Shown: positions 1 through 64,000 of the stretch, piece after piece
Layout of the letters: each line of letters begins with the position of its first letter
Position numbering within the stretch: position 1 is the first letter of the stretch
Source of the DNA: Candidatus Krumholzibacteriia bacterium
GTDB lineage: Bacteria; Krumholzibacteriota; Krumholzibacteriia; WVZY01; JAKEHA01
Assembly (NCBI GenBank): GCA_029865265.1
Contig: JAOUHG010000004.1
Span: 89,835 to 153,834 of the forward strand
DNA: 64,000 nt
Direction: 5' to 3'
The notes under the pieces: model-generated
Database searches by the model: none
Told to the model about the DNA's origin: nothing
The model's input: only the letters and a program-made list of their open reading frames with translations
Made by a program: the position numbers and the translations under genes

Positions 1-119
1 ACACGAAGGTGTGGGACGGTCGCAACGATGCCGGCCAGCCGGTGTCGAGCGGTGTCTACTTCTACAAGCTCGTGTCGAACAACTTCACGCAGACGAAGAA
101 GATGGTTCTTCTGAAGTAA
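1..119 (+). CDS. 3' end of a secreted protein, T9SS type-A-like C-terminal sorting domain (partial; gene starts upstream of window)
   Basis: Frame 3 reads ...TKVWDGRNDAGQPVSSGVYFYKLVSNNFTQTKKMVLLK* with stop TAA at 117-119. The W-DG-N ... SGVYFY-L ... K-rich tail matches the same CTD seen at the ends of 4639..5958, 11604..12707, 18109..32532 and 45283..46983. Confidence 0.5.
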   Translation, partial: TKVWDGRNDAGQPVSSGVYFYKLVSNNFTQTKKMVLLK

Positions 120-157
120 GGAGTTTCTTCGAACCCGAGTTCGTGGGAATTACGCAC

Positions 158-194
158 GGGGGTCGCATCGAAAGATGCGGCCCCCGTGTTTTTT
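158..194 (+). terminator. Rho-independent terminator after upstream CTD gene
   Basis: Stem gggggtcgcatc, loop gaaa, stem gatgcggccccc, then gtgtttttt T-tract, 40 nt after the stop at 119. Confidence 0.6.
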
Positions 195-335
195 GCCCCT
201 CCCGACGCCGTCCGCCCCCGGAGGGGGAGGAGAGGGGGCAGGTGGGGGTCCGACATCGGGTAATCCCGGCCCCCCGTCCGACTCCATCTACGGGTATCGG
301 GGGCAGGGCGGGTGGTCTCCCGCCGGAGATTTGGT

Positions 336-365
336 TTGACACGATTTCGCGGATTCCATTATATT
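336..365 (+). promoter_or_regulatory. candidate sigma70-type promoter (TTGACA-N18-TATATT) for the 430..5958 lipoprotein operon
   Basis: TTGACA at 336-341, TATATT at 360-365. A local AT-rich island in otherwise 70 % GC DNA. AAGGAG Shine-Dalgarno precedes the ATG at 430. Confidence 0.4.
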
Positions 366-429
366 TCAACCGCTTCAGCGCCAAGTCCCCAACCCAGATA
401 GCCCCACGCACGAAGGAGCCGTTCTTCGA

Positions 430-2310
430 ATGAGGACATACGTCCAGGGTCTAGTCTTACTGCTGCTCTGTGTGGTTGCCGTGACGGCATCCTGCCGCCG
501 CAACCAGCCCTCGCTGGTGGATACCAACCAGCCACCGGACACGGAGTTGTGGTACGCCCCGCCGGATTCCACCGACTACGAGTACATCGTGCACCTCTAC
601 TGGCGTGGCCGCGACAATGACGGCGTCACCCAGCAGTACATCTGGACGGTCCGGGATACCCTGGCCACGGACGCCACGCGCTGGAATCCGGCCACGCGCC
701 TGCGTGACTACCAGGAAGGCCACGTCACCTTGCGCACGGACTCGGTGTACTCATTCACCGCCTACAAGGACGTGGCCGGGGTGGGCGTGCGGAAGAACCG
801 CCAGGCATTCTACGTGGCGGCCATCGACGACAACGGCGTCATCGACCCGTTCCCGGCGGCGGTCGAGTTCATCGCAACCATCGACCGGCTGCCCGAGATG
901 AGGTTTGTGACCTACGTGGATGGCGTCGCGCGCAACTACAATTCCAGTGCGTCACCGCCGGTGGACACCGTGGGCATGTTTCGGCCGTTCCAGATCAGCT
1001 ACCACGGCATAACGGGGAACGGCGTCGTGCGCGGGTACGAGTTCTTTCCGCTCAACTCCAACGTGATCCTGCCGGGCGCCAATGAATGGACGGAGGATCT
1101 CTCCGATACCTTGCGGTCCTTCCCCAACACGGGTGTCGATGCGCTGCCGGCTGGTGTTTTCCGTTTTGCGGCGCGCTGTATCGACGATGCCAATGCGGAG
1201 TCTCAGGTGGACGCGGGCCAGTTCCGCCGCGGTGTTTGCCAGGTCGTGGTCAACTTCGATCCCGACACCCGCATCACCGAGGTGTTCAATACCTGGTTCC
1301 GTAATGGTGTCCCCACCACGGTGCCCATCAACTTCACCGACGGCCAGCCGGATACGGTCCCGTTCAGGAGCTGGGTCAACTATCGTTACAACGCCTGGGA
1401 CGACCGCCGGGATGTCAAGGTGTGCTCGGTGACGGACCCGGACCAGTGCATCGATTTTCAGGTGAAGTACGTCCGCAACTCGGACCGTGTCCCCGGCGCT
1501 TTCGAAGACAGCGGGTGGTTGCCGCGAAACGGGAAGCACGATTCGGACGCCAACTCGGCCACCGACTCGAACAGCGTCGCCATCGGGTCGCTCGAGTACC
1601 AGTGGTACGCGCGCGCCATCGATGAGAACGGAAGCGGCGACGGGACGCCGCCCTATTTCAGTATTATCGGCAACTTCGACCCCACGCTGGACTCGTCTGG
1701 CCTGGTGGACCATTTCGGCAACCCGGTGAACATTGCCACCGTCGACACACTTACCTGGAATTTCTACAAGGGAATCGGCTGGCCCTACAACGCGCAGGCC
1801 GACACGTTCGATCCCGGCACACAGAAGTACGTCAAACGCTGGGGCTGGACCCTGTCCGGCACCGGGCACGACAGCCCCAAGGATCCACCGGGCTCGGCGG
1901 TCAACGCATGGCGATACTACGTGTACACCGACTACAATCCGGCAACCAACACCGGCACTTTCTGGCCGCTGGGGCGCGCGGGGAACTCGTGGTTCCCGGG
2001 TCCGGCGATCAACGTGATGAACGACGTCTTCCAGCTCACGGTTCGTTACGACGATCCGCAGGGCGACGACGTGTTCGCCAACCAGCCCGGGTATTTCAAC
2101 AACACGGTTACTATTGTTCTCTACGGGCGCGACCTCGCGACGAACGCGGGCGATTTTGCGCAGTTTGTGTTCTGGGATGAAGTCCCCACAGATCAGCCGG
2201 CTGGATCCGGCGTCAGCACCAAGAATCTCGTCAACTCGTTCAATACGAGCTCGCTCGGCCGATGGACGCCCCGCAAGGTGATCCAGTTCTATCTGAAGTT
2301 CGAGCGTTGA
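430..2310 (+). CDS. hypothetical lipoprotein (626 aa), paralog of the next gene
   Basis: Signal peptide plus lipobox (LLLCVVAVTASC). Shares motif Y.V.LYW.G.D.DG....Y.W with 2317..4629. Good SD. The antisense 579-aa ORF is low-complexity. Confidence 0.7.
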   Translation: MRTYVQGLVLLLLCVVAVTASCRRNQPSLVDTNQPPDTELWYAPPDSTDYEYIVHLYWRGRDNDGVTQQYIWTVRDTLATDATRWNPATRLRDYQEGHVTLRTDSVYSFTAYKDVAGVGVRKNRQAFYVAAIDDNGVIDPFPAAVEFIATIDRLPEMRFVTYVDGVARNYNSSASPPVDTVGMFRPFQISYHGITGNGVVRGYEFFPLNSNVILPGANEWTEDLSDTLRSFPNTGVDALPAGVFRFAARCIDDANAESQVDAGQFRRGVCQVVVNFDPDTRITEVFNTWFRNGVPTTVPINFTDGQPDTVPFRSWVNYRYNAWDDRRDVKVCSVTDPDQCIDFQVKYVRNSDRVPGAFEDSGWLPRNGKHDSDANSATDSNSVAIGSLEYQWYARAIDENGSGDGTPPYFSIIGNFDPTLDSSGLVDHFGNPVNIATVDTLTWNFYKGIGWPYNAQADTFDPGTQKYVKRWGWTLSGTGHDSPKDPPGSAVNAWRYYVYTDYNPATNTGTFWPLGRAGNSWFPGPAINVMNDVFQLTVRYDDPQGDDVFANQPGYFNNTVTIVLYGRDLATNAGDFAQFVFWDEVPTDQPAGSGVSTKNLVNSFNTSSLGRWTPRKVIQFYLKFER

Positions 2311-2316
2311 GGGGGA

Positions 2317-4629
2317 TTGGAACCTATGAAGCAACTCGTCGTTCTTTGCATGCTTCTTTCCGTGGTGGCGATTGCCGCCTGCAGCGAAAGCGGCGGTGGT
2401 GAAGCCTACGAAAACCAGCCCCCGCAGGTCTGGTTGTCCGCGGCGCCTCCGGAGGGCTCGGTCAGCAAGTACACCGTGAAGCTGTACTGGGGTGGCTGGG
2501 ATCCGGACGGCGAAATTCGCTACTACCAGTATCTGGTAACGGATAACAAGACGGGTGTGTTCGACCCGATGGACCTCGAGAACGGGGAGTGGCTGACGGT
2601 CGTCGCCAACGACTCCACCTTCACCTTTACCGCCGACAGCCTGGTCAACCCCAATACGACCAAGCTCAGCGCGGAGTTCGTGCGATCGCACACCTTCTTC
2701 ATCCGTGCCGTCGACGAGCGCGGACTCAAGTCAGAGTATGCGTACCGCTCGTTCACCTCGCGCACCCTGTCGCCGGAAGTGATCATCGACGTGCCCAAGG
2801 CCAGCGGCGGCAGCGCCGCCGACGTGCCGCCGATTGCGACCTTTCGCTGGCGGGCCACCGACTACGTGGACGATTTGAACAGCAAGCAGGATCCGGAGTC
2901 GGTGCAGTACGTGCTCAAGAGCACGGCGCCATTCGGAGGGAACTTCATTGCCACGCTCGATTACCTGCGCTCTCCGGCGTCCAGGGTCGACTGGTCGGAC
3001 TGGATCTACTACAAGCTCCCCGGCGACAGCGGCAAGTCATGGACCACGTCACCGCAGGACTTCGGGACCTACATGCTCGCCGTGCGGGCCAAGGATGAGG
3101 CCGGTGCCATCACGCCGGTGCTGGACGAGCGTTACAACGCGCGGCGCGTTCGCGTGTCCACGCGCACTACGGGCCCCCTGTTCTACTGTTCCAATATCTA
3201 CATGGGTTCGGTATCGACCACGGTGTGCAACACCCCTGCCACGATTCTTGACATTCCCGCTGGCGTCGGGCTCGATTTCCGCCTCACCGCCACCGCCGAT
3301 TCCTACGGCGGTCTGGTTTCCGGGTACCGCTACGGCTGGGACATCACCGATCTCGACGATCCCGAGCAGTGGGAAGTGGATTTTACGCCGTTCGTGATCA
3401 CCGACGATCTGGGACGGGTTACCGCGAAGACACCCGCGCGCTCGTTCTTCTTTGGAACGCACGTATTCACGGCCGAGGTCATCGACAACTCGGGCTACTG
3501 CTCGCGCGTCGAGGTGAAGGTCAACATCGTGCAGTTTTCACTGGAGCGCAACGTGCTGGTGGTGGACGATTTCTCCGCCGACAACGAGGTGCTGCAGGCG
3601 GGCTGGACCAACCCGCTGGGCAGGGGAATCCTTCCCAGCGACGCCGAGCACGACGCGTTCTGGCTTAGCATGATGGACAACGTGTTGGGCTTCGATCCGA
3701 CCCTCGACATGGTTGCCACCCAGCTGGGCAGCAACATCCCGCTCACCAAGCTGGCGAATTACAAGTCGATCATCTGGAGCGTGTATGGTGACGTGGCCAC
3801 GCGCGAGGCGACCAAGTTGCCGGAGTTGTACCGCTACATCCTGCATCGCTCGTCCAGCGGCGCATCCACCGCGAGTGGAAAGGTGACGCCCAACCTGATC
3901 GCGCTCACCATGGCCGCGGGTGGGCACATTCTCATCGCGGGTCAGCAGCCGGTACAGAACGTCATTCCGCGCTCGCAGAACACACCGCGTTTCCCGTTCA
4001 TCTTTCTGTATGAGCTGGAGGACCCGCAAACGGGCACGCCAGATATCGACGATCCGTCTGGCAGCACCGACTTCTCGTACCGGGAGCTGTGCCTGGAGAC
4101 GCTCGACCTGGCATACATGACCAACCAGCGCCTGCGCAACAAGGCGGATAACTACTGCCGCGTGGTATCTACCATTCGCTCGCAGTTCGGGTCGCTGCGC
4201 GACGACACCATGCGCGAGGCGCGTCCCATTGATCCCAACTTCCCGCTGCTGCAGCTGCGGCCGGAGACCGCCGCCCCCGGAAAGTGGCACGATCCGGCCG
4301 TGCGCGGCCTGGATGTGGAGGTCTACAACCCGCAGTACTTCGCGACTTTCTGCAGGTATGTGCCCACCTCGCCGCGGAGCTGCTTCCAGCCCATCTATGG
4401 TCTCGGGTGCAACGACGTGAACGAACCCACCTACAACCAGCCGGTGGCGTTCTTTACGTCCACGTACGCGAACAAGGTGGCGGACGTGCCCGGCGCCATT
4501 GGCGCCCGCAGCGCGGTGTTTGGATTTTCGCCGGTCATGTTCAACCCGGACCAGGTAAGGCCAGCAATCGAGTACATCTTGTTCAATGAGTGGAAGCTGC
4601 CCCGGAAGGCCACTACCGCTTCCAATTAG
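2317..4629 (+). CDS. hypothetical lipoprotein (770 aa), paralog of 430..2310
   Basis: Lipobox MLLSVVAIAACSESGG. Motif YTVKLYWGGWDPDGEIRYYQYLV parallels YIVHLYWRGRDNDGVTQQYIWTV in the previous gene. Only 6 nt from the previous stop. Confidence 0.7.
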   Translation: MEPMKQLVVLCMLLSVVAIAACSESGGGEAYENQPPQVWLSAAPPEGSVSKYTVKLYWGGWDPDGEIRYYQYLVTDNKTGVFDPMDLENGEWLTVVANDSTFTFTADSLVNPNTTKLSAEFVRSHTFFIRAVDERGLKSEYAYRSFTSRTLSPEVIIDVPKASGGSAADVPPIATFRWRATDYVDDLNSKQDPESVQYVLKSTAPFGGNFIATLDYLRSPASRVDWSDWIYYKLPGDSGKSWTTSPQDFGTYMLAVRAKDEAGAITPVLDERYNARRVRVSTRTTGPLFYCSNIYMGSVSTTVCNTPATILDIPAGVGLDFRLTATADSYGGLVSGYRYGWDITDLDDPEQWEVDFTPFVITDDLGRVTAKTPARSFFFGTHVFTAEVIDNSGYCSRVEVKVNIVQFSLERNVLVVDDFSADNEVLQAGWTNPLGRGILPSDAEHDAFWLSMMDNVLGFDPTLDMVATQLGSNIPLTKLANYKSIIWSVYGDVATREATKLPELYRYILHRSSSGASTASGKVTPNLIALTMAAGGHILIAGQQPVQNVIPRSQNTPRFPFIFLYELEDPQTGTPDIDDPSGSTDFSYRELCLETLDLAYMTNQRLRNKADNYCRVVSTIRSQFGSLRDDTMREARPIDPNFPLLQLRPETAAPGKWHDPAVRGLDVEVYNPQYFATFCRYVPTSPRSCFQPIYGLGCNDVNEPTYNQPVAFFTSTYANKVADVPGAIGARSAVFGFSPVMFNPDQVRPAIEYILFNEWKLPRKATTASN

Positions 4630-4638
4630 GCGCTTCCC

Positions 4639-5958
4639 ATGCTAGGAGGAAGTTCTTTGACCCCATCCCGCTCCGCGGTCCGGGCGGTGATCGCTGCGAT
4701 CGCCGCCCTTGGATCGGTCACGGCTGTGCGCGCCCAGACGAGTGCGCCTGACTCGCTTGTTCTCCAGGTTCCAACCGACGTGGTGGCGCGGAGCGTATAT
4801 GATCGTGGCTCGCGGGACTTCGTGGTGTGGGTGACCTGGCGCGAGAGCCCCGACAGCATCGCCGCGGTTATTCACCAGCCGGATGTCTCCGGGTGGTCGG
4901 TGACCACACCGCCCGCCCAGCTCACCCAGCCGGTGGCGGCCGGAGCGTATAGCGGCGACACGGACCGAACAATCCTGTTCCGCTGCACGCGTGCGGGTGT
5001 GGTGGGCGTGGATTCGGTGCGCATCTCCTACGAGATCCGGCGTGAAGAATTCCTGTCCGGTACGTTGACGCTGACCCCGTCGTACGTGCCCGGTACCTAC
5101 CTTCCCGTCCCGTTTCGGAACCAGAACGACGGCCAGACCGTCGACTTCGGCATCCAACTGGCGTTTGGCTCCGGCAGCGCCGACCTGCAGGGGAGCTTCT
5201 CCCTGGGAGTCGAGGACTTCGAGGGCTTCCACGTCTGGCGCGGTATCGAGCCCGACGGCAGCGACATGGTGATCATCGGCGAGTTATCCAAGGAAGAGGC
5301 GTTCTACGGCTTCTCTCCCGGCGGGAGCATCGTCGACTCGGTGTATTTCTACATGATTCTCCCCGTGCTGCGTCAGCAGATGCCCTGGTTCTCGCCCTTC
5401 GGCGCGGTCGATTGTCTGGGCACGCGCATCGACCAGGATCTCGACCCGGACCAGTTGTTCTGGTTCGATTGCAACGCCACCAACGGATTCACCTACCAGT
5501 ATGCGGTCACCTCGTTCGACCGCGGATACAACATCGGGTCGAGTACGCAGGGGCTGGTCAAGACCGACCACTGTCCGGTCACGGAAGGTATGCCCTATCC
5601 CTGCAGGGACGAGCTCGTGCCGCTGGATATCCAGGTGGACGCGCAGAACGACCTCTACGACGTGTACGCGGTTCCAAATCCGTTTCGATCCGGCAGCAGC
5701 CGGCTCACCGCGGAGAACTATCACGACTTCCCGGACGACGTCATACGGTTCGTCAACGTTCCGCCCAGTTGTACCATCCGGGTCTACACCGTCGCCGGAG
5801 ACCTGGTGTGGGAGACGACCCACGACGCGTCCACCGGGAACGTCGAATGGGACGTGACCAACCAGAACTCGCAGGATGTCTCTTCGGGCGTCTACCTGTA
5901 CCGCGTGGACAAACCCAACGGGGCCTATGTCTACGGACGCATCGCCGTGATTCGCTGA
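4639..5958 (+). CDS. secreted protein with T9SS type-A-like C-terminal domain
   Basis: N-terminal signal peptide (AVIAAIAALGSVTAVRAQT). C-terminus reads YAVPNPFRSG...IRVYTVAGDLVWE...WDVTNQNSQDVSSGVYLYRV... Confidence 0.7.
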   Translation: MLGGSSLTPSRSAVRAVIAAIAALGSVTAVRAQTSAPDSLVLQVPTDVVARSVYDRGSRDFVVWVTWRESPDSIAAVIHQPDVSGWSVTTPPAQLTQPVAAGAYSGDTDRTILFRCTRAGVVGVDSVRISYEIRREEFLSGTLTLTPSYVPGTYLPVPFRNQNDGQTVDFGIQLAFGSGSADLQGSFSLGVEDFEGFHVWRGIEPDGSDMVIIGELSKEEAFYGFSPGGSIVDSVYFYMILPVLRQQMPWFSPFGAVDCLGTRIDQDLDPDQLFWFDCNATNGFTYQYAVTSFDRGYNIGSSTQGLVKTDHCPVTEGMPYPCRDELVPLDIQVDAQNDLYDVYAVPNPFRSGSSRLTAENYHDFPDDVIRFVNVPPSCTIRVYTVAGDLVWETTHDASTGNVEWDVTNQNSQDVSSGVYLYRVDKPNGAYVYGRIAVIR

Positions 5959-6033
5959 GCCGGGTTTAGCGCCCGCTCCTTTTTGTGCACACGGCCGCCC
6001 CCGGAGGCGGCCGCGGTGCGTTGTGGCGTGGAA

Positions 6034-6063
6034 TTGACGCCCCCCGCCCGCCTCTGTTAGAGT
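6034..6063 (+). promoter_or_regulatory. candidate promoter TTGACG-N18-TAGAGT upstream of aldehyde dehydrogenase
   Basis: Spacing and hexamers are sigma70-like. Sits about 140 nt upstream of the ATG at 6203. Confidence 0.3.
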
Positions 6064-6202
6064 GGCGCGAGGGGCGCCAAAACATCGCGTGAGCGCCGCA
6101 CCGGGTAGCCAAGCCGCAACACGCCCCGGCCGTTTCCGCCGCAAATCCGAATCGCGATCCCCGATCCGTTTCACCGCTTCCGGCGAAAGGACACGAGAAG
6201 AC

Positions 6203-7699
6203 ATGCACGAAATGTTGAACTACATCGATGGTAAATGGGTTCGTTCGCGCACCGGACGAACCGAGGAGAACCGCAATCCCGCCGACCACGACGAGGTGGT
6301 GTGCACGTACCAGGCCTCTTCGGCGGAGGATGTCGACGCGGCGGTCGCGGCGGCAAAGAAGGCCTACCGTTCCTGGCGCCTGGTCCCGGCGCCGCGGCGG
6401 GCCGAATACCTGTTCAAGCTGGGCGCGATTCTCAGCGCTCACAAGGAGCAGTACGCGAGCGACATGACGCGGGAGATGGGCAAGGTGCTGGCGGAGACGC
6501 GTGGCGACGTCCAGGAGGGCATCGACACCGCGTATCTCTCCGGTGGCGAGGGGCGGCGCCTGTTTGGAGACGCGGTACCCTGCGAGCTGCCCAACAAGGC
6601 GGGTTGGTCGGAGCGTCATCCGATCGGTGTGTGCGGACTCATCACGCCGTGGAACTTCCCCATGGCCATCCCCACCTGGAAGCTGTTTCCGGCGCTGGTG
6701 TGTGGGAACACGGCGGTCATCAAGCCCGCCAGTGACACGCCTCTGTCGGTGTGGAACCTGGTCAAGGCATGCGAGGAAGCGGGCATTCCCCCCGGTGTGG
6801 TCAATCTGGTAACCGGGGACGGCCGCAGTGTCGGCAACCGGATCGTGGAACACCCGGATGTCCGCGTCATCTCCTTTACCGGCTCGTCGGACGTGGGGCG
6901 GCGTCTGGGTGAGGTGTGCGGGCGCTCGCTCAAGCGCGTCTCGCTCGAACTGGGAGGCAAGAACGCGCAGATCGTCATGGATGACGCCAACCTGGAGCTC
7001 GCCCTGGAAGGGGTGCTGTGGGGCGCATTCGGGACCACCGGACAGCGCTGCACCGCCACCAGCCGGCTGATTCTTCACAAGTCCATCCACAAACGCTTCG
7101 TGGAGATGCTCGAGGCGCGCGTAAAGACGCTGAAGCTCGGCAACGGGCTCGACGAATCGGTTCAGATCGGGCCCACGGTGAGCAAGTCGCAGCGCGAGAG
7201 CGTGCACCACTACGTGGAGATCGGCAAGAAGGAGGACCGTGCCCGCCTGGTGTGCGGCGGTGAGTTCTACACCCGGGGCGAGTGCGAGAAGGGCTGGTTC
7301 TACGCGCCTACCATTTTCGACGGCGTGACGCGTTCCATGCGCATCGCACGCGAGGAGATCTTCGGTCCGGTGCTGTCGGTGCTGGAGGCGAACGACCTGG
7401 ACGACGCCATCGAAACCCTCAACGACACCGATTACGGGCTGTCGTCTTCCATCTACACCCAGGATGTCAACAGCGCATTCCGCGCCATACGGGATATCGA
7501 GGCCGGCATTACCTATGTCAACGGCCCGACCATCGGTGCGGAAGTGCAGTTGCCGTTCGGCGGCGTCAAGGATACGGGCAACGGGCACCGCGAGGCGTCG
7601 CACACGGTGCTGGACATTTTCACGGAATGGAAATCGGTATATGTCGACTACAGTGGGCGGCTCCAGAGAGCACAAATCGACACGGAAGCGGCGGAGTAG
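6203..7699 (+). CDS. aldehyde dehydrogenase family protein
   Basis: Motifs ELGGKNA, FTGS..VG, GQRCTA, ITPWNFP, EEIFGPV are characteristic of the ALDH superfamily. Start chosen at ATG 6203 (MHEMLNYIDGKW), preceded by AAAGGA. The upstream part of ORF 6062 lacks homology. Confidence 0.9.
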   Translation: MHEMLNYIDGKWVRSRTGRTEENRNPADHDEVVCTYQASSAEDVDAAVAAAKKAYRSWRLVPAPRRAEYLFKLGAILSAHKEQYASDMTREMGKVLAETRGDVQEGIDTAYLSGGEGRRLFGDAVPCELPNKAGWSERHPIGVCGLITPWNFPMAIPTWKLFPALVCGNTAVIKPASDTPLSVWNLVKACEEAGIPPGVVNLVTGDGRSVGNRIVEHPDVRVISFTGSSDVGRRLGEVCGRSLKRVSLELGGKNAQIVMDDANLELALEGVLWGAFGTTGQRCTATSRLILHKSIHKRFVEMLEARVKTLKLGNGLDESVQIGPTVSKSQRESVHHYVEIGKKEDRARLVCGGEFYTRGECEKGWFYAPTIFDGVTRSMRIAREEIFGPVLSVLEANDLDDAIETLNDTDYGLSSSIYTQDVNSAFRAIRDIEAGITYVNGPTIGAEVQLPFGGVKDTGNGHREASHTVLDIFTEWKSVYVDYSGRLQRAQIDTEAAE

Positions 7700-7700
7700 C

Positions 7701-10352
7701 GTGGCGCGCGCCGGAGAGGCCAAGCGCGTCTATCACTTTGGCGACGGCGGGGCGGAGAGCGGTTCGCACGCCAAAGAGCTGCTGGGCGGCAAGGGTGCGA
7801 ATATCGCCGAGATGACAAACCTCGGCATTCCCGTGCCCCCGGGGTTCACCATCACCACCGAGGTGTGCACCTACTTCATGGAAAACGGGGGCAACTACCC
7901 CCCGGAGCTGAGAGCGGAAGTAGACCAGCATCTGCGCCGGGTGGAGAAGGAAACCGGCAAGACCTTTGGCGGTGGCGAGAACCCGCTGCTGTTGTCGGTA
8001 CGCTCCGGGGCACGTGTCTCCATGCCCGGCATGATGGACACAGTGCTCAACCTCGGTCTCAACGACGACACCGTGCACGCGCTGGCCCGCAAGGCCGGCA
8101 ATCCCCGCTTTGCTCTCGACTCCTACCGCCGTCTGATCCAGATGTACGGAGACGTCGTCATGGGGGTGGATGGCGCGCAGTTCGAACATGTCCTGACCGA
8201 GAGCCGCAACGCCCACGGTGTCGGCGACGACTCCATGCTGCCACCCGAGACGCTGCAGTCGCTCATCGTGCGCTTCAAGGAGATCGTGCGTGCCAGTGCC
8301 GGCCGCGATTTTCCGCAAGATGCCGACGAGCAACTGTGGGGAGCAATCGGGGCGGTGTTCTCCTCGTGGGATTCCCCGCGCGCCATTTCCTATCGGAAGA
8401 TGAGCGGTTATCCCGACCACTGGGGCACCGCGGTGAACGTGCAGGCCATGGTGTTCGGCAACATGGGGGAGGACTGCGCCACCGGTGTCGCCTTTACCCG
8501 CGATCCCTCCACCGGAGAGCGGCGCTTCTTTGGCGAGTATCTGGTGAACGCACAGGGCGAAGACGTGGTGGCGGGCATCCGCACCCCGCTGCCCATCGAC
8601 GGCGCCTCCGAGAGCCTGGAAGCCCGCATGCCCGCCCTGTACGCCGAGCTGGTGGAGATCTACCGTCGGCTCGAGCAGCACTACAAGGACATGCAGGACA
8701 TCGAATTCACCATCGAGACCGGCCGCCTGTGGATGTTGCAGACGCGAAACGGAAAGCGCACCGGACGCGCCGCGGTGAAGATCGCGGTGGACATGGTGGG
8801 CGAGGGGCTGATCGACCGTCGCACCGCCGTGTCGCGTGTGGCACCCGCCCAGCTCGAGCAGCTCCTGCACCCGGCCATCGATGCGACGTCGGCGCCGGCC
8901 CCCATCGCGCACGGGTTGCCCGCCTCTCCGGGTGCGGCGTCGGGACGCGTGGTGTTCGCGGTGGATCGCGCGGTGACGATGGCGGAGGCGGGCGAGCAAG
9001 TCATCCTGGTTCGCTCCGAGACGTCGCCGGAAGACATCGATGGCATGCGTGTCGCGCGCGCCATCCTCACCAGCACCGGGGGGATGACGTCGCACGCCGC
9101 GGTGGTGGCACGCGGCATGGGCAAGTGTTGTGTGGTCGGTTGCACCGGTCTGGACATCGACCACGCCGCCGGCACGTTCTCGGTGAACGGGTGTACGGTC
9201 AAGGAAGGCGATTCCATCACCGTGGAAGGGAGCACCGGGAACGTGTACCTGGGCGAGATTCCCACCACCCAGGCCGAGTTGGACGAGACCTTCGACCAGT
9301 TCATGGAGTGGGCCGACGCCGTGCGCCGCCTGCGCGTGCGCGCCAACGCCGACACCCCGGACGATGCCCGCCATGCGCGGCGCTTCGGTGCGGAGGGGAT
9401 CGGGTTGTGCCGGACCGAACACATGTTCTTTGACGAAGCGCGGATCGACTGGGTGCGCCGCATGATCGTCGCCGAGTCGGAGGCCCAGCGGCGCGATGCC
9501 CTGGAGCACCTGTTGCCGATGCAGCGGGAGGACTTCGTGGGTGTGTTCCGGGCCATGGACGGACTGCCGGTCACGGTGCGCCTGCTGGATCCGCCGCTGC
9601 ACGAGTTCGTGCCCGGCGAGCGGCACGAGATCGAGGCGCTGGCGAAGCGAATCGGTGTCGACGCCGATCATCTGGCAACGAAGATTCGTTCCCTGCATGA
9701 ATTCAACCCCATGCTGGGGCACCGCGGCTGCCGTCTGGGGATCACCTTCCCGGAGATCTACGAGATGCAGGTGCGCGCCATCGTGGAGGCCGCATGCGCG
9801 GTGCAGCGCGACGGCGTGGTGGTGCACCCCGAGATCATGATTCCACTGGTCGGTCTGCGCACGGAACTCGCGCTGTTGCGGGAGATGGTGGTACGGGTGG
9901 CGGATAAAATCATCGCCGCCAACGGCGTGAAGCTGCCCTACCTGGTGGGCACCATGATCGAGGTGCCGCGTGCGGCGCTCACCGCGGGCGAGATCGCGTC
10001 GGTGTCCGACTTCTTCAGCTTTGGCACCAACGACCTCACCCAGATGACGTTCGGGTTCAGCCGGGACGATTCGCCCAAGTTCCTGGCCGCGTACATCGCC
10101 GCGGGGGTCCTGACCCGCGACCCGTTCGAAACCATCGACATGCACGGTGTGGGCCGGCTGGTCCGCCTGGCCACCGAGGAGGGCCGTGCCGCCCGCCCCG
10201 GCCTCAAGGTGGGGGTATGTGGCGAACACGGCGGCGACCCGGCCTCGGTGCGTTTCATGCACGACATCGGGCTCGATTACGTGAGTTGTTCTCCGTTCCG
10301 GGTGCCGGTGGCCCGCCTGGCGGCTGCCCAGGCCGCCATGCAGGCGGGCTGA
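7701..10352 (+). CDS. ppdK: pyruvate, phosphate dikinase
   Basis: GTG at 7701 lies one nt after the ALDH stop (7697-7699). Protein reads RVYHFGDGG...ELLGGKGANIAEMTNLGIPVPPGFTITTE...GGMTSHAAVVARGMGK...CRTEHMF, with the PEP-utilising His and Cys motifs. About 884 aa. Confidence 0.9.
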   Translation: MARAGEAKRVYHFGDGGAESGSHAKELLGGKGANIAEMTNLGIPVPPGFTITTEVCTYFMENGGNYPPELRAEVDQHLRRVEKETGKTFGGGENPLLLSVRSGARVSMPGMMDTVLNLGLNDDTVHALARKAGNPRFALDSYRRLIQMYGDVVMGVDGAQFEHVLTESRNAHGVGDDSMLPPETLQSLIVRFKEIVRASAGRDFPQDADEQLWGAIGAVFSSWDSPRAISYRKMSGYPDHWGTAVNVQAMVFGNMGEDCATGVAFTRDPSTGERRFFGEYLVNAQGEDVVAGIRTPLPIDGASESLEARMPALYAELVEIYRRLEQHYKDMQDIEFTIETGRLWMLQTRNGKRTGRAAVKIAVDMVGEGLIDRRTAVSRVAPAQLEQLLHPAIDATSAPAPIAHGLPASPGAASGRVVFAVDRAVTMAEAGEQVILVRSETSPEDIDGMRVARAILTSTGGMTSHAAVVARGMGKCCVVGCTGLDIDHAAGTFSVNGCTVKEGDSITVEGSTGNVYLGEIPTTQAELDETFDQFMEWADAVRRLRVRANADTPDDARHARRFGAEGIGLCRTEHMFFDEARIDWVRRMIVAESEAQRRDALEHLLPMQREDFVGVFRAMDGLPVTVRLLDPPLHEFVPGERHEIEALAKRIGVDADHLATKIRSLHEFNPMLGHRGCRLGITFPEIYEMQVRAIVEAACAVQRDGVVVHPEIMIPLVGLRTELALLREMVVRVADKIIAANGVKLPYLVGTMIEVPRAALTAGEIASVSDFFSFGTNDLTQMTFGFSRDDSPKFLAAYIAAGVLTRDPFETIDMHGVGRLVRLATEEGRAARPGLKVGVCGEHGGDPASVRFMHDIGLDYVSCSPFRVPVARLAAAQAAMQAG

Positions 10353-11138
10353 TTGGAGGCACTGGCGCGCCGCCCCGCCCTCGCCGCGGCGGGGATCGCG
10401 ATGGCGATCGCCCTCGCCTCCGCGACGGCCCTCGCGGCCATCGCCGGGCGCTGGACCCCCGTTTCCGGGCTGTCCGTCGCCGGCTGGACCCTGGCCGGCG
10501 GGACGGCGACGGCGCTCCTGGCCCTGGCGTTCCCGCGCCTGTTTCGACGCCCCGACGGCACCTCCCTCGCGTCCCCGGGCCTCGCCAATGCCCTCACCCT
10601 CACCCGCCTGGTCTGGACCGCCCCGGTGGCGGTGCTCCTGGCCGGTGGGGCATACGGAACCGCCCTGGCCCTCTACGCCCTGCTCCTCGCGACCGACATC
10701 GTGGACGGGATCGTGGCGCGGGCACGCCGTGAAGTCAGCGTGTTCGGCGTCGTCGCGGATCCCGTGGCCGACGTGATATCGACGTTCGCCGTGTTCAGTG
10801 TCTTTGTGGTCGACAATCTCGTGCCCTTGTGGCTATACCTCTTGCTGGCGGCGCGTTACGCCATGCTGCTGGCCGGATCGGCCATCCTGACCGCGCTGGC
10901 GGGTCCCATTGCCTACCGCGCAACGGTCGCCGGCAAGATCGTCGGCGTGGTGCAGGGTGTCGGTGCGGGCCTGATCATCTGGGGCGCGGGGGGACTGCAA
11001 CCGGGTCTGGCCCGGGCGGTATTTGCCGTTCTCGGCCTCGGATTTGCTTCTGTTATCGTGTCCCAGGGCTACATCGGCTGGCGTCACATCCGCAAAACGA
11101 CACGCGGAAGGACAGTTCAAGGTGGATCTTCGCGGTAA
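10353..11138 (+). CDS. CDP-alcohol phosphatidyltransferase family membrane protein
   Basis: Motif D.VDG.VAR......GVVADPVAD equals D-G-x2-A-R-x8-G-x3-D-x3-D. Multiple TM helices. TTG at 10353 directly abuts the ppdK stop. An alternative ATG lies at 10401. Confidence 0.6.
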   Translation: MEALARRPALAAAGIAMAIALASATALAAIAGRWTPVSGLSVAGWTLAGGTATALLALAFPRLFRRPDGTSLASPGLANALTLTRLVWTAPVAVLLAGGAYGTALALYALLLATDIVDGIVARARREVSVFGVVADPVADVISTFAVFSVFVVDNLVPLWLYLLLAARYAMLLAGSAILTALAGPIAYRATVAGKIVGVVQGVGAGLIIWGAGGLQPGLARAVFAVLGLGFASVIVSQGYIGWRHIRKTTRGRTVQGGSSR

Positions 11139-11607
11139 TCTCGCCATTTTCGGGCCTATTTCGGTCCTGCAGCTCATCAATCTGGAGCAATCCAGCGGGG
11201 AGCTCACGTTCGAGAGCCACGGCAATACCGCTCGCATCTACTTCGAGCGGGGCAGTGTTACCTACGCAGAAATTGCCGACCGCAAGATGAAGCTGGGCGA
11301 GTACCTGCTCGCGCAGGGGCTGATTACGCGCGAGGCGCTGGACCGGGGCCTCGACGCGCAGGGGTTGCGCCGCCGCCTCGGTGCTGTGCTGGTGGAGATG
11401 GGCGCCATCGACGCCACCGCACTCACCCGCGCCATCGAGGAACAGATCAAAGAGGTGGTATACGAAGTGGTCCGCTGGCGTGGCGGGCGTTTCCGTTTCA
11501 CCAGCGGGCGCAAGCCCAAGTCGCAGGACGTCTTCATCGACATTCCGCTCGACCACCTCATCCTCGAGGGACTCAAACGCCTCGACGAAGAGGGAGTGCG
11601 GCGGTGA
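11121..11607 (+). CDS. DUF4388-like domain protein
   Basis: LRGNLAIFGPISVLQLINLEQSSGELTFESHGNTARIYFERGSVTYAE matches the DUF4388 pattern (G.L..F.L..LLQ.L......G.L.......G.I.F..G.I.). Start is uncertain (GTG 11121, or earlier from 11023). Overlaps the end of the previous gene. Confidence 0.5.
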
Positions 11608-12707
11608 ACTTTCGACGACTGGCTCCCGGCCTCGTCGCGCTGATCGTCCTCCACCCCGCCACTGCCCTCGCCACCACGGCGGCCTCGCTTTCCGGCCGCA
11701 TCCACCTGGACGGACGCCTCGACGATTACGCCGCGGACGAGTGGATACTCGATGCCACCAGTGCGTTCCCCGAGCACGACGACGACTCGCGATGGGGCAA
11801 TGACAACGACGTGTCGCGCGTGGCAATCACCTGGGACGACGCGCGTCTCTACCTGGCGGTCGATTTCACCGCCGCGGCCACGGGCGTGATGGTGATGATC
11901 GGCAGCGGACCGGGGGGCATCGCGTCGCTCGATGCCACCGGGGATTTTCGCCGCGCCATCGACCTTCCCTTCGCACCCAACCTTCTGCTGCTCGCGACGC
12001 CCACGTCCGATCCGCTGGCGGCGCGCGCCGACGCCACCCACGCGTTCGGGTTGGTGGACCGCGCCACGCTCCCTGCCGTCGTGTCGTCGTCGGCGGGTGC
12101 CGCGGGGTTCGAGGCGTGGATCCCGTGGACGCTGCTGGACGTGTCGCGCCCGCTGCGCGTCGTGGTGGTCATCACCGGAGACGCCGCAAGCGGGGCGGGG
12201 GATGCGGCGCCGGACTCCCGCGTCGCGCTCTCCCAGGACCGTTACGCACGCGCCTCCCTCGACCGCTGGATCACGCTGACACCCGATGCCGACGGCGACG
12301 GCGGTGCCGACGCCGGCGTGGCCCCGCGCGCGGCGGCGAGCGTGCAGCCGGGCACCGCGCCGGTTGCCGAGCGCGGTGACGCGGGCATCGACATCTATGT
12401 CGACCCGGGCGCGTTCGCGCCCGACCGTGGCGAGAGCGCCGTGTTCACGGCATACTGTCCCGCTGGCCCCATGCAGGACGTGTCCGGAAGCTGCATCATA
12501 TTCGCCATGGACGGCCGCCGCATCCGCACCTTCCCGCTGTCGGCGGCGGGGCCGGTGGCAAACATGAAAGCGTCGTGGGACGGACGCGACGACGGCGGCG
12601 GCGCGTGCGACGCCGGCATCTACCTGGCAGCCTTCGACCTGGAGTTCACCGTGGACGGGACACGCCAGCAGGCCCGCAAGCGCAGCGGCGTTGCGGTGGT
12701 GAGATAG
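11604..12707 (+). CDS. secreted hypothetical protein with T9SS-CTD-like C-terminus
   Basis: Signal peptide LVALIVLHPATALATTA. C-terminus reads CIIFAMDGRRIRTFPL...ASWDGRDDGGGACDAGIYLAAFDLEF. GTG start overlaps the previous stop (GTGA). Confidence 0.6.
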   Translation: MNFRRLAPGLVALIVLHPATALATTAASLSGRIHLDGRLDDYAADEWILDATSAFPEHDDDSRWGNDNDVSRVAITWDDARLYLAVDFTAAATGVMVMIGSGPGGIASLDATGDFRRAIDLPFAPNLLLLATPTSDPLAARADATHAFGLVDRATLPAVVSSSAGAAGFEAWIPWTLLDVSRPLRVVVVITGDAASGAGDAAPDSRVALSQDRYARASLDRWITLTPDADGDGGADAGVAPRAAASVQPGTAPVAERGDAGIDIYVDPGAFAPDRGESAVFTAYCPAGPMQDVSGSCIIFAMDGRRIRTFPLSAAGPVANMKASWDGRDDGGGACDAGIYLAAFDLEFTVDGTRQQARKRSGVAVVR

Positions 12708-12709
12708 CC

Positions 12710-13591
12710 GTGCGGCGCGTGACGCGCTTGCTGGCCGCGTTGCTCATGGCCGCGGCGGTGCCCGCCCCGGCTCAGGCCTACTTTGAGAACGCACTCCTGT
12801 CCGCGCGCACCGCCTCGCTCGGCGGTGCGTTCGTCGCCATCGCGGACGATCCCTCCACGGTCATCGACAACGCGGCCGGACTCACCGGTATCACCGTACC
12901 GTCCTTCATGTTCACCTGGCAGAATCCATACGGGGTCGACGGCCTCGACGAGGGGTTCGCGTCCGCCGCGCTGCCCGCGGGCCCGGTGGCGCTGGGTGCC
13001 GCGTGGTTTCATCGCGGCCTGGACGGGGCGCTTTCCGAGGACATGCTCACGCTGTCGGTGGCCCGCGATCTCAAGCGCACCGCGGAGGATGCATCGCTCT
13101 CCATCGGTTTGAGCGTTGAGCTGGCGCGCGTTTCCGCCCGGGCCGGAATCGACGAGTCGGCCACCGCGTTCGGTCTGGGCGCGTCCGTGCTGCTGCGTCC
13201 CTTCGCATTCATCGGAATGGGCTACTCGCTGCAATCCGTCAACCAGCCCCAGCTCGACCTGGTTGCGGGTGGCACCTCGACACCGTTGCGCCGTACGCAG
13301 GCGGCGGGTCTGTCCTACTACTGGGACCAGCGGCTCACGGTGACGGTGGAGACACACGAGGGCGCCGATGGGATCTGGCGCGGACGCGGTGGCATCGAGC
13401 TCGACGCGAGCCGCCACCTCGCCCTGCGCGCCGGCCTCGACGATTCCCGCGCCACGGCCGGGTTCGGCGTGGCGTGGAAGCGGGTTGTGTTCGACGCGGC
13501 CATGCGCTCGCACGAGACGCTCGGTGCGAGCTACGTGGTATCGCTGCGCTACTCGCTCGCTTCCGGGGAGGTGTCGCGTGTCGCGCCGTGA
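12710..13591 (+). CDS. PorV/FadL-like outer-membrane beta-barrel protein
   Basis: GTG 3 nt after the previous stop. Signal peptide LLAALLMAAAVPAPAQA. Mature N-terminus YFENALLSARTASLGGAFVAIADDPSTVIDNAAGL matches the ..A.GGAF.A.ADDASA...NPAGL signature of PorV/PorQ/FadL-type barrels. Alternating beta-strand pattern throughout. Confidence 0.65.
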   Translation: MRRVTRLLAALLMAAAVPAPAQAYFENALLSARTASLGGAFVAIADDPSTVIDNAAGLTGITVPSFMFTWQNPYGVDGLDEGFASAALPAGPVALGAAWFHRGLDGALSEDMLTLSVARDLKRTAEDASLSIGLSVELARVSARAGIDESATAFGLGASVLLRPFAFIGMGYSLQSVNQPQLDLVAGGTSTPLRRTQAAGLSYYWDQRLTVTVETHEGADGIWRGRGGIELDASRHLALRAGLDDSRATAGFGVAWKRVVFDAAMRSHETLGASYVVSLRYSLASGEVSRVAP

Positions 13592-15053
13592 CGCAGCGCT
13601 CGTCGTGGTGGCGCTGGCCGTCCTCGCGGCGGCATCGCCCGTGGCCGCCGCCGGGGGCGACGGCCCGCTGGTTCCGGTTGCCGCGCGCGCGCGCCTCGAT
13701 TTGAATCTGGTGGCCGCCGAGGGCACCGCGCCGTGGAGCTGGGATGCGCAGTCGCGCTCGCCGCTGGACATGTCGCGCTTCATGGCCGACCTCACCGCGG
13801 GCGATGGCGGGATGGGCGTGCTCTACCTCAAGGGTGCCGCCAACTGGGACGATGCGGACGACGCGCAGGGCCGCGTTGCCTTCACCCTCGAGCAGGGCGA
13901 CTACCTGTACCGGCACGCGCTCGGCGGCGGCGTTCTGTCGGCGCGCCTGTTCGACGACGAGCGGCGCTACTTCACCGGGGAACTGGGCACGGTGCTCATG
14001 CAGGACGACGTGGTGCAGGCGTTCGAGCATCGCTTCGGTATCCGCGTGAACGCCACGCGCGGTTCCCTGGGCGCGGACTACCTGGCGTCTTCACTGGACA
14101 GCGGGCTTGAAACGCAGGTGCTGCAGCGTGGCGCGCTGCGCATGTCATCCACGTTTGCGCACGTGGGCGTTGCCTACCAGCACACCAATCCCGAACAGGG
14201 CGAGGATCGGGCGGTGGTTCAGGCGGAGGCGGCGGCGTACTACCGACGGCTGACCGGCATCGTCTCGTTTGCGCAATCCGGACCGGGCAGCGGGTTCTTC
14301 TATCCGTCGGGATCGTTCGATGCGGACGGAAACGGCTATGTGGCCGCGGCGCCGGAGAACTCGGCGACCTCCCTCGAGGCGCGTGTGCGCCGCCTGGCCA
14401 TCGACGACATCCGCCTGGACGCCATCTACCAGTACCAGGCCACCGGTGTGGCCTACGTCAATGAACTCTCCACCACGCGGCCGGGCAGCGAATCCAACAG
14501 TGCCGGCCTCTACGCCACGCACCGGCTCTATGCGGTGGAGGGGCGGCTGTTCTGGAAGGACGAAACGCGTTTCGAAATTGAAGAGGCGCGCGTGCGTTCG
14601 CTGGAAGCCAGCGCGCGCGCGTTCCTGCGCGACAACTCGCAGTTGCTGCTGCGCGCGGGCGTGCAGCGGCGCGAGTTCCAGGGCCGCGAGGAATCCAATG
14701 CCGGGCTGGTGCAGGGCGGCTATCGCCGCGAACTGCAGCGCTTCATGGGCGGGGTGCAGGCCATGCTGGCCGGCATCGGCGAAGACATCGCGCCGCGCGC
14801 GGGCGTGGAGGCGCGCCTCAACTGGAGTGCGACCAGCGCCCTGTACGCGCGCTGGATCGTTGCGGACGAGAGCGAGCGCGCCAGCGCCATCTACGCGCGG
14901 CTGGAGTTCCGCCCCACCGGCCGCACCTGGGTGACGGTGGCGTACGGGTGGGGAAGTGTGGGAGACGCGCCCGACATGCTGGATGACCGCGACGCCATCC
15001 CCGCCGCCGACACCCGCGACGTGGTCACCGTCACCGTGCGGGGGGATTTCTGA
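13578..15053 (+). CDS. putative outer-membrane beta-barrel protein
   Basis: GTG start overlaps the previous gene by 14 nt. Signal peptide VVVALAVLAAASPVAAA. Alternating amphipathic strands. C-terminal ...TVRGDF (terminal Phe is typical of OMP barrels). Confidence 0.55.
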   Translation: MSRRDAALVVVALAVLAAASPVAAAGGDGPLVPVAARARLDLNLVAAEGTAPWSWDAQSRSPLDMSRFMADLTAGDGGMGVLYLKGAANWDDADDAQGRVAFTLEQGDYLYRHALGGGVLSARLFDDERRYFTGELGTVLMQDDVVQAFEHRFGIRVNATRGSLGADYLASSLDSGLETQVLQRGALRMSSTFAHVGVAYQHTNPEQGEDRAVVQAEAAAYYRRLTGIVSFAQSGPGSGFFYPSGSFDADGNGYVAAAPENSATSLEARVRRLAIDDIRLDAIYQYQATGVAYVNELSTTRPGSESNSAGLYATHRLYAVEGRLFWKDETRFEIEEARVRSLEASARAFLRDNSQLLLRAGVQRREFQGREESNAGLVQGGYRRELQRFMGGVQAMLAGIGEDIAPRAGVEARLNWSATSALYARWIVADESERASAIYARLEFRPTGRTWVTVAYGWGSVGDAPDMLDDRDAIPAADTRDVVTVTVRGDF

Positions 15054-17038
15054 TGCGCGGCCGCGCGTGTGCGTACCGCCTGACCGCGCTGGTGGCGCTG
15101 GCACTTGCCGCGTTGCCCGCAGCACCCGACGCCGCGGTGCGCGTCGACCAGGACGAGGTGATCTTCACGCTCCAGGCGCCGGGGGCGAAGGATGTGTATC
15201 TGGTGGGCGACTTCAACCAGTGGAACCCCACGGTGGAACCGATGGACCGCGACGGTGACCGCTTCGAGGTCGGTCTGTTCCTGGTGGCGGGAAACTACCG
15301 CTACAAGTTCGTGGTGGACGGCGAGACCATCACCGATCCGGACAACCCCGGCCGATCGCCCGACAAGGGGTCGCCGCTGTCGCTGGTGGAGCGCAGTGGC
15401 GGGCTGATCCTGAGCACGGAGCTGCCCGACGACGCCGCGCCGCCGGCGCGCGCGGAGTTCGGCGTGCGCTACATCGGACGCTTCACGCGCGAGGACGGTG
15501 ACTCGGACAACGCACAGCGCGTGGACGGGTTTGTCGCGGCGACGCTGAGCCGGTTGCACGCGCGCGGTGTGGTGGCGTCGCGCGACTCGTCGTGGTCGTG
15601 GTCGCCCGCCAACGCCGACGTGTATTTCGACCGTGGCTTCGTGGAAGTCGACGCCGGCAAACTTTGCATCCGCGGCTTTGAAAACGACTCCACCTGGGCG
15701 TCGTCGGATCCCATGCACATTCTGGGTGACGCCGGCGTGTTCGGCTATAACGCTGGCTTCCGCCGCCACGGCGCGTCGGCGGTGGCCACTGCCTCCAAGG
15801 GCGCCCTGCGCGGATTCTACGCCGACGAGACGCATCGCACCCCCGACGGCCGGGAGGCGCAACCCGTGTTCGGTGACTTCGTGGCCGGCACCGCCGCAGA
15901 TACGAGTGTCTACGCCTACGTGCCCACCTTCGACGGGTCCGATGCCGCGGCGCTCGAGGCGACCCTGTCGTTCGCCGGCGGTGCCGCGGGCTACAGCTAC
16001 CGTTCAGAACGGGGCGTCAACCCGGGCCGGGTGGTGGAGGTTGAGCGCGATGGTGCCGGTTTCGAAACGGACAACTACGCGACGCGCGAGGACCGCAACG
16101 CGTCGTCCCTGTGGCTGGCGTATGATGTTGGCAAGAAGCTGCGATTGACCGGCGCCTACGGGTGGGGCGGCATGAAGGCGCGCGCGTTTGCGGTCGCCGC
16201 CGATTCGAGTGCGGTGCCGTCACCCGTGTTCCCGGGCGCGGGGCAGCCGGTGGACACCGCGTTTCCGCTGGGTGAGACCGACCGCGTGGTGGCGACGCTC
16301 GCGGCGCGGGGCGATGGTGCCGGCGGCTCGCTGCGATGGGATTACACGCGCTTCGAGTTCGACGGTGTGGTGGGGGATGCGCGCGCCGACGTGCATCGCA
16401 CAACGCTCGCCGGACATGGCGCGTGGAGGGGCTGGTCGCTCACCGGTTCGGCGCAGGTCACCCGCGCGGACTACGGTGACACGCCCGATGCGATGCACAT
16501 CGACTGGCCCGAACAGAACGTGTGGCTTTCGTTGTGGGATGACTTCAGCGGCGAACGGCTCGCGGCCCTGAGCCTGGACAACTACAGCGTGTACCGGGGC
16601 GGCGCAACGCTGGAAGGCGGAACCCTGGGCGGCGGCGTCGACGCCACCGCGGTGGCGTCGGATCTGGTGGGGGCGCTCGCGCAGGCCACCGCGCACGCCG
16701 AGGTGGAGTGGCGCATCGCCGGACCCTGGCGCGCGCAGGCCGACGGACGCGCCGCGTGGTACCAGGGCGACCGCTGGTACGGTGCGGTGTACATCGAGGC
16801 CGGCTACCGGACGCACCGCCTCGACGCCAGCATCGGCTTCGGGTTCGACCCGTCGGCCTTCGACCCGGTGATCAACGACTACGCGAACACCGCGCGCGAG
16901 CGGCAGTTGCGCGACGCGCTGAACGGCGGCTTTGCGCGCAGCCGCGCTTCCGAAATCACATCCGGCGTGCGCGCCAGCGAGCGCTTCATGGAGGATACGC
17001 GTGCGATCAAGGTTGAAATCATTGTCCATCTGCCGTAA
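15053..17038 (+). CDS. secreted protein with N-terminal CBM48/AMPK-glycogen-binding-like domain and large C-terminal beta-rich domain
   Basis: ATG shares one nt with the previous TGA. Signal peptide present. VYLVGDFNQWNP...GNYRYKFVVDGETITDPDNP is the classic CBM48/AMPK1_CBM signature. Confidence 0.6.
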   Translation: MRGRACAYRLTALVALALAALPAAPDAAVRVDQDEVIFTLQAPGAKDVYLVGDFNQWNPTVEPMDRDGDRFEVGLFLVAGNYRYKFVVDGETITDPDNPGRSPDKGSPLSLVERSGGLILSTELPDDAAPPARAEFGVRYIGRFTREDGDSDNAQRVDGFVAATLSRLHARGVVASRDSSWSWSPANADVYFDRGFVEVDAGKLCIRGFENDSTWASSDPMHILGDAGVFGYNAGFRRHGASAVATASKGALRGFYADETHRTPDGREAQPVFGDFVAGTAADTSVYAYVPTFDGSDAAALEATLSFAGGAAGYSYRSERGVNPGRVVEVERDGAGFETDNYATREDRNASSLWLAYDVGKKLRLTGAYGWGGMKARAFAVAADSSAVPSPVFPGAGQPVDTAFPLGETDRVVATLAARGDGAGGSLRWDYTRFEFDGVVGDARADVHRTTLAGHGAWRGWSLTGSAQVTRADYGDTPDAMHIDWPEQNVWLSLWDDFSGERLAALSLDNYSVYRGGATLEGGTLGGGVDATAVASDLVGALAQATAHAEVEWRIAGPWRAQADGRAAWYQGDRWYGAVYIEAGYRTHRLDASIGFGFDPSAFDPVINDYANTARERQLRDALNGGFARSRASEITSGVRASERFMEDTRAIKVEIIVHLP

Positions 17039-17048
17039 GAAACGCGGT

Positions 17049-17468
17049 ATGACCGTGCGCCCGGGCTGGCTGGTGGTGGCGGCGCTCGTCGCCGCGGGCT
17101 GCGCGTCGCTCGCGCCGCGCTCGCGCATCGCCGGGCCGGTGTCGGAAGGCGACGGGGTGCGCTTCGTGTACTTCGCGCCCACGGCGCACCGCGTGCAGCT
17201 GGCCGGCAGCTGGCCCGAGAACAACTGGGCCCGTGGGGACGGGTCGGTGGGGGAGGCCAACATCGGCCTGATGGCCGACGACGATGGCGACGGGATGTGG
17301 GAGATCACGGTGCCGCTGCCGGAGGGCCGGCACCAGTACCTGTTCTGGGTGGACGAGGCCACCTGGGCGCTCGACCCGGGCAACCCCGTACAGGTGGAGG
17401 CCGGACCGGCGGGGCGGGCCTCTGAGGTTGTTCTGGTGGCGCGAGGCGCCGAAATGGAGATCCGATGA
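17049..17468 (+). CDS. small lipoprotein with CBM48-like domain
   Basis: Lipobox LVAAGCAS. VRFVYFAPTAHRVQLAGSWPENNW...GRHQYLFWVDEATWALDPGNP. Confidence 0.65.
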   Translation: MTVRPGWLVVAALVAAGCASLAPRSRIAGPVSEGDGVRFVYFAPTAHRVQLAGSWPENNWARGDGSVGEANIGLMADDDGDGMWEITVPLPEGRHQYLFWVDEATWALDPGNPVQVEAGPAGRASEVVLVARGAEMEIR

Positions 17469-17836
17469 AATCCGGGGTGGTGTTTGCGATGTTCGTCCTG
17501 GTGTTGGCTGGTTGCGCCGGTCCCAAGCCGCCGCCGCGTACCGGCGGGCCGGAACTGGTGGGCGGCGGGGCGCTGTTCCGCTACCGAAACTCTGATGCCA
17601 AAAAGGTTTACCTCGTTGGGGACTTCAACGACTGGGCCCCCTCCACCGACCCCATGACCGACGAGAACGGTGACGGGGAATGGACCCTTTTCTACCCCCT
17701 GGGGCCGGGCCGCTACGCCTACAAGTTCGTGGTCGATGGCCGCTCCTGGATTGCCGACCCCACCAACCCGGAGACGGAGGCGGACGGCTTCGACGGCTGG
17801 AACTCGGTGCTGGTCATCCCCGAGCTGACCCCCTGA
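17465..17836 (+). CDS. small lipoprotein with CBM48/AMPK-GBD-like domain
   Basis: ATGA overlap with the previous gene. Lipobox VLVLAGCAG. KVYLVGDFNDWAP...GRYAYKFVVDGRSWIADPTNP. Confidence 0.7.
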   Translation: MKSGVVFAMFVLVLAGCAGPKPPPRTGGPELVGGGALFRYRNSDAKKVYLVGDFNDWAPSTDPMTDENGDGEWTLFYPLGPGRYAYKFVVDGRSWIADPTNPETEADGFDGWNSVLVIPELTP

Positions 17837-17899
17837 TCGGGGTAATTCCCCCGGATTCCGCGTCGGGGTGTGGGGTTTCCGCTGATTCCTCGTGGGGTA

Positions 17900-17928
17900 T
17901 TGCGCGCGGCGGCGGGTGCTGGTAGCAT
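17900..17928 (+). promoter_or_regulatory. candidate promoter TTGCGC-N17-TAGCAT in 273-nt leader of the giant gene
   Basis: Sigma70-like spacing. Followed by an AT-rich patch tagtagttaatcaacc in GC-rich surroundings. Confidence 0.3.
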
Positions 17929-18108
17929 AGTAGTTAATCAACCCACAGCTCCAAGGGGCCGCCGCGGTGTGAGTTTGCCCGCCATGGTTGCCCAGGTGCC
18001 GGGCCTGCACGCGCGGGGCATGGGAGTTGCACGTTTGCCCTTAGGAACGTTCCGCCCCCACCCCGGTATTTGCAGATGCTCCCGTCCGTGAACAGGAATT
18101 TTGACGCA

Positions 18109-21100
18109 ATGAACCTCCCCCGCCTCCCGCGCGTCATCACGCTTGCGGCCACGCTGTCACTGGCGTGGGCGGGCGTGCCCGCGGCCGCACCGGGCAGCGG
18201 CACGGCGATTATATCTCCCACCACGATTGCCGCGGGTTCGAGCGGGACGTGGACGATCACCTATACCGCGACTGAGCCCTTCAAGGACGGCACGGTGCGG
18301 CTCACGATCCCGGCCGGATGGACGGCCCCGCAGAATGGGTCCCCCGTCAGTCCCGGCTACGTGTCCGTCTCCACCAACGAGCCAACCGGGAACCCGAGTT
18401 TGGCCCTCGGCGGCTCCCTCATAACGGTAACGGTCGACACGCTGACGGCGGCCAACACGATCACGATCACCTACGGTGTGGGTCCAACCGGCCTCGCACA
18501 GGCCGCCACCAACGACAGTACCTATACATTCGAAATCGCGTCGGACCCGGCGGGCACGGCGACGGCGCTGATTGCGACTTCGCCCACCGTGCAGGTGAAC
18601 CCTGCCGCGCCGGCCTATTTGACCGTTGCGCCCGACGACACCACGGTGACGGCGGGTGACTTCGCACACTACCGGCTCTTCGTCTTCGACACCTTCGGCA
18701 ATCGATCGCCGCTTCCCTCCAGTCGCACCGTCAACTTCTTCCCGACCCACGGGCAGTTCTATCTCACCGATGACGCAACGCCGATCGGCAGCGTGGTGAT
18801 TCCCGCGGCGCAGAGCTCGGTCGAGGTTCACTATCGCGCGACGCTTGCCACCACCGGCACCCCGCACCAGCTGGGGGCGCTGACCCTGACCGGATCGCCG
18901 CAGCTGGGCGGCTCGGCCGATGTCTCCGTGGTGGCGGGGCCGCTGAGCACGGGCAACTCGCTGATCTCGGCGACCACACCGGTGGTTGCCGACGGGATAT
19001 CGCAGAGTTCGGTGGAGGTGACCTCGCGCGACGCCTTCGGCAACCCGCGACAGGGGGATACGGTGACGCTGGGCGTCGACGGCAACGCGGATCCGACCGA
19101 CCCGGGCCCCACGACCGATGGTAACGGCAAAACGTCGGGTGTGGTGACGGACGAAACGGCCGAGACGGTCACGGTGTCGGCCTTCATCAACGCACAACTC
19201 ATCGCGGCGACCGCACCAATCGACTTCGTCGCCGGAGGTGTGAGCGGGGTCACCAGCACGGTGGACGCCACCACGCCGGTGGTTGCCAACGGGGTGGCGA
19301 CGAGTACGATCACGGTGACTGCACGCGATGCGCAGGGGAACCCGGTTTCCGGTCAGGTCGTGACGCTGGCCCTCCTGCCCACCGCCAACGCGGTGCTGAC
19401 GCAGCCGGGCGGCGTCACCAACGGGCTGGGCCAGGTGACGGGAACGCTCACCAGCACGGTGCCGGGGCCGCGCACGATCACGGCGGTGATTGGTGTGACA
19501 CCGCTGATTGACAACGCCGTCGTCAATTTCAACTCGGGGCCGCTGGCGAGCTTCCAGTGGACCGAAGTGGACGGAAATGCGGTGGCGGGGGTTGCGGAAA
19601 CGGTGCGGCTCACGGCGAAGGACGCGCTCGGGAACACGGTCACCGGTTACACCGGAACGGTGACACTGACGGCGTCCAGTGCGGGTTCGGGAACCGTTGC
19701 CTGGGCGTCGCTGGGCATCAACTCAACCGTACCCGCCGGGAACAACACCGCAACGTACACCTTCGCTCCGGGTGACAACGGGACCCTGCAACTCAGCGTT
19801 ACCGATACGCGCGCGGAGTCGATCCAGTTGACCGCGACGGATGGCGTTCCCACCGGCACGTCCGCGTCGATCCTCGTTGGCGCGGCCACAGCGGACAAGG
19901 TGGTGTTCGATGCGGGTAACAACCAGAGCGCCACGGTGAACACGTCGGTAGGAACCCCCCCGCGGGTCCTGGTGACCGACTTCTACAACAACCCGGTGGC
20001 GGGAGCGACGGTGACGTTCCGCGTGATCACAACCGTTACCGGCGTCGGGAGCGTCGATGTGACGGCGGGCGGCGGGGTGGATTCGACGGGGACGACGGAT
20101 GCAGGTGGCTATGTTGACTGCGATGTCTGGCGAATGGGGATCAACGCCGGGAACAACCGCCTGCGTGCGCTCATTTCGTCGGGCAGCGTACCAGGTTTCA
20201 CCTTCAACGCCACGGGCACGGCCGGAGCCGAGAACACGCTCAGCCTTTCTCCCCCCAGCCAGAGCGTCACGGTGGGGGCATTCCAGGTTGTCACGGCAAC
20301 GCTTACCGACGCGTTCGGCAATCCAAAGCCCAACACGCGCGTCGACATCGCGATCACCGCCGCCAACGGGGGCACGCTCGAGGCGGATCCAGGGCACACG
20401 ACGACCCAGCTCAGTCCGACGGCACGCTGGGGCAACACCGACGCGGCAGGCGTCACGACGGTTCGCTTCCGCGCGCCGTCAACCGCGGGCCTTCCCAATA
20501 CTGTCGATGCATCGACATCTGTTATCGGCCAGGGGAGTGTCGCCGATGTGGTGTACACATCGTCCGCCAGCGGTGCCACCAACCTACGCATCACGTTCCA
20601 GGGGGCGTCGACGGCCGCCGCGGGCACCTCCATCGAGTTTCTGGTGGAGGCAATCGATGGAAACCAGAACGTCGATGTCACCAACACGTCGCAGGTCAAT
20701 CTGACGCCCCAGGTTGGCAGTACGCTCGCCTTCAGCCTCGACGACCTCACATTTGAGACCACGCAGTTCAATCTGCAGAGCGGCGCGCGCACCATTTATG
20801 CGCGGGCGACGATGGCGGGGGATTGGAACATCACCGTCGATGGCAGCGGCCTGGGACCCGATACCAAACAGGTGTCGATTACCGACACGGGTGCCATCGA
20901 CCACTACGTCGTGACCACGGTGCCGTCGGTGGTGGCGGGTGTCACCTTCGACGTATCCGTGCAGGCGCGGGACGTCTACGACAACCTCGTGGTCGGTGCC
21001 AACAACGTCGTGAACCTCGTAGCCATCGACGATGTTACCACCAACCCTGCGCTCTCAACGCTGCTAGTCGCCCAGACCACGCTGTCCGGTGGCCTCGCCA

Positions 21101-24100
21101 CCCAGGCGGAGACTTACACCAGGGCTGAGTTGATGCGGGTGCGTGCGAGCGCTTCCGGCAAAGAGGGAATCAGCGGCGTTGTCAATGTGGCGGCTGCGCC
21201 GGCCTACCGCATCGCGAAGATCTCGGGCGACAATACAGGCGTCGCTGTTAGTGCCCCGCAGTTGCTCGAAGCGCAGGTGCTGGACGCGTTCGACAACCCG
21301 GTGGCCGGCCAGTCGGTGACCTTCGTGGTGATCGGTGGTGGGGGCAGCGTGTTGCCGGGAGCACCCAGCACTGGTGCGGCCGGCACCGCCCAGACCACAC
21401 TTACGACGGGGAGCACGCCGGGCAACAACCTGGTCAAGGCGACGATTCTCGATGAGAACCCGGCCAGCCTGGAGCGCGTCGACTATCTGGTGGAGACCGT
21501 GCCGGGCGGGGTTGCGTACTTCACGGTGGTGCCCGCCAAGTTCAATCCGATTGCGGGCGAGGCTGTCAATCTCACCGTGACCGCGTTTGATGCCGAGGAC
21601 AACGTTGTCTCGGACGACAACACCACCCAGATTCAACTCTCGTCGGGAAGTGGAACCGTCCAGTTCGGCGTGGCCACGGGCACGCTGGCGGCCGGGGTCT
21701 TCTCGACGACGGTAACGGACAACATCGCGGAGCAGTACACGGTGACGGCGGAGCTCTTCGGTGGCGGAGTGCCAACTGGGACAAGCGCGCCGGTTACCGT
21801 GGGGCATGCCCCGGCTTTTGCAGTCGTTTATGTGAGTGGTAACGCGAGCGGTGTTGCCGCCGGCTCGCAGCAGGTGCTGCAGGTGCGCGTGCGCGACGCG
21901 TATACCAACCCGGTGCCGGGTCAGCCGGTGACGTTCGCCGTGGCCAGCTCGCCGGGGGGCGCCACCATCACCGACGCGGTGGGCGATCCCAACGACGGCA
22001 TCACCACCACAAATGCCGCCGGTCTCGCGCAGGCCACGTTGAACACCTCGGCTGTTTCCGGCACGAACCAGGTCAATGCGCGCATTCTGGACGGGCTGCC
22101 GCCCGACCACCTCGTGCCGTTCACCGTGGACACGAGTCCCAATTCGGCTACGACGCTGCGCATCACCTTCCTCGGTCCCACGACGGTGGCGGCCGGGCAG
22201 ACGTCGTCGTTCAAGGTGGAGGCACTTGATGCCGGTCAGAACCTGGACACCTCGAACACCAGTCTGATCACGCTGACGCCGCAGACCGGGAGCAACCTCG
22301 ACTTCAGCCTGTCTGATTTCGCCGGGGGTCTCACCCAGTTCAATCTGGTGGGTGGCACGCGCACGATCTATGTGCAGGGGACGAAGACCGGCTCCTGGAA
22401 CATCACCGTGGATGACGGTCCGGGTGGCCTCGCGAGCGATACCAAGGGCATTACCGTCAACGACGCCGGCGTGGTGGACCACTACGTGGTCACGGCGCCG
22501 TCCAACGCCGTGGCGGGTGCCACCTGGAACGTTCTTGTCGAAGCGCGGGACGTGTACGACAACAAGGTGACGGGCGCCAGCAACCTGGTGAACCTCGCCG
22601 CGGTGCTCGCGTCGGACAGCACCAGTCTCGCCAGCTCCTCGCTGTCGGTGGGACAGGCAACCCTGACGGGCGGCTCGGTGGTCGTCAACGAGTTCTACAC
22701 ACGTGCGCAGGGAATCCGCGTGCGCGTGCGCGACGCGGGCAGCAAGGAGGGCTTCAGCGGGACGGTGCAGATCGGTGCGGCGATTGCCTACCAGGTGGTC
22801 AATGTCTCGGGCGACGGCATCGACATCGTGGCGGGCACCACTCGAACCCTGACAGGCAGAGTGGTCGACAGTTATAACAATCCCGTGCAGAACCAGACCG
22901 TGTCGTTCACCGCCGTGTCGGGTGGTGGTGACTTCGCCGGTGGCACTACGGCTCAAAGCGATATCAACGGCACGGTGGTCAAGGGCTTCAATACCGGGAA
23001 TGTCGTTGGCATCAACGTGGCCCGCGCGTCGATTCTGGACGGGAATCCCATCGGCGTGGAGACGACGGACTTCACCGTGAGCACCAAGGCGGGGGCGCTC
23101 GACAACTACGAAGTGGTACCGGTCGATCCGCTCAAGATCAATCTCGTCGCCAACGAAACCACCAGTGTGATCGCCCGCGCGCGCGACCAGTACAACAACT
23201 ACCGCATCCAGGACAATACCACCGTTGTGGGCCTGACAGCCACCGGGAGCGCCGTACTGGGTTCCGCGGGGGGAACCCTGGTGAACGGCGCGTTTACCAC
23301 CACGGTCCGCGACGATGTGGCGGAGACGTTCACCGTGACGGCTGAAACGGGCCTCGATTCGGGAACCAGCAACCCCTTCACGGTGTCGCCTGGCCCGCCG
23401 TACCGTATCGTCAAAGTCACGGCCGATCCGGTGAATGGACTGCCGGTCGGATTGCAGCAGCCTCTTGTGTCCGAGGTGCGCGATGAGTGGAACAACGCCG
23501 TCGGCGCGGGTGTCAGCGTCACCCATCTGATAGTTCAGGCGCCCGATCCAAGTGCCTATCTGCGTGACGCGGTGGGCGACACCACCGACGGCATTACCAC
23601 GACGGCGGCCAATGGGCGGGCGACGGCTCTACTGGGACCGGCCAACACGGCCGGTTTGAACCGCGTGTCGGCCACCATTCTCGATGGGAGCCCGTCGGGG
23701 CTCGAACGCGTGACGTACGACGTCAACACCGTGGCAGGTGGAATCGCGAAGTACCAGGTGACGATGGGCGCAACCAGCGCCACGGCGGGAACCGCGGTTT
23801 CGGTGAGTGTTCAGGCCCTCGATGCGAACGACAACCCGGTGGCCGACAACGGGACGCAGGTCGATCTGGCGGGGAATCCCGGCGCCGGGCTGATTTTCGC
23901 GGCAAACCCGCTTACGCTGAGTGGCGGCACGGCATCGACCACGGTGACGGCCAGCCTCGTGCAAACGTACGCCATTAAAGCGAGTTCGGTGCTGCAGCCC
24001 GCGGTGTCCGGCCAGGGTGCTTCCGTGGTCGTGTCGCCGGCCGCGCCCGCGGGCGTCATAACCGCCACGGCGACCGCGGACGTCATCACCGCCAACGGGA

Positions 24101-27100
24101 GCTCAGTAACGACACTCACCAGCAGCGTCATAAGGGATGCGTTCCTCAACCAGGTGCCGGCCGGCGGCGGGGTTACCGTGACGACGAGCGGTGGCGTGAT
24201 TCTGGGCACACAGCCCAAGATCATCGGCGCCAACGGACGCGTCTCCTTCGACCTGCGCTCGTCGACCACGCCCGGTCCGGTGACGGTTTCAATGACCAGC
24301 GTGGCCGGAACCGCGTTCGGGCAGAAGGTCATCCAGTTTGCGCAACCGGTGGCGTTCAACACCAGTCAGGGGCCGGTGCCGTCCATCGTGAAGCCCGGGG
24401 ACAATCTGCGCTTCCGCGTCGTCGTCGCCAACACCTCGAGCACGGCCGCCAACCTCACGACGGCCACCCGGTTTGCGTTTGCCGACGGCGTTCACACCTT
24501 CACTGCGTTCCTGGCGGCGCCGAAGACGGTCGCCGCCGCCGATACCGCGACGCTGGTGTTCAACAATACCACGCTGGACGCGGCGTTTGCGTCGGGCGCC
24601 TACACCCCGGTCGTCACGCTGATCGGAAACGACCAGTACGGTTCGGCGTTCAACGTCTCGAGCCCGCTGCCGCTCAATGCCGTGCAGGTTACAAGCATCG
24701 AGATCACGCTTATCAGCGCGCCTTCCCCGGTGAGCCGCGGCCAAACCCGCAACGTGAGCGTGAGCGTACGCAACAACGGCGCCACGCCGGCAAGTCTCAA
24801 CAACCTGACCCTGTCGTTCTCGCCCGGTGTGGGCGTGTACACGCCGGGAACGCCTTCCCCGGCGCTTCCCGTCCAGATCGCGGCGGGGAATACCGCGACG
24901 GTTGTCATTCCGGTCACCATTGAAACCGCCTCGGGCCTCGGCACCGATCAGATCGACGCGTTTGCCGAGGCCACGGTGGGCGGACAACCCGTCACCGACG
25001 ATTCGGCGGATCCGCATCCGTTGGGATCCTGGCAGATCGTTGCGCAGGCCAGCCTCGTGTATGCGCCGGGGTCGCTCACGCCGCCGGCGGCGTCGCGCGG
25101 CAAGTCCTACGGGTTCCAGATGGCGATTCAAAACACGGGCAGCGGCGTTGTCTCGTTGAGCCCCGCCCTTACCCGGCTTACCTTCACCGATGGCTCGCTC
25201 AATTTCTCAGCAGCGCCCGTGCAGGCTTACGCCATCCCCGGGGGCGCGACCCAGGTGCTGACTTTCGTCGACACGGCGATACCCGGCGGATTCGCCGCCG
25301 GGCCCGTCGACGTGGTTCTCGACGCGCAGGGCACGGACAATGGCGCCCCCTTCACCCAGTTGGTCTCGACAGCGGGCTCCGGCGACCAGTTGAACATCGT
25401 GACACCGGCGGTGCTCAGTGCCGTTGCGGGAACGTTGTCGCCGGTGCTCACGACACAGGGTGCCACGGCCACTTTCCAGGTTGCGGTCAACAACACGGGC
25501 GGGGCGACGGTGGACCTGTTCCCGGCGACGACGACGCTGTCCTTCACGGGATTCAACGCCAGCCTCGACCCGACCGGACCGACCTCAATCGGGCCGCTGG
25601 GAAACACGACGTTGCGCTTCATCGGCACTCCGGTCAGCGCGGGCAGCACGCCTCCGGGGAATTACTTCCCGCAGATCGACGTGGACGGCACCGAGAACGG
25701 GCTCGACTACGGTGCGTCGTTCGCGTCTCCCAGCAGCGTGAATGTCCAGGCGGCACCCGACATCCTGATTGCGGCCATCCTGCCCTCGCAGACCACCATC
25801 ACCACCGATCAGGCGCGGCGCATCCAGGTGCGCATGGTGGTGCAGAACAGTGGTGGTGCGACGGTCTCATTCACGTCGGCTTCGATCCGCATGTTCAGCG
25901 GTGCGGTTGAGCGCACCGCGCAGTTCGGTATCGCGCCCCCCTCCGCCTTCCAGGGTGGTGGCAACCTGGCGCCCGCGTCGGTGGACACACTGCTGTTCCA
26001 GGTGACCGACGTCGCCGGCCCCATGTCGGCCGGCCCGCTGACCATCGAGGGGCTGCTGAACGTGGAGGACACCGCCACCAGCCAGCCGATCACCACCAAC
26101 ACCAGCAACGGCGGCAAGGGCGCGCTCAGCGTGCAGACACCGGCCACGATCAACATCCTAGCGGTCACGCCCTCGTTGCCCACGGTGACCGCGGGAATGG
26201 ACCGGGATTTCACCATTCGCGCGCTGATCCGCAATGGCGGCCAGAGCGACGTGAATGTCAACGCCGCCGCGGCAACCCTGCAGTTCACCCCGCCGGGTGG
26301 CTGGGTGAGGACACCCCGCGCGACGCTCGGCAGCGGCAGCAACCTGCTGCAGGGCGGCGAGGTCGACACGCTCATCTTCGACGTGACCACCAGCGGCAGC
26401 GTGACCGGTATGGTCGGCATTGATGCCACCGTGGGTGGCACCGAGAGCAACAGCGCCCGCACGTTCAGCAACGCGTCGTCCGGTGCGGGCTCGATTGTGG
26501 TGCAGACGGCGGGGAACATCGTGGTCAGCGTCGTGTCGTCACGGGCGACCATTACCAGCGGCGCCAGCGTTCCCTGGACGCTCTCGGTGACGGTACAGAA
26601 CACGGGCGGGGCGGACGTCAATCTCGATCTCGGCGCCGCGGTTCTGGTGAGCTTCGGCGACGCCACAACCCCGCCGGTTCCGTCGGTTCCCCCGGTGCTG
26701 GCGGGTGGCGGAACGCTGCTTTCGGGGGGCGAGACCGATCAGTTTGTGATCGGCGTGCCGGTGGCGGGTGTCTATGGAACGCTCGGGCCGCAGAACATGC
26801 AGGTGCTCGTCACCGGGACCGAACTCAACTCGACTGTCGACAAGTTTGATAGTGATGCGGCGTCGGTCATCGTGCAGGCCGCGCCGGACGTCGCGTACAT
26901 ATCGCTCACGCCGTCGCCGGTCGCCAAGGGTGTTTCGGTGCCATTCGCTGTCACCGTTCGTAATCCGGTTGCGAACGGCGCCACACTCACGCTCGACCCT
27001 GTCACCACCCGTCTGCAGTTTGCGGGTGGCGCCTTCGACGCGGGGCTGGCGGGAGGGCCGGTGACGCTGGCGGCGCTCGAGCAGAAGACGCTGCTGTTCA

Positions 27101-30100
27101 ACAGCACGGTGGTGCCGGGCGGCATCCAGTCGGTGTCGCAGGACGACGCCGAGCTGATCTTGAATTGGACGGAGAACGGACGCTCCGGTTCCAACACGGT
27201 CGAGATCACCGACGGCGACATCGAGGTTCAGGAGGCGCCCGAACTGGGCATCGTGAGCCTGATTGCGAGCCGTGCCACCGTAACCGCCGGCCAGACATCC
27301 CCCACGTGGACCGTCGACATGGTGGTGCGCAACCTGGGCGGGCTCCCGGTGGACATCGATCTGGCCGCGGACTCCACCTACCTGGTCATGAATCTCCTGC
27401 AGGGAGGGCTGGATGTCTCCGACGAGTACACCATCGCCCAGCCCACCAAGCTCGAATCCGCGGGAGGCACGCTGCTCGGCCCGAGCCTCACCGACACGCT
27501 GCGGTTCACCGTTCAGCAGGCGGGCCTCACCGAGGGAATCGTGATCATCTCCGGGCTGGTCACCGGGCACGAGAACTCGACAGTGGTCATGGGTAACACC
27601 GACGCCGGCGGTACGGGCAGCTTCGAACTGCAGGCGCGGGGTGAGCTGGCAATCCGCAGCATCACGCCCGCCAGGACCACGGCGACAGTGGGGCAGACGT
27701 CGACCTACCGGATCCGCATGGCGGTGGAGAATACGGGTGGCGCGGCGATCGATCTCGATTTGACCAAGCCGAACACGGACCTCGGCTTCAGCAACTCCGG
27801 GTGGCTCACGACACTGGATGGGAATCTCGCCGGTGGCGGCGTGACGCTCTCCGGTGGAGAGGTCGATACGGTGACATTCACGGTTGATACCACCGGCGGG
27901 CCGGCCGGGGTGGTCACGATCAGTGGTGTCGTTGCCGGCGAGGAGACGAACACGGCCGCACCGAAGTTCGCTGACACCACGTCCGGCGGCACCGGGAGCA
28001 TCACGCTGCAGGGTGCGGCCGCGCTCAGCATCATTAATGTTGCGGGGTCGCGGGCGAGCATCACCGAAAACACCGGCGTGCCGTGGACGATCGACGTGGA
28101 TGTTCGGAATACCGGCGGCGCGATCGCACAGCTCAACCTGCCCGGCGGTGTCTCGGCCAGCGTGCAGGACGGGGCAGTTTCCTTTGCGCCCGTGGTCACC
28201 CTGCAGGGCGGTGGCAGCTCGCTCGCGCCGGGACAAACGGGCAGGCTTGTCTTCCAGGCCACGGCGAACGGCGCGTTCACCAGCTACGGCGCCAAGATCA
28301 TCACCATCGATGTGAACGGTTCCGACACCAACAGCGGCGACCCGCTCAACGCCGCCAGTAACTCGGCGAGCATCCTGGTGCAGAAGGCACCGGTCCTGCA
28401 ACTGGCCGGGTTCGACCCGTTCACGGTGACAAGCGGGGCCAACGCCCGCTTCAATGTGCGTGTTTCCAACCCGGATGCGGACGCCGCCACGGTTACGTTC
28501 GACCGCGGCAACACGCGCGTCCATTTCGCCGCGGGGGCCTACAGCGCGTTCCTCGACCTGAACAGCCCGGTGGCCATACCCGGCGGGGAAGACACCACCC
28601 TCGTCTTCGAAGACAAGACCGTGGTCTCGTCCATCCCGCTGGGCAAGTACGACTTCAACGCCAACCTGGCTTACAGCGCCAACGGGGTTCCGGTCACGTT
28701 TGCACCCTCACTGCTGGATACGCTCAGCGTGCAGGCGGCACCAACGCTTTCCATCGACCAGATCGAGGCCTCGCGGACAACGGTGACGGCCGGGCAGCAG
28801 GCGGACTGGACCGTCACCATGACGCTCCGCAACAGCGGCACGCAGCCGATAACGCTCGATCTCGCGCCGGCGGCCACGTACCTCACATTTGTTGCACCGG
28901 GCGCGCAGGTGGATGGTGGCTATCTGGTTATCCCCCCGCCGGGACTCCAGAACGCCGGCGGCGTGGTGCTTGGCGCCGGCCTCACGGACGTCCTGCTGTT
29001 CACCATCGACCAGACCGGCAGTCTCACCGGGCCGGTGACCATCAACGGACGCGTGCGCGGGCTGGTGGGCGGCGTCACCGAAGTCCTCGACGACACGTTC
29101 GACGGCGGCCGCGGGAATGTCAACGTGCAGAGCGCCGCGGCGGCGGCGATCACCGCCATTCGCGCCACCCAGCCCCGGGTGACCGCCGGGCAGTCGGCGG
29201 TCTGGGGCATCCGCGTGATCCTTGCCAACTCCGGTAGTTCCGCCGTGGACCTGGACTTCCCGGGGCTGGCCATTACCTTCGATGGCGCCGATCCTCCCAC
29301 CGCGGGCTGGGGCGTGACCCCGCCGACCGCACTCCTCTCAGGCGGCTCTACGCTTGCGGGTGGTTCGGTGGACAGCCTGGTGTTCACGGTGGAAGTCACC
29401 GGCCCCGCAGGTACGCCGGCGGTCGGCGTGGAGATTCCATACATAGAGGTGAACACGCAGCAGGCGGACACGCTCCTTTCCGGGGGCTACCAGCCCGTGG
29501 TTGTCGAGACGCCGCCGTCGTTGCACATCCTTACCACCAACCTCCTCGCACCCAACGCGCCCAACGTGAATGTCGGGCAGGGCTACAGTGTGGCGGTGAA
29601 CGTGGAAAACAGCGGCGGTGCGGCAGCGCGCGACGTGCAGCTCGAAGTGGAGTCGGGCAACGGCTGGAGCACCATCACCGGTGTGGCGCCCATCCCACTG
29701 GTGGGCGGGGCCGGCCAGACGGTGCTGGTGCCGATACCGGCCACGGCGGATACTGCCGGCCTGGATCTCCTGACCGCACGGATCGTTTCGGCGCTGGATG
29801 ACAACTCGGGCGAAGCGGCACCCGTCGTGATCGATGGTGATACCACCGAGGCGGTCAATGTGCAGACACCGGCGCAGCTCACCGTCGTCCTTGTGAGCAC
29901 GTCGCAGGCCTCGGTTACGCAGGGCCAGTCGAACCCGTGGAATGTGATCGTCACCGTGGAGAACGGCGGCGGCGCGGACCTCGATCTCACGGCGCCCACC
30001 AATGACGACCTGGTTTTCCGCCGTGGCGCGATTCAGAACGACTACTCGGTGGTCCCGCCGACGGCATTCGCCTCCGGCAACCCGGCCTGGCGCCTCGCCG

Positions 30101-32532
30101 GCGGCGCGAGGGACTCGCTCGTCTATGAGGTCGTGTCGACCGGCGCGCAGGTTGGCCTGGTCGACATCACCGCTCCGGTGGCGGGGACGGACCGCAACCA
30201 GCCCGCCAACAAACCGGCCGCGAGCGGTACCGCGCAGGTGACGGTGCAGCCCGCGGCCGGGCTGTCGATCCTCTCGACCGCGACCGTGGGGACCGTCAAC
30301 CACGCGACCGCCAACCGCGACACGGTCAACACGAACTTTGCATACGAGATTCACGTGACCGTGCAGAATCTGGGCGAGGCGGTGGACAGCGTGCTGGTCA
30401 ACCTGAGCACCGACCTGGCGTTGAATATGTCGGATATCCAGGCGGCGAGTTCCATCCGTCAGCAGATCGACGCCGATTCGCTGAAGACGTTCGTGTTTAA
30501 TGTCACCTCGCCGAGTGTGTCGACGCCGCTCGAGACCTTCACCGCCACCATCGCAGCGGGTGTGGTATCGCGCAACTCCGGCCAGCCGGTGACGCCCCAG
30601 CCGCCCATCGATGCGACACAGGTGGTGGTGGCGCAGCGGCCGGCGAACCTGGTGACGACCCTGGCCATCACGTCGCCGCCGACGGCCGTTGGCGGTACCG
30701 TGAGCCCCGGCCAGCAGTTCCAGGTGACGGCGCGGGTCAACAACACCGGCCAGGCGCTGGTCGGCGGCGCCGCCGAAGTCGAGTTGACGCTCCCGACCGG
30801 GTTCACGACGACCGACAACACGACACGCCCGTTTGTCGCCAACCAGCCGGTGGTGTGGAGCATCACGGCACCCGGTGCGGAACAGCCGGCCGACACGTTC
30901 CTGTGCGCGATCACGACGCGGCCGATCGATGTGAATACGGGGCAGGTGGCGTCCGCGTCCGTCCCGAGCTCTGTTCTCCTGGTGACCGTCGGCAGCGGCG
31001 GCGGCATGACGTCGCCGACGGTGAGCATCATCGGCCCCACCGGGGCAATCGATGGCACCATCAGCGCCGGGCAAACATTCACCGTGGACGCGTCGGTGGT
31101 TGCGACGCTGGACACGGAGAATATCGTGGCGACGATTGCGTACCCACCGGGCTTCTCCGTGTCGGGCAGCCCGGACCGCGCCATGGGCAACGGAACCGGC
31201 GCCGCGGTTTCCATCAACCCCAAGTACACCGTCACCGCGCCGGCAGTACCCGGCGGCGCGGATATCTATGTCACCTTCGTTGGCACGGACGCAAACTCGG
31301 GCGATCCGGTGTCCGCGGTTGACACCCTCCGGGTGACCGTGGTGCCGGTTGCGTCGCTCTCCGTCAGCGCGGGCATCACCGGCCCGCCCGAGGCCACCGA
31401 TGGAAGCGTGGGGGTGTCGACGCCATTCGTGGTCGAAGCGACGGTGGACAGCCTTGCGGGTACCGCCGGCGTCAGCGGACTCGCGACCATCAGCATCACG
31501 CCGCCCGCCGGCTACACCCTCGACGCGGGAAGCGCCATCGAAAACTTCACCGTCGGTGTGCCCGTGCAGTGGACCTTGCGCTCGCCAGCGATACGCACGC
31601 CGACGCCCGGTCAGATCCAGTTCCGCATCGAGACCATCCCGGTGGACGAGAACAGCGGCCAGACCGCGCAGGTGACCGCGCGCACGGCATCCATCGCCAT
31701 TCTCACCGAAGGCGCCACCGTGGCCGTCACCGAGGTCTCAAGCGGCCTTGGCCTCAACGACGGGCCCGTGCCCGGGGGAACCGCCGGCATCAGCCTGCTC
31801 GGCCTGCGCATGGCGTACAACGCCTCCGACGCCAACGCGCCCGACGCGGCCATCGACAACATCGCCGTTACCGTGTTGGACAAGAACGGCCAGCCTCTGG
31901 GCAACAGCACCCTCGCGCAGACCCTCAAACGTCTCACCGTCGACCTTGGCGCGCAAACCTACGAGGTCGTCGATCCGTCCGCGAACCCCGTCATGGTGGA
32001 TCTCACCGGCGGCGGCATCGACCGCATCATATTGCCGGACAGTTTCGTCACCGCCGTGGTCGGCGTCGACCTCGATGCGTCGCCGAAGGTAACCGAGTTC
32101 AGCGTGGGCATCCGCAACGGCGGCGTCACCGTGCGCGACACCGGCTCGGGCCAGAACCTCAGCATCACCGATGGCAACGGCAATGCGCTCGACGGGCAGA
32201 TTACGTCGGATCCCTTGATCGTGCTCTCCTCGAGCTTCGAGGAGTACGTGCACAACTATCCCAACCCGTTCCGGGCCGGGACACAGTCGACCAGGATCAC
32301 CTACCTACTCGACCAGCCCAGCGACGTGACCATCAAGGTCTACTCGATGACCGGCGAGCTGGTGTGGGAGGAGAGCATCTCTCGCAGCGATCCGGGCGGA
32401 CAAGCCGGCGCGCAGGAGGCCGAGTGGGACGGCCGCAACGGCAGCGGGGAAGTCGTGCGCAACGGTGTCTACGTGTGCGTGCTCAACGCCGGATCCAGGT
32501 CGGCGAAGTTCAGAATCGCGGTGGCCAAGTGA
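18109..32532 (+). CDS. giant (about 4,808 aa) repeat-rich surface protein: Ig-like repeats, CARDB-like repeats, T9SS type-A CTD
   Basis: Uninterrupted 14.4-kb ORF. ATG 18109 gives signal peptide MNLPRLPRVITLAATLSLAWAG (TTG 18070 and ATG 18076 are alternatives). At least 14 repeats of the type V.ARDA.GNPV.GQ.VTF, then about 20 repeats of the type V.N.GGA.V.LDL.... C-terminus NYPNPFRAGTQSTRITYLL...TIKVYSMTGELVWEE...VRNGVYVCVLNAGSRSAKFRIAVAK. Confidence 0.85.
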   Translation: MNLPRLPRVITLAATLSLAWAGVPAAAPGSGTAIISPTTIAAGSSGTWTITYTATEPFKDGTVRLTIPAGWTAPQNGSPVSPGYVSVSTNEPTGNPSLALGGSLITVTVDTLTAANTITITYGVGPTGLAQAATNDSTYTFEIASDPAGTATALIATSPTVQVNPAAPAYLTVAPDDTTVTAGDFAHYRLFVFDTFGNRSPLPSSRTVNFFPTHGQFYLTDDATPIGSVVIPAAQSSVEVHYRATLATTGTPHQLGALTLTGSPQLGGSADVSVVAGPLSTGNSLISATTPVVADGISQSSVEVTSRDAFGNPRQGDTVTLGVDGNADPTDPGPTTDGNGKTSGVVTDETAETVTVSAFINAQLIAATAPIDFVAGGVSGVTSTVDATTPVVANGVATSTITVTARDAQGNPVSGQVVTLALLPTANAVLTQPGGVTNGLGQVTGTLTSTVPGPRTITAVIGVTPLIDNAVVNFNSGPLASFQWTEVDGNAVAGVAETVRLTAKDALGNTVTGYTGTVTLTASSAGSGTVAWASLGINSTVPAGNNTATYTFAPGDNGTLQLSVTDTRAESIQLTATDGVPTGTSASILVGAATADKVVFDAGNNQSATVNTSVGTPPRVLVTDFYNNPVAGATVTFRVITTVTGVGSVDVTAGGGVDSTGTTDAGGYVDCDVWRMGINAGNNRLRALISSGSVPGFTFNATGTAGAENTLSLSPPSQSVTVGAFQVVTATLTDAFGNPKPNTRVDIAITAANGGTLEADPGHTTTQLSPTARWGNTDAAGVTTVRFRAPSTAGLPNTVDASTSVIGQGSVADVVYTSSASGATNLRITFQGASTAAAGTSIEFLVEAIDGNQNVDVTNTSQVNLTPQVGSTLAFSLDDLTFETTQFNLQSGARTIYARATMAGDWNITVDGSGLGPDTKQVSITDTGAIDHYVVTTVPSVVAGVTFDVSVQARDVYDNLVVGANNVVNLVAIDDVTTNPALSTLLVAQTTLSGGLATQAETYTRAELMRVRASASGKEGISGVVNVAAAPAYRIAKISGDNTGVAVSAPQLLEAQVLDAFDNPVAGQSVTFVVIGGGGSVLPGAPSTGAAGTAQTTLTTGSTPGNNLVKATILDENPASLERVDYLVETVPGGVAYFTVVPAKFNPIAGEAVNLTVTAFDAEDNVVSDDNTTQIQLSSGSGTVQFGVATGTLAAGVFSTTVTDNIAEQYTVTAELFGGGVPTGTSAPVTVGHAPAFAVVYVSGNASGVAAGSQQVLQVRVRDAYTNPVPGQPVTFAVASSPGGATITDAVGDPNDGITTTNAAGLAQATLNTSAVSGTNQVNARILDGLPPDHLVPFTVDTSPNSATTLRITFLGPTTVAAGQTSSFKVEALDAGQNLDTSNTSLITLTPQTGSNLDFSLSDFAGGLTQFNLVGGTRTIYVQGTKTGSWNITVDDGPGGLASDTKGITVNDAGVVDHYVVTAPSNAVAGATWNVLVEARDVYDNKVTGASNLVNLAAVLASDSTSLASSSLSVGQATLTGGSVVVNEFYTRAQGIRVRVRDAGSKEGFSGTVQIGAAIAYQVVNVSGDGIDIVAGTTRTLTGRVVDSYNNPVQNQTVSFTAVSGGGDFAGGTTAQSDINGTVVKGFNTGNVVGINVARASILDGNPIGVETTDFTVSTKAGALDNYEVVPVDPLKINLVANETTSVIARARDQYNNYRIQDNTTVVGLTATGSAVLGSAGGTLVNGAFTTTVRDDVAETFTVTAETGLDSGTSNPFTVSPGPPYRIVKVTADPVNGLPVGLQQPLVSEVRDEWNNAVGAGVSVTHLIVQAPDPSAYLRDAVGDTTDGITTTAANGRATALLGPANTAGLNRVSATILDGSPSGLERVTYDVNTVAGGIAKYQVTMGATSATAGTAVSVSVQALDANDNPVADNGTQVDLAGNPGAGLIFAANPLTLSGGTASTTVTASLVQTYAIKASSVLQPAVSGQGASVVVSPAAPAGVITATATADVITANGSSVTTLTSSVIRDAFLNQVPAGGGVTVTTSGGVILGTQPKIIGANGRVSFDLRSSTTPGPVTVSMTSVAGTAFGQKVIQFAQPVAFNTSQGPVPSIVKPGDNLRFRVVVANTSSTAANLTTATRFAFADGVHTFTAFLAAPKTVAAADTATLVFNNTTLDAAFASGAYTPVVTLIGNDQYGSAFNVSSPLPLNAVQVTSIEITLISAPSPVSRGQTRNVSVSVRNNGATPASLNNLTLSFSPGVGVYTPGTPSPALPVQIAAGNTATVVIPVTIETASGLGTDQIDAFAEATVGGQPVTDDSADPHPLGSWQIVAQASLVYAPGSLTPPAASRGKSYGFQMAIQNTGSGVVSLSPALTRLTFTDGSLNFSAAPVQAYAIPGGATQVLTFVDTAIPGGFAAGPVDVVLDAQGTDNGAPFTQLVSTAGSGDQLNIVTPAVLSAVAGTLSPVLTTQGATATFQVAVNNTGGATVDLFPATTTLSFTGFNASLDPTGPTSIGPLGNTTLRFIGTPVSAGSTPPGNYFPQIDVDGTENGLDYGASFASPSSVNVQAAPDILIAAILPSQTTITTDQARRIQVRMVVQNSGGATVSFTSASIRMFSGAVERTAQFGIAPPSAFQGGGNLAPASVDTLLFQVTDVAGPMSAGPLTIEGLLNVEDTATSQPITTNTSNGGKGALSVQTPATINILAVTPSLPTVTAGMDRDFTIRALIRNGGQSDVNVNAAAATLQFTPPGGWVRTPRATLGSGSNLLQGGEVDTLIFDVTTSGSVTGMVGIDATVGGTESNSARTFSNASSGAGSIVVQTAGNIVVSVVSSRATITSGASVPWTLSVTVQNTGGADVNLDLGAAVLVSFGDATTPPVPSVPPVLAGGGTLLSGGETDQFVIGVPVAGVYGTLGPQNMQVLVTGTELNSTVDKFDSDAASVIVQAAPDVAYISLTPSPVAKGVSVPFAVTVRNPVANGATLTLDPVTTRLQFAGGAFDAGLAGGPVTLAALEQKTLLFNSTVVPGGIQSVSQDDAELILNWTENGRSGSNTVEITDGDIEVQEAPELGIVSLIASRATVTAGQTSPTWTVDMVVRNLGGLPVDIDLAADSTYLVMNLLQGGLDVSDEYTIAQPTKLESAGGTLLGPSLTDTLRFTVQQAGLTEGIVIISGLVTGHENSTVVMGNTDAGGTGSFELQARGELAIRSITPARTTATVGQTSTYRIRMAVENTGGAAIDLDLTKPNTDLGFSNSGWLTTLDGNLAGGGVTLSGGEVDTVTFTVDTTGGPAGVVTISGVVAGEETNTAAPKFADTTSGGTGSITLQGAAALSIINVAGSRASITENTGVPWTIDVDVRNTGGAIAQLNLPGGVSASVQDGAVSFAPVVTLQGGGSSLAPGQTGRLVFQATANGAFTSYGAKIITIDVNGSDTNSGDPLNAASNSASILVQKAPVLQLAGFDPFTVTSGANARFNVRVSNPDADAATVTFDRGNTRVHFAAGAYSAFLDLNSPVAIPGGEDTTLVFEDKTVVSSIPLGKYDFNANLAYSANGVPVTFAPSLLDTLSVQAAPTLSIDQIEASRTTVTAGQQADWTVTMTLRNSGTQPITLDLAPAATYLTFVAPGAQVDGGYLVIPPPGLQNAGGVVLGAGLTDVLLFTIDQTGSLTGPVTINGRVRGLVGGVTEVLDDTFDGGRGNVNVQSAAAAAITAIRATQPRVTAGQSAVWGIRVILANSGSSAVDLDFPGLAITFDGADPPTAGWGVTPPTALLSGGSTLAGGSVDSLVFTVEVTGPAGTPAVGVEIPYIEVNTQQADTLLSGGYQPVVVETPPSLHILTTNLLAPNAPNVNVGQGYSVAVNVENSGGAAARDVQLEVESGNGWSTITGVAPIPLVGGAGQTVLVPIPATADTAGLDLLTARIVSALDDNSGEAAPVVIDGDTTEAVNVQTPAQLTVVLVSTSQASVTQGQSNPWNVIVTVENGGGADLDLTAPTNDDLVFRRGAIQNDYSVVPPTAFASGNPAWRLAGGARDSLVYEVVSTGAQVGLVDITAPVAGTDRNQPANKPAASGTAQVTVQPAAGLSILSTATVGTVNHATANRDTVNTNFAYEIHVTVQNLGEAVDSVLVNLSTDLALNMSDIQAASSIRQQIDADSLKTFVFNVTSPSVSTPLETFTATIAAGVVSRNSGQPVTPQPPIDATQVVVAQRPANLVTTLAITSPPTAVGGTVSPGQQFQVTARVNNTGQALVGGAAEVELTLPTGFTTTDNTTRPFVANQPVVWSITAPGAEQPADTFLCAITTRPIDVNTGQVASASVPSSVLLVTVGSGGGMTSPTVSIIGPTGAIDGTISAGQTFTVDASVVATLDTENIVATIAYPPGFSVSGSPDRAMGNGTGAAVSINPKYTVTAPAVPGGADIYVTFVGTDANSGDPVSAVDTLRVTVVPVASLSVSAGITGPPEATDGSVGVSTPFVVEATVDSLAGTAGVSGLATISITPPAGYTLDAGSAIENFTVGVPVQWTLRSPAIRTPTPGQIQFRIETIPVDENSGQTAQVTARTASIAILTEGATVAVTEVSSGLGLNDGPVPGGTAGISLLGLRMAYNASDANAPDAAIDNIAVTVLDKNGQPLGNSTLAQTLKRLTVDLGAQTYEVVDPSANPVMVDLTGGGIDRIILPDSFVTAVVGVDLDASPKVTEFSVGIRNGGVTVRDTGSGQNLSITDGNGNALDGQITSDPLIVLSSSFEEYVHNYPNPFRAGTQSTRITYLLDQPSDVTIKVYSMTGELVWEESISRSDPGGQAGAQEAEWDGRNGSGEVVRNGVYVCVLNAGSRSAKFRIAVAK
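18970..24220 (+). repeat. array of divergent bacterial Ig-like (Big/invasin-type) domain repeats within the giant gene (protein-level periodicity about 100 aa)
   Basis: Recurring V(T/Q)(A/S)RDA(F/Q/Y)(G/D)NPV.G(Q/D).VT(F/L) motifs at roughly 300-nt spacing. Approximate boundaries. Confidence 0.5.
24340..30700 (+). repeat. array of CARDB/DUF11-like domain repeats within the giant gene (about 110-130 aa period)
   Basis: Recurring V(R/Q/E)N(T/S/G)GGA.V(D/N)L(D/N)L and ...L.F(T/S)... motifs. Approximate boundaries. Confidence 0.45.
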
Positions 32533-34415
32533 TGAAACCCGTGACGCGCATACTCTGTGTGGTGACAATGGCCTGCCTGTGCATCCCGGGGACGGCACGT
32601 GCCCAGGACGCCGGCACCCAGAGCATCTTCTCGCTCGGCGCCGGCTCGCGCGGCATCGGGCTGGGCAACGCGTTCGTCTCGCTCGCCGACGACGCCAGCG
32701 CGGTGTACTGGAACCCCGCCGCGCTCAAGAACGCCGGCTCCATGCAGTTCATGGCCATGTACATGCCGCTCTACGGCGACTTCACCGGCGCCGACTACAC
32801 GTACTTTGGCTTCGTCTACCCGACGCTGTCGGCGGGCGCCTTCGGCGTGGGCTACACGCGCGTGGGAACCACCTTCGATTCCTACGACGAGCAGAGCCGC
32901 CCGCTGGGTGAGGGCAACTACTCGGAGAGCCAGCTGCTGTTCTCCTACGCCTTCGAGCGCCACTCGGGCTGGTTCCTGGGCTCGCTGGCCATGGGCGCGA
33001 GCTTCAAGATCAACCGCCAGATCGTGGATCCGTACTCGAGCACCGCGCCCGGCGTCGACGTGGGCTTGCGCTGGATTCCCGACGCGGCCAAGTCGCTCTC
33101 CATCGGTGTGAACCTGCAGGACGTGGTGGGCGCGCAGTACAAGCTGGATCTCAACGAGGACACGGTCTACCGCACCATCCTCATGGGCGCGGGCTGGACC
33201 CGGAACTTCGACAACGGGTCCGCGCTGCGCCTGATGTTGCAGTACGACATGCCCGAGGTGGCCGATGCGCGCTTCCACGCGGGCGCGGAGTACGCGTTCT
33301 CCAAATTCATCGCGTTGCGCGCCGGTTACGACAAGGACGTGGTCACCTTCGGCCTGGGTGTGGGCGCGTTCAACTACGGGCTGGACTACTCGTTCTACTC
33401 GCGCGACGAGGCCGGCTCCAACCAGGGCGTCACCTTCACCGCCCGTCTTGGCAAGTCGCTTGCAGAGCAGCGCGCGGAAATCGCCGAGCAACAGGCCCGG
33501 GAGGAGAGCGAACTCATCCGGCGCACCTTCGAGGCGCGGGTGGCGGCGCACAAGAAGACGGCGCGCGAGCTGGAGGCGCAGGGGGACTGGTCCGGGGCGC
33601 TGGGCGAATGGCGCATCGTGCTGGAGTACGTCCCCGACGACCAGGATGCCATCGAGGCGGCGGATGCGGCTCGAGCCCAGGTGGTGGCGCAACAGGCGGC
33701 CGCGGTGCGCGACGTCGAGACGCAGGCCGCCATTCGCACCCGCTTCGCGCGCGGGCTGGACCTGTTCAACCAGGACGATCTGCTGGGCGCGCGCGGCGAG
33801 TGGCTCGCCGTCCTGCAGATCGACCCGGGCAACCAGGGCGCGCAGGACTACCTGGCGCAGACCAATACCAAGATCAACGTGGCGGTTGGTTCACACATCG
33901 CCAACGCACACGCGCTCGAGTCGCAGAACCGCCTCACCGAGGCCATCGCGGAGTGGAACAACGTGCAGCAGTACGACCCGCAGAACGCCGAGGCGAGTGC
34001 CGCCATCGCGCGCATCCGCACGCGCATCGAGTCGGTCAGCCAGGACTACGCCACCTCGCAGCGCCGGCTGCGCATCGTGACGCTGTACAACGACGCCCTG
34101 CAGGATTACAACGCGGGGAATTACCAGGTGGCCATGACCAAGCTCAACGAACTCCTGCTCCTGCAACCCAACCACGAGGACGCGAAGAAACTGCAGGCGC
34201 TCACCAAGCGCCGCATCACGCCGTTGACCGACCAGGAGAAGTCGCGCGTGCGCGAACTCTACCTGGCCGGCATGCAGCACTTCTCACGGGACGAGTACGC
34301 CCAGGCCATCACCGAGTGGCAGAAGATCCTGGAGATTGATCCCACCAACGAGAGCGTTCAGCGCAGTATCGACGAGGCCCGCGAGCGTCTGCGCAAAGTC
34401 CAGGAACGGAAGTAA
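32532..34415 (+). CDS. PorV-like outer-membrane beta-barrel fused to C-terminal TPR-like domain
   Basis: ATG 32532 shares one nt with the giant gene's TGA (32530-32532). Signal peptide ILCVVTMACLCIPGTARAQ. IFSLGAGSRGIGLGNAFVSLADDASAVYWNPAALKNAG is the PorV/FadL-type signature. About 300 aa of barrel, then about 320 aa of TPR-like helical repeats (EWRIVLEYVPDDQDA..., GEWLAVLQIDPGNQGAQDYLA..., AITEWQKILEIDPTNESVQ). Confidence 0.75.
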   Translation: MKPVTRILCVVTMACLCIPGTARAQDAGTQSIFSLGAGSRGIGLGNAFVSLADDASAVYWNPAALKNAGSMQFMAMYMPLYGDFTGADYTYFGFVYPTLSAGAFGVGYTRVGTTFDSYDEQSRPLGEGNYSESQLLFSYAFERHSGWFLGSLAMGASFKINRQIVDPYSSTAPGVDVGLRWIPDAAKSLSIGVNLQDVVGAQYKLDLNEDTVYRTILMGAGWTRNFDNGSALRLMLQYDMPEVADARFHAGAEYAFSKFIALRAGYDKDVVTFGLGVGAFNYGLDYSFYSRDEAGSNQGVTFTARLGKSLAEQRAEIAEQQAREESELIRRTFEARVAAHKKTARELEAQGDWSGALGEWRIVLEYVPDDQDAIEAADAARAQVVAQQAAAVRDVETQAAIRTRFARGLDLFNQDDLLGARGEWLAVLQIDPGNQGAQDYLAQTNTKINVAVGSHIANAHALESQNRLTEAIAEWNNVQQYDPQNAEASAAIARIRTRIESVSQDYATSQRRLRIVTLYNDALQDYNAGNYQVAMTKLNELLLLQPNHEDAKKLQALTKRRITPLTDQEKSRVRELYLAGMQHFSRDEYAQAITEWQKILEIDPTNESVQRSIDEARERLRKVQERK

Positions 34416-34416
34416 C

Positions 34417-37400
34417 GTGTCCCGGCCGTCCGCTGCTGTCGAGAAGAAGTTGTCTCGCGATCTCACCGTAGTCGCGGAAGACTCCCAGCTGGGGCGGGTG
34501 CGGGATTTTGTGGTGGAAGTGTGCGAGGGGGCCGGATTCAGCCCGCGAGAGGTTTCCAACACCAAGCTGGCAGTCGACGAGGCGTGCACCAACATCATCA
34601 AGCACGCCTACGACGGTTCCGGGGAGCCGGGCAGCATCACCGTTATCGCCGAGATCGACTCCGGCAAGGTCAAGTTCCGGCTGCAGGATCGCGGCAAGCA
34701 CTTTGACTTTTCGGGTGTCAAGGATCCCGACCTCGACCAGTACGTCGAAACTGGCCGCAAGGGCGGCTTCGGCGTGTTCCTCATCAATCGCCTCATGGAC
34801 GGCGTGGAGTACCACGCCACCGACACCGGCAACGAACTGGTCCTCACCAAGCGCAGCCAGGCGACGTTCTCGGCCTCGGTGCTCCCCGGGAGACTCCCGG
34901 CGCGCGGCACGCTGCGCTTCAAGTTCATGGTGCGCGCCAGCAGTGGCCTGCTGGCGCTGGTCACGGTGATCGGCGTGGTCATGTTCGTGCGCCAGACGCA
35001 GGACATCAAGGCGCAGCAGGCCACGCAGTGGATTGAGAAGAGCCGCCTCACCGAGAGCCTGGCGCGGCGCAGCGTGTCGGCCCTGATGGACCCCAACGAG
35101 TACTCGCTGGAGCAAACCAACCTCACATCCGAACTGAGCAAGATGGTGGCGGCCAACGACGAGATTGCCTACGCGCGCGTCGTGGACGCCCTCGGGAACA
35201 TCCGTGCCTCCGCCACCGTGGACGAGGTGTTCCAGCCCTACCGCGCCCCGCAGGCGCAGCTGCTGCTGGACGACGGCCGAGTGACGTGGAGTCGCCTGGA
35301 GATGGACGGGCGCGGCGTGCGCGACATTGCGGTGAGCGTGTCGGTTCAGAACCCGGGTGGCGCGGCCTTCGACATCGGCGTGCTGCACCTGGGCGTATTC
35401 GAAGACGGCGTCGTGGGCGCCATCGAAGACACGCGCCTGCAGACCATGCTCCTGCTGGTGGCGCTGTTTGGCGTGGGCGTGCTGCTCATCCTGGGACTGG
35501 TGCAGGTGTTCGTGCGCCCCATCCAGATTCTCACCGACGGCGTGCGCGCCATCGGCGACGGCAATCTCGAGGGCAAGCTCGACGTGCGCGGCCCGGCCGA
35601 GATCGGTGCCATCGCCGGCGTGTTCAACGAGATCACCGAGAAGTTCAAGAAGGCGCAGACCTCGATCCTCGAGCAGGAAAAGATGCAGAAGGAAATCGAG
35701 GTGGCCAAGCAGATCCAGCAGTCGCTCCTGCCGCGCAATCGCCCGGAGATCTCCGGCTATGACATTGCGCCGCTATACCAGGCCGCGGCCGAGGTGGGCG
35801 GCGACTACTACGACTTCGTGCAGGTGGACGACGACACCATCGGCGTGGTGGTGGCCGACGTGTCGGGCAAGGGCGTTCCCGGGTCGCTGGTCATGACCAT
35901 GATCCGCACCGCGCTGCGCATGGAGGCGCGCGGCAACCGCAATGCGTCCGACGTGATGGCCAAGATGAACGCCTTCGTGACCGACGACATGAAGAAGGGC
36001 ATGTTCGTCACCATGTTCTACGTCATCCTCGACTCCAAGAATCGGGTGATCAGCTACGCCAGCGCCGGACACAATCCGATGATCCTCTATCGCCACGAGA
36101 CCAAGGAGACCTTCTTCCTCAACCCGCGCGGATTCCCGGTGGGCATCAGCCTCCCCGACGAATCCCTGTTCCGCCGTTCCATCAGTCTGGAGAAGATACG
36201 CCTCAAGAAGGACGACATGCTGGTGATCTACACCGACGGCGTCACCGAGGCCATGAACATGCGGCGCGACCAGTACGGCGAGGACCGCCTGGTGGACATG
36301 GTGCGCAGCTACGGACACATGTCGCCCGAGCAGTTCATTGCGCGTCTGGACGAGGACATCCGCCGCTTCACCGGCGACTACCCGCAGAGCGACGACATCA
36401 CCGTGGTGGCGGTGAAGGAAAAGATGACTGCGGACGACGTCCTGTTCGGCATCCGCCGCAAGCTCCTCGACCTGGTGGACGTGCAGGGCATGAGCGTCAA
36501 GGAGGCATGCCAGCAGATGCGCGTGTCGCCGGCCACCTACTACCGCTACAAGCGGCGCCTGGACCTGATGGGCGAGCGTGGCCTGCGCAACGACCAGTTG
36601 CGCGACGACATGAGCCTCAAGCGCGTGAGCCTGGAAGCGCGCAAGCGGATCATCCGCATCATCGTGGCCAATCCGGAGTTCGGCGCCAAGCGCATCACCA
36701 ACGAGTACAACGATGGCCGCGACGAGAACCAGCAAATCACCGAGCGCATGGTCTACGAGGAACTCAAGCGCCTGAACCTCAACACGCGCGACCTGCGCCT
36801 CGACTACCTGCGCCGCAACCGGCTCATCGACGAGGAAGGCAAACCGCTGCCGCCGGGTGCGCGCGAACCCGAGGCGGCGGGGCGCCCGTCAGAGGCGATC
36901 GACGAACTGCTGCGCGACATCCCCGGCGTTTCGCTGTCCCGGGACGCCGGCGAAGCAGCGGCGAAGCCCGCGCCCGAGACGGCGGATGCCGCGCGGACCC
37001 GCCCCGATGCCATGGGGGTGGCCGCGTCGTCCTCGGCCGGCATCACCGAGATTCGCCTCAACGGACACCTCGATTCCGCCTCCTCGGCCGGTCTCGAGAA
37101 ACGCCTGCGCGACATGATCGCCGCCGGCGCCACCCGCATCCTGGTGGACCTGAGCGACGTGTCGTACGTGTCCAGCGGTGGCTGGGGGATCTTCGTGGGT
37201 GAGGTGCACGGCCTGCGCAGTCGTGGCGGAGACATCGTGCTCTCCGGCATGACGCCCGAGGTCTACGATGTCTACGAACTGCTCGGCTTCGCCGACGTGT
37301 TGCGCGCATTCAAGTCCATTGCGGAGGCGCGCGAGTATCTGTCGCTTCCCGCCGATCAGCGCCCGGCACCGGGTCCGGGTCTCTCGCCCGATGAGGTGGC

Positions 37401-38640
37401 GGTGGCACACGGCCTCAGCGTCGAGCCCACGGACGTCGATGACACGCCGCGCGAATGGCAGAGCCTGCACGTGGAAGCCACCACGGTGGGCGAAAAGGGA
37501 GAGATCGCGGTTCTGTCGCTCGACGGCATCATCGACACGGTCAGCGCGGAGAAGTTGCGCGCGTCCGTCGACCAGATCATCTCCAACGGCCGCAACAAGA
37601 TCGTGGTGGACATGTCGCAGGTCGAGTACGTGTCCAGCGGTGGCTGGGGTGTCTTTACCGAGCGCCTGCGCGAGGTGCGCCGCGCGGGCGGCGACGTGAA
37701 GCTCTTCGGCATGGACCCCGACGTCTACTACGTGTTCACCATGCTCGGTTTCAACATCGTCCTGTCGTCGTTCGACATCCTCGTCGACGCCATCGAGGAC
37801 TTCCAGCGGCCCGCGCCGGCCATGGAGCATGATGGCGTCGATATCGCGCCGGTTCCGGTTGCGGATACGACGGACTACGAGGGGCGGGGACGCGTCGAGG
37901 CCAGCGTCCCCGGCATGGACATCGTATGGGAGGACGGGCCCGGTGGCATCCGCATCGCGCGCCTCTCGGGCATCATCGAGACCACGGCGGTCTCGCTGCT
38001 GGCCGACGAGATCGCCCGCGAGGTCGTGTCCGCACCGGAGGCGATCATCTTCGACCTGAGCCGCGTCGAGTACGTTTCCAGCGCCGGCTGGGGCCAGTTT
38101 GCGCATGCCTACGAGGGAGTGGGTGCGGTGGCGCTGGTGGGGCTGGATCCGGACCTGTACGAGGTCTACGAGTGTCTCGAGTTCCGGGCCTTCATTCGCG
38201 CCTACGCCACAGACGCGGAGGCCATTGTGGGGCTGGCCGGCGGCACCACCCCGCCGGCACCGGCGCCCGGGGCTCCGTCTGCGCAGGCGCCCGAGGCGGT
38301 GCGGCGCGACACGCACATGGACGGGATCGACGACGTCCTGGAGGGGGACACCGCGTCGCGGGTACCCGCACCGGACCCGTTCGACGGCGAGGCCTACCCG
38401 GCCCCGGCGCCCGCGGACCCCGAGGAGGAGCCGGAATGGCGCCACCGCTCGTGGGATGGGGTGGTCAAGCCCCCGGCCGACCTGGACGTAAACGCCTCCC
38501 GGCCGGACGAACGCGTGGATCAGGACCGAAAATTGCGTTCCATGGGCTGGGACTCCTATGGTGAGCGGCTGCGCAAGCGTTCCGGGGACGGCGGCGGTGG
38601 GGACGATGGCGGGGAGCCCGACGGGGGCGGCGACGCATGA
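34417..38640 (+). CDS. fused partner-switching megaprotein: RsbW/SpoIIAB-like Ser kinase (HATPase_c), TM, periplasmic segment, TM plus HAMP, PP2C/SpoIIE phosphatase, HTH, 3x STAS (anti-sigma antagonist) domains
   Basis: GTG 34417 lies 2 nt after the previous stop. N-terminus LAVDEACTNIIKHAY...GGFGVFLINRLMDGVEYH (anti-sigma kinase fold). Two hydrophobic helices. HAMP-like IQILTDGVRAIGDGNLEGKLDV. PP2C: QIQQSLLP...GGDYYDFV...VVADVSGKGVPGSL...YTDGVTEA. HTH: VKEACQQMRVSPATYYRYKRRL. Three STAS units, each with (D/V)(L/M)S.VEYVSS(G/A)GWG.F. Confidence 0.8.
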   Translation: MSRPSAAVEKKLSRDLTVVAEDSQLGRVRDFVVEVCEGAGFSPREVSNTKLAVDEACTNIIKHAYDGSGEPGSITVIAEIDSGKVKFRLQDRGKHFDFSGVKDPDLDQYVETGRKGGFGVFLINRLMDGVEYHATDTGNELVLTKRSQATFSASVLPGRLPARGTLRFKFMVRASSGLLALVTVIGVVMFVRQTQDIKAQQATQWIEKSRLTESLARRSVSALMDPNEYSLEQTNLTSELSKMVAANDEIAYARVVDALGNIRASATVDEVFQPYRAPQAQLLLDDGRVTWSRLEMDGRGVRDIAVSVSVQNPGGAAFDIGVLHLGVFEDGVVGAIEDTRLQTMLLLVALFGVGVLLILGLVQVFVRPIQILTDGVRAIGDGNLEGKLDVRGPAEIGAIAGVFNEITEKFKKAQTSILEQEKMQKEIEVAKQIQQSLLPRNRPEISGYDIAPLYQAAAEVGGDYYDFVQVDDDTIGVVVADVSGKGVPGSLVMTMIRTALRMEARGNRNASDVMAKMNAFVTDDMKKGMFVTMFYVILDSKNRVISYASAGHNPMILYRHETKETFFLNPRGFPVGISLPDESLFRRSISLEKIRLKKDDMLVIYTDGVTEAMNMRRDQYGEDRLVDMVRSYGHMSPEQFIARLDEDIRRFTGDYPQSDDITVVAVKEKMTADDVLFGIRRKLLDLVDVQGMSVKEACQQMRVSPATYYRYKRRLDLMGERGLRNDQLRDDMSLKRVSLEARKRIIRIIVANPEFGAKRITNEYNDGRDENQQITERMVYEELKRLNLNTRDLRLDYLRRNRLIDEEGKPLPPGAREPEAAGRPSEAIDELLRDIPGVSLSRDAGEAAAKPAPETADAARTRPDAMGVAASSSAGITEIRLNGHLDSASSAGLEKRLRDMIAAGATRILVDLSDVSYVSSGGWGIFVGEVHGLRSRGGDIVLSGMTPEVYDVYELLGFADVLRAFKSIAEAREYLSLPADQRPAPGPGLSPDEVAVAHGLSVEPTDVDDTPREWQSLHVEATTVGEKGEIAVLSLDGIIDTVSAEKLRASVDQIISNGRNKIVVDMSQVEYVSSGGWGVFTERLREVRRAGGDVKLFGMDPDVYYVFTMLGFNIVLSSFDILVDAIEDFQRPAPAMEHDGVDIAPVPVADTTDYEGRGRVEASVPGMDIVWEDGPGGIRIARLSGIIETTAVSLLADEIAREVVSAPEAIIFDLSRVEYVSSAGWGQFAHAYEGVGAVALVGLDPDLYEVYECLEFRAFIRAYATDAEAIVGLAGGTTPPAPAPGAPSAQAPEAVRRDTHMDGIDDVLEGDTASRVPAPDPFDGEAYPAPAPADPEEEPEWRHRSWDGVVKPPADLDVNASRPDERVDQDRKLRSMGWDSYGERLRKRSGDGGGGDDGGEPDGGGDA

Positions 38641-39374
38641 GGAAGCTGGCGATCATCACCTCCAAGGGCGGGACCGGCAAGACCACCACCGCCATCAATC
38701 TGGGGCACGGTCTTGCGCTGTGCGGCAAAAAAGTGCTGATCGTCGATTGCGATCCGCAGCGCAACGTGGCCATCGCCTTTGACGTGCGGGCGGGCAAGAC
38801 CCTGTGCAACCTGCTGCAACACGGCGAGGTGGAAGTAATCGAGGTGCGCAAGAACCTCTACGTGATCGATTCGGGTGGGCGCGAGCTGGCCGAGATCGAG
38901 ATGCTGCTGGCCTCGCAGTCGAGCCGCGACCGCCGGCTGGATCTGGCGCTCAAGAATTTGCGCGGGTGCGACGTCGTCATATGTGACTGTTCGCCCACGG
39001 TGAATCTGATCAACATCAACGCCATCGTCTTCGCCGACGAGGTGATCATTCCCGTGAGCATGGATTATCTGGCGCAGGCGGGAGCCCGTCAAACTATGCA
39101 GATTATCGATGAGATTAACGAGCACTCGGTGCGCAAGACGTCGATCATGGGCATCCTGCCCACTTTCTACGACTCGCGCACACGGCTCTCGGCCGACGTG
39201 CTCGGTTCGTTGCGGGAGCGTTTCGAGGAGAAGGTGTTCAAGAGCGTGATTCGCACCAATACGTCGTTGCGCGAGGCGCCGAGTTTTAACCAGACCATTT
39301 TCGAGTACTCGCCCATGTCGCGCGGTGCGTTCGACTACTATCAGTTGACCGAGGAAGTGCTGACCCGTGTCTGA
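38637..39374 (+). CDS. ParA/MinD-family P-loop ATPase
   Basis: ATGA overlap with the previous gene. Deviant Walker A KGGTGKTTTAINLG. DCDPQ motif. About 245 aa. Confidence 0.85.
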   Translation: MRKLAIITSKGGTGKTTTAINLGHGLALCGKKVLIVDCDPQRNVAIAFDVRAGKTLCNLLQHGEVEVIEVRKNLYVIDSGGRELAEIEMLLASQSSRDRRLDLALKNLRGCDVVICDCSPTVNLININAIVFADEVIIPVSMDYLAQAGARQTMQIIDEINEHSVRKTSIMGILPTFYDSRTRLSADVLGSLRERFEEKVFKSVIRTNTSLREAPSFNQTIFEYSPMSRGAFDYYQLTEEVLTRV

Positions 39375-39639
39375 ACGACGGCGCAAGTCCCTGGGGCGCG
39401 ATCCTTTCGAAGATAGCAAGGAATCGCACGAGACCGAGACGGTGAAGAAGCTCATCCGGGGCAAGTCGCCGCTTGCGCCCGACGCGCGCCAGGTCGAGGT
39501 CGTGGTACGGCTAACACCGGCAACGCTGAAGCACATCGACCGGGTGGCGGCGCAGCTCGCAGCGCGGGGACGCAAGATTTCGCGCGACGAACTGATTCGA
39601 ATCGCCATTTCGCTGCTGTCGGCGGAGGACGTCGTCTAG
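39367..39639 (+). CDS. small hypothetical protein (possible ParA partner, ribbon-helix-helix-like C-terminus)
   Basis: Overlaps the ParA-like stop. 90 aa. C-terminal ISRDELIRIAISLL resembles RHH/ParG-like partners. No homology is certain. Confidence 0.45.
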   Translation: MSERRRKSLGRDPFEDSKESHETETVKKLIRGKSPLAPDARQVEVVVRLTPATLKHIDRVAAQLAARGRKISRDELIRIAISLLSAEDVV

Positions 39640-39682
39640 TCATGTTGTGGACGGATGGCGCAAGTCGTATAGTAGGGGAGTC

Positions 39683-40819
39683 ATGAGAGGGGTTACGGCA
39701 ATGGAGAGCTACGACCATCGTAGCGAAATCCAGTCCAGCGGAACGCGCTACCTGATTCAGTCGAGTCTGGTGCCGGCGCAGCGTGCCGTGGTGACGTCGC
39801 TGTTTCTCGAGGGTGCGCTGCTCTCCCGGCACACCGAGCGCTACGAGGGAGAACTGACCCCGGACGCCATGCGCGGCCTGGTGCGCCGTGCGCACGACAC
39901 CTACCGGCTGCGCCTGACCTCGCTGCTCGATCTGCGCGACCGTCTCAAGAAGGACGTGGATGGCCGCGCCCACCTCAAGCTGGGCGAGGCCCTGTACGGG
40001 GAGCGTCTGTTTCGCGAGGCCATGGCGGAGGTCATCCGCTCCATCAAGCTGGGGCTGGAGGACGCGGTTGGCTATTCCATCCTCGGAAACTGCCTGTTGT
40101 CGGTCGGCGACAGCGAGAAGGCGGTGCGCGCCTTCCAGAAGGGGCTGGAACTGGCCCCGGCCTACGCAGACCTGCACAACGACCTGGGCGTGGCCTACCT
40201 CAAGGCCGATCGCTGCCGCGACGCGGCGGCGTGTTTCGAACGCGCCCTCGAGATCAATCGCTATTACCAGAAGGCGCTGATGAACCTGGCGCTGGCGCTC
40301 GCCCGTAACGTGGTCCTCAAGCAGGACTACGACCTGTCGCGTGACCTGCGCGCACGCCTGCGGCGAATTCTGGACCTGAATATCCAGCTCCGGCCGCAAC
40401 TCGAGGGCGAGGACTTCCGGGAGGCGGTGAAGGCGCTCGATGTCGAGCGCTATGACACCGTGTTCGAACGCCTGGCCAAGATCAAGGAAGAGCTGGACAC
40501 GACCGCGGCCAACGATCTGTCCCTGGAAATCTACCTCATCCTGAAGTTCCGGGCCGACGAGCTGACGGAGGGTGACATCGACGGGCTGATCGAGCGTCTC
40601 AATGCGGAACTGGAGGCAAACCCGGGCTTCGCCGACATCCACAACGATCTGGGCGTCCTGTATGCTGCAAAATGCAAGATCCTCGTGGACCAGGCCCACG
40701 AGGCATTCCGACAGGCGCTGGCGCGAAATCCCAACTTCAAGAAGGCGGAAAAGAACCTCCGGCTGGCAGCTAACGATAGGCAGGGCATACACTTCCTGCT
40801 GAAGGCGCTATTGGACTAG
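39683..40819 (+). CDS. tetratricopeptide-repeat protein
   Basis: ATG 39683 preceded by AGGGGAG. Repeated AxxxxxxALxxxPxxxxAxxNLGxxY units (AVRAFQKGLELAPAYADLHNDLGVAYL, AAACFERALEINRYYQKALMNLALAL, AHEAFRQALARNPNFKKAEKNL). Confidence 0.7.
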   Translation: MRGVTAMESYDHRSEIQSSGTRYLIQSSLVPAQRAVVTSLFLEGALLSRHTERYEGELTPDAMRGLVRRAHDTYRLRLTSLLDLRDRLKKDVDGRAHLKLGEALYGERLFREAMAEVIRSIKLGLEDAVGYSILGNCLLSVGDSEKAVRAFQKGLELAPAYADLHNDLGVAYLKADRCRDAAACFERALEINRYYQKALMNLALALARNVVLKQDYDLSRDLRARLRRILDLNIQLRPQLEGEDFREAVKALDVERYDTVFERLAKIKEELDTTAANDLSLEIYLILKFRADELTEGDIDGLIERLNAELEANPGFADIHNDLGVLYAAKCKILVDQAHEAFRQALARNPNFKKAEKNLRLAANDRQGIHFLLKALLD

Positions 40820-40850
40820 CTCTTGCTTATGCCGGGGTTGAGGCAAACTC

Positions 40851-41249
40851 ATGGAAAAACTGATTATCTCCGAAGAGCGTACCAACGCTGCCAACCCGGT
40901 TTCCGTGCTTACCCTGCGCGGTACCATCGAGACGACCAATGCCTCGGGACTCGAGGAGACGCTGGAGCGGATCGTCAACGAGAGCTGCTACCGCATCGTC
41001 GTCGATCTGGGCAGTGTCAGCTACATCAGCTCGGCCGGGTGGGGCATCTTCATCAGCGAGATCAAGCGCATCCGGCGCAACGGCGGCGACATCAAGCTTG
41101 CCGGCATGATGCCCGAGGTGCGCGAGGTATTCGATCTGCTCGAGTTTGGCAACATACTGAAACCGTTCATGAAGACGTCTGAGGCGATTCGTGACTTCGA
41201 AGTTGCGACCGACTCGGGAACACAAGGCGGACCGGCCGGTCGCCGATAG
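40851..41249 (+). CDS. STAS-domain anti-sigma-factor antagonist (RsbV/SpoIIAA-like)
   Basis: SVLTLRGTIETTNASGLEETLERIV...RIVVDLGSVSYISSAGWGIFISEI...DIKLAGMMPEVREVFDLL. Confidence 0.85.
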   Translation: MEKLIISEERTNAANPVSVLTLRGTIETTNASGLEETLERIVNESCYRIVVDLGSVSYISSAGWGIFISEIKRIRRNGGDIKLAGMMPEVREVFDLLEFGNILKPFMKTSEAIRDFEVATDSGTQGGPAGRR

Positions 41250-41284
41250 CGCGCGCGGCGGTCTCATTGCGGGGGATCAAGACC

Positions 41285-41659
41285 ATGGCTGTTGATGGAA
41301 TCGTAGTCAGCGTCACAACCGGCAGTAACGGCGCGGGCGTCTCCGTGCTCAAGGTGAGTGGCTACCTGGACACGACGACCGCGAGCGAACTCGAGACGGC
41401 GCTTTACGGCCTGCTCGATCGCGAGTCGTACCGTATCGTGGTGGACCTCTCCGGCGTCAACTACATCAGCTCCGCTGGCTGGGGCATCTTCATCGGTGAG
41501 ATCAAGCGCATCCGCAACCACGGTGGCGACCTCAAGCTGGCGGGCATGGTGGGCGACGTCCACGAGGTGTTCCAACTGCTCGAATTCCACTCCATCCTGG
41601 AGGCTTTCGGGACCACCGCCGAGGCGATTGACGCATTCAAGTCGAAGAGCGCCGGCTGA
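41285..41659 (+). CDS. STAS-domain anti-sigma-factor antagonist, paralog of previous
   Basis: ATG 41285 preceded by GGGGGA (TTG 41267 is an alternative). VLKVSGYLDTTTASELETALY...RIVVDLSGVNYISSAGWGIFIGEI...DLKLAGMVGDVHEVFQLL. Confidence 0.85.
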   Translation: MAVDGIVVSVTTGSNGAGVSVLKVSGYLDTTTASELETALYGLLDRESYRIVVDLSGVNYISSAGWGIFIGEIKRIRNHGGDLKLAGMVGDVHEVFQLLEFHSILEAFGTTAEAIDAFKSKSAG

Positions 41660-41685
41660 GCCGGGCGCTGTGAATCTGTGCTCCC

Positions 41686-41723
41686 TTCGGGGCCGCGCCG
41701 ACCGCGCGGCCCCGATTTGTTTC
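41686..41723 (+). terminator. Rho-independent terminator of the STAS gene; its T-tract is the IS target site
   Basis: cggggccgcg ccgac cgcggccccg hairpin followed by atttgtttc. The same atttgtttc recurs at 42936-42944 after the IS. Confidence 0.5.
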
Positions 41724-42944
41724 GGTTGTGGCCACGAAATTGTCCCTGGCACGGGGTGTGCCTGTACCGGGACATGGGACCGGGATCGTCGGGATGGGTT
41801 CCTCCCCATTGCCCCAATCCCAACTGCACATACTTCAACACCTTGACGGATGACTGGCCCTTCAAGCGCAAGGGCTTCTACCTGCGCCAGAGGTACCCCC
41901 ACCGTATCCAGCGGTTTACATGTCTGGCCTGCAAGCGTCACTTCAGTACCCAGACCTTCTCGACCTCCTACTGGCAGAAGCGCCCCGATCTCAGCGTCCG
42001 TTGCTTCATGATGGTGGTCGGCTGCATGGGCAACCGACAGATGGCCCGCGCACTGGGTGTCAGCCACGCCAGCATCGCCCACCACGTCGCCCGCCTGGGG
42101 CGGCATTGTCTCCTGCTCCAGGCAAGCGAGCTTGCGCGGATTGAGGATCTTGACGAGATTGCGATCGACGGCTTCGAGACGTTCGAGTGGAGCCAGTACT
42201 TTCCGTTTCATCACAATGTGGCGGTGGACGTTGCCTCGGGCTACTTCCTCTGCCACATCGACAGCGTGCTGCGCCGCAAGGGGCGCATGACCGCGCACCA
42301 GCGGGCGCGCCGCGCGGCTCTCGAGGCCGAGCTGGGGCGGGCGGATCCCCGGGCAGTGGAGGCGGGCATGCGGGAGTTGCTGCAAACCCTCCTGCCCCGG
42401 GGGAAGGCGGTAACCATCCGCAGCGACGAGCATCCGGCCTATCCGCGGGCGATCGTATCCGTTGGTGGCGAGGTGACCCATCAGACCACATCCTCGAAGC
42501 AGCGGCGGGATGAGCGCAATCCATTGTTTGAGATCAACGTGCTCGACCTCTTGATCCGTCACAGCACGGCGGCGCACAAGCGGGAGACGATTGCGTGGGC
42601 GAAGCGGCGGCAGGCGTCGATCGAGAAGCTCGCGATCTTCCAGGTGTGGCGCAACTACGTGAAGCGGCGACGGGAGAAGGGGAACCGGGTGACCTCGGCG
42701 ATGCTTCTTGGGCTGGCAAGCCGGCCGTGGCGGCTTCGGGATCTGCTGAGGGAGCGGCTGTTCTTTGAGAATACGAGGCTCTCAGAACGCTGGCAACAGT
42801 ACTATCGTCGGCGTGTGGAAACCCGGGCGCTGCGGGTCAACCGGGCCCACGAACTGACCTACGCCTTCTAACGACCGCTCCGGGGCAGGATGGCGCGACT
42901 ACGCTCCGCGCAGGGACAATCTCCCGGTCACAACCATTTGTTTC
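41715..42944 (+). mobile_element. IS1/IS1595-like insertion sequence with 25-bp imperfect terminal inverted repeats and 9-bp target-site duplication (ATTTGTTTC)
   Basis: Left IR ggttgtggccacgaaattgtccctg (41724-41748). Right IR cagggacaatctcccggtcacaacc (42911-42935) is its reverse complement with about 4 mismatches. Flanking direct repeats atttgtttc at 41715-41723 and 42936-42944. Element body 1,212 bp with a single transposase ORF. Confidence 0.7.
41774..42871 (+). CDS. IS transposase (N-terminal zinc-ribbon, HTH, DDE-type catalytic domain; IS1/IS1595-like)
   Basis: CPNPNCTYFNT...RFTCLACKRHFS Cys4 ribbon. HTH MARALGVSHASIAHHV. DEIAIDGFETFEWSQYFPFHHNVAVDVASGYFLCH...RSDEHPAYPRA resembles ISXO2/IS1 InsB-type cores. 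First in-frame ATG inside the left IR boundary. Confidence 0.7.
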   Translation: MGPGSSGWVPPHCPNPNCTYFNTLTDDWPFKRKGFYLRQRYPHRIQRFTCLACKRHFSTQTFSTSYWQKRPDLSVRCFMMVVGCMGNRQMARALGVSHASIAHHVARLGRHCLLLQASELARIEDLDEIAIDGFETFEWSQYFPFHHNVAVDVASGYFLCHIDSVLRRKGRMTAHQRARRAALEAELGRADPRAVEAGMRELLQTLLPRGKAVTIRSDEHPAYPRAIVSVGGEVTHQTTSSKQRRDERNPLFEINVLDLLIRHSTAAHKRETIAWAKRRQASIEKLAIFQVWRNYVKRRREKGNRVTSAMLLGLASRPWRLRDLLRERLFFENTRLSERWQQYYRRRVETRALRVNRAHELTYAF

Positions 42945-42978
42945 GGCCCCGCCCCTTTTTAGGGCATCACCGGCAGGG

Positions 42979-45210
42979 GTGAACGTATATAGTGTCGGTA
43001 CGCGCGGACGCCGCGCCGTTCATCCTATGGTCGTCGCTTCATCCACACTGGGTCTTTCCTTTCACGCCTGGGTCGTTCCGCTGGCTGCGGTGCTGGTGGC
43101 GCTCGCCCTGTACGCGTACTGGCGCACGTCGCCTGATGTCTCCGGTCGTCCGCGTTTCGTGCTGACGGTGCTGCGCATTGCGGCGTTCCTGGTGCTCGCA
43201 CTGCTGCTCTTCGACCCCCGTTCCATCTGGCGCGGAAACCGGGTGGAGGACGCACGCGTGGTGGTGCTGGTGGATCGTTCCGCGAGCATGTCGCTACCCG
43301 CGGAAGGCTGGCAGGGGGGCGAGAGCCGGTTCGATGCGGCCCGCCGCGTGGCGGCGGGGATGTCGGACGCGGTTTCCGGCCGTGGCGCGAAGGCCGAGAC
43401 GCTCTTCTTTTCGAGCGACCTCGACGACCGTGGCGGGCAGGACGCCCGTCCGGACCGGCAGGGCACCGATATCGCCCGGGCGCTGGAGAGCGTGACGCGC
43501 CGTTTCGAGGGCGAGAACCTCGCGGCGGTGGTGGTGGTGAGCGATGGGGTGGAAACGGACGCCGCACTGGTGCGCCCGGCGCTGCCGGATGTTCCTGTAT
43601 GGACGGTGGGGGTCGGCGACACGCTGGCGGCCGCGGATGTGCGCCTGGCCGGCGTCGAGTACAGCCCGGTGGTGCGCGCACCCTCGCGTGCCACCATTCG
43701 CGCGCGCGTCGCATCCACCGGCACGACGGTGCGGCGCGTTCACCTGCAACTGAGCGAGAACGGCCGCGTGGTGTTCGAAGCGGACACGTCCCTCGCCGCG
43801 GGCCCGGCCGAGGCTGTGGTGCCGGTGGCGGTGCGGGTGACCGAGCCGGGGCGGCGTGAGTTCGTGCTGACCGTTTCGAGTGACGGCGTGGACACGGAGA
43901 AGGAAAACAACCGCCGCGATGTCGTCATCGAAGTGGAGAAGGCCAGGACGCGCGTGCTGGTGGTCGATCTTGCGCCCACCTGGGAACTGGCGTTCCTGAC
44001 CTCGCTGATCGCGCGCGATCCGGCCTACGAGTGCGAGGTGTTCGTGTCCGGCCGCTGGCCATCGACCCCGGACGGTCGCCTCAAGCGCCCCGCCGAGTTC
44101 ATGCCGGCGCTGGTGGGGGCCGACGCGGTGGTGCTCGCATCCGTCGACGAAACCTTCGTCACGCCGGCGGTGGCGGACGCGTTGCGGCGTTTCGTCACCG
44201 ACCACGGCGGCGGGCTGCTGGTGTTGCCCGGGCCGGGCTCCGCGTTCGAGAACGCCGCCGTATGGCGCGCACTGGCGGACGTGATCCCGTTGCGCGGCGA
44301 CCCGCCGTTTTCCTTCACGCTGCAGTACACGGCGGTGGGTCCCGGGGTGCGCGCGGCGGCCAGTCCCATCACCGCGCCGCTGGTGCCGCTGCTCTCGCAG
44401 ACCGACTGGCAGGAGCGCGCGCCGCTGCTGGGATTCTACGGCGGGCTGGCGCCGACGGCGGCGGGGGAGGTGCTCATCGGCGTTCGCGGCCGCGCGGTGC
44501 CGGCGCTCACCTTCGCCAACTCGGGCAAGGGCCGGGTGGCCGTCATTGCGGCGGGGCCGCTGTGGCGCTGGAAGTTCGTTGCCGAGAGCAACAGCGTCTA
44601 CGACGAACTGATGGCGCGCCTGATCGACGTGCTCACGCGCGGCGAGGAGTCGGGGCGGTTCGTGCTGGTTGCCGACAAGAACGTGTTCGAGGCGGGCGAG
44701 TCGCCGGTGCTGTACGCGGAGATCCTCAACGAGCGTCTGCAGCCGGTCACCGGCGCGCCGGTGCACGTGGAGATTGCGCGTCTCGATTCCGCGGACGTGG
44801 AGACGCCCCTTGCCCAGGCGGCCATGCGGCGCGAATCCCCCGACGCCTCGCGCATGTCCGTCACCCTGGACGCGATGCCGTCGGGGCGCTACGTGGTGCG
44901 TGGCAGCGCCGAACTCGCGGACCGCACCATCGAATCGCGGCCGCTGGAACTGCGCGTGTCGACCTCGTCGGTCGAGTTCCAGCGCACGCCGCAGGATCGC
45001 GAGGCGCTGGCGCGCATCGCCGGGCGCAGCGGGGGTGGATACGCCACGCCGGCCACGGCGCAACAGCTGGCGCCGCGCATGAACCTCGAGCCGCGCACCG
45101 TCCCCACCGTGTCCGAATCGGTGTTGCGCGCGGAGGCGCCGCTGTTCTTGATCCTGCTCGCACTGCTCTCCGCCGAATGGCTGCTGCGCAAACGCAGCGG
45201 GATGATCTAA
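42979..45210 (+). CDS. membrane protein with N-terminal TM region and VWA-like domain (BatA-like)
   Basis: Two N-terminal TM helices, then VVLVDRSASMSLP (vWA MIDAS DxSxS), ...VVVVSDGVETD. C-terminal TM anchor LFLILLALLSAEWLLRKR. Start could be ATG 43027. Confidence 0.55.
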   Translation: MNVYSVGTRGRRAVHPMVVASSTLGLSFHAWVVPLAAVLVALALYAYWRTSPDVSGRPRFVLTVLRIAAFLVLALLLFDPRSIWRGNRVEDARVVVLVDRSASMSLPAEGWQGGESRFDAARRVAAGMSDAVSGRGAKAETLFFSSDLDDRGGQDARPDRQGTDIARALESVTRRFEGENLAAVVVVSDGVETDAALVRPALPDVPVWTVGVGDTLAAADVRLAGVEYSPVVRAPSRATIRARVASTGTTVRRVHLQLSENGRVVFEADTSLAAGPAEAVVPVAVRVTEPGRREFVLTVSSDGVDTEKENNRRDVVIEVEKARTRVLVVDLAPTWELAFLTSLIARDPAYECEVFVSGRWPSTPDGRLKRPAEFMPALVGADAVVLASVDETFVTPAVADALRRFVTDHGGGLLVLPGPGSAFENAAVWRALADVIPLRGDPPFSFTLQYTAVGPGVRAAASPITAPLVPLLSQTDWQERAPLLGFYGGLAPTAAGEVLIGVRGRAVPALTFANSGKGRVAVIAAGPLWRWKFVAESNSVYDELMARLIDVLTRGEESGRFVLVADKNVFEAGESPVLYAEILNERLQPVTGAPVHVEIARLDSADVETPLAQAAMRRESPDASRMSVTLDAMPSGRYVVRGSAELADRTIESRPLELRVSTSSVEFQRTPQDREALARIAGRSGGGYATPATAQQLAPRMNLEPRTVPTVSESVLRAEAPLFLILLALLSAEWLLRKRSGMI

Positions 45211-45282
45211 CCGCCCCGGCTGTTTTACGGTTGCGCCGGGGAGCCGCGCGCGCTACACTGCCATGCGAGGTGGTGGTGTGGT

Positions 45283-46983
45283 ATGGGCGGGGTTCTTCGT
45301 TTCTTCCTCCCTTTCTTTCTTCTCTGTGCATGTTTCGGTGCCGGTCGCGCGTTCGCGCGTGTCGTCATCAACGAGGTCTATTACGATCATCCCGGCGCCG
45401 ACGCCGGCTACGAGTTTGTCGAGCTGATCGACACCGATGGCGCTGCGGCGGACATCGGCGGTCTGACGCTCGAGTTCCACAATGGAACCGGAACCGGTTG
45501 GGTGGTGTTGTGGCGCGCGGAACCCGGCGTGACGATACGTGCGGGCGAGCCGTTCCTGCTGGGTGACGCGATGGTGTCGCCTGCCCCGGACGTTCTCACC
45601 ACGTTGTCGCTGCAGAACGGACCGGATGCCCTGCGCATCGTGGACGCGAGTGGCGCGGTGCTCGACGTGGTCGGTTACGGCGGACTGGACGATGCCGCAT
45701 ACACGGAGACGCGCGGTGCCGCGGTGGTCGCGGCGGGCATGTCGATTGCGCGCGTGCCGGACGCCAACGACACGGGCGACAACGCATCCGACTTCGCGGC
45801 CGCGGCACCCAGCCCGGGCCGTTTCAACGTCCCGCGCCGCGATGTCGCACTGGCGCTCGCGCCGCCCACGCCCGCGCTGCTGGGTCGCGACGCGCCGGGC
45901 GAGGAGCGCATTGCGCTCGAGGTGGTGAACACCGGCGTGCTGGCCGTCGACGCGGGGCAGGTGCGCGTGGCCATTGCCGACTCCACGGAGGCGGGGAGTG
46001 TCGAAGCCGCCGTGGTGGTCAACGCGGCCGTCATTCCACCCGGTGGTGCGGAGCGTGTGGAGCTGCGGGTGGCGCTTTCGCTCGGGTTCCACCGGCTCGC
46101 CGCCACCGCGGGCTATCCTGCCGACGAACGCGGCTTCAATGACACCGTGGTGTTGCTGCGGCGCGTCGGGCGGGTCCCGGTTCTGGTGAGCGAGGTGTGG
46201 AGCGCGCCGGCGCCGCAGTGCCCGCAGTTCGTGGAGGTATTCAACGCCGGCGACGCGCCGGTGGACGTGGGCGGTTGGCGGTTGCGGGACATGCGCGCGC
46301 AACCGGTTCCCATTGCGGCGGACTCGCTGGTCATCGCACCGCGCGGCTTCCTCGCCGTATCCGCGAGCCCGGCGGCACTCATCGCGTGCGTCCCGCAGAC
46401 GCCGCCGGGTTCGGTGGTGGGGGTGGACGGATCGTGGCCGTCGTTCAACCGCTCGGGCAGCGGGGTTGCGGACAGCGTCGTCGTGTCCGACCGGCACGGG
46501 ATCCCGGTGGAGGCGGTCGCGTATCCGCCGCTTCCCACCGGCATCAGCGGCGTGAGCATCGAGCGCGTCGACCTCTACCCGGGCGCGCGCGCCCCGGTGT
46601 GGCGCCTCTCACCCGCCGCGCAGGGTTGCTCGCCCGGGCGTCCCAACGGCGCGTCGCTCTACGACCCGCCGGTGGAAGGCGAACTCGACGTCGAACCCAA
46701 TCCGTTCGCGCCCGCGCGCGGCGACGTGCTGCGCATCGCCGTGGCGGCCGGGGCCGGTGTGGCGCGGGTGGTGGTTTCGGTATTCGATATGACGGGGCGC
46801 CGTGTGGCCGACGTCGGCAGCGCGTTCGCGCTGCCGGCCGTGTTCCTGTGGGACGGGCGCGACCGCAGCGGACACACGGTTCGTCCCGGTCTGTACGTGG
46901 TGGCGTGCGAAGAACTCCTGGCCGACGGCACGCGGGGGACGGTGCAGAAGGTGGTGGTGGGGTGTGCGGGCGCGGCACGGTAG
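45283..46983 (+). CDS. secreted protein with two lamin-tail (LTD) domains and T9SS-CTD-like C-terminus
   Basis: Signal peptide FLPFFLLCACFGAGRAFA. INEVYYDHPGADAGYEFVELIDTDGAAADIGGLTL and VLVSEVWSAP...QFVEVFNAGDAPVDVGGWRL are LTD signatures. C-terminus DVEPNPFAPARGDVLRI...VFLWDGRDRSGHTVRPGLYVVACEE. Confidence 0.7.
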   Translation: MGGVLRFFLPFFLLCACFGAGRAFARVVINEVYYDHPGADAGYEFVELIDTDGAAADIGGLTLEFHNGTGTGWVVLWRAEPGVTIRAGEPFLLGDAMVSPAPDVLTTLSLQNGPDALRIVDASGAVLDVVGYGGLDDAAYTETRGAAVVAAGMSIARVPDANDTGDNASDFAAAAPSPGRFNVPRRDVALALAPPTPALLGRDAPGEERIALEVVNTGVLAVDAGQVRVAIADSTEAGSVEAAVVVNAAVIPPGGAERVELRVALSLGFHRLAATAGYPADERGFNDTVVLLRRVGRVPVLVSEVWSAPAPQCPQFVEVFNAGDAPVDVGGWRLRDMRAQPVPIAADSLVIAPRGFLAVSASPAALIACVPQTPPGSVVGVDGSWPSFNRSGSGVADSVVVSDRHGIPVEAVAYPPLPTGISGVSIERVDLYPGARAPVWRLSPAAQGCSPGRPNGASLYDPPVEGELDVEPNPFAPARGDVLRIAVAAGAGVARVVVSVFDMTGRRVADVGSAFALPAVFLWDGRDRSGHTVRPGLYVVACEELLADGTRGTVQKVVVGCAGAAR

Positions 46984-47725
46984 CGCGCTGCTCGCCGTGG
47001 TGGCCGGCGTGTTGATGCCGTTGTGTGCGCGTGCGCAGGTTCCGTTTCCGTCCGTGCTCGACCGCATCACCGCTGTTCGCGAATCATCCGCGCTGCTTGC
47101 ACCCGCACCCGGTGGTACCTGTGTCGAATTTGGCGATATGGAACTGTTCGGCATCGCCGGGTTGCGCCTGTCGGGGATGCGCGCCGGCACGCGTGTGGGC
47201 GGACTGCCGGTGGGGGTGGAGGTGTGCCGGATCGGCGCACCGGTGGGCTCGCAGACACGCGCGACGCTGCGCGTCGGCGTGGCGTCCGCGCGCTGGCGGA
47301 TCGCGGTCCGCGCCGGCGTTGAGTCGCTGGCGCTGACCGGCGCGGCGGGGGAGTCCGCAGTGGTTACCGCGCTGGTGTCGGGTGTCGCGCTGGGCGGGGT
47401 GACGATCACCGCCGACATGGAATCCCTCGCGGGAGGCACGGGGCGCGATGTCTTCATGACGATGGCGCTCGCCGGACCGGTCGGGGGACGGGCGCGGGTG
47501 CTCGCGTGCATGCGCTACGACGGACCCGGCGCGCTGGCGGCGGGTGTCGCGGCCGTGGTTCCGGTCCACCGCGCCCTGGCGCTGCTGGCGGGCTACGACG
47601 ACGGCAGCGAGACCGCCCGCGTCGGCGCCACCGTGACCGCCCGGCGCTGGGTGGTGTCCACCGGCGCCTTCCGTCACGCGGTGCTGGGGATGTCGCAGGG
47701 CGTGTCCCTGTCGGTGGCGTGGTGA
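46964..47725 (+). CDS. hypothetical secreted protein (possible small beta-barrel)
   Basis: GTG start overlaps the previous gene. Signal peptide SALLAVVAGVLMPLCARAQ. Alternating hydrophobic pattern. Ends ...SLSVAW. Antisense ORFs are Arg/Pro junk. No homology recognised. Confidence 0.4.
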   Translation: MRARHGSALLAVVAGVLMPLCARAQVPFPSVLDRITAVRESSALLAPAPGGTCVEFGDMELFGIAGLRLSGMRAGTRVGGLPVGVEVCRIGAPVGSQTRATLRVGVASARWRIAVRAGVESLALTGAAGESAVVTALVSGVALGGVTITADMESLAGGTGRDVFMTMALAGPVGGRARVLACMRYDGPGALAAGVAAVVPVHRALALLAGYDDGSETARVGATVTARRWVVSTGAFRHAVLGMSQGVSLSVAW

Positions 47726-49158
47726 CGGGCCGGCTGCGCCGGGGCGCGCTGCTCGCGTGCGTGTGGCTCGCGGGGTGTTCCGCCGCGCGCCCGCCGCTGG
47801 GGGGCACGGTCGAGGACACGCCGGCCACCTGGGGCGACGAGTACGAGGGGCTCCTGGCCGACACCGACCTGACCGATGCGGATTTTCACGCCGCGCGCAC
47901 CGCGTTTGCCGCCGACGCACTCGCGTCGGGGGAGGGGCGGGTGGTGCGCGCGACCGCCGCGGCCGGCCCGGTGGCGGCGCGCTATCGCGACTCCACATCC
48001 GGCAGGGCGGGGGCGATGGCGTTCAACACGCGCCGGCTGGGTGTGGTGGTGGGCGCGGTGCGCGCGTCACTGGGGGAGGGCGCCCTGCTGGCCGACGCCC
48101 GCGATGCCGCGGCCGTGCAGCCGCGCGGCGCGCGATCGGCGGACGGCCTGCGCCTTGCCCCGTCGTCGTCCACCTGGGGTTCGTCGCCCGGCGCCGGTGT
48201 GCGCGTCACCCTGGCGCAGGTGCGCCTCGCCGCCGGTGCGTGGCGGGACTGGGACGCGTCCGACGACGCGCGCGCGTTCGTCTCCGCCGGCGTGGTGCAA
48301 CCGCGCGCCTCCGTGTACGCGGCGGTGGGACGCTCGCGCGCGGGGGCGGGAGCCGGCTCGCTGTGCGTGGCGCACGTGTCGAGGTCGGCATTCGTGTCGG
48401 GCGAGATGGGCGCCGCGGCGGACGGCGCACGCGGCGTGTTGCGCGTCATCGTGGGCGAGGGGGGCGCGTGGCGCGCGCTCTTCGCCGCCGGAGCGCCGTC
48501 GGCGGCCGCCGACCCCGCCCCGGCAACCCCGGCATCGCGCTGGGGAGGTGCGCTGGAGCGGCGCTTCGACGCGGGCGGCGTGTCCGGGCGCGCCATGCTG
48601 TCGTCGCGCACCCGGCGCGACGGGTCCGGCGTGCAGCGGCGGCAGCGCGCCGAATGCGCCGGGTCGCTGGCGGCCCCGGGCGCGCGCCTGGAGGTTGGCG
48701 TTCGTGCCACGCGCGAGAGCGAAGCGTTTGCACCCGACCTGCTCGAAGGCGCCGCGCCGTTCACGTCGCACGACGAACTGCGCCTGCGCTGCTTGCTGCG
48801 TGCCCACGAAGACGCGGGCGACGGGTTGCGTGTGGAACAGTCGTTCCGGGTGGACGTCATTGTGTCGGGTACCGGTCCGGCGGGGCGGGTGCTGGCTTGG
48901 ACGGGGCGCGTCCGCTGGCGCGCGATGGACGGCCGTGTGCACGCCTCCGCGTTCGATCTTGCCCCCGGACAACTGGCGTACACCGGCCGCGCGGTCCTGC
49001 CCGGCGCGGCCACGTTTACGACACTGTCCCGCAGCGGCGTCGACCTGTCGGCCAGCCTGAGCCTGCGGCTGCCGCTGGGCGCCGGCATCGGTGTGCAGGG
49101 GATCCGCACCGCCGCGGGCGACGCGCGCCTCGTGCTGCAGGCCGCGCTGACACGCTGA
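47722..49158 (+). CDS. hypothetical lipoprotein, Ala/Arg/Gly-rich
   Basis: GTG overlaps the previous TGA (GTGA). Lipobox ALLACVWLAGCSA. No recognisable domain. Coding status rests on the ORF length and the signal peptide only. Confidence 0.4.
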   Translation: MTGRLRRGALLACVWLAGCSAARPPLGGTVEDTPATWGDEYEGLLADTDLTDADFHAARTAFAADALASGEGRVVRATAAAGPVAARYRDSTSGRAGAMAFNTRRLGVVVGAVRASLGEGALLADARDAAAVQPRGARSADGLRLAPSSSTWGSSPGAGVRVTLAQVRLAAGAWRDWDASDDARAFVSAGVVQPRASVYAAVGRSRAGAGAGSLCVAHVSRSAFVSGEMGAAADGARGVLRVIVGEGGAWRALFAAGAPSAAADPAPATPASRWGGALERRFDAGGVSGRAMLSSRTRRDGSGVQRRQRAECAGSLAAPGARLEVGVRATRESEAFAPDLLEGAAPFTSHDELRLRCLLRAHEDAGDGLRVEQSFRVDVIVSGTGPAGRVLAWTGRVRWRAMDGRVHASAFDLAPGQLAYTGRAVLPGAATFTTLSRSGVDLSASLSLRLPLGAGIGVQGIRTAAGDARLVLQAALTR

Positions 49159-49171
49159 CGGCACGATTCAA

Positions 49172-49200
49172 TTGACAGCCGCGGGCGAGGCTGCTAGTGT
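49172..49200 (+). promoter_or_regulatory. candidate promoter TTGACA-N17-TAGTGT upstream of aminotransferase gene
   Basis: Perfect -35 hexamer in the 123-nt intergenic region. Confidence 0.3.
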
Positions 49201-49280
49201 CATTATTTCAAGGGCTTACAGGAATATCACTGGTGGCTTAACCGGGCCCCAGCGGCCCGGATGCCGCGAGCCACCGCAGG

Positions 49281-50450
49281 ATGGAGATGCACATCATGAA
49301 ATTCGCGGAACGAATGTCGCACCTCGGGACGGAGACCGCGTTCGAAGTGCTGGCCCGCGCCCGCGCCCTCGAGGCGCAGGGGCGCGAGATCGTGCACCTG
49401 GAGATCGGCGAACCGGACTTCGATACCCCCGACAATATCAAGGAAGCGGCCGTCAAGGCGTTGCGCGGGGGCTACACGCACTACGGACCCTCCGCGGGGC
49501 TGCCGGAACTGCGCGAGGAGATCGCCGCCTACATCTCGCGGCACCGCGGTGTCGCGGTGGACCCGGCGCAGGTCGTGGTGACGCCGGGCGGAAAACCCGT
49601 CATCTTCTTTTCGGCGCTGGCGCTGCTCGATCCCGGCGACGAAGTCATCTATCCCAACCCCGGCTTCCCGATCTACGAGAGCATGATCGACTACATCGGC
49701 GCGCGGGGAGTTCCCATTCCGCTGCTGGAGAAGAACAAGTTCGCGTTCGATCCCGACCAGATCGAGTCGCTCATCACAAAGAAGACGCGCCTGGTGGTGA
49801 TCAACTCTCCGCAAAATCCCACCGGCGGCGTCCTGCCGCGCGAGACCATTGCGCGCCTGTGCGAGCTGGCGGTGAAGCACGACTTCTACGTGCTCTCCGA
49901 CGAAATCTACTCGCGCATGATCTACGATGGCGAACACGTGACGCCATATTCGTATCCGGGCATGCCGGAGCGCACCATCATCCTTGACGGTCACTCCAAG
50001 ACCTACGCCATGACCGGCTGGCGGCTCGGTTACGGCGTCTTCCCCAAAGAAATGGCGGTCAAGGTGGCCAAGCTGCAGACCAACTCCAACAGCTGCACGT
50101 GCAGCTTCACCCAGATGGCCGGTGTGGAAGCGCTGCGCGGACCCCAGGACAGTGTGGACACCATGGTGGCGGAGTTCCGTGCCCGGCGCGACCTCATTGT
50201 GGACGGGCTCAACGGCATCCCCGGGTTCAGCTGTCACAAACCCTCGGGTGCGTTCTACGTGTTTCCCAACATCAAGGGCACCGGCAAGACCTCCAAGCAG
50301 ATGGAGGACCATCTGATGAACAAGGCGGGCGTGGCCGTGCTCGCGGGAACCGCGTTCGGGCAGTACGGCGAGGGCTACATCCGTCTTTCCTACGCGAACT
50401 CGCAGGCCAACATCAAGAAGGCCATCGCGTGCATCAAGCAATCGCTCTAG
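49281..50450 (+). CDS. aspC: PLP-dependent class I aminotransferase (aspartate aminotransferase-like)
   Basis: GEPDFDTP...NPTG...SKTYAMTGWRLGY (PLP-Lys in SK(T/S)...G(W/L)R). About 389 aa. ATG 49296 is an alternative start. Confidence 0.9.
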   Translation: MEMHIMKFAERMSHLGTETAFEVLARARALEAQGREIVHLEIGEPDFDTPDNIKEAAVKALRGGYTHYGPSAGLPELREEIAAYISRHRGVAVDPAQVVVTPGGKPVIFFSALALLDPGDEVIYPNPGFPIYESMIDYIGARGVPIPLLEKNKFAFDPDQIESLITKKTRLVVINSPQNPTGGVLPRETIARLCELAVKHDFYVLSDEIYSRMIYDGEHVTPYSYPGMPERTIILDGHSKTYAMTGWRLGYGVFPKEMAVKVAKLQTNSNSCTCSFTQMAGVEALRGPQDSVDTMVAEFRARRDLIVDGLNGIPGFSCHKPSGAFYVFPNIKGTGKTSKQMEDHLMNKAGVAVLAGTAFGQYGEGYIRLSYANSQANIKKAIACIKQSL

Positions 50451-50462
50451 TGAGGTCTCTGG

Positions 50463-51740
50463 TTGAAAGTACTGGTGGTCGGTTCGGGCGGACGCGAGCA
50501 TGCGCTCGCGTGGGCCATCGCGCGTTCCGGCGCGGTCGAGGCCCTGTACGTCGCGCCGGGTAACGCGGGCACGGCGGGCATCGCGCACAATCTCGACATC
50601 GCCGCCACCGACGTCGACGCGCTGTACGGGTTTGCGCGCGAGCACCGCATCGATCTCACCGTGGTGGGACCGGAGGCGCCGCTCAACGCGGGCATCGTCG
50701 ACCGCTTTCGCGCCGGTGGCCTGGTGTGCTACGGGCCCACCGCCGCCGGTGCGCGCCTGGAGGGAAGCAAGGCCTTCGCCAAGGAGTTCATGCTCCGCCA
50801 CGGCATCCCCACCGCCGCCTTCGCCGTGTTCGACGACCCCGCCGCCGCAAAGTCCTTTGCGCGGTCACTCGCGGCGCCGCTCGTCATCAAGGCGGACGGG
50901 CTCGCCGCGGGCAAGGGCGTGATCATCGCGCAGGACCACGAAGAAGCGGACCGTGCGATCGACGGCATGATGGTGGAGAAGCAGTTCGGCGCGTCGGGCG
51001 GGCGTGTGGTGGTGGAGGAATTCCTGGCGGGCGAGGAAGTGTCCGTACACGCCATGTGCGATGGCGCGCGCGCGGTGTTGCTGCCGAGTTCCCAGGACCA
51101 CAAGCGCGCCTTCGACGGCGATGCCGGACCCAACACCGGCGGCATGGGTGCCATCGCACCGGTGCCGTGGATGACGCCGGAGCACTTGGCGCTCGTGCGC
51201 CGTACGGTGATTGAGCCGGTGCTCGAGGGCATGATCGCGGCAGGGACGCCGTTCACGGGCACGCTCTACGCGGGCCTGATGTGGACGGCGGACGGGCCGA
51301 AGGTGCTGGAGTTCAACACGCGCTTCGGCGATCCGGAAACCGAGGTGCTGATGCCGTTGCTGGCCGGGGATGTGGCGGCGTTGTTCCTCGCCGCCGCCTC
51401 GGGACGGTTGCCGGACGAGGTGCCCACGCGGCCGGGTGCCGCGGCCACCGTGGTGGTGGCGTCGCGCGGGTACCCGGAGAACTACCGCAAGGGGCTGCCC
51501 ATCGGGGGACTCGACGCGATCGGCGGGGATGATTGCGCGGTGTTTCATGCCGGCACCCGGCGCGCGCCGGATGGCACCGTTGTCACCGCCGGCGGCAGGG
51601 TGCTGGCGGTGACGGGATGGGCGGGCGACCTGCGCGGGGCGCTGCGCGTCGCCTACGACGGCGTCGCGCGCGTACAATTTGACGGCGCGTTCTGGCGTTC
51701 GGATATTGGGCGCCGGCACGTGGCCGCAGACAAGACCTGA
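50463..51740 (+). CDS. purD: phosphoribosylamine--glycine ligase
   Basis: MKVLVVGSGGREHALAW...LVIKADGLAAGKGV...EEFL.GEE.S...GPNTGGMGA...EFN.RFGDPE. Confidence 0.9.
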   Translation: MKVLVVGSGGREHALAWAIARSGAVEALYVAPGNAGTAGIAHNLDIAATDVDALYGFAREHRIDLTVVGPEAPLNAGIVDRFRAGGLVCYGPTAAGARLEGSKAFAKEFMLRHGIPTAAFAVFDDPAAAKSFARSLAAPLVIKADGLAAGKGVIIAQDHEEADRAIDGMMVEKQFGASGGRVVVEEFLAGEEVSVHAMCDGARAVLLPSSQDHKRAFDGDAGPNTGGMGAIAPVPWMTPEHLALVRRTVIEPVLEGMIAAGTPFTGTLYAGLMWTADGPKVLEFNTRFGDPETEVLMPLLAGDVAALFLAAASGRLPDEVPTRPGAAATVVVASRGYPENYRKGLPIGGLDAIGGDDCAVFHAGTRRAPDGTVVTAGGRVLAVTGWAGDLRGALRVAYDGVARVQFDGAFWRSDIGRRHVAADKT

Positions 51741-51756
51741 ACGGAAAGGATCACCG

Positions 51757-52224
51757 ATGGCAAAGTCACCCACCGTTGCGATTCTGCTCGGGAGCAAGAA
51801 CGACGAGACCAACCTTCGACCCACCACCGACCTGCTCGACCGATTCGGTATCGACTGGGAACTGCGCGTGATCTCCGCGCACCGTCAGCCGGAGGCGTTG
51901 CACGAATACGTGCGCGCGGCGGACAAGGGCGGCACGAAACTCTTCATCGCCGCGGCGGGTCTGAGCGCGGCGCTGCCCGGTGTCATCGGTTCCATCTCTT
52001 CGCGTCCGGTGATCGGACTTCCCATCCCGGGCGGTGCGCTCAACGGTATCGACGCGCTGCTGTCCATGGTGCAGATGCCCGGCGGGATCCCGGTGGCGAC
52101 GGTGGGCGTGGGTTCCAACGGTGCCAAGAACGCGGCCATTCTGGCCGCTCAGATTCTCGCGCTCTCCAACGACGCGGTGGCGCACAAGCTCGCGGCCTAC
52201 CGCGACGAACTGCGGAACGGATAA
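51757..52224 (+). CDS. purE: N5-carboxyaminoimidazole ribonucleotide mutase
   Basis: VAILLGSKNDE...AAGLSAALPGV....PVIGLPIPGGALNGIDALLSMVQMPGGIPVATVG. Confidence 0.9.
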   Translation: MAKSPTVAILLGSKNDETNLRPTTDLLDRFGIDWELRVISAHRQPEALHEYVRAADKGGTKLFIAAAGLSAALPGVIGSISSRPVIGLPIPGGALNGIDALLSMVQMPGGIPVATVGVGSNGAKNAAILAAQILALSNDAVAHKLAAYRDELRNG

Positions 52225-52227
52225 CCG

Positions 52228-52851
52228 GTGGCGGGCAGGGCACCCATCGTCGGCGCCATCGACGACCCCCGCAGCGCCGAGCTGGCCTGCGACGCGCTGG
52301 TGCGCGGGGGTGTGGTGGTGCTTCCCACCGACACGCTGTACGGCCTGAGTGCGCGTCTGTCGGCGGAGGATGCGGTCCGCCGGATCTCGGCGATCAAGCG
52401 CGCACCCAACGACCGGCGCTACATCCTGCTGGCGTCATCCATCGACATGGTGGACGGGATCGTGCGCTCCTACGGCTGCGGCAGCCGCGAGGTGCTCGCC
52501 GCGGCGTGGCCCGCGCCGCTTTCGGTGATCGTGCCCGCGGGACCGGCGTGCCCGGCGTGGGTGGGGCCGACGGTGGCCATCCGCGTGCCGGCGCTGGCGC
52601 CGTTGCGCGCGCTGATCGAACGTGTCGGCGAGCCCATCGTGTCCACCAGCGTCAACCGCGCGGGCTCGGAACCGCTTGACGATGCGCACGAAATACGCCA
52701 CGAAATGGGGGGTGAGGTGGATCTCATCGTCAGCGGACTCATGGATGGACGCACCGCGTCGACCATCGTGGATTTGTCGGGGAAGGCGCCGCGCGTGGTA
52801 CGGCGCGGGAGCTACGCCTGGGCGGCTGGGGACGGGAAGCCTTCGAAGTAG
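52228..52851 (+). CDS. tsaC: L-threonylcarbamoyladenylate synthase (YrdC/TsaC family)
   Basis: VVLPTDTLYGLSA...RPL..ILLASS...PLSVIVPA...AIRVP...EPIVSTSVNRAGSEP. Confidence 0.85.
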   Translation: MAGRAPIVGAIDDPRSAELACDALVRGGVVVLPTDTLYGLSARLSAEDAVRRISAIKRAPNDRRYILLASSIDMVDGIVRSYGCGSREVLAAAWPAPLSVIVPAGPACPAWVGPTVAIRVPALAPLRALIERVGEPIVSTSVNRAGSEPLDDAHEIRHEMGGEVDLIVSGLMDGRTASTIVDLSGKAPRVVRRGSYAWAAGDGKPSK

Positions 52852-53675
52852 TGGTTCTTGTAGGCCTCGCAGTTTGAACACAGCAGAATGTCCCGGCGGC
52901 GGCCCTCGGCCAGCAGGGCGCGGTAGCGCCGGTTCAACTCCCCGTTCCAGATGTCCATGACGTGCTCGTGGGTGGCGTCGCCCACCACACCGCGCTCGTG
53001 TGAATCCCAGCAGCACAGCGTGGCCTTCCCGTTCACGTAGAAGAACATCTCCTTGAGCACCTTCTTGCACGGCAACTGCACCGGCTTCACCCCGGGCTCC
53101 CACGGCCACAGGTAGAGGTCGGTCACCACCGCGACCGCGCCGGCATTCGTCCAGAAGTCGACGAACGCCTCCTGTTCGTGCGTGTTGTAGTCCATCGCGA
53201 TCATGCGCACCTCCACATGGCCGGCGTTTCCGCGCTCGCGCGCCAGCTCCACGAAGCGGCGCGTGCGTTCCACGGTGAGGTTGTAGTCGAGGCCCACGCG
53301 GGACCTCGAAAATGTTTCTTCGCTGAAGCCGTCGATGGAGAAGCGGATGATGTCGATGCCCGCGTCCAGGATCTCCAGCGCCTTCTCCTCGCGCATCAAC
53401 TCGCCGTTGGTATTGATCTCGATCTGCGCCGTGTCATCCTTGCGGATGTAGCGCATGATCTCGCCCAGCCGGTGGTCGGCGAGCGGCTCGTTGATGAGAA
53501 AGGGCCGGTAGGTGATGCCCATGCCGCGCGTCTCGTCGATGATCTTCTTCCACAGCCAGTCCTCCATGCGGCGCGGGCGCCGCGTCAGGGTGGCATGCGA
53601 GCAGAAGGGGCACTCCGCGTTGCACGCGAGCGTGGTCTCGATCTGCACGAAGCTGGGATGGGCGGGCTGGATCAT
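52812..53675 (-). CDS. radical SAM / SPASM-domain protein
   Basis: CNAECPFCSH (CxxxCxxC). C-terminal Cys-rich CCWDS...CSNCEAY (SPASM-like). 3' end overlaps tsaC convergently by 40 nt. Confidence 0.8.
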   Translation of the reverse strand: MIQPAHPSFVQIETTLACNAECPFCSHATLTRRPRRMEDWLWKKIIDETRGMGITYRPFLINEPLADHRLGEIMRYIRKDDTAQIEINTNGELMREEKALEILDAGIDIIRFSIDGFSEETFSRSRVGLDYNLTVERTRRFVELARERGNAGHVEVRMIAMDYNTHEQEAFVDFWTNAGAVAVVTDLYLWPWEPGVKPVQLPCKKVLKEMFFYVNGKATLCCWDSHERGVVGDATHEHVMDIWNGELNRRYRALLAEGRRRDILLCSNCEAYKNHYFEGFPSPAAQA

Positions 53676-53708
53676 GGTGCGGCCGCGGCTGGCGCGGACC
53701 CCCGAATA

Positions 53709-54986
53709 TTACAGCCAGGGGAGCAGCGCCGCCATGCATTTCTCGGTGGCGCCGAGCTGCGATTCCACGTACGCGCGCGCCGCGTCCCCCGCCGCGAGGC
53801 GCCGATTCCTGTCGGTGAGGTAGCGGAGCAGTGCATGGACGATCTCGGGGGTGCTGGACACGGTGCCCGCCGCGCCGCGCGCAAGCAGTTGCTGCGCCTC
53901 GAACGAGTTGTCGTGACGCGGGCCGAAGACGACTGGAATGCCGGCGATGGCGGGCTCGATGACGCTGTGCACGCCGGTGGAGAAGGCGCCGCCCACGTAA
54001 GCCACGTGCGCGTGGCGGTAGGCTTCCGCCAGCACGCCCACCGCATCGAGAATCACGATGCGCGCGGAGCGATCCCCCCCACGCTCGCTCATCACGCGCC
54101 AGGAGAACCCGGTTCCCGCCGCCCACTCGCGCAATGGTGTGACATGGGACGGCACCGGTTCGTGCGGAACCAGCACCACGCGCACGTCGGGCAGCTCGCG
54201 CAACACGACCCCCAGCGCAGGCAGCAGGTAGAACTCGTCGGCCGGCCAGGTGCTGCCCGCGATGAGCGTGGGACAACCGTCGTCCGGGAGCTCGATATGA
54301 GTGGAGGAACGCTGGTTCCAGCGCTCCATGACGCGGTCGAAGCGGGTGTCGCCGGCGACGCTGATGCCGGTGTGACCCGGGGCCGCGTGTGCGAAGCGCG
54401 CCGCGTCGGCCTCGCTTATGGCCAGGATGCGCGCGATGCGCGCGTAGACGTCGCGGTAGATCCAGCTGGCGGGTGGGCGCAGCCGTCCGGAACCGGCGCT
54501 GAGGGTGGCGTCGATGAGCACAATGGGAATGTCACGCGCGTTTGTCTCCCAGATGTGGTTGGGCCACAGGTCGAACTTCACCGCGACCAGCACGCGCGGG
54601 CGGGCCACGGCCACGCAGTGGCGCATGGCGCCGGGCAGGTCGAAGGGGAGGTAGTCGATGAAGCGGATGGAGCCCTCGCCCACGGTTTCCCGCCGGCGCG
54701 CAAAGTGATACCCGGACGGCGACGAGAAGGTGATCATTACCGGCAGTTCGGGACGCGCGCGCTCCAGAGAAGAGATCACCGGTCGCGCCTGCTCGAACTC
54801 GCCCACGCTGGCCACGTGGAACCACACCGGCCGTTCGTCCAGCGCGCGCAGCGCATCCCAGCGGCCGCGCCATCCGCGCCGCCCGTTCACCGCCTCGCGC
54901 ATCTTGGGGAGAAACAGCGCCGAAGCGCGCGCGCCGGCCGCCCCCAGCGGGGCGAGCGCGTTGTATGCGATGCGTGCGCCGTTCAT
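53709..54986 (-). CDS. waaA: 3-deoxy-D-manno-octulosonic acid (Kdo) transferase
   Basis: From Met MNGARIAYNALAPLG...VWFHVASVGEF..ARPVI...ITFSSPSGY...VAVKFDLWPN...GSTWPADE...VPHEP...VGGAF. The upstream part of the 579-aa ORF is Arg-rich with no homology. Confidence 0.8.
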   Translation of the reverse strand: MNGARIAYNALAPLGAAGARASALFLPKMREAVNGRRGWRGRWDALRALDERPVWFHVASVGEFEQARPVISSLERARPELPVMITFSSPSGYHFARRRETVGEGSIRFIDYLPFDLPGAMRHCVAVARPRVLVAVKFDLWPNHIWETNARDIPIVLIDATLSAGSGRLRPPASWIYRDVYARIARILAISEADAARFAHAAPGHTGISVAGDTRFDRVMERWNQRSSTHIELPDDGCPTLIAGSTWPADEFYLLPALGVVLRELPDVRVVLVPHEPVPSHVTPLREWAAGTGFSWRVMSERGGDRSARIVILDAVGVLAEAYRHAHVAYVGGAFSTGVHSVIEPAIAGIPVVFGPRHDNSFEAQQLLARGAAGTVSSTPEIVHALLRYLTDRNRRLAAGDAARAYVESQLGATEKCMAALLPWL

Positions 54987-54997
54987 GCGTCCGCTCT

Positions 54998-56005
54998 TCA
55001 GGGGAGCACCACGCGCGCGGTCCCGGCGCCGGCCAGCGCATCCAGCACCACTTCCAGGACGCGCTGGTGGGGAATGGCCGCAAGGCACTCGCCGGTTCCG
55101 CGCGGGCAGGGCACGGCGCCGTTGCGCGAGCAGGGCCGGCAGGCAAGCGCGCGTTCGACCACACGGCTCCCGTCCAGCGAGGGGAAGTAGCCGAAGCTCT
55201 CCACGGTGGGTCCGAACATCGCCACCACCGGCACGCCCACCGCCTCGGCCAGGTGCATGAGGCCGGAGTCGTTGCCGACGAAGAGGCGGCAACGCGCAAT
55301 GTGCGCCGCGGTGTGCAGGAGCGGGGCGGAGCCCGCCAGGTCGAGCGCACGATCTCCCAGGGTGGCGGCGATGGGTGCGGTGACAACGCGGTCCTGCTCG
55401 TCGCCCACCAGCACGATGACGTGCCCGCGTGCTGCGAGCGCCGCGCACAGCTCACCGAAACCCGCCCAGCGTTTTCCCTCCCAGCGGCTGCCGGGTGCGA
55501 CCGCGATGGCGTCGCGCGCGCCGAGGGCCCGATCCGCGGCGGCGGCCGCCGTCGCGGGCAGGACGATGCCGCCGGGACGCAGCGTCGCCGCCGGCAACCC
55601 GGCGGGCCCGGCGAGAGCCGCATAGCGCTCGAGCATGGTGGGCAGCGGTGCGGGGCGCTTGAACACGATGAGCCCGAGCCGGGCCAGCGTGTGCTTCTCG
55701 ATACGCGCCGCCGCGCCGCCCGCGCGCCATGCCACCACGCGGCTGCGCCAGCTCGCGTGTGCGTCCACCACCACGTGCCCCGTCGCGCGCAGCGCGCTGG
55801 CAATTCCCAGCAGCTGCCCCGCCGAGGCGCCGCGTTCGATGGCGATGACGCGGTCCACGCCCTCCGCGGCGGCGAACAACTCCGCGTAGGCGCGCTTGGT
55901 CAGCACGACCACCTCTTCGGCGCCGGATCGGCGCGCGTGGGCCAGCAGCGGGCAGAGCAGCACGCAATCGCCGAGCGAACTGAATCGAATGAAGACGAGT
56001 CTCAC
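54998..56005 (-). CDS. lipopolysaccharide heptosyltransferase (glycosyltransferase family 9)
   Basis: MRLVFIRFSSLGDCVL..P...VGNDSGLMHLAEAVGVPVVAMFGPT matches the WaaC/WaaF/RfaQ pattern. Confidence 0.85.
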   Translation of the reverse strand: MRLVFIRFSSLGDCVLLCPLLAHARRSGAEEVVVLTKRAYAELFAAAEGVDRVIAIERGASAGQLLGIASALRATGHVVVDAHASWRSRVVAWRAGGAAARIEKHTLARLGLIVFKRPAPLPTMLERYAALAGPAGLPAATLRPGGIVLPATAAAAADRALGARDAIAVAPGSRWEGKRWAGFGELCAALAARGHVIVLVGDEQDRVVTAPIAATLGDRALDLAGSAPLLHTAAHIARCRLFVGNDSGLMHLAEAVGVPVVAMFGPTVESFGYFPSLDGSRVVERALACRPCSRNGAVPCPRGTGECLAAIPHQRVLEVVLDALAGAGTARVVLP

Positions 56006-56036
56006 GGCTCCCGTTCCGGTCCTGCGCCTTCGCGCT

Positions 56037-56065
56037 TGACACTGCGCGAATTTCGCGGGGACACT
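56037..56065 (+). promoter_or_regulatory. candidate operator: GACACTG direct repeats flanking 6-1-6 palindrome CGCGAATTTCGCG
   Basis: Located in the divergent region between the heptosyltransferase (-) and the first XRE-cupin regulator (+). Confidence 0.3.
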
Positions 56066-56145
56066 GACCCGGACTATAGCGCAAAAGCGTCCCGGCAGAC
56101 GCTTGTTTTGCCATCTGCTCCGTTTCAGGGAGGAGCTCCGCGGTC

Positions 56146-56688
56146 GTGTCCAACCAGCTCGGTGACAGAATCAGGCGGCTGCGGCTCGCCGGTAACCTCA
56201 CGCTCAGGGAGGTTGGCGCCCGCGCGGGTGTTTCCGCCACGCACCTCTCCGAAATCGAGCGCGGAAGGACGTCGCCGACGGTGGGCGCGCTCATGCGCAT
56301 CGCCGCGGCACTGGGCGAGGAGGCCTCGCGGCTGGTCGACGACGTGCAACCACCCGGGGTGGCGGTGGCGCGTGCGGGTGAACGGCGGGAATGGACCGAG
56401 AACGATGCCACGGTGCAGGCGCTCACCGCGGCCAGCAGCGGGGGCGAACTCACGGTGGTGACGGTTGCGCTGCCGCCCGGTGCGGCGATGCCGCGGCTGG
56501 CCGGGGCCGGCGAACAGTTCGTCCTGGTTCTGGAAGGTGCGGTGGAGATACTGCTGCCCGCGTCGTCGCGGGCGCTGCGTGAGGGGGACGCCGTGCACTG
56601 CATGGCCGAGGATTGCCGCGGTGTGCGCAACCGCGGCGAGACGGGCGCGCGCCTGCTGTGGGCGTGTTCGCCGGCTGCGACCCTGTAG
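56146..56688 (+). CDS. XRE-family HTH plus cupin-domain transcriptional regulator
   Basis: LGDRIRRLRLAGNLTLREVGARAGVSATHLSEIERGRTSPTVGALMRIAAALG. C-terminal cupin-like beta region. Confidence 0.8.
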   Translation: MSNQLGDRIRRLRLAGNLTLREVGARAGVSATHLSEIERGRTSPTVGALMRIAAALGEEASRLVDDVQPPGVAVARAGERREWTENDATVQALTAASSGGELTVVTVALPPGAAMPRLAGAGEQFVLVLEGAVEILLPASSRALREGDAVHCMAEDCRGVRNRGETGARLLWACSPAATL

Positions 56689-57272
56689 CCCCCCGCGGGC
56701 AGGGAGAGGTCACCCTGGACAACAAGGAAATCGGCAGACGCATCAAGACCGCGCGCCAGGAGCGAGGACTCACGCTCAAGGCGGTGGAGGCGTCGTGCGG
56801 GGTGTCGGCGACGCACGTCTCCGAGATCGAACGCGCCGCCGCTTCACCCACGGTGGGTGCGCTGCTGCGCATCGCGCGCGCGCTGGGCAAGCGCCCGGGT
56901 TACTTCCTGGAGGAGAGCGAGATGGGCGAGGTGTCGGTGGTGACGCGCGCGGATCGTGTGCGCGAGTCGGCCGGCACGGGCGTCACCCTGGAGCGGCTCA
57001 CCGCGGGCATCCCCGGCGGCCGCGTGCAGGCAATCCAGATAACGCTGGCGCCGGGCAGCGGACGCCGTGCCGCTGCCCACGCGCACCCGGGTGGCGAGGC
57101 CATCCTGGTGCTGTCGGGACGCCTCAGGGTGACGGTGGACGGTGGCGGTCACGTCCTTGCGCCCGGCGACGCGGTCTACTACGATGCGGCCCGTCCCCAT
57201 GCGTACGTCAACGAATCGCCGGACGCCACGGCGGTCGTCCTGTGGCTGGCGACGCGCCGCGACGTCGACTGA
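56664..57272 (+). CDS. XRE-family HTH plus cupin-domain transcriptional regulator, tandem paralog
   Basis: IGRRIKTARQERGLTLKAVEASCGVSATHVSEIERAAASPTVGALLRIARALG, then a cupin (HAHPGGEAILVLSGRLRV). Start is uncertain. GTG 56664 overlaps the previous gene by 25 nt. Confidence 0.7.
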   Translation: MFAGCDPVAPRGQGEVTLDNKEIGRRIKTARQERGLTLKAVEASCGVSATHVSEIERAAASPTVGALLRIARALGKRPGYFLEESEMGEVSVVTRADRVRESAGTGVTLERLTAGIPGGRVQAIQITLAPGSGRRAAAHAHPGGEAILVLSGRLRVTVDGGGHVLAPGDAVYYDAARPHAYVNESPDATAVVLWLATRRDVD

Positions 57273-57287
57273 CCCTGCCGTTTTGTT

Positions 57288-57317
57288 TTGACACGTTTTC
57301 CCGCGCCCTCCTATGCT
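57288..57317 (+). promoter_or_regulatory. candidate promoter TTGACA-N18-TATGCT
   Basis: Upstream of the DUF1844-like gene. Confidence 0.3.
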
Positions 57318-57362
57318 CGCCCCTGCCCGCAATTCAGCGCGGCCCAAGGGGTGAGACGTACC

Positions 57363-57671
57363 ATGCCGGATGCTTCCCGCGACGAAATCCTGTTCGTGCA
57401 ACTGGTGGCGACCTTTCAGTTCGCCGCCATGCAACAGATGGGGAAGATCGCGAATCCGGTGAGCGGCGAGATCGAGCGCGACCTCGAGCAGGCCAGGACC
57501 TCCATTGACATCGTGCAGATGCTGCAGCGCAAGACGGAGGGCCACCGGTCCGCCCGCGAGTCGGAATTTCTCGACAAGGTGCTCTTCGAGCTGCAGATGA
57601 ACTACGTCGACGAAACCCGCCGGGGTGAGGGGGAGGAGAAGGCGTCCGGCGAGGGCAACCCGGAAAATTAG
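57363..57671 (+). CDS. DUF1844-like small protein
   Basis: MPDASRDEILFVQLVATFQFAAMQQMGKIANPVSGEIERDLEQARTSIDIVQMLQRKTEGH resembles the DUF1844 pattern. Confidence 0.55.
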   Translation: MPDASRDEILFVQLVATFQFAAMQQMGKIANPVSGEIERDLEQARTSIDIVQMLQRKTEGHRSARESEFLDKVLFELQMNYVDETRRGEGEEKASGEGNPEN

Positions 57672-57751
57672 TCCGGGTTACCGGTTTGGAGTCGTTCTTG
57701 CTACCTAGCAACGGTTTACCCCCGGCGATACGCCAGGAAGGAGACGGTTCG

Positions 57752-59632
57752 ATCATGCACGGTCGTTTTCGTGCGCTTTGCGCCGGTACGTTGCTGGTCG
57801 CCGCCGCGTGTTCCATGTGGTTCCCGCTGACGGCCGCAGCGAGCTCGGCATACAACGGGACGCGGGGTCTCCTGCGCACCCGCTCCGCGGACACCTACCG
57901 CAAGGGTACGCTCAGTTTTCAGCTCTCGGCCCAGTACGGGAAGCTGGACAACCAGCTGCTCTCGCCGGGCGGGTATTACCCGCCGGGCGATACCTCCGCG
58001 GTCGTCGACTACCACCTGTTCATCCCGCGGGTGTCGATAACCTACGCCCTGAGTGATTTCTTCGAGGTGGCGGGAAACCTGGATGTTCGCAGCTGGATTC
58101 GTACCGTGCAGGAGGACAATGGTCATAACGACCTCGAGACCTTCACGCGCGGTGGCCTGGGTGACACCGACGTTTCCGCCAAGCTGTCGATACCGCTCCC
58201 GGGCGACAAGTTCAAGCTGGGTGCCTACGGTGACGTGAACTTCAAGACCGGCGACAAGGACCGCCGCTTCACCACCGATTCCAACGACATCACCGTGCTC
58301 GGTCTGGCCACGCTCGACCTCACCGACATGGATACCTTCGTTCCCACACGCGTGCACGTGAACGCGGGCTACCGGTTCAACAAGAACGAGCTTCTCGGCT
58401 ACGGCATCTTCGACCCGGATTTTCCGGATTCCTCCGGCTTCAACCCGCCGGGATATCCGGCGACGCCGGCGGGCGAGAACGACTCGTACAACGACAACTT
58501 CCTGTTCAACGCGGCGCTCGAATTCCCGGCGCCGCAGGTGACATTCTTTGTCGAGTTCGACTGGCAGAATCTCCTGAACATGGAGATCCCGGACGGGGCG
58601 TCCGTCAGTGCCAACACCTACACGCTGACGCCGGGTGTCGAGTTCAAGGGCGGCAGCGGTTCGTCGTTCGAACTCGGGGCCGACATCAACCTGAACTCCG
58701 GGGACAGGCCGTCGGTCATCAACGCGCCCGACTGGGGCCTGTGGATGGCGTTCAACTATGTTGCCGAGGTCATCCCGCGCGACAGCGACAAAGACGGGAT
58801 CGCCGATCCCAACGACGGTTGTCCGGATCAACCCGAGGACTTCGACGGGTACCAGGACGCGGACGGCTGCCCGGACCTCGACAACGACGGCGATGGTCTG
58901 AATGACAAGGACGACATGTGCCCGGATCTGGCCGAGGACTACGACAGCTTCCAGGACGGCGACGGCTGTCCCGACCTGGACAACGACCAGGACGGCATTC
59001 CCGACGCCAGCGACAAGTGTCCGGATGAGGCCGAGGACCTCGATGGCGAGGCGGACGACGACGGCTGCCCGGACCTCGTCAAGGACAGCGACAACGACGG
59101 CGTCCCCGACGATCTCGACCGCTGCCCGCTGCAGGCGGAGGACTTCGACGGGTACCAGGACGACGACGGCTGTCCCGACCTGGACAACGACCTCGACGGT
59201 ATTCCCGACAACGTCGACAAGTGTCCGACGCAGCCGGAGACGTTCAACGGCGTCGACGACGAGGACGGATGCCCGGATGCCAAGGAGATCGGCAAGCAGT
59301 TCGTGCTGCGCGGCATCGGCTTCGAGAGCGGCAGCGCCGCGCTCACGCCGGACTCGTACACGGTGCTCGACCAGGTGATCGCGTCGATGAACGCGTACCC
59401 CGAGGCGCGCCTCGAGATCCGCGGGCACACCGACAGCCAGGGCCCGGCCAACTTCAACCTGGAGCTTTCGCAGCGTCGCGCCGAATCGGTGCGGCAGTAT
59501 CTCATCAAGGGCGGCGTCGATCCGTCTCGCCTCACCTCGGTGGGCGTGGGCGAGGAAGAGCCGATTGCGTCCAACGCCACGCCCGACGGGCGTTCGCAGA
59601 ACCGGCGCATCGAGTTCCGCCGCTTGAACTAG
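57752..59632 (+). CDS. OmpA-family outer-membrane protein with thrombospondin type-3 Ca-binding repeats
   Basis: Signal peptide. N-terminal beta-barrel-like region. About 10 D.D.DG..D..D.CPD units. C-terminal OmpA domain (FESGSAAL...IRGHTDSQGPANFNLELSQRRAESV...NRRIEF). Confidence 0.85.
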   Translation: MMHGRFRALCAGTLLVAAACSMWFPLTAAASSAYNGTRGLLRTRSADTYRKGTLSFQLSAQYGKLDNQLLSPGGYYPPGDTSAVVDYHLFIPRVSITYALSDFFEVAGNLDVRSWIRTVQEDNGHNDLETFTRGGLGDTDVSAKLSIPLPGDKFKLGAYGDVNFKTGDKDRRFTTDSNDITVLGLATLDLTDMDTFVPTRVHVNAGYRFNKNELLGYGIFDPDFPDSSGFNPPGYPATPAGENDSYNDNFLFNAALEFPAPQVTFFVEFDWQNLLNMEIPDGASVSANTYTLTPGVEFKGGSGSSFELGADINLNSGDRPSVINAPDWGLWMAFNYVAEVIPRDSDKDGIADPNDGCPDQPEDFDGYQDADGCPDLDNDGDGLNDKDDMCPDLAEDYDSFQDGDGCPDLDNDQDGIPDASDKCPDEAEDLDGEADDDGCPDLVKDSDNDGVPDDLDRCPLQAEDFDGYQDDDGCPDLDNDLDGIPDNVDKCPTQPETFNGVDDEDGCPDAKEIGKQFVLRGIGFESGSAALTPDSYTVLDQVIASMNAYPEARLEIRGHTDSQGPANFNLELSQRRAESVRQYLIKGGVDPSRLTSVGVGEEEPIASNATPDGRSQNRRIEFRRLN

Positions 59633-59665
59633 GCACGGCTTACGTTCGCCGGTTGAAAAGGGAAT

Positions 59666-59696
59666 GGGTCCGTCATTCGACGGACCCTTTTCTTTC
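59666..59696 (+). terminator. Rho-independent terminator (between convergent ompA-like and mazG)
   Basis: gggtccgtc attc gacggaccc followed by ttttctttc. A-rich on the other side, so it could act bidirectionally. Confidence 0.6.
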
Positions 59697-59758
59697 TCCT
59701 TCCCGGAAGACCCGGTGGAGTGAGTCTTCGAATGGCGGACGGCGCGCGCTGCGCGCCG

Positions 59759-60544
59759 CTAGGACGACTTGGCGCGCTCCCAGTAGACGTCCATCTCGTC
59801 GAGCGTCATGTCTTCGAAGCGCCGGCCGTCGGCGCGGATCATCCCCTCCATGAGCTCGAAGCGACGGATGAACTTGGAGGTGGAACGCTGCAGCGCCTCG
59901 TCGGCGTCGATCTTGAGAAAGCGCGCCACGTTGGCGGCCGCGAACAACACGTCGCCGGTTTCGTCTTCGATGGCCGCGCGCTCGCCGGAGGCGAGTGCGT
60001 GTTCGAGTTCGGCGATCTCCTCGCGAAGCTTCTCGATCACGGGCGGAATCTCATCCCAGTCGAATCCGGTCGAGCCCGCGCGGTCCAGTATCTTCACCGC
60101 GTGGCGCAGCGGCGGCAGGTTGCCGGCCACGCCCTCCAGCGCGCCCTCGCCACGCTTCGCCCGCTCCGCGGCCTTGCTCTTCTCCCAGTGGACGATGCTC
60201 TCCTCCGGAGTCGACGCCGTCTCACGGCCGAAGACGTGCGGATGGCGGCCCTTGATCTTGTCGTGCGCGTGTGTGGCCACACGGGCCAGCGTGAACTCGG
60301 GATCGGTCTCCCGGCGGATGGACAGCGCGAAGCACAACAGGAACAACACGTCTCCCATCTCGTCCAGCAACTCGCCGGGCCCGTGGTGGGTGCCGGCCCA
60401 CTCCAGCTCGTAGGCTTCCTCGATCAGGTCTGACAGGACGTCGTCGAGCTTCTGCTCGCGGTCCCACGGACAGCCGTTCTCGCCGCGCAGGCGCGTGATC
60501 AGGGCGAAGAGTTGTTGCATGGACCCGGCGTCGTCGTTGCTCAT
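59759..60544 (-). CDS. mazG: nucleoside triphosphate pyrophosphohydrolase MazG
   Basis: LITRLRGENGCPWDREQK...EEAYE...EMGDVLF tandem MazG domains (second: EEIAELEHA...ETGDVLFAAANVARF). Start taken at the second Met, MSNDDAGSM. Confidence 0.85.
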   Translation of the reverse strand: MSNDDAGSMQQLFALITRLRGENGCPWDREQKLDDVLSDLIEEAYELEWAGTHHGPGELLDEMGDVLFLLCFALSIRRETDPEFTLARVATHAHDKIKGRHPHVFGRETASTPEESIVHWEKSKAAERAKRGEGALEGVAGNLPPLRHAVKILDRAGSTGFDWDEIPPVIEKLREEIAELEHALASGERAAIEDETGDVLFAAANVARFLKIDADEALQRSTSKFIRRFELMEGMIRADGRRFEDMTLDEMDVYWERAKSS

Positions 60545-60667
60545 TGGGCGAGCATAGGGATGTTCCCGGCCTCTCTTCAAGCCCAAGTTGGTTCTTGCCG
60601 GAAGCGTCCCGCACGGCTAAACTCCAAGATTCTCCTTCTTCGCCGCGCTGGAGCGCGGCCCGGCAAG

Positions 60668-63424
60668 ATGACCGATATGATCACCGTGCGCGGCGCGCGG
60701 CAGCACAACCTCAAGAACCTCGACGTCGAGATCCCGCGCGGGAGTCTCACCGTCATCACCGGCGTCTCCGGATCCGGCAAGTCTTCCCTCGCCTTCGACA
60801 CCCTGTACGCGGAGGGGCAGCGCCGCTACATCGAGTCGCTGTCCACCTACGCCAAGCAGTTCCTGGAGCGTATCGGCCGCCCCGACGTGGACGATGTCAC
60901 CGGCTTGAGCCCCGCTATCGCCATCGAGCAGCGCAACACGACCCGCAGCTCGCGTTCCACCGTGGGTACCGCCACCGAGATCTACGACTACCTGCGCCTG
61001 CTGTTCGCGCGCGCGGGGCGCACCCACTGCCCCACCGACGGCGTCGAGGTGCGCCGTCACACAGCGGACGAGGTGGTGCAGGCGTTGCTGGACGGGCACG
61101 CGGGGCGTACCTTCAACGTCATCGCCACCCGCAAGGTGGAGAAGGGCGGGGCCGCGAAGCACGTGGAGGAACTGGTGCGCGAGGGCTTCACGCGCTTCCT
61201 CATCCGCGGGGACGTGGTGAAGCTCGAGGCACCCCCGAAGGGCATCGGGCGCGCAACGGCGCTGGACCTGGTGCTGGACCGGGTGACCGTCGGCGAGGAG
61301 CGGCGCGCGCGCCTGCTGGAGGCGGTGGAGACCGCGTACCGGATGAGCGACGGTCACGTGCGCTTCGACGACGCGGATTCGGGCGAAAAGGTGGAGTTCA
61401 CCAGTCACCTGGTGTGCACCGCGTGCCGACGCGAGTTCGAGGAGCCGCGCCCCATCCTGTTCTCGTTCAACACCCCGTTTGGCGCGTGCCCCCAGTGCCG
61501 CGGGTTTGGCAACCGCATGGAATTCGACGAGAACCTCATCGTGCCCGACGGGTCGCGCACGCTGCGGCAGCACGCCATCGAGCCGTGGGGAAGCGAGAAG
61601 TTCGAATACTTCTACGACCAGCTGGTGCGTTTCTGCCGCCGCAAGAAGATCCCCATGGACAAGCCGTGGGATAAACTTCCCGAGGCGTCGCGGCGAGCGG
61701 TCATGCAGGGCTCGGGCGAATACACCGGCGTGTTGCCGTTCCTGGAGAACATGCGCGAGAAGACGTACAAGAAGTACGCGCGCTTCTTCACGCGCCGTTA
61801 TCTCGCCTACCGCGAGTGCCGCATGTGCAACGGCGGGCGCCTGCGCCCGGAGGCTTACTTCGTCCTGCTGGACGGGCGCACCATCCGCGAGGTCGCGTCG
61901 ATGACGCCGGGCGACGCGCTGAAATTCGTGCGCGGGCTGGAGTTCTCGGAGCGCGGGCGCACCGTGGTTCGCGACGTGCTCATCGAGCTCGAGTCGCGCC
62001 TGGGCTTCCTGCTGGCGGTGGGGTTGCACTACCTCACCCTCGACCGTCTGGCGCGCACGCTCTCAGGCGGCGAGTCGCAGCGCATTTCGCTCGCCAACTC
62101 GCTCGGGTCGAACCTGCTCGACGTCCTGTACGTGCTCGACGAGCCCAGCATCGGCCTGCACCCGCGCGACACGGACCAGCTGGTGGCCGTGCTGGTGGAC
62201 CTGCGCTCGCGCGGCAACACGGTGGTGGTGGTGGAACACGACCTCGACATCATTCGCAGCGCCGACCACGTGATCGACCTCGGGCCCGGTGCGGGCGAGG
62301 CCGGCGGGAGCATCGTCTACCAGGGGCCGGCGCTGGCGGGCGGGACGTCGCGCACCCTCAAGTACCTCAAGGAGGGCCCGCCGCTGCGCATCGCCAACGG
62401 GGACGGTTCGAAACCGGAGAACTTCCTCACCCTGCGCGGCGTGCGTGAGCACAACCTGCGCGGCGTGGACGTGTCGTTTCCGCTGGGGGCGTTCACGGCC
62501 GTTACCGGCGTCTCCGGATCGGGCAAGAGCACCCTGGTTTGCGACGTGCTGCACGACGCGCTGCGCGGGCGCGGTGACGCCGGCGCGCGCGCGTGGCGCT
62601 CGGTCGAAGGCACCGGGCCGGTGCGCGGCGTGCTCATGGTGGACCAGGCCCCCATCGGCAAGACCCCGCGCTCCAACCCGGTGACGTACGTCAAGGCCTT
62701 CGCCGACATCCGCGAGGTGTTCGCGGCGCAGAAGAAAGCGCTCAAGCGCGGCTACAAGTCCGGGCGCTTCAGCTTCAACGTGGCCGGGGGCCGCTGCGCG
62801 CGCTGCCAGGGCATGGGCTGGGAGCGTGTGGAGATGCACTTCATGGCGGACATGTTCGTGCGTTGCAGCGAGTGCGACGGAAAGCGCTTCAACCAGGAGA
62901 CGCTCGAGATACACTACAAGGGCCTCGACCTGGCCGACGTCCTGGATCTGACGGTGGACGAGGCCATCGAGCACTTCTCGGATTACCCCGCTCTGGTGGG
63001 ACGCCTGCGTGTGCTGCACAAGGTGGGGCTGGGTTACCTGCGGCTGGGGCAGCCTTCGACGACGCTGTCGGGGGGCGAATCGCAGCGCATCAAGATCGCG
63101 CGCGAACTGTCCGACAATACCGAAGGCGGATTCGTCTACATACTCGACGAGCCCACCACCGGACTCCACGTGGACGATGTGGAGACGCTCATCGATGTGT
63201 TGCGCGAGTTGATCGCCCGGGGCAACACGGTGATCGTGGTGGAACACAACATGCAGGTGATCGCGCAGTCGGATTGGGTGGTCGACCTGGGCCCCGAGGG
63301 AGGGGACGGCGGTGGCAGGGTGGTGGCGGCCGGAACGCCGGCGGAAGTTGCCGCCGCGACCGGATCGCACACGGGCATGTTCCTGAAACGCTTCCTGCGC
63401 GGAACCAGACGGAGGGCGTCGTGA
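60668..63424 (+). CDS. uvrA: excinuclease ABC subunit A
   Basis: MTDMITVRGARQHNLKNLDVEIPRGSLTVITGVSGSGKSSLAFDT...LSGGE.QRI.LA... with two ABC modules and Zn-finger cysteines. About 918 aa from ATG 60668. Confidence 0.95.
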   Translation: MTDMITVRGARQHNLKNLDVEIPRGSLTVITGVSGSGKSSLAFDTLYAEGQRRYIESLSTYAKQFLERIGRPDVDDVTGLSPAIAIEQRNTTRSSRSTVGTATEIYDYLRLLFARAGRTHCPTDGVEVRRHTADEVVQALLDGHAGRTFNVIATRKVEKGGAAKHVEELVREGFTRFLIRGDVVKLEAPPKGIGRATALDLVLDRVTVGEERRARLLEAVETAYRMSDGHVRFDDADSGEKVEFTSHLVCTACRREFEEPRPILFSFNTPFGACPQCRGFGNRMEFDENLIVPDGSRTLRQHAIEPWGSEKFEYFYDQLVRFCRRKKIPMDKPWDKLPEASRRAVMQGSGEYTGVLPFLENMREKTYKKYARFFTRRYLAYRECRMCNGGRLRPEAYFVLLDGRTIREVASMTPGDALKFVRGLEFSERGRTVVRDVLIELESRLGFLLAVGLHYLTLDRLARTLSGGESQRISLANSLGSNLLDVLYVLDEPSIGLHPRDTDQLVAVLVDLRSRGNTVVVVEHDLDIIRSADHVIDLGPGAGEAGGSIVYQGPALAGGTSRTLKYLKEGPPLRIANGDGSKPENFLTLRGVREHNLRGVDVSFPLGAFTAVTGVSGSGKSTLVCDVLHDALRGRGDAGARAWRSVEGTGPVRGVLMVDQAPIGKTPRSNPVTYVKAFADIREVFAAQKKALKRGYKSGRFSFNVAGGRCARCQGMGWERVEMHFMADMFVRCSECDGKRFNQETLEIHYKGLDLADVLDLTVDEAIEHFSDYPALVGRLRVLHKVGLGYLRLGQPSTTLSGGESQRIKIARELSDNTEGGFVYILDEPTTGLHVDDVETLIDVLRELIARGNTVIVVEHNMQVIAQSDWVVDLGPEGGDGGGRVVAAGTPAEVAAATGSHTGMFLKRFLRGTRRRAS

Positions 63425-64000
63425 ATCTTTGCGTGACCGGAGGCGCGGGCTATGTCGGATCGGTGGTCGCGGAGCGGTTGCTGGCCGACGGCCACCGCGT
63501 GACGGTGGTGGACAACCTCTCCACCGGGCACCGCGACGCAGTGCCGGCGGGGTGCGACTTGGTCGAGGGCGACGTGCGCGATGCGCGCGTAATGGCGCGC
63601 GCCCTGGGCGCATCCACCGATGCGGTGCTGCACTTTGCGGCGCTGAGCGTGGTGGCGGAGTCCGTACAGCGGCCGCTGGACTACTTCGACAACAACGTGG
63701 GCGGGACGGTGTCGATTCTGCGCGCGATGGAAAAGGCGGGCGTGGGCAGGATTGTATTCTCGTCCACGGCGGCCGTGTATGGATCGCCCGCGTCGTTGCC
63801 CATCGAGGAGGCCGCACCGTGCGTGCCCGAGAATCCCTACGGCTGGTCCAAGCTGGCGGTCGAGAAGGTGCTGGAAGCCGCGCGCGTCTCCGCCGGGCTG
63901 CAGTACGTGGCGTTGCGCTACTTCAACGCTGCCGGCGCAAGCGCGGCGCTGGGCGAAGATCACCGCCCGGAATCCCACCTCATTCCCATCGTGCTCGAGG
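63421..64000 (+). CDS. galE: UDP-glucose 4-epimerase / NAD-dependent epimerase (5' partial, continues beyond window)
   Basis: GTG overlaps the uvrA stop (GTGA). VTGGAGYVGS...VDNLSTGH...HFAA...YG.SK (Rossmann fold and YxxxK). Confidence 0.8.
   Translation, partial: MNLCVTGGAGYVGSVVAERLLADGHRVTVVDNLSTGHRDAVPAGCDLVEGDVRDARVMARALGASTDAVLHFAALSVVAESVQRPLDYFDNNVGGTVSILRAMEKAGVGRIVFSSTAAVYGSPASLPIEEAAPCVPENPYGWSKLAVEKVLEAARVSAGLQYVALRYFNAAGASAALGEDHRPESHLIPIVLE

Follow-up and report, generated by a model that had tools for sequence, protein, structure and literature searches.

Five CTD-tailed proteins encoded in the window

The window (the whole 64-kb stretch of DNA analysed here) derives from a Krumholzibacteriia metagenome-assembled genome (MAG) and encodes five exported proteins tailed with a C-terminal domain (CTD) resembling those found in type IX secretion system (T9SS) proteins. 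ORFs were present at all five positions at which the initial annotation had noted a CTD, and their GC3 values were of the coding type (0.82-0.86). The attribution of this DNA to a high-GC lineage of the FCB group was borne out as well: the source belongs to an FCB-affiliated candidate phylum, and its relatives are Candidatus Krumholzibacteria/-iia, some of the MAGs being labelled Latescibacteria. Synteny of the whole region is kept across ~17 related genomes. Because the region is syntenic across the class, we regard it as core chromosome rather than as a cargo island, and the same class-wide synteny of the entire region ruled out a horizontally acquired island.

By inspection, the N-termini of all five cargo proteins were signal-peptide-like. 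Cargo 1 is represented in the window by its C-terminus (3..119, + strand), comprising the last 38 residues of a protein of 1023 aa whose start lies outside the window, upstream of it. When scored against the curated T9SS type A model TIGR04183 (cut-off, 23 bits), the 38-aa fragment gave 24.4 bits and the full protein (L026:6619-9687) gave 41.7 bits. Precomputed matches to PF13860 and PF18962 were also recorded for full-length cargo 1, and its CTD is canonical T9SS type A-like; PF18962 (cut-off, 27 bits) stayed under its cut-off for all window sequences. The next gene, encoding a protein referred to here as the 4639 protein (4639..5958, + strand; 433-439 aa, with a gene call starting at 4657), has its tail at ~5671-5955 and has no barrel gene downstream. 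The CTD regions of the PorZ and PorU models matched this protein locally (E = 1.4e-9 and 7.9e-6, respectively), and an HMM of the giant adhesin's tail matched it at E = 5e-8. Its scores of 19.7 on TIGR04183 (orthologues, 17-19) and 25.6 on CHU_C (PF13585; cut-off, 27 bits) were both below the respective cut-offs.

The remaining three proteins are each followed by a barrel gene. Cargo C (11604..12707, + strand) is a 367-aa protein whose passenger contains no known domain and whose divergent CTD-like tail lies at 12390-12704; the tail motif ..FAPDRGE..WDGRD..G..V.GG.Y..AVAVVR was found in 63/63 orthologues. The giant adhesin (18076..32532, + strand; alternative start at 18109) is a Big_1/Invasin_D3 repeat protein of ~4818 aa, with Big_1 matched at E = 8e-30 over 9 stretches, and its CTD is encoded at 32245-32529. 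This tail scored 34.4 on FlgD_ig (PF13860; cut-off, 27 bits) and 24.9 on TIGR04183, in both cases above the cut-off. Among 10 orthologues of the giant, the CTD was 55-73% identical, compared with 36-58% across the whole of the last 400 residues, and the tail always terminated in ..(I/M)AVAK. The LTD protein (45283..46983, + strand; 566 aa) contains two lamin-tail domains (LTD, E = 1.8e-20) and a divergent CTD-like tail at 46696-46980, in which two invariant Cys residues and a short C-terminal extension were found among 7 orthologues.

Relationships of the shared tail domain

One homologous domain of ~90 residues occupies the extreme C-terminus of all five proteins and is absent from the other window ORFs. 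In each case it has the form (P)NPF ... V.V.D..G..V ... WDGR(N/D)..G..V..G(V/I)Y ... followed by a basic C-terminus. When tail HMMs, built from orthologue tails in three classes, were searched against 735 six-frame ORFs (minimum length, 40 aa), they matched the five cargo ORFs only, with cross-class E values of 4e-12 to 0.09; the best unrelated ORF was found at E of at least 0.12, and every match ended 0-9 residues before the stop codon. Profile-profile comparison by hhalign gave 96.9% (E = 1.8e-10) for the giant and LTD tails, 98.2% (E = 6e-14) for the giant and cargo C tails, and 98.6% (E = 9e-16) for the LTD and cargo C tails. Moreover, every tail class had a conserved K or R 5-10 residues before its C-terminus, the basic end taking the form ..KFRIAVAK, ..KKMVLLK, ..GRIAVIR or ..(K/R)(V/T)VVGC.. 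according to class, and the cargo C tail bearing a basic cluster near its end, such as ..ARKRSGVAVVR. A near-invariant Lys in the last strand of type A CTDs contacts PorV (PMC10994853), and the conserved basic residue of the window tails matches this PorV-contacting Lys.

Scored individually, the tails varied in how well they were recognised by curated models. TIGR04183 was passed by cargo 1 and the giant, the other three tails being divergent. The type B model TIGR04131 gave no match at E ≤ 1 for any of the tails, and the CHU_C scores of 25.6, 20.2 and 14.1 all fell under 27, so that type B membership was not indicated. The LTD tail scored 20.3 on FlgD_ig and 13.4 on TIGR04183, and the cargo C tail alone yielded nothing significant in the model library. 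The initial annotation had described T9SS type A-like CTDs on five proteins and had proposed TIGR04183 and TIGR04131 as the models by which to examine them. The shared tail stood, being homologous in 5/5, whereas the TIGR04183 cut-off was passed by 2/5 only. The outcome that the same annotation had set against its proposal, namely generic FlgD-Ig hits only, pertains to the LTD and cargo C tails scored singly.

Tails were also compared with the PDB by using a 24-sequence tail profile. The best chain was the PorU CTD (6za2_A, residues 1062-1153 of 1156; E = 1.1e-8), followed by the PorZ CTD (5m11_A, residues 674-757 of 758; E = 5.4e-8); both matches lie at chain termini and span profile positions 2-93, which is nearly the full profile. 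FlgD chains came next (E = 8e-8 to 5e-7) over profile positions 17-83 only, and the cleaved CTDs of NucA and RgpB were matched at E = 0.05-0.06. The profile was needed for these comparisons, as the giant's tail alone, used as a single sequence, gave only marginal FlgD matches. The fold of this domain is generic: 167,121 representative proteins matched the tail profile at E ≤ 1e-3, and the best of them contained 4-18 internal tandem copies each. Each of the five window proteins, which have signal-peptide-like N-termini, contains one copy only, placed at the C-terminus and with a basic end. These sequence comparisons support the placement of the window tails in the T9SS CTD/FlgD_ig superfamily, with the PorU and PorZ CTDs as their closest solved relatives.

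Barrel genes and their linkage to CTD genes

Three of the five cargo genes have a gene for a 14-stranded PorV/FadL-fold barrel directly downstream, at distances of -20 to +2 nt (the fold of barrel 2 being assigned by paralogy). The initial annotation had named PorV-like genes directly downstream at 12710 and 32532, and PorV_fam and hhalign evidence supported both as members of the PorV/PorQ family; the third barrel gene, which follows the LTD gene, had been missed.

The gene at 32532..34415 (+ strand) encodes PorV-TPR, a 627-aa protein consisting of a signal peptide, a conserved N-terminal motif, a PorV-like barrel of 14 strands (residues ~71-306, up to ~nt 33450), and an all-alpha TPR domain of ~320 residues (residues 310-626, nt 33459-34409). 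On the PorV/PorQ family model PorV_fam (NF033709; cut-off, 90 bits), PorV-TPR scored 89.3 bits (E = 3.4e-25) over model positions 7-319 of 326, and 27/66 orthologues reached E ≤ 2e-25, corresponding to the ~90-bit cut-off (best, 4.9e-33). One orthologue carries the NCBI name PorV/PorQ family protein. PorV-TPR was found as a single orthologue, 52-97% identical over its full length across the class. In its AF2 model (pLDDT 82), the top Foldseek matches were PorV structures (8gl6_F, E = 2.5e-9; 6h3i_F, E = 3.8e-8; TMt 0.55-0.57), with FadL next and BamG at rank 45. When the barrel profile was compared with the PDB, F. johnsoniae PorV was the sole sequence match; here too a profile was needed, the single PorV-TPR sequence giving TPR matches only. 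Because PorV-TPR scored below both equivalog cut-offs (PorV, NF033710, 22.1 vs 250; PorQ, NF033711, 51.7 vs 220), it is considered an orthologue of neither PorV nor PorQ. Conservation at its predicted extracellular hairpin tips (0.77-0.82) was no lower than in the whole barrel (0.72).

Barrel 2 (12710..13591, + strand; 293 aa) is a PorV/PorQ-family outer-membrane barrel and a paralogue of PorV-TPR, to which it was linked by hmmsearch with the barrel HMM (E = 2.9e-19) and by hhalign (99.3%, E = 6e-21, 243 columns). Barrel 2 and its orthologues scored 28-39 bits on PorV_fam through the N-terminal motif, and barrel 2 scored 16.2 on the PorQ model. Judged by sequence, PorV-TPR and barrel 2 are probable members of the PorV/PorQ family.

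Barrel 3 (46964..47725, + strand; alternative GTG start at 46997) is a minimal outer-membrane barrel of about 230-250 residues. Its AF2 model (pLDDT 88.8, pTM 0.80) contained 14 strands, and its top Foldseek match was PorV (6h3i_F, E = 1e-6, TMq 0.61-0.65), followed closely by OmpG and FadL at similar TM scores. The sequence link of barrel 3 to the PorV barrels was weak (hmmsearch, E = 0.41; hhalign, 24-31%), and was rejected as proof of PorV kinship on the ground that it involves a shared AGYDDG motif only; because of this weakness, the assignment of barrel 3 relies on fold. Barrel 3 has no PorV_fam (NF033709) match and is without the PorV N-terminal motif. PorP_SprF (PF11751) gave no match at E ≤ 1 to the window barrels, and a precomputed PF11751 entry was found in 2/120 orthologues.

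Adjacency of cargo and barrel genes was tight and conserved. The cargo C stop codon (12705-12707) is followed 2 nt on by the GTG of barrel 2 at 12710; the TGA of the giant gene overlaps the PorV-TPR ATG (32532) by 1 nt; and the start of barrel 3 overlaps the end of the LTD gene by 20 nt. The same orders were found for the giant and PorV-TPR in 11/11 genomes, for LTD and barrel 3 in 8/8 genomes, and for cargo C and barrel 2 in 3/3 genomes (L028 and L029 among them). The overlapping gene ends argue for co-expression of cargo and barrel. Moreover, tails and barrels diverge together, in that the most canonical of the gene-linked tails (that of the giant) pairs with the most PorV-like barrel, and the two barrels that diverge most belong to the two most divergent tails (cargo C and LTD).

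PorV-TPR is located within a conserved adhesin/partner-switching/ParA cluster. Cargo C and barrel 2 share an operon with two conserved exported proteins, X (491 aa, ending in ..VRGDF) and Y (661 aa, with an N-terminal CBM48), encoded at 13578..17038 (+ strand), as seen in L028 and L029, where synteny is kept and the gene ends overlap. Neither X nor Y has family or PDB relatives beyond CBM48, and both were rejected as extra barrels or translocators on account of the lack of an hhalign link to the PorV barrels and of PDB relatives. The operon also holds CBM48 lipoproteins.

Possible roles of the barrels and comparison with known systems

In the T9SS attachment complex of P. gingivalis, PorU:PorV and PorZ:PorQ form sub-complexes (PMC5562754), and CTDs that are retained on cognate PorV-like barrels provide surface anchoring (PMC10202324). 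Type B CTDs and their PorP/SprF partners are often gene-linked, and the barrel is needed for both secretion and anchoring (PMC9143113, PMC12618676). In the canonical T9SS, a single PorV serves all type A CTDs (PMC12618676), and most of them are cleaved by PorU (PMC12618676, PMC5562754). The initial annotation had remarked that not every T9SS cargo is known to have a dedicated neighbouring PorV paralogue. This was apt, given that gene-linked barrels have been described for type B CTDs and that type A CTDs all use PorV (PMC12618676).

With the tail homology, the family and fold of the barrels and their conserved tight adjacency shown, we lean, on balance, towards the reading that each barrel would be the cognate carrier or anchor of the adjacent cargo, the CTD being retained and the translocon encoded elsewhere. 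According to this model, the cargoes would be exported by Sec, and their last ~90 residues would constitute a T9SS-type CTD with a FlgD_ig-type fold. The cargo would then cross the outer membrane via a T9SS-type translocon; extracellular elements of the adjacent barrel would take up its CTD, which would stay bound there uncleaved, such that the protein would be held on the cell surface in the way that PorV holds PorU, PorQ holds PorZ and PorP/SprF holds type B CTD proteins. The TPR extension of PorV-TPR, predicted to be periplasmic, may couple the barrel to periplasmic partners, and cargo 1 and the 4639 protein, whose genes adjoin no barrel gene, would rely on a PorV-type carrier of general use.

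The translocon is an assumption of this model, and the type IX-like route that the initial annotation had put forward is putative, T9SS core genes having been found neither in the window nor in its left flank. NCBIfam and Pfam searches, covering 29 window ORFs, detected no porK/L/M/N, sov/sprA or porU within the 64 kb, and none of these genes lies in the adjoining 10 kb on the left. An OmpA protein (57686-59632) was considered as PorE and was dismissed, as the match covers the generic OmpA domain only; similarly, the N-terminus of Y matched a 'T9SS plug' through its Ig/CBM48 domain only (E = 1.4e-3). PorU was also sought via the tail profile among 1.84 billion representative proteins, where the top matches were multi-copy FlgD_ig proteins, a result that says nothing about the core; none of 8 terminal-tail candidates among these representatives had a C25/PorU catalytic match. 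Finally, no link of Krumholzibacteriota to the T9SS was found in the literature.

Rather than serving their neighbours, the barrels might be general parts of the machine, with PorV-TPR acting as a general PorV-type shuttle or PorQ equivalent, barrel 2 as a second general component, and the position behind the giant gene reflecting an operon habit like that of porU and porV, which are neighbouring genes in P. gingivalis. PorV-TPR, as a single and highly conserved orthologue (52-97%), would fit a general essential component too, and the PorQ model gave it a higher score (51.7) than the PorV model did (22.1). Also, the two window CTD proteins without an adjoining barrel must share a carrier, and type A CTDs are reportedly all handled by PorV (PMC12618676). 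However, a general shuttle would have no need of three gene-linked versions. The three barrels are distinct, each being closely linked to a CTD gene of its own, the divergence of tails and barrels runs parallel, and adjacency was kept in every genome examined; we consider a purely general role rather unlikely. It seems to us improbable that the locus has no role in secretion, with the tails as ordinary FlgD_ig Ig modules that serve an adhesive or structural purpose, the barrels as FadL-type channels or different 14-stranded proteins of the outer membrane (cf. BamG) whose tasks are unrelated, and the adjacency as inherited synteny. The window tails are single, terminal, basic-ended and on signal-peptide proteins, their PorU/PorZ matches cover the full domain at chain termini, PorV came first for both modelled barrels and was the sole sequence-level PDB match (with BamG 45th), and the overlapping gene ends point to co-expression. 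These observations stand against the facts that the domain occurs very widely and in many cases as internal, tandem copies, that FlgD scored nearly as well as PorU/PorZ, that two tails gave sub-threshold FlgD_ig matches only, that FadL and OmpG are near structural matches of the barrels, and that FadL-fold barrels serve the Bacteroidota BAM, outside the T9SS (PMC12578637).

Self-contained export can also be envisaged, whereby each barrel, perhaps with X and Y, would export or assemble its neighbour in two-partner style and without a canonical T9SS translocon. We know of no protein-conducting activity of 14-stranded FadL-fold barrels. PorV is a carrier and not a pore (PMC10994853), no relation of X or Y to a translocator could be detected, and the CTDs are of the type that the T9SS of related phyla recognises. 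Thus, even though T9SS core genes are lacking locally (window and left flank), the cargo C operon adds two conserved exported proteins and CBM48 lipoproteins, and the literature does not link Krumholzibacteriota to the T9SS, we hold self-contained export to be very improbable.

Under the cognate carrier or anchor reading, a private, gene-linked carrier or anchor for such tails appears not to have been described to date. A broader proposition, which we put forward tentatively and regard as doubtful at present, is that every type A-like CTD protein of Krumholzibacteriia would come with a gene-linked PorV-family carrier of its own, the PorV-TPR fusion and the minimal 14-strand barrel being among these carriers, and that the cognate-carrier logic, so far known only from type B CTD/PorP pairs of Bacteroidota, would be general and predate Bacteroidota; in its stronger form, there would be no canonical T9SS translocon. 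To our knowledge, what is known of the T9SS is derived almost wholly from Bacteroidota. If true, the arrangement would suggest carrier specialisation as a general design rule, and the locus would supply naturally occurring cognate pairs in which CTD discrimination could be studied. For annotation of uncultured FCB lineages, a divergent FlgD_ig-like tail with a small 14-strand barrel downstream would then denote a likely surface-anchored protein.

Among known systems, FlgD (PF13860, the flagellar hook-cap) is of the same fold family, and the giant's tail passes PF13860; however, the window proteins have neither the FlgD N-terminal domain nor a flagellar context, and their PNPF start and basic end lie outside the FlgD matches. 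With canonical type A proteins they share a Sec signal and a terminal domain of the 7-strand type that begins PNPF-like, contains a G.Y motif and has a conserved basic residue close to its end, but the window has three gene-linked barrels, and three of its tails diverge too much to pass the curated model. The type B pairs (SprB-SprF of Flavobacterium johnsoniae; PG1035-PorP) likewise consist of a cargo, often a giant adhesin, gene-linked to a PorV-like barrel, and the giant repetitive adhesin of the window with its downstream barrel mirrors sprB-sprF; yet the window tails are not of type B (TIGR04131, CHU_C), and the barrels are PorV/PorQ rather than PorP_SprF. Compared with PorU and PorZ, the window passengers are a Big_1 adhesin, an LTD protein and a 367-aa protein rather than a sortase or an A-LPS carrier, and, compared with PorV and PorQ, the window barrels score under the equivalog cut-offs, one is TPR-extended and one is minimal, and the lineage lies outside Bacteroidota. 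The window nevertheless resembles the PorU-PorV pair and the PorZ-PorQ pair in both partners: its tails best match the PorU/PorZ CTDs and its barrels best match PorV, and in those pairs a surface protein with a retained type A-like CTD is held on a 14-stranded barrel of the PorV/PorQ family.

C-terminal tails of the exported proteins

The initial annotation had described type A-like C-terminal domains (CTDs) of type IX secretion systems (T9SS) on five proteins. ORFs with signal-peptide-like N-termini were present where annotated in all five cases, namely cargo 1 (positions 1..119 encode the end of a 1023-aa protein that begins upstream of the window), a CTD protein at 4639..5958 (the 4639 protein), cargo C (11604..12707), a giant Big_1 adhesin (18076..32532, alternative start 18109), and the LTD protein with two lamin-tail domains (45283..46983). 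All five tails carry the pattern (P)NPF ... V.V.D..G..V ... WDGR(N/D)..G..V..G(V/I)Y ... hydrophobic strand ... K/R. The check with TIGR04183 (cut-off 23 bits) was passed by cargo 1 (24.4 bits as a fragment, 41.7 at full length) and the giant (24.9), but not by the 4639 protein (19.7) or the LTD protein (13.4); cargo C, scored singly, had no TIGR04183 match and nothing significant in the other curated libraries. With PF13860 FlgD_ig (cut-off 27), the giant scored 34.4 and the LTD protein 20.3; the 4639 protein reached 25.6 with CHU_C (cut-off 27) and matched the PorZ and PorU models in their CTD parts (E 1.4e-9 and 7.9e-6, respectively). Orthologues scored like the window tails on these curated models.

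When orthologue alignments of the tails were compared by hhalign, the giant was matched to the LTD protein (96.9% probability, E 1.8e-10) and to cargo C (98.2%, E 6e-14), and the LTD protein to cargo C (98.6%, E 9e-16). At the profile level, the tails are clearly one family. Moreover, HMMs of three tail classes, run against all 735 six-frame window ORFs of at least 40 aa, matched only the four complete cargo ORFs, always at the extreme C-terminus, and the next-best ORF had E≥0.12. Given this specificity, the terminal position and the profile kinship, the tail observation is confirmed and is no chance pattern. The LTD-class tail (46696-46980) and its orthologues have two invariant cysteines (..ACE.. 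and ..VVVGC..) and 4-9 additional residues beyond the last strand, and a single invariant cysteine (..Y(V/I)C..) is found in the giant tail (32245-32529). Such features may point to a disulfide, either inside the tail or with a partner.

Whether such tails are T9SS CTDs or FlgD-type Ig domains was weighed by searching all PDB chains with a profile built from 24 sequences that represent all tail classes. Nearly the whole profile was aligned, at the chain terminus, with the CTDs of PorU (6za2_A, residues 1062-1153 of 1156, E 1.1e-8) and PorZ (5m11_A, residues 674-757 of 758, E 5.4e-8), the two T9SS proteins with uncleaved CTDs, bound to PorV and PorQ, respectively (PMC5562754, PMC10202324). FlgD Ig domains were matched from E 8e-8 with partial coverage, and the cleaved type A CTDs of NucA and RgpB at E 0.05-0.06. 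Every tail class also keeps a basic residue near the C-terminus, matching the near-invariant type A CTD lysine that contacts PorV (PMC10994853). However, the tail fold is generic, which counts against a strict reading: at E≤1e-3 a window-only tail profile matched 167,121 representative proteins, of which 6,083 were still matched at E≤1e-10; the best of them have 4-18 tandem internal copies of the domain, some with subtilase or beta-propeller domains. The tails thus belong to the CTD/FlgD_ig superfamily and resemble T9SS CTDs in their position and end motifs, and the strict type A model was passed by two of the five.

Barrels linked to the cargo genes

PorV-like genes had been assigned at 12710 and 32532, and both assignments held. 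On PorV_fam NF033709 (cut-off 90), PorV-TPR (32532..34415), which follows the giant, reached 89.3 bits (E 3.4e-25) across model positions 7-319 of 326, and it scored higher with the PorQ model (51.7) than with the PorV model (22.1), under both equivalog cut-offs. Among its orthologues, 27 of 66 reached E≤2e-25 on PorV_fam, and one is named a PorV/PorQ family protein by NCBI. Its AlphaFold model (66 sequences, pLDDT 82) has 14 strands in residues 71-306 and an all-helical TPR domain in residues 310-626; since this domain follows strand 14, it should be periplasmic. The best Foldseek matches were PorV chains of the Flavobacterium johnsoniae translocon (8gl6_F, E 2.5e-9; 6h3i_F, 3.8e-8), with FadL next and BamG at rank 45. 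PorV was also the sole sequence match of a barrel profile in the PDB (E 1e-4), which confirmed chain F of the translocon structures as PorV.

Barrel 2 (12710..13591), after cargo C, is a paralogue of PorV-TPR by hmmsearch (E 2.9e-19) and hhalign (99.3%, E 6e-21, 243 columns). A further barrel absent from the initial annotation, barrel 3 (46964..47725), follows the LTD protein. Its model is confident (pLDDT 88.8, pTM 0.80), with 14 strands and PorV as best PDB fold match (E 1e-6, TMq 0.61-0.65), OmpG and FadL being close; by sequence it is tied only weakly to the PorV barrels. Barrel 3 is treated as a probable, though unproven, third member. The signal peptides of PorV-TPR (32532-32610), barrel 3 (46964-47040) and the 4639 protein (4639-4740) end A-x-A|Q, which would put Gln first in the mature proteins, similar to the 'Q-rule' of Bacteroidota (PMC5837995); three cases in the window are too few to judge.

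All three cargo-barrel junctions are tight. The cargo C stop codon (12705-12707) is followed by the barrel 2 GTG at 12710, the giant TGA and the PorV-TPR ATG (32532) have one base in common, and barrel 3, from its best start (46964), shares 20 nt with the LTD gene. Adjacency was found in 11/11 genomes for the giant and PorV-TPR, in 8/8 for the LTD protein and barrel 3 (the two most distant included), and in 3/3 for cargo C and barrel 2. The original cargo-barrel observation is thereby extended by a third pair and by class-wide synteny. The operon mates of cargo C and barrel 2 (13578-17836) are conserved as a set, with overlapping gene ends, in two related loci (L028 and L029). They comprise X (491 aa), which matched no known family and ends ..VRGDF like an outer-membrane protein, Y (661 aa), in which 550 residues free of family matches accompany an N-terminal CBM48, and two small CBM48 lipoproteins. 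A pair of large proteins that resemble lipoproteins, one of 626 aa and one of 767-770 aa, lies between cargo 1 and the 4639 protein (430-4629), and a library search gave no family match for either; this trio with the 4639 protein is kept in the same two loci.

Conserved gene order of the region

Nearly all real genes of the window, judged by third-position GC pattern, lie on the + strand, and G+C averages ~67% (0.61-0.74 per 2 kb). Proteins identical to those of the window were found on ENA and JGI metagenome contigs. Where relatives are named, they are Candidatus Krumholzibacteria/-iia, with a Latescibacteria label on some of the MAGs. Latescibacteria are placed in the FCB group by NCBI; its lineage of Krumholzibacteriota has no FCB-group node, and we take this phylum to be FCB-affiliated.

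Across ~17 species-level genomes, whose proteins are 40-90% identical, the gene order is conserved: two lipoproteins, the CTD protein, ALDH, PPDK, CDP-alcohol transferase and PatA_N; then cargo C, barrel 2, X, Y and the two CBM48 lipoproteins; then the giant adhesin, PorV-TPR, a partner-switching giant (RsbW-HAMP-PP2C-3×STAS), ParA, a small ORF, TPR, STAS, STAS, a VWA membrane protein, the LTD protein and barrel 3; and finally lipoprotein, aminotransferase and purD. The region is therefore core chromosome and not an island. In the partner-switching cluster (34417-41659), a single 1407-aa polypeptide unites an RsbW-like kinase, HAMP, SpoIIE/PP2C phosphatase, HTH-like segment and three STAS domains; next come a ParA-like ATPase, a 90-aa ORF, a 372-aa TPR protein and two single-domain STAS proteins. 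Its order directly downstream of PorV-TPR is kept in the ~17 genomes, and the cluster may be involved in control or positioning of the adhesin system.

The sole window-specific insertion by synteny comparison is ORF 41774-42871 (365 aa, with a Cys-rich N-terminus and only weak HTH matches). Because it is missing at that position in all related genomes, save for a trace at the contig end of locus L008, the ORF probably came in with a mobile element, inserted between the STAS and VWA genes. On OY970173.1 (L028:16835-21110), a complete chromosome of 3.2 Mb, gene calling split the giant adhesin into a 993-aa gene and further fragments, which may be due to frameshifts in a long-read assembly and not to biology.

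Proposed private carriers for adjacent cargo

No porK/L/M/N, sov or porU gene was found in the 64-kb window or its left flank, nor was PorU found by an indirect search among the representative proteins matching the window-tail profile. Our literature search found no paper tying Krumholzibacteriota to T9SS; reviews say only that other FCB phyla may have a T9SS (PMC11285876, PMC11205867). An OmpA-family protein (57686-59632) combines thrombospondin type 3 repeats with a MetA-like barrel segment; it was rejected as PorE, the model match covering only the generic OmpA domain. A look-up of the exact product gave no record, and its true start is therefore probably another.

The reading of the region as a type IX-like secretion route with its cargo is partly supported. 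We propose that each barrel would be the private carrier or anchor partner of the adjacent cargo; we infer that the CTD would bind its own barrel and be retained, and that a translocon would be present. Private pairs are favoured over a shared shuttle in that there are three distinct barrels, and every one is coupled to a cargo of its own. They are also favoured by a parallel divergence of tails and barrels: the barrel most like PorV goes with the most canonical tail, and the two tails that diverge most have as partners the two barrels that diverge most. Conservation points the same way, since among orthologues the giant CTD is 55-73% identical, compared with 36-58% for the last 400 residues overall, and the predicted extracellular hairpins of PorV-TPR, under an assumed topology, are conserved as much as the whole barrel.

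In known systems, PorU is held on PorV and PorZ on PorQ via retained CTDs (PMC5562754, PMC10202324), and type B CTD proteins (for example SprB and PG1035) have cognate PorP/SprF barrels that carry and anchor them and whose genes are often adjacent (PMC9143113, PMC12618676). The logic in the window is the same, with type A-like or PorU/PorZ-like tails and PorV/PorQ-family barrels. Gene-linked PorV-family carriers for type A-like CTD proteins in a candidate phylum that lies outside Bacteroidota, including a PorV-TPR fusion, would thus represent a new variation on these pairs.

Follow-up and report, generated by a model that had tools for sequence, protein, structure and literature searches.

How very large surface adhesins are sensed and regulated in T9SS bacteria is poorly understood, and the only T9SS regulators known to us are PorXY, a two-component system, and SigP, a sigma factor. 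T9SS carriers can stay bound to an adhesin and link it to the periplasmic machinery, as in SprF–SprB and PorP–PorE(TPR)–PG1035, and in PorP–PorE the barrel has a TPR component attached to it in the periplasm. Classical RsbW, RsbV, and RsbU proteins act on sigma factors, whereas three other modules that combine an RsbW-type kinase, a PP2C phosphatase, and STAS proteins, namely Bordetella BtrU/V/W, which controls the T3SS, Vibrio fischeri SypE–SypA (biofilm polysaccharide), and the Anabaena Hep-layer module, have an envelope or secretion output and not (only) a sigma factor. Chlamydia RsbU, RsbV, and RsbW are separate polypeptides, with neither an outer-membrane partner gene nor a giant cargo, and with no fused kinase, HTH, or STAS domain. 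In FecA–FecR–FecI, an outer-membrane barrel signals through a periplasmic extension to an inner-membrane regulator of transcription.

A sequence-only reading of the 64-kb stretch of DNA analysed here (the window), which comes from an uncultured Krumholzibacteriota-type bacterium, proposed that genes for T9SS cargo and PorV are joined to an RsbU/V/W-type module, a combination of which it knew no described example. The literature searched, on partner switching with T9SS, on PorV with TPR or anti-sigma proteins, on T9SS in Krumholzibacteriota and Latescibacteria, and on PorV2, does not describe this linkage. The physical linkage of giant T9SS-type cargo and PorV-family barrel to an RsbU/V/W-type module proved to be real and kept in related genomes, though the barrel is not the PorV orthologue and ParA cannot be a general localiser. 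Recurrence of the linkage in several phyla points to a connection, not described before, of cell signalling with a giant surface fibre. The locus is a compact cross-phylum unit of giant CTD-bearing cargo, PorV-type barrel, membrane kinase/phosphatase, and STAS proteins, and it offers a concrete, testable wiring diagram. We give slightly less than an even chance to the view that the string is an operon-like unit whose centre is an ancient pair of genes, a partner-switching cassette that spans the envelope and is coupled to a giant surface protein of T9SS type.

Layout of the gene string and its giant surface protein

The 23.5-kb operon-like string (18109–41659) comprises eight to nine co-directional genes, eight of them with listed coordinates, all on the + strand; this agrees with the earlier description, to which a 90-aa ORF, previously left unnamed, is added. 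The junctions are, in order, −1, +1, −4, −8, +7, +31, and +35 nt, and the three overlaps reported earlier (32530–32534, 38637–38640, and 39367–39374) were exact. An intrinsic terminator (41687–41715, + strand) closes the string, with a 12-bp stem containing 11 G–C pairs, followed by AUUUGUUU (tail TTTGTTT), and a folding energy of −41.4 kcal/mol (z = −2.9 against shuffles). It is the sole strong terminator-like site within 33–47.5 kb, and weak terminator-like sites within the string were no more frequent than in shuffles. A hairpin followed by a T-run also lies 3′ of the second free STAS gene in four other loci (L001, L020, L029, and L032). With every junction between −8 and +35 nt and one strong terminator at the end, the operon-like anatomy supports one unit.

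The string's single long intergenic gap is a 272-nt leader 5′ of the giant gene (17837–18108, + strand), which is a candidate promoter region. The leader had been described as promoter-containing; the leader exists, but scans of it for sigma-70-type promoters and for the Bacteroidetes-type TAnnTTTG motif found none, and an Rfam scan gave no family. It contains an AT-richer island at about 17918–17945 and two weak 22-nt direct repeats (17846–17867 and 17876–17897), which alone are not significant and whose motif, GATTCCNCGTNGGGGT, is not enriched in the rest of the 64-kb window. Co-directionality is common here, with almost all genes from 430 to 52851 on the + strand. The same-strand ORF at 41678–42871 was rejected as a member of the string, as it is part of an inserted IS element.

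The first gene (18109–32532, +) encodes a protein of 4,807 aa with a signal peptide, Ig repeats, CARDB-like repeats, a unique C-terminal region, and a T9SS type-A CTD. A phmmer windowed self-comparison delimited approximately 18 Big_1/invasin-type Ig repeats (residues ~210–2030; Pfam Big_1, 103 bits; Invasin_D3, 78 bits) and approximately 20 CARDB-like repeats of ~120 aa (residues ~2030–4560), and a comparison of the protein with itself by BLASTP returned nothing. The N-terminus is basic and is followed by a hydrophobic segment at residues 9–27, in MNLPRLPRVITLAATLSLAWAGVPAAA, so that by hydropathy a Sec signal peptide is predicted. At the other end, FlgD_ig (PF13860) matches residues 4723–4794 with 34.4 bits (cutoff 27) and TIGR04183 Por_Secre_tail scores 28.1 bits (cutoff 23), which identifies the protein as a predicted T9SS type-A cargo by its C-terminal sorting domain; the orthologous giants score 23.0, 21.8, and 20.3 bits against TIGR04183, at or just under the cutoff of 23. 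The last 500 aa are conserved at 25–66% identity directly 5′ of the barrel gene in Krumholzibacteriia-type, L043, Calditrichota, KSB1, and Cytophagia-labelled loci, and a search of metagenomes with the N-terminal 500 aa, made to compare the 5′ boundary, found no relatives. T9SS core genes (SprA/Sov, PorK–N/GldK–N, PorU, and canonical PorV) were not found among the approximately 45 ORFs of the 64-kb window.

The predicted one-polypeptide partner switch and conservation of its linkage

The third gene (34417, with a GTG start, to 38640, +) encodes a predicted inner-membrane megaprotein of 1,407 aa, in which Pfam and NCBIfam confirmed the earlier domain calls, as they did elsewhere in the string. 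It contains, in order, an RsbW-type Ser kinase (residues 20–145), a first transmembrane segment (170–194), a periplasmic single-Cache domain (~195–340), a second transmembrane segment (339–373), HAMP (364–406), a PP2C/SpoIIE phosphatase (471–667), a transposase-type HTH with a winged-HTH (680–800), and three STAS domains with the motif Y-V-S-S-[AG]-G-W-G at 917, 1071, and 1219, followed by an acidic tail. The kinase, PP2C, and STAS motifs are all intact: the kinase (HATPase_c_2, 97.7 bits) has the N-box EACTNIIKH (E55, N59, and H63), DRGKHF, and GGFGVFLI, and the phosphatase (SpoIIE, 162.7 bits) has GGDYYD, DVSGKG, TDG, and DDIT. An AF2 model of the Cache domain (pLDDT 89.6) matched WalK first in Foldseek, and also KinD, DctB, DcuS, CitA, and the periplasmic domain of Chlamydia RsbU (6mab).

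Two free STAS proteins are encoded at the end of the string. STAS1 (40851–41249, +; 132 aa; motif YISSAGWG) scores 67.7 bits for STAS and 61.5 bits for TIGR00377 (cutoff 53.45), and STAS2 (41285, or alternatively TTG 41267, to 41659, +; 124 aa from the ATG at 41285) scores 67.8 bits for STAS. The megaprotein and both free proteins exceed the TIGR00377 cutoff, and all five STAS domains, the megaprotein's three and the two free ones, carry Y-[IV]-S-S-[AG]-G-W-G with its conserved phosphorylatable Ser. STAS2 is the free STAS protein kept across phyla, with 50–59% identity to Calditrichota, KSB1, and Cytophagia-type free STAS proteins. No sigma-factor domain was found in the genes of the cluster or in approximately 35 further ORFs of the window. 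The cluster has no other obvious output gene.

The module resembles BtrU/V/W, SypE–SypA, and the Anabaena module in its RsbW-type kinase, PP2C phosphatase, and STAS domains, and SypE likewise carries kinase and phosphatase on one polypeptide. Unlike those systems, however, the megaprotein lacks a REC domain, sits in the membrane, takes its input through Cache and HAMP, and carries an HTH module as well as three fused STAS domains, and the string pairs it with an outer-membrane barrel and a T9SS-type cargo rather than T3SS or polysaccharide. With RsbU–RsbV–RsbW of Chlamydia, likewise Gram-negative, the module shares a transmembrane PP2C that has a periplasmic Cache-type sensor and works with an RsbW kinase and STAS proteins. 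The megaprotein's unusual natural fusion of all partner-switch components with a DNA-binding module is useful for learning how partner switches are insulated and read out.

Conservation was surveyed in 61 related loci, all from uncultured MAGs. Of the 57 loci that include upstream DNA, 56 have the barrel–TPR gene immediately 5′ of the kinase/phosphatase gene. The sole exception (L050) is an assembly gap, and one of the 56 (L028) is a truncated, rearranged copy, so neither was accepted as a true exception to the adjacency. The gap between the two genes is 5–135 nt, with two outliers of 266 and 1143 nt (tblastn). The adjacency is kept down to 25–36% identity, in MAGs labelled Krumholzibacteriia, Latescibacteria, Bacteroidota, Calditrichota, KSB1, FCPU426, and Spirochaetia, and recurrence in dozens of divergent genomes takes the arrangement far beyond chance. 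The giant gene and in-cluster STAS genes were both present in 15 loci and both absent from 17, with no mixed case in either direction (0/0), counts that are not phylogenetically independent; the co-occurrence spans sequence identities down to 25–40%, and two more long-read MAGs have both. Gene neighbourhoods in relatives, which the earlier reading had named as a check, thus retain the linkage.

Loci with both giant and STAS genes belong to Krumholzibacteriota, Calditrichota, KSB1, and a Cytophagia-labelled MAG. Such loci are followed by unrelated housekeeping genes (MetH, Obg, and Icd), and the conserved unit there is therefore the giant, barrel, kinase/phosphatase, and STAS genes. The barrel and kinase/phosphatase pair, in turn, is the ancient conserved core: it occurs with no giant or STAS gene nearby in 17 loci, and Bacteroidota-labelled and FCPU426-type MAGs have it by itself amid housekeeping genes, so the barrel is tied primarily to the signalling protein. 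STAS domains flagged by tblastn inside KSB1-type megaproteins were rejected, as Pfam gives TPRs there and STAS is a separate downstream gene.

These data bear on whether two modules merely travel together, the giant and barrel as a cargo/carrier pair and the kinase/phosphatase, STAS, and ParA genes as an unrelated regulatory operon that might control a sigma factor encoded elsewhere, their synteny being a frozen accident. The entire 52-kb region is co-directional, the cluster has no sigma factor or defined output, pairs of cargo and carrier genes are a known T9SS design, and sigma factors are the targets of the classical Rsb proteins. However, when the giant and the kinase/phosphatase separate in evolution, the barrel stays with the kinase/phosphatase; their adjacency persists to 25–36% identity across phylum-level labels while all other neighbours change; and the genes meet in 1-nt overlaps or gaps, without a terminator inside the string. 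We thus regard independent modules as quite unlikely.

A probable PorV/PorQ-family barrel with a TPR arm

The second gene (32532–34415, +) encodes a 14-strand beta-barrel (residues ~70–306) with an NPA-containing plug segment at the N-terminus and, fused at the C-terminus, a helical/TPR arm of ~320 aa that is predicted to be periplasmic. With its 14 strands and N-terminal plug, the barrel has PorV or FadL as its nearest solved structure; PorV came first in both fold searches, and PorV and FadL scored above BamG. The barrel scored 22.1 bits against the PorV equivalog NF033710 (cutoff 250), 51.7 bits against PorQ (cutoff 220), and 46.8 bits against PorV2 (cutoff 325), and distant orthologues reached 33–50 bits against NF033710. 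Against the PorV/PorQ family NF033709 (cutoff 90), it scored 89.3 bits, 0.7 bit under the cutoff, and orthologues scored 132.1 (L049), 129.3 (L058), 103.4 (L035), and 69.7 (L054); one homologue (P0040) is named ‘PorV/PorQ family protein’ by NCBI. The barrel is probably a PorV/PorQ-family paralogue and is not the PorV orthologue, and the earlier term ‘PorV–TPR fusion’ is thus appropriate at the level of family and fold but not of orthology (22 bits against a cutoff of 250).

As with PorV, SprF–SprB, and PorP–PorE(TPR)–PG1035, the gene of a very large surface protein with a CTD, type A-like in this string, lies next to one for a 14-strand outer-membrane barrel of the FadL fold, and the TPR part, separate in PorP–PorE, is fused to the barrel here. 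In contrast to those carriers, the barrel probably belongs to the PorV/PorQ family without being an orthologue of PorV, PorQ, or PorP, and it is invariably partnered by a signalling protein of kinase/phosphatase type, a partner that described T9SS carriers do not have. PorV/PorQ-family barrels also occur in organisms without T9SS (spirochaetes). The primary role of the barrel need not involve T9SS cargo, because the core pair occurs in the 17 loci where no giant or STAS gene is nearby and in FCPU426-type genomes. A conserved partner outside the secretion machinery broadens the possible roles of this barrel family, perhaps also in genomes where the barrel is annotated merely as ‘TPR protein’ or ‘hypothetical’.

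In a ligand-gated scheme, the FadL/PorV-type barrel would be an uptake channel for a hydrophobic or small signal molecule, the Cache domain would bind that molecule, and the partner switch would regulate the adhesin along with other genes, so that the giant protein is a regulated target rather than part of the sensor. Single-Cache domains usually bind small ligands. An uptake channel, however, does not need a ~320-aa arm of TPRs, a protein–protein interaction module; PorV was the first match in both fold searches; WalK, the top match of the Cache domain, is regulated through protein partners; and the scheme does not explain why giant and STAS genes co-occur perfectly or why the giant gene is always next to the barrel gene. 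Ligand gating is therefore, in our judgement, unlikely. A sensor of outer-membrane integrity or assembly, with the barrel as an accessory subunit like BamG of the Bacteroidota BAM, signalling envelope stress to the partner switch, and the giant protein as a throttled client, appears very unlikely: BamG is outscored by PorV and FadL, no BAM genes lie nearby, and the strict giant/STAS co-occurrence is again not explained.

Proposed signalling scenario and the lineage-specific ParA, RHH-like, and TPR genes

For a partner-switching unit coupled to the giant protein, we propose the following scenario. The Cache sensor of the inner-membrane protein, through HAMP, would control a PP2C phosphatase that opposes the RsbW-type kinase on the same polypeptide, and in this lineage, Calditrichota, KSB1, and relatives, the cassette may have gained STAS substrates and the giant gene directly upstream. 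T9SS would export the giant protein, and the neighbouring PorV-type barrel would carry or anchor it. The TPR arm of the barrel may then contact the Cache domain, so that the balance of kinase and phosphatase responds to the load or state of the barrel and fibre. Whether the five STAS domains bind the RsbW domain would depend on their phosphorylation, and this would gate the output, most likely the HTH/winged-HTH DNA-binding module of the megaprotein itself, although a membrane-tethered HTH as output is a conjecture. Gene order, domains, intact catalytic and phospho-acceptor motifs, folds, and the conserved linkage are observed directly, whereas we infer the TPR–Cache contact, the signal, and the output. 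Secretion or display of the giant protein may be under the control of the partner switch.

In its specific form, the scenario describes a trans-envelope device of FCB-type bacteria not recognised before: a PorV-family carrier barrel, by way of its periplasmic TPR arm, would inform a one-polypeptide partner switch directly of how a giant T9SS fibre is loaded or of its mechanical state. We consider this form less likely than not. If fibre-state sensing were true, T9SS would gain its first regulatory circuit coupled to secretion or the surface, and the device would be the first ‘cell-surface signalling’ by Ser phosphorylation and partner switching rather than by anti-sigma proteolysis. FecA–FecR–FecI is a functional analogue only, as the protein families are unrelated: it uses a TonB-dependent, 22-strand barrel with an anti-sigma factor and an ECF sigma factor, whereas a 14-strand PorV-type barrel, a TPR arm, and Ser kinase, phosphatase, and STAS domains are found here.

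In Krumholzibacteriia, ParA may also be part of the output together with the RHH-like and TPR proteins, a trio that could place the complex along the nucleoid. The ParA gene (38637–39374, +) overlaps the megaprotein gene by 4 nt and encodes a ParA/Soj-type deviant Walker-A ATPase of 245 aa with the P-loop SKGGTGKT (Pfam AAA_31, 128 bits, plus CbiA), whose best solved relative is Thermus Soj (1wcv; E 7e-42, full length); it did not reach the NF041546 ParA_partition equivalog (89 of 180). The 90-aa ORF (39367–39639, +), which overlaps parA by 8 nt, has the basic N-terminal peptide KKSLGRDPFED and a beta–alpha–alpha pattern, and its C-terminus is probably a ribbon–helix–helix, RHH_1 being matched below threshold in 10 of 11 homologues (best E 8e-4). 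The protein, with 41–73% identity across 14 loci, is a candidate ParG-like partner of ParA. ParF–ParG and VirC1–VirC2 of the Agrobacterium T4SS likewise comprise a small Soj-like ATPase followed by an overlapping gene for a small, probable RHH protein with a basic N-terminus, and VirC1/VirC2 is a precedent for a ParA/RHH-type pair serving a secretion apparatus. In contrast to those pairs, the present one lies within a signalling operon in one clade only; no centromere-like repeat array was found, only the two weak 22-nt repeats of the leader; and some loci, those of deep Krumholzibacteriales, have ParA but no RHH partner.

The ParA, RHH-like, and TPR genes occur only in Krumholzibacteriia-type loci, some of which (L030 and L048) lack them, and are lineage-specific additions. 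ParA-driven localisation, suggested by the earlier reading, is therefore not a general mechanism, since ParA is confined to these loci and absent from some, and within them it is speculative. The TPR protein gene (39647–40819, +) encodes 390 aa as an ORF, with the true start probably 7–19 codons downstream, and the product (TPR_1/2/11 matches) is predicted to be cytoplasmic, with no signal peptide or transmembrane segment. The ‘Rosetta-stone’ idea that this protein equals the C-terminal TPR block of KSB1-type megaproteins was not relied on, because the similarity is generic TPR similarity (E 6e-4, single comparison). In Krumholzibacteriia-type loci, the TPR protein is encoded 3′ of ParA, with 32–82% identity.

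Conservation of the barrel and kinase/phosphatase gene pair

The scan with the megaprotein (the 1,407-aa kinase/phosphatase protein, 34417–38640), retaining one genome per species, gave 61 loci, which were searched by tblastn with all window proteins. A homologue of the barrel-TPR gene lay immediately 5′ of the kinase/phosphatase gene, on the same strand, in 56 of the 57 loci with upstream DNA; the lone exception (L050) has a stretch of N in that position, and the 56 include one locus (L028) in which the barrel gene is truncated beside a rearrangement. The adjacency persists down to 25–31% identity for the barrel and 35–41% for the kinase/phosphatase, extends to MAGs with the labels Bacteroidota, Calditrichota, KSB1, FCPU426, and Spirochaetia, and is accompanied by the same architectures in the distant loci according to Pfam and NCBIfam annotation. 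The central proposal of the sequence-only reading, a physical link of giant T9SS-type cargo and a PorV-type barrel to an RsbU/V/W-type module, is supported: the linkage persists among relatives, whose loci would have had to lack it throughout for the proposal to fail.

Type 1 loci have the order giant gene, barrel-TPR, kinase/phosphatase, and STAS. They comprise every Krumholzibacteriia- or Latescibacteria-labelled locus with enough sequence, L043, one Calditrichota-, one KSB1-, and one Cytophagia-labelled MAG, and two long-read MAGs. The genes 3′ of STAS in the non-Krumholzibacteriia Type 1 loci are unrelated housekeeping genes (MetH, Obg, and Icd), and the conserved unit is therefore the four genes. 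In Type 2 loci, only the barrel and kinase/phosphatase pair is present, amid housekeeping genes, with HflX on the 5′ side and RNase R and hisD close by, and the kinase/phosphatase is shorter (775–877 aa) and lacks STAS domains. Where the flanking sequence sufficed, 15 loci had giant and STAS genes together, 17 had neither, and 0 had one without the other, counts that are phylogenetically non-independent. Set beside an adjacency kept across these phylum labels, two unrelated modules with a frozen synteny would be a quite improbable explanation. The pair forms the evolutionary core, with the barrel acting jointly with the signalling protein, whatever its activity. Bacteroidota-labelled pair-only loci (L035:12291-17346, also L038 and L046) carry a conserved trio 3′ of the kinase/phosphatase gene. 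Its products are a GDSL lipase, a barrel of the canonical FadL/Toluene_X kind, and a protein of 612–677 aa in which a DUF1080/3-keto-disaccharide-hydrolase domain is accompanied by a faint M6-metalloprotease signal.

Components of the gene string

The giant protein (4,807 aa) has a hydrophobic signal segment at the N-terminus, Big_1/invasin-type Ig repeats (residues ~210–2030), CARDB-like repeats of ~120 aa each (residues ~2030–4560), and a unique C-terminal region with a sorting domain of T9SS type A at its end (TIGR04183, 28.1, cutoff 23; FlgD_ig, 34.4, cutoff 27). It is the least conserved component of the cluster, its last 500 residues excepted. Against the PorV/PorQ family model, which has a cutoff of 90, the barrel-TPR protein (627 aa) reached 89.3 bits; against the equivalogs it reached only 22 bits for PorV (cutoff 250), 52 for PorQ (cutoff 220), and 47 for PorV2 (cutoff 325). 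The earlier designation PorV thus holds as a family relationship but not as orthology, and the barrel is probably a PorV/PorQ-family paralogue distinct from PorV itself. Because spirochaetes without T9SS also possess barrels of this family, membership is no proof of T9SS function. Profile matches at E ≤ 1e-30 gave 745 representatives of the barrel-TPR family (50% clustering), mostly of 600–690 aa. The AlphaFold model, built with 47 homologues as input (pLDDT 80.9), has a 14-strand barrel (residues 71–306) followed by helical hairpins and TPRs over ~320 residues, and this C-terminal arm should be periplasmic because the strand number is even, judging from how outer-membrane barrels are generally arranged. 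A rival reading, which we consider highly improbable, makes the barrel a BamG-related sensor of outer-membrane stress.

The megaprotein starts with GTG at 34417, 1 nt past the stop of the barrel gene, and comprises an RsbW-type kinase, two TM segments on either side of a periplasmic domain of ~145 aa, HAMP, PP2C, a transposase-type HTH joined to a winged-HTH, three STAS domains, and an acidic tail. All catalytic motifs of its kinase and phosphatase are intact, and Y-[IV]-S-S-[AG]-G-W-G, including the canonical phospho-serine position, occurs in each of the cluster's five STAS domains. The periplasmic domain was modelled (pLDDT 89.6) as a single Cache/PDC fold, to which the closest solved folds are those of WalK/YycG, KinD, DctB, DcuS, and CitA. 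Chlamydia RsbU is likewise a membrane PP2C with a periplasmic Cache sensor, and its periplasmic domain appears lower in the list of fold matches. In another rival reading, which we regard as unlikely, the barrel serves as an uptake channel that supplies a ligand to a ligand-binding Cache domain.

The free STAS protein is the best-kept component, with 50–59% identity between phyla, and neither STAS1 nor STAS2 has a signal peptide or TM segment. In KSB1-type long kinase/phosphatase proteins, C-terminal TPRs occur instead of STAS domains. A winged-HTH-like motif, ‘NPxxGxxKIxxELN...LNLNTR’, of the type seen at the N-termini of IS481/IS630-type transposases, is present inside every megaprotein orthologue examined (36630–36820 in the window, residues ~740–800), and it recurs C-terminally in the free STAS proteins from Calditrichota/KSB1/Cytophagia-type loci (loci listed, L049:13270-13953; L056:14079-14792; L058:14115-14768; L043:12572-13252). 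Its distribution suggests a DNA-binding or docking module under STAS control.

The ParA protein has a deviant Walker A motif and matches Thermus Soj (E 7e-42). The following 90-aa ORF (39367–39639, + strand), left out of the earlier gene list, which otherwise stands, encodes a conserved basic N-terminal peptide, KKSLGRDPFED, and a C-terminus with the beta-alpha-alpha pattern of ribbon-helix-helix (RHH) proteins; RHH_1 matches were sub-threshold in 10 of 11 homologues. The TPR protein has neither a signal peptide nor a TM segment. These three genes occur only in Krumholzibacteriia-type loci. Within that type, all three are missing from L030 and L048, where the two STAS genes come straight after the gene for a kinase/phosphatase of 814 aa, and the deeper-branching loci keep ParA and the TPR protein and lack the RHH-like gene. 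ParA, named by the sequence-only reading as part of the linked system, is thus present in the string but is not shared by the linked loci at large, and the ParA module is an accessory specific to one clade.

Proposed signalling across the envelope

In Bordetella, the Btr partner switch controls secretion. Partner switches also govern surface structures, as SypE/SypA does in Vibrio and as a recent example from Anabaena illustrates. T9SS carrier barrels remain attached to adhesins and are encoded beside their cargo, like the giant gene and barrel here, and PorP functions together with the TPR protein PorE. The literature searched described no link between a T9SS component and partner switching, no partner-switching protein with an outer-membrane barrel as its constant partner, and no single protein combining kinase, Cache, HAMP, PP2C, HTH, and STAS. 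Public annotation names the cassette proteins ‘TPR repeat protein’, ‘hypothetical’, ‘anti-sigma factor antagonist’, and ‘SpoIIE family phosphatase’. The cassette is real and conserved, and the lineages that carry it are uncultured.

We tentatively favour, with slightly less than even confidence, the reading that the locus is an envelope-spanning signalling cassette coupled in several phyla to a giant surface protein and STAS substrates. The analysis shows the anatomy of the locus, the folds, the intact motifs, and the conservation. As the most economical mechanism, we propose the following four-part scheme, in which we infer the TPR–Cache contact, the signal that it carries, and the output. 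The barrel may be the dedicated carrier or anchor of the giant protein, considering that T9SS carriers stay bound to adjacently encoded adhesins and the PorP–PorE precedent. Its TPR arm would touch the Cache domain, and HAMP would respond to this contact by altering how active PP2C is compared with the RsbW kinase fused to it. The STAS phosphorylation state set in this way would gate an output. Because no sigma factor was found anywhere in the window, the output is most plausibly the HTH/winged-HTH module of the megaprotein itself, and in the Krumholzibacteriia clade it may additionally involve ParA, RHH-like, and TPR proteins.

Boundaries and neighbouring elements

Nearly all window genes between 430 and 52851 are on the + strand, and the G+C content is 62–74%. 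Proteins closely related to those of the window are encoded in MAGs with the label Candidatus Krumholzibacteriia or Latescibacteria, and a 163-kb JGI metagenome contig encodes a protein 100% identical to the megaprotein. The string comprises nine genes, all on the + strand within 18109–41659, with junctions of −1, +1, −4, −8, +7, +31, and +35 nt; the coordinates and overlaps first read from the sequence proved exact. A hairpin lies at its end (41687–41715; 12-bp G+C-rich stem and T-run; −41.4 kcal/mol, z −2.9). The leader, described at first as promoter-containing, is indeed a 272-nt gap (17837–18108), but no sigma-70-type or Bacteroidetes-type promoter motif was detected in it, and an Rfam scan gave zero family matches. 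Two 22-nt direct repeats, 30 nt apart, with the core GATTCCnCGTnGGGGT, lie in the leader at 17846–17897; the motif is not enriched in the rest of the window and could be a binding site for the HTH or the RHH-like protein, or chance.

A 1,212-bp insertion sequence (41724–42935) is inserted exactly in the terminator U-tail, with 25-bp terminal inverted repeats (21/25 matching), a 9-bp target duplication (ATTTGTTTC), and one ORF (ATG, 41774–42871) with a weak IS1-family match (41 bits vs. a cutoff of 100). It is also present at the identical site in the closest relative (L001) and absent from the remaining loci. The genes at 42979–46983 encode a vWA membrane protein with two TM segments (743-aa ORF) and a 566-aa lamin-tail-domain protein with a weak FlgD_ig/T9SS-like tail, and they lie 3′ of STAS2 in all Krumholzibacteriia-type loci; the pair appears to be a unit apart from the string. 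Just 5′ of it is a conserved GGTGTATATAcTGTCG motif (window copy ~42980–42995) containing the sole TATATA of the 64 kb. This motif is a candidate promoter, in which case the true vWA start would lie 3′ of 42979. Directly 5′ of the leader are three consecutive genes for CBM48/AMPK glycogen-binding proteins (15053–17038, 16932–17468, and 17465–17836). Furthermore, three large ORFs without a Pfam family (626, 770, and 439 aa) occupy 430–5958, and the sub-threshold CHU_C (T9SS type-B CTD) match of the third (25.6 bits vs. a cutoff of 27) hints at more T9SS-type cargo in this genome.

Follow-up and report, generated by a model that had tools for sequence, protein, structure and literature searches.

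A giant modular protein, probably a cell-surface fibre, with a type A sorting domain and a PorV-like neighbour in a Candidatus Krumholzibacteria bacterium

In invasin and intimin, which are inverse autotransporters, the barrel is N-terminal and the lectin-like tip lies at the C-terminus. Monzon et al. 2021 (PMC8286594) surveyed fibrillar adhesin-like proteins, among them some whose stalk is built of Big_1 domains and whose anchor is a Por_Secre_tail. Type A tails of type IX secretion system (T9SS) cargos are recognised by the PorV shuttle, and all of them are served by this general PorV rather than by linked, specialised shuttles (PMC12618676). Described cases of a cargo paired with a dedicated shuttle have so far been confined to type B tails, the partners being PorP/SprF-like. 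To our knowledge, no member of the Krumholzibacteria or of their relatives named Latescibacteria has been cultured. A literature search on Krumholzibacteriota or Latescibacteria combined with T9SS, secretion systems, surface structures or adhesins returned nothing relevant, and the literature searched contained no report of a T9SS from Krumholzibacteriota. Analysis of a 64-kb stretch of DNA (the window, 64,000 nt in full) from a Candidatus Krumholzibacteria bacterium of the FCB superphylum points to one gene (the giant gene; Table 1) as probably coding for a fibrillar-adhesin-type fibre on the cell surface. Its product is probably also the largest surface protein of the Krumholzibacteria and their relatives.

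Table 1. Features of the giant gene, its downstream neighbour and the surrounding conserved genes (positions in the window; aa, residues of the giant protein unless a length is given)
Feature	Coordinates	Strand	Evidence or remarks
Giant gene	18109..32532	+	4,807 aa, 483 kDa; mature part pI 4.2, 3 Cys
Signal-peptide-like leader, aa 1-27	18109..18189	+	MNLPRLPRVITLAATLSLAWAGVPAAA; read from sequence
Unique N-terminal domain, aa 28-180	18190..18648	+	invariant IPxGWxxPQ; predicted beta-sandwich
18 Big_1-type Ig-like units, aa 180-2085	18646..24363	+	Pfam Big_1, self-built HMM, motif spacing
17 tandem units of about 122 aa, aa 2089-4181	24373..30651	+	self-built HMM; motif V.V.NtGGa.v.L
Three sister units of ~120 aa, aa 4185-4305, 4305-4425, 4425-4545	30661..31743	+	profile-profile comparison
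Conserved 172-aa domain just before the tail, aa 4545-4716	31741..32256	+	no family assigned
C-terminal sorting domain, T9SS type A, aa 4717-4807	32257..32529	+	NYPNPF...KFRIAVAK
Probable PorV/PorQ-family outer-membrane barrel (residues about 30-300) with C-terminal TPR region, 627 aa	32532..34415	+	
Secreted protein with weak tail of the giant-protein type	11604-12707	+	
Second PorV-like barrel	about 12710-13591	+	immediately after the 11604-12707 gene
OMP-like protein ending ...RGDF	about 13578-15053	+	
Signal peptide, CBM48 and large C-terminal part	15053-17038	+	
Two CBM48 lipoproteins	about 17046-17468, 17465-17836	+	
Partner-switching protein, 1,434 aa	in 34336..41659	+	HATPase_c_2, HAMP, SpoIIE, HTH, 3 STAS
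ParA-like ATPase	38637-39374	+	
TPR protein	39647-40819	+	
Small protein	41267-41659	+	similar to STAS region of the partner-switching regulator

The giant gene is a real, intact and strongly coding open reading frame. The frame extends over 18070..32532 (+) without an internal stop. The ATG at 18109 is also the start in NCBI record MDH4336317.1, which stems from a Candidatus Krumholzibacteria MAG and already names the protein 'Ig-like domain-containing protein'; alternative annotations begin 11 codons upstream, giving 4,818 residues. The GC fraction is 0.84 at third codon positions, compared with 0.62 at first and 0.54 at second positions. Antisense ORFs within the gene (up to 820 aa) were dismissed as high-GC artefacts, the codon signal and all homology lying in the sense frame. 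No riboswitch or structured leader was seen 5′ of the gene (no Rfam match at E<=1; fold z-score +0.5), and predicted promoter and terminator sites were no more numerous than in shuffled sequence.

Genes rich in repeats collapse easily during assembly, and two orthologues from low-coverage or long-read MAGs (L001 and L014) are broken by frameshifts. The chance that the giant gene is itself an assembly artefact or a decaying pseudogene is nevertheless negligible, given its open frame with strong codon signal, the divergence of its DNA repeats and the existence of both closely similar copies and full-length orthologues. The earlier note had described a gene free of long identical direct repeats, and this was borne out: the longest repeat spans 83 nt at 77% identity, and TRF returned three trivial rows only. 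Sequences of at least 90% identity occur on several contigs of 23-163 kb, four of them full-length and one partial (4,434 aa); the four full copies share one length, 4,807 or 4,818 aa depending on the choice of start. This length recurs in at least four separate assemblies. Orthologue P0009, 50% identical, is exactly 4,807 aa long, and for 33 of 34 units the best-matching unit is the co-linear one. A common order of N-domain, Ig units (3-18), repeats (10-17), sister repeats (2-4), pre-tail domain and tail is kept in 10 full-length orthologues. Since long DNA repeats are lacking and P0009 matches in both length and unit order, the array is taken to be old and not an artefact of assembly, in agreement with the previous description of an old, stably maintained array. 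A recent repeat expansion or an assembly collapse was considered and ruled out by the diverged DNA repeats, the co-linearity and the separate assemblies.

Fast-evolving adhesins usually lack a constant length and unit-for-unit co-linearity. The constancy seen in the 50%-identical orthologue, together with synteny of the giant gene in no fewer than 18 of the class's species within a conserved envelope-gene cluster, would suit a structural coat or sheath protein, that is, an S-layer-like, size-constrained core part of the envelope that is assembled with the neighbouring outer-membrane proteins and is not an adhesin. This reading is considered unlikely. Unit numbers vary widely at larger evolutionary distances, no SLH or other S-layer domain was found in profile scans (SLAP_DUP scored only 15.9 bits against a cut-off of 28.5), and a row of about 40 beads in line corresponds to the stalk architecture of fibrillar adhesins (PMC8286594). 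No known adhesive domain was found in these scans either. For the earlier proposal of a candidate adhesin or S-layer-like protein, the stalk and a predicted anchor are present, neither an adhesive nor an S-layer domain is, and an adhesive function is what we infer from the architecture. Beta-sandwich modules make up the protein over its whole length, and scans of it turned up no catalytic domain.

The leader has a basic n-region, a hydrophobic core and an AAA site, so that by inspection the protein appears to possess the N-terminal Sec signal peptide expected of a T9SS type A cargo. The sequence PGSG, which directly follows the 27-residue leader, marks the point at which the orthologue alignment and the conserved mature domain begin. 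The N-terminal domain was modelled by AF2 with a pLDDT of 92.5, and Foldseek placed YcnI and BslA at the top of its structural matches (TM 0.54-0.66, E about 3e-4). Pfam BslA reached 21.8 bits, below its cut-off of 38.7, in a partial match covering profile positions 3-45 of 121; no Pfam family passed its threshold on this domain, and its profile found no relative among PDB sequences. This predicted beta-sandwich is presumed to form the distal tip of the fibre.

Repeat units were recovered in both regimes of the protein by self-built HMMs and motif spacing, in keeping with the periodicity noted before. The first regime passes Pfam Big_1 (PF02369) in 7 stretches with 103.2 bits against a cut-off of 34.9, and Invasin_D3 scores 78 bits. 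Its units are about 100-115 aa long and each contains a D-x-x-x-N motif (aa 194, 308, 407 ... 2010). At least 14 Ig-like repeats had been proposed for the first ~2,000 residues; their Ig-like nature holds, and the count is 18. The proposed signature, V.ARDA.GNPV.GQ.VTF, is a fair consensus, although a near-literal regular expression of it fits none of the units. An older duplication affects a block of five Ig units (aa 827-1350 versus 1351-1880), with identity of up to 56%.

In the second regime, 17 units lie back to back with 20-38% mutual identity and a block period of four units, with an older duplication of a 4-unit block. The three sister units that follow are homologous to them (hhalign probability 80-91%), which brings the total to 20, in line with the approximately 20 repeats first reported. 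The previous assignment of these repeats as CARDB/DUF11-like stood in part. Pfam CARDB (PF07705) gave no match to the whole protein at E<=0.1; tested on single units, it matched 2 of the 17 (best E 0.024), and DUF11 (PF01345) matched one (E 0.053, below threshold). The repeat profile, on the other hand, strongly matches the units of two other giant proteins that fit CARDB best (P0006 unit 3246-3359, 37 bits; P0014 unit 2720-2831, 21 bits), and these proteins score 144 and 96 bits, respectively, with Pfam CARDB over their whole length. Homology to CARDB is thus indicated by transitive profile evidence, and the unit is predicted to be an Ig-like beta-sandwich and a remote relative of CARDB; neither CARDB nor DUF11 passes directly. 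The CARDB structures 3idu and 2kl6 matched the repeat profile with E values of only 0.19-0.56. The repeat matches 960 protein clusters, and among the matches listed most are proteins of 2,000-6,000 aa. A repeat that Pfam does not recognise in the giant protein's family would deserve a family model of its own.

The profile of the pre-tail domain matched nothing among PDB sequences. The extreme C-terminus reads ...NYPNPFRAG...KFRIAVAK followed by the stop, as reported, and its assignment as a T9SS type A domain was upheld by two models: NCBIfam TIGR04183 scored 24.9 bits on the last 90 residues, 1.9 above the cut-off of 23 (aa 4717-4804 of 4807), and Pfam FlgD_ig scored 34.4 bits against 27. Tails of the same type end 90 of 151 carriers of the second-regime repeat (the 150 relatives listed and the window protein), and an earlier phmmer tally among the listed relatives gave 89 of 150. 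A tail HMM built from the orthologues also matched the C-terminal ends of two further window proteins, encoded at 4639-5958 (E 1e-12) and 45283-46983 (E 3e-7), indicating that the organism uses this signal repeatedly. No core T9SS gene (SprA/Sov, PorU or GldKLMN) lies within the 64-kb window, whose T9SS-related content consists of two PorV/PorQ-like genes and the further tail-bearing proteins.

As a possible dedicated partner, the gene that directly follows the giant gene is the only lead of moderate novelty. It encodes the PorV-TPR protein, which scored 89.3 bits (E 3e-25) with the NCBIfam family model PorV_fam (NF033709), 0.7 short of the cut-off of 90, and fell far below the cut-offs of the equivalog models PorV, PorQ and PorV2. 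Its orthologue P0201 is named 'PorV/PorQ family protein' by NCBI, and the only PDB match of the PorV-TPR protein's profile other than TPR proteins is PorV of the SprA complex (6h3i_F, E 0.004). The gene lies directly 3′ of the giant-gene orthologue in 12 of 13 related loci. The giant-gene stop codon overlaps the start of the PorV-TPR gene by 1 nt (TGATG), a feature absent from the earlier note.

A giant repetitive T9SS cargo followed by an outer-membrane barrel gene is also the layout of SprB-SprF (PMC12618676, PMC9143113), and genes for a DUF4388 protein and the ParA-like ATPase lie in the conserved neighbourhood. The giant protein might accordingly be a mobile motility adhesin like Flavobacterium SprB, secreted by the T9SS, held by the cognate barrel of the downstream gene and moved along the surface. 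This is improbable, as the tail is of type A (TIGR04131, the type B model, gave no match at E<=0.1, and CHU_C reached E 0.052 and 14.1 bits versus 27), the putative partner appears to belong to the PorV/PorQ family and not to PorP/SprF, and no gld genes were seen in the 64-kb window. We know of no motility in this uncultured class.

The fibre gene and the PorV-TPR gene belong to an unusually well conserved gene cluster spanning some 30 kb, with an upstream block at 11604..17836 (+) and a downstream block at 34336..41659 (+). Tentatively, the fibre and the PorV/PorQ-barrel-TPR protein could constitute a dedicated type A cargo-shuttle/anchor pair. Around this pair, a ~30-kb envelope module shared by the class, comprising also the small secreted protein with the weak tail and the second PorV-like barrel after it, the OMP-like proteins, the CBM48 lipoproteins, the partner-switching regulator and the ParA-like ATPase, would build and regulate a surface organelle specific to the Krumholzibacteria and their relatives named Latescibacteria. 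Should the translational coupling prove functional, a type A cargo with a PorV-like barrel of its own would extend specialised T9SS shuttles beyond type B and beyond the Bacteroidota. CBM48 / AMPK1_CBM domains occur in three conserved genes directly upstream, and many type A cargos in other bacteria are released enzymes (PMC10202324). Both observations would fit a released or polymer-binding scaffold that serves polysaccharide use together with the three CBM48 neighbours and is not a cell-anchored adhesin. The probability of such a scaffold is small: neither a carbohydrate-active nor a catalytic domain occurs in the giant protein, and the CBM48-like modules sit in lipoproteins and in an OMP-like protein. 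These modules also resemble an Ig module of the T9SS plug protein and, therefore, need not bind glycans.

For the favoured fibre, the following route is proposed. The signal peptide would bring the precursor (483 kDa) to the periplasm by way of Sec, and the type A domain in the last 90 residues would then direct it through the T9SS. At the surface, the tail would engage a shuttle of the PorV family, most likely the PorV/PorQ-like barrel-TPR protein of the translationally coupled next gene. After possible cleavage of the tail, the C-terminal end may fix the protein to the outer membrane. The 18 Big_1 and 20 CARDB-like beads would form a stalk that, counting roughly 4 nm for each of about 40 domains, would reach a length of the order of 150 nm and present the N-terminal beta-sandwich distally for contact with a surface, a particle or another cell. 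With its class-wide conservation, the giant gene offers a concrete point of entry to the question of how these bacteria of soil and sediment make contact with their environment.

Compared with described systems, the giant protein shares with invasin and intimin the tandem Big_1 Ig domains that form a rigid rod, whereas its polarity is reversed and its export would rely on a C-terminal T9SS signal. The beta-sandwich units in the CARDB arrays of giant bacterial and archaeal surface proteins measure about 110-120 aa and carry a V.V.N.G motif, as here, but the units of the giant protein themselves fall below the CARDB threshold. BslA/YweA, the Bacillus biofilm surface-layer hydrophobin, and YcnI provide the best, though weak, structural likeness to the N-terminal domain. 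In the SprB-SprF and type B-PorP-like pairs of Flavobacterium johnsoniae, the cargo gene is likewise followed by the cognate barrel gene (PMC12618676, PMC9143113); here, in contrast, the tail is of type A and the barrel is probably of the PorV/PorQ family, with a C-terminal TPR extension. The closest counterparts are the fibrillar adhesin-like proteins of PMC8286594, which also combine repeated stalk domains, a non-repeated distal end domain and a C-terminal T9SS anchor. Among the features by which Monzon et al. define fibrillar adhesins, the giant protein has the repeated stalk and a predicted cell anchor, and a recognised adhesive domain is absent. It differs from those proteins in three respects: no known adhesive family includes its end domain, Pfam does not recognise the repeat that forms half of its stalk, and its host belongs to the Krumholzibacteria and not to the Bacteroidota. 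In these terms, the giant protein is probably a T9SS cargo of the fibrillar adhesin-like kind, and as a giant surface fibre or adhesin it would be an ordinary one.

The giant gene lies in a single open frame on the + strand (18070-32532, window ORF scan) that contains no internal stops, and the GC content at third codon positions (0.84, versus 0.62 and 0.54 at first and second positions) shows that the frame is clearly coding. Translation from the ATG at 18109, the start given in the earlier note, yields 4,807 aa, and the NCBI start for MDH4336317.1 is identical. The leader from this ATG comprises 27 signal-peptide-like residues and adjoins a PGSG motif, with which the conserved mature domain opens in orthologues. 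The exact protein, MDH4336317.1, has thus already been deposited, under the generic name 'Ig-like domain-containing protein [Candidatus Krumholzibacteria bacterium]'. With a precursor of 483 kDa, the protein has an acidic mature part (pI 4.2). The contigs that yielded members of its 90% cluster measure 23 to 163 kb. The gene is complete and of one length (4,807 or 4,818 aa, depending on start choice) in four of them, which makes an assembly artefact unlikely, and the fifth has a partial copy of 4,434 aa.

Self-comparison of the protein revealed separate repeat blocks. Where at least 14 Ig-like repeats had been proposed for the first ~2,000 residues, 18 units were found, matching Pfam Big_1 (103 bits) and Invasin_D3. 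The ~20 repeats proposed for the next part correspond to the units of block 2 together with the related ones of block 3. Pairwise identity among block 2 units is only 20-38%. Block 3 units match one another with hhalign probabilities of 99-100% and block 2 with 80-91%, and hhalign detected no relationship between block 3 and the Big_1 units. The mapped parts fully occupy the protein, leaving no room for an enzyme domain.

Mapped parts of the giant protein (residues) and genes of the conserved cluster (window positions)
Feature	Location	Description
N-terminal (tip) domain	aa 28-180	unique
Block 1 (regime 1)	aa 180-2085	18 units, 100-115 aa; regularly spaced D-x-x-x-N motif
Block 2 (regime 2)	aa 2089-4181	17 contiguous units, ~122 aa
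Block 3	aa 4185-4545	three 120-aa units
Pre-tail domain	directly after block 3	conserved, 172 aa; no family matched
C-terminal tail	last 90 residues	sorting domain
Upstream secreted protein	11604-12707	weak tail of the giant-protein kind
Upstream second PorV-like barrel	starts 2 nt after the 11604-12707 gene	293 aa
Upstream OMP-like protein
Upstream CBM48 protein		661 aa, headed by CBM48
Upstream CBM48 lipoproteins		two, small
PorV-TPR gene	32532-34415 (+)	627 aa
Downstream regulator		1,434 aa; HATPase_c_2, HAMP, SpoIIE, HTH, three STAS
Downstream ATPase		ParA-like
Downstream TPR protein
Downstream small protein	41267-41659	similar to the STAS region of the 1,434-aa regulator

The longest DNA repeat in the giant gene spans 83 nt at 77% identity and TRF returned nothing relevant, consistent with the reported lack of long identical direct repeats. 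At the protein level, both arrays contain old duplications: of a five-unit block in the Ig array (aa 827-1350 and 1351-1880, up to 56% identity) and of blocks of four units in regime 2. The orthologue P0009, which is exactly 4,807 aa long and 50% identical, has its best matches co-linear for 33 of 34 units. Both five-unit Ig blocks map onto one block of the more distant P0004, placing this duplication after the P0004 split and before the P0009 split. Domain order is the same in ten full-length orthologues, whose arrays count 3-18 units in the Ig part and 10-17 in regime 2. Judged by such comparisons, the arrays are old, stable at moderate distances and plastic at long ones, and the proposal of an old, stably maintained array is borne out by the P0009 co-linearity and the common domain order. 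A strain-level relative, P0003, is 91% identical overall; its identity falls to 66-76% over Ig units 3-8 (aa 501-1100, window 19609-21408), between flanks of 97-100%, and a second dip, to 79%, covers aa 4101-4200. Such a mosaic suggests that part of the stalk has recombined or is under diversifying selection.

The tip domain contains an IPxGWxxPQ motif that is invariant in an alignment with seven orthologues, and was confidently modelled as a beta-sandwich (pLDDT 92.5). Structurally it comes closest to YcnI and to BslA/YweA, a hydrophobin of biofilms (TM 0.54-0.66, E about 3e-4), and Pfam BslA gives a partial, sub-threshold match (21.8 bits, cut-off 38.7). Sequence and fold, both weakly, thus converge on one family, and kinship with BslA is a lead only. 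Two more distant metagenome loci, L053 and L054, encode three tandem copies of a tip-related domain (~9990-12030) and have no CBM48 genes upstream of them; the tip domain is thus not confined to this protein context.

Regime 2 had been labelled CARDB/DUF11-like. Pfam CARDB was absent from the whole giant protein at E<=0.1, and single scans of the 17 units matched CARDB in two (best E 0.024), NPCBM_assoc in two and DUF11 in one. An AlphaFold model from the 17 units is confident and all-beta (pLDDT 89), and Foldseek retrieved only generic Ig-like sandwiches (TM at most 0.52). Compared with structures, the regime-2 sequence profile reached E 9e-4 for DUF4352 (8q30), but no better than E 0.19-0.56 for 3idu and 2kl6, which are CARDB structures. 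In a search of 1.84 billion proteins, 960 cluster representatives matched the same profile (258 at E<=1e-30); among those listed, most are 2,000-6,000 aa long with 10-40 units. Two of the matched proteins, P0006 and P0014, score 144 and 96 bits with Pfam CARDB, and their best CARDB stretches fall on units that are also significant by the regime-2 profile. Since the direct Pfam match fails and the shared units succeed, the label stands as a statement of remote kinship but not as a family assignment. P0006 and P0014 represent another family of giant proteins, assembled from beads of this kind: they contain 24-30 true CARDB units, with NHL repeats at the C-terminus and no T9SS tail.

The assignment of the tail to T9SS type A was supported by NCBIfam TIGR04183 (24.9 bits, cut-off 23, aa 4717-4804), and no type B tail model matched the protein. 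Pfam FlgD_ig also matches the tail (34.4 bits, cut-off 27). A tail HMM made from 66 orthologues matches two further window proteins at their C-terminal ends, 4639-5958 (E 1e-12) and 45283-46983 (E 3e-7; 'lamin tail domain-containing protein' at NCBI), and weakly the 11604-12707 protein; the organism therefore applies this signal to several proteins.

The PorV-TPR gene overlaps the giant stop codon by one base (TGATG). The N-terminal part of its product falls just short of the NCBIfam PorV_fam cut-off (89.3 bits, cut-off 90, E 3e-25) and gives weaker hits to PorQ, PorV2 and PorV, and the C-terminal part is TPR. Both key HMM scores, TIGR04183 on the tail and PorV_fam here, are less than 2 bits from their cut-offs. 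With a profile of 32 homologues, the sole non-TPR PDB match was 6h3i_F, the PorV of the SprA complex (E 0.004). Homologues of the PorV-TPR protein form a tight family (52-97% identity, 610-670 aa); where a source organism is named, it is always Krumholzibacteria or Latescibacteria. A giant-gene orthologue ends directly before the PorV-TPR gene in 12 of 13 related loci with upstream sequence. The giant gene is absent from this position in the thirteenth, L012 (CAZPUV010000011.1), which has a 100-N gap ~4.4 kb upstream, so that either faulty scaffolding or a genuine exception could explain it.

Six upstream genes (11604-17836) retain their order in distant metagenome loci such as L020, L021, L024, L025, L026 and L038. 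Three of their products bear CBM48, the two lipoproteins among them. Three of the four NCBI names checked are 'hypothetical protein' and the fourth is a domain name only; one CBM48 lipoprotein is named in this way. The four genes after PorV-TPR (34336-41659) are 57-90% identical in related loci, versus 45-50% for the giant gene, and these loci contain an adjacent paralogous copy of the small 41267-41659-type protein. The 1,434-aa regulator combines an entire partner-switching system: an RsbW-like kinase, HAMP, a PP2C phosphatase, HTH and three STAS domains. A 194-aa DUF4388 protein (11023-11607, Pfam 116 bits) lies just ahead of the upstream genes. Just past the downstream genes, a 397-aa ORF (41678-42871) weakly resembles IS1-family transposases (41 bits, cut-off 100) and may mark the cluster edge in this genome.

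The earlier reading of the giant protein was essentially correct in its ORF, arrays, tail and age, and the main value of the present analysis lies in the PorV-like partner and the conservation of the surrounding cluster, with little coming from the giant protein itself. The best-supported reading is that of a fibre of the fibrillar adhesin type, which would be exported by the T9SS and anchored at its C-terminal end; both of these steps, like cleavage of the tail and adhesion itself, are inferred. Fibrillar adhesin-like proteins have Big_1 among their recognised stalk domains and Por_Secre_tail among their recognised anchors (PMC8286594), and the PorV shuttle handles type A tails (PMC12618676). 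The stalk is estimated at ~150 nm, from ~40 Ig-like domains of ~4 nm each. The 64-kb window contains no core T9SS genes, and no literature on T9SS in Krumholzibacteriota was found. The TPR extension would face the periplasm if the barrel has, as usual, an even number of strands. The same cluster encodes the second, small secreted protein, with its weak tail match only, and the second PorV-like barrel immediately after it; gene order alone suggests that such partners are dedicated to single cargos. Genetic linkage between a cargo and a specialised shuttle has been described as a trait of type B substrates, whose partners are PorP/SprF-like, type A substrates being directed to the general PorV (PMC12618676). 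What is unusual here is that a type A cargo is translationally coupled to a PorV/PorQ-family barrel with a TPR extension.
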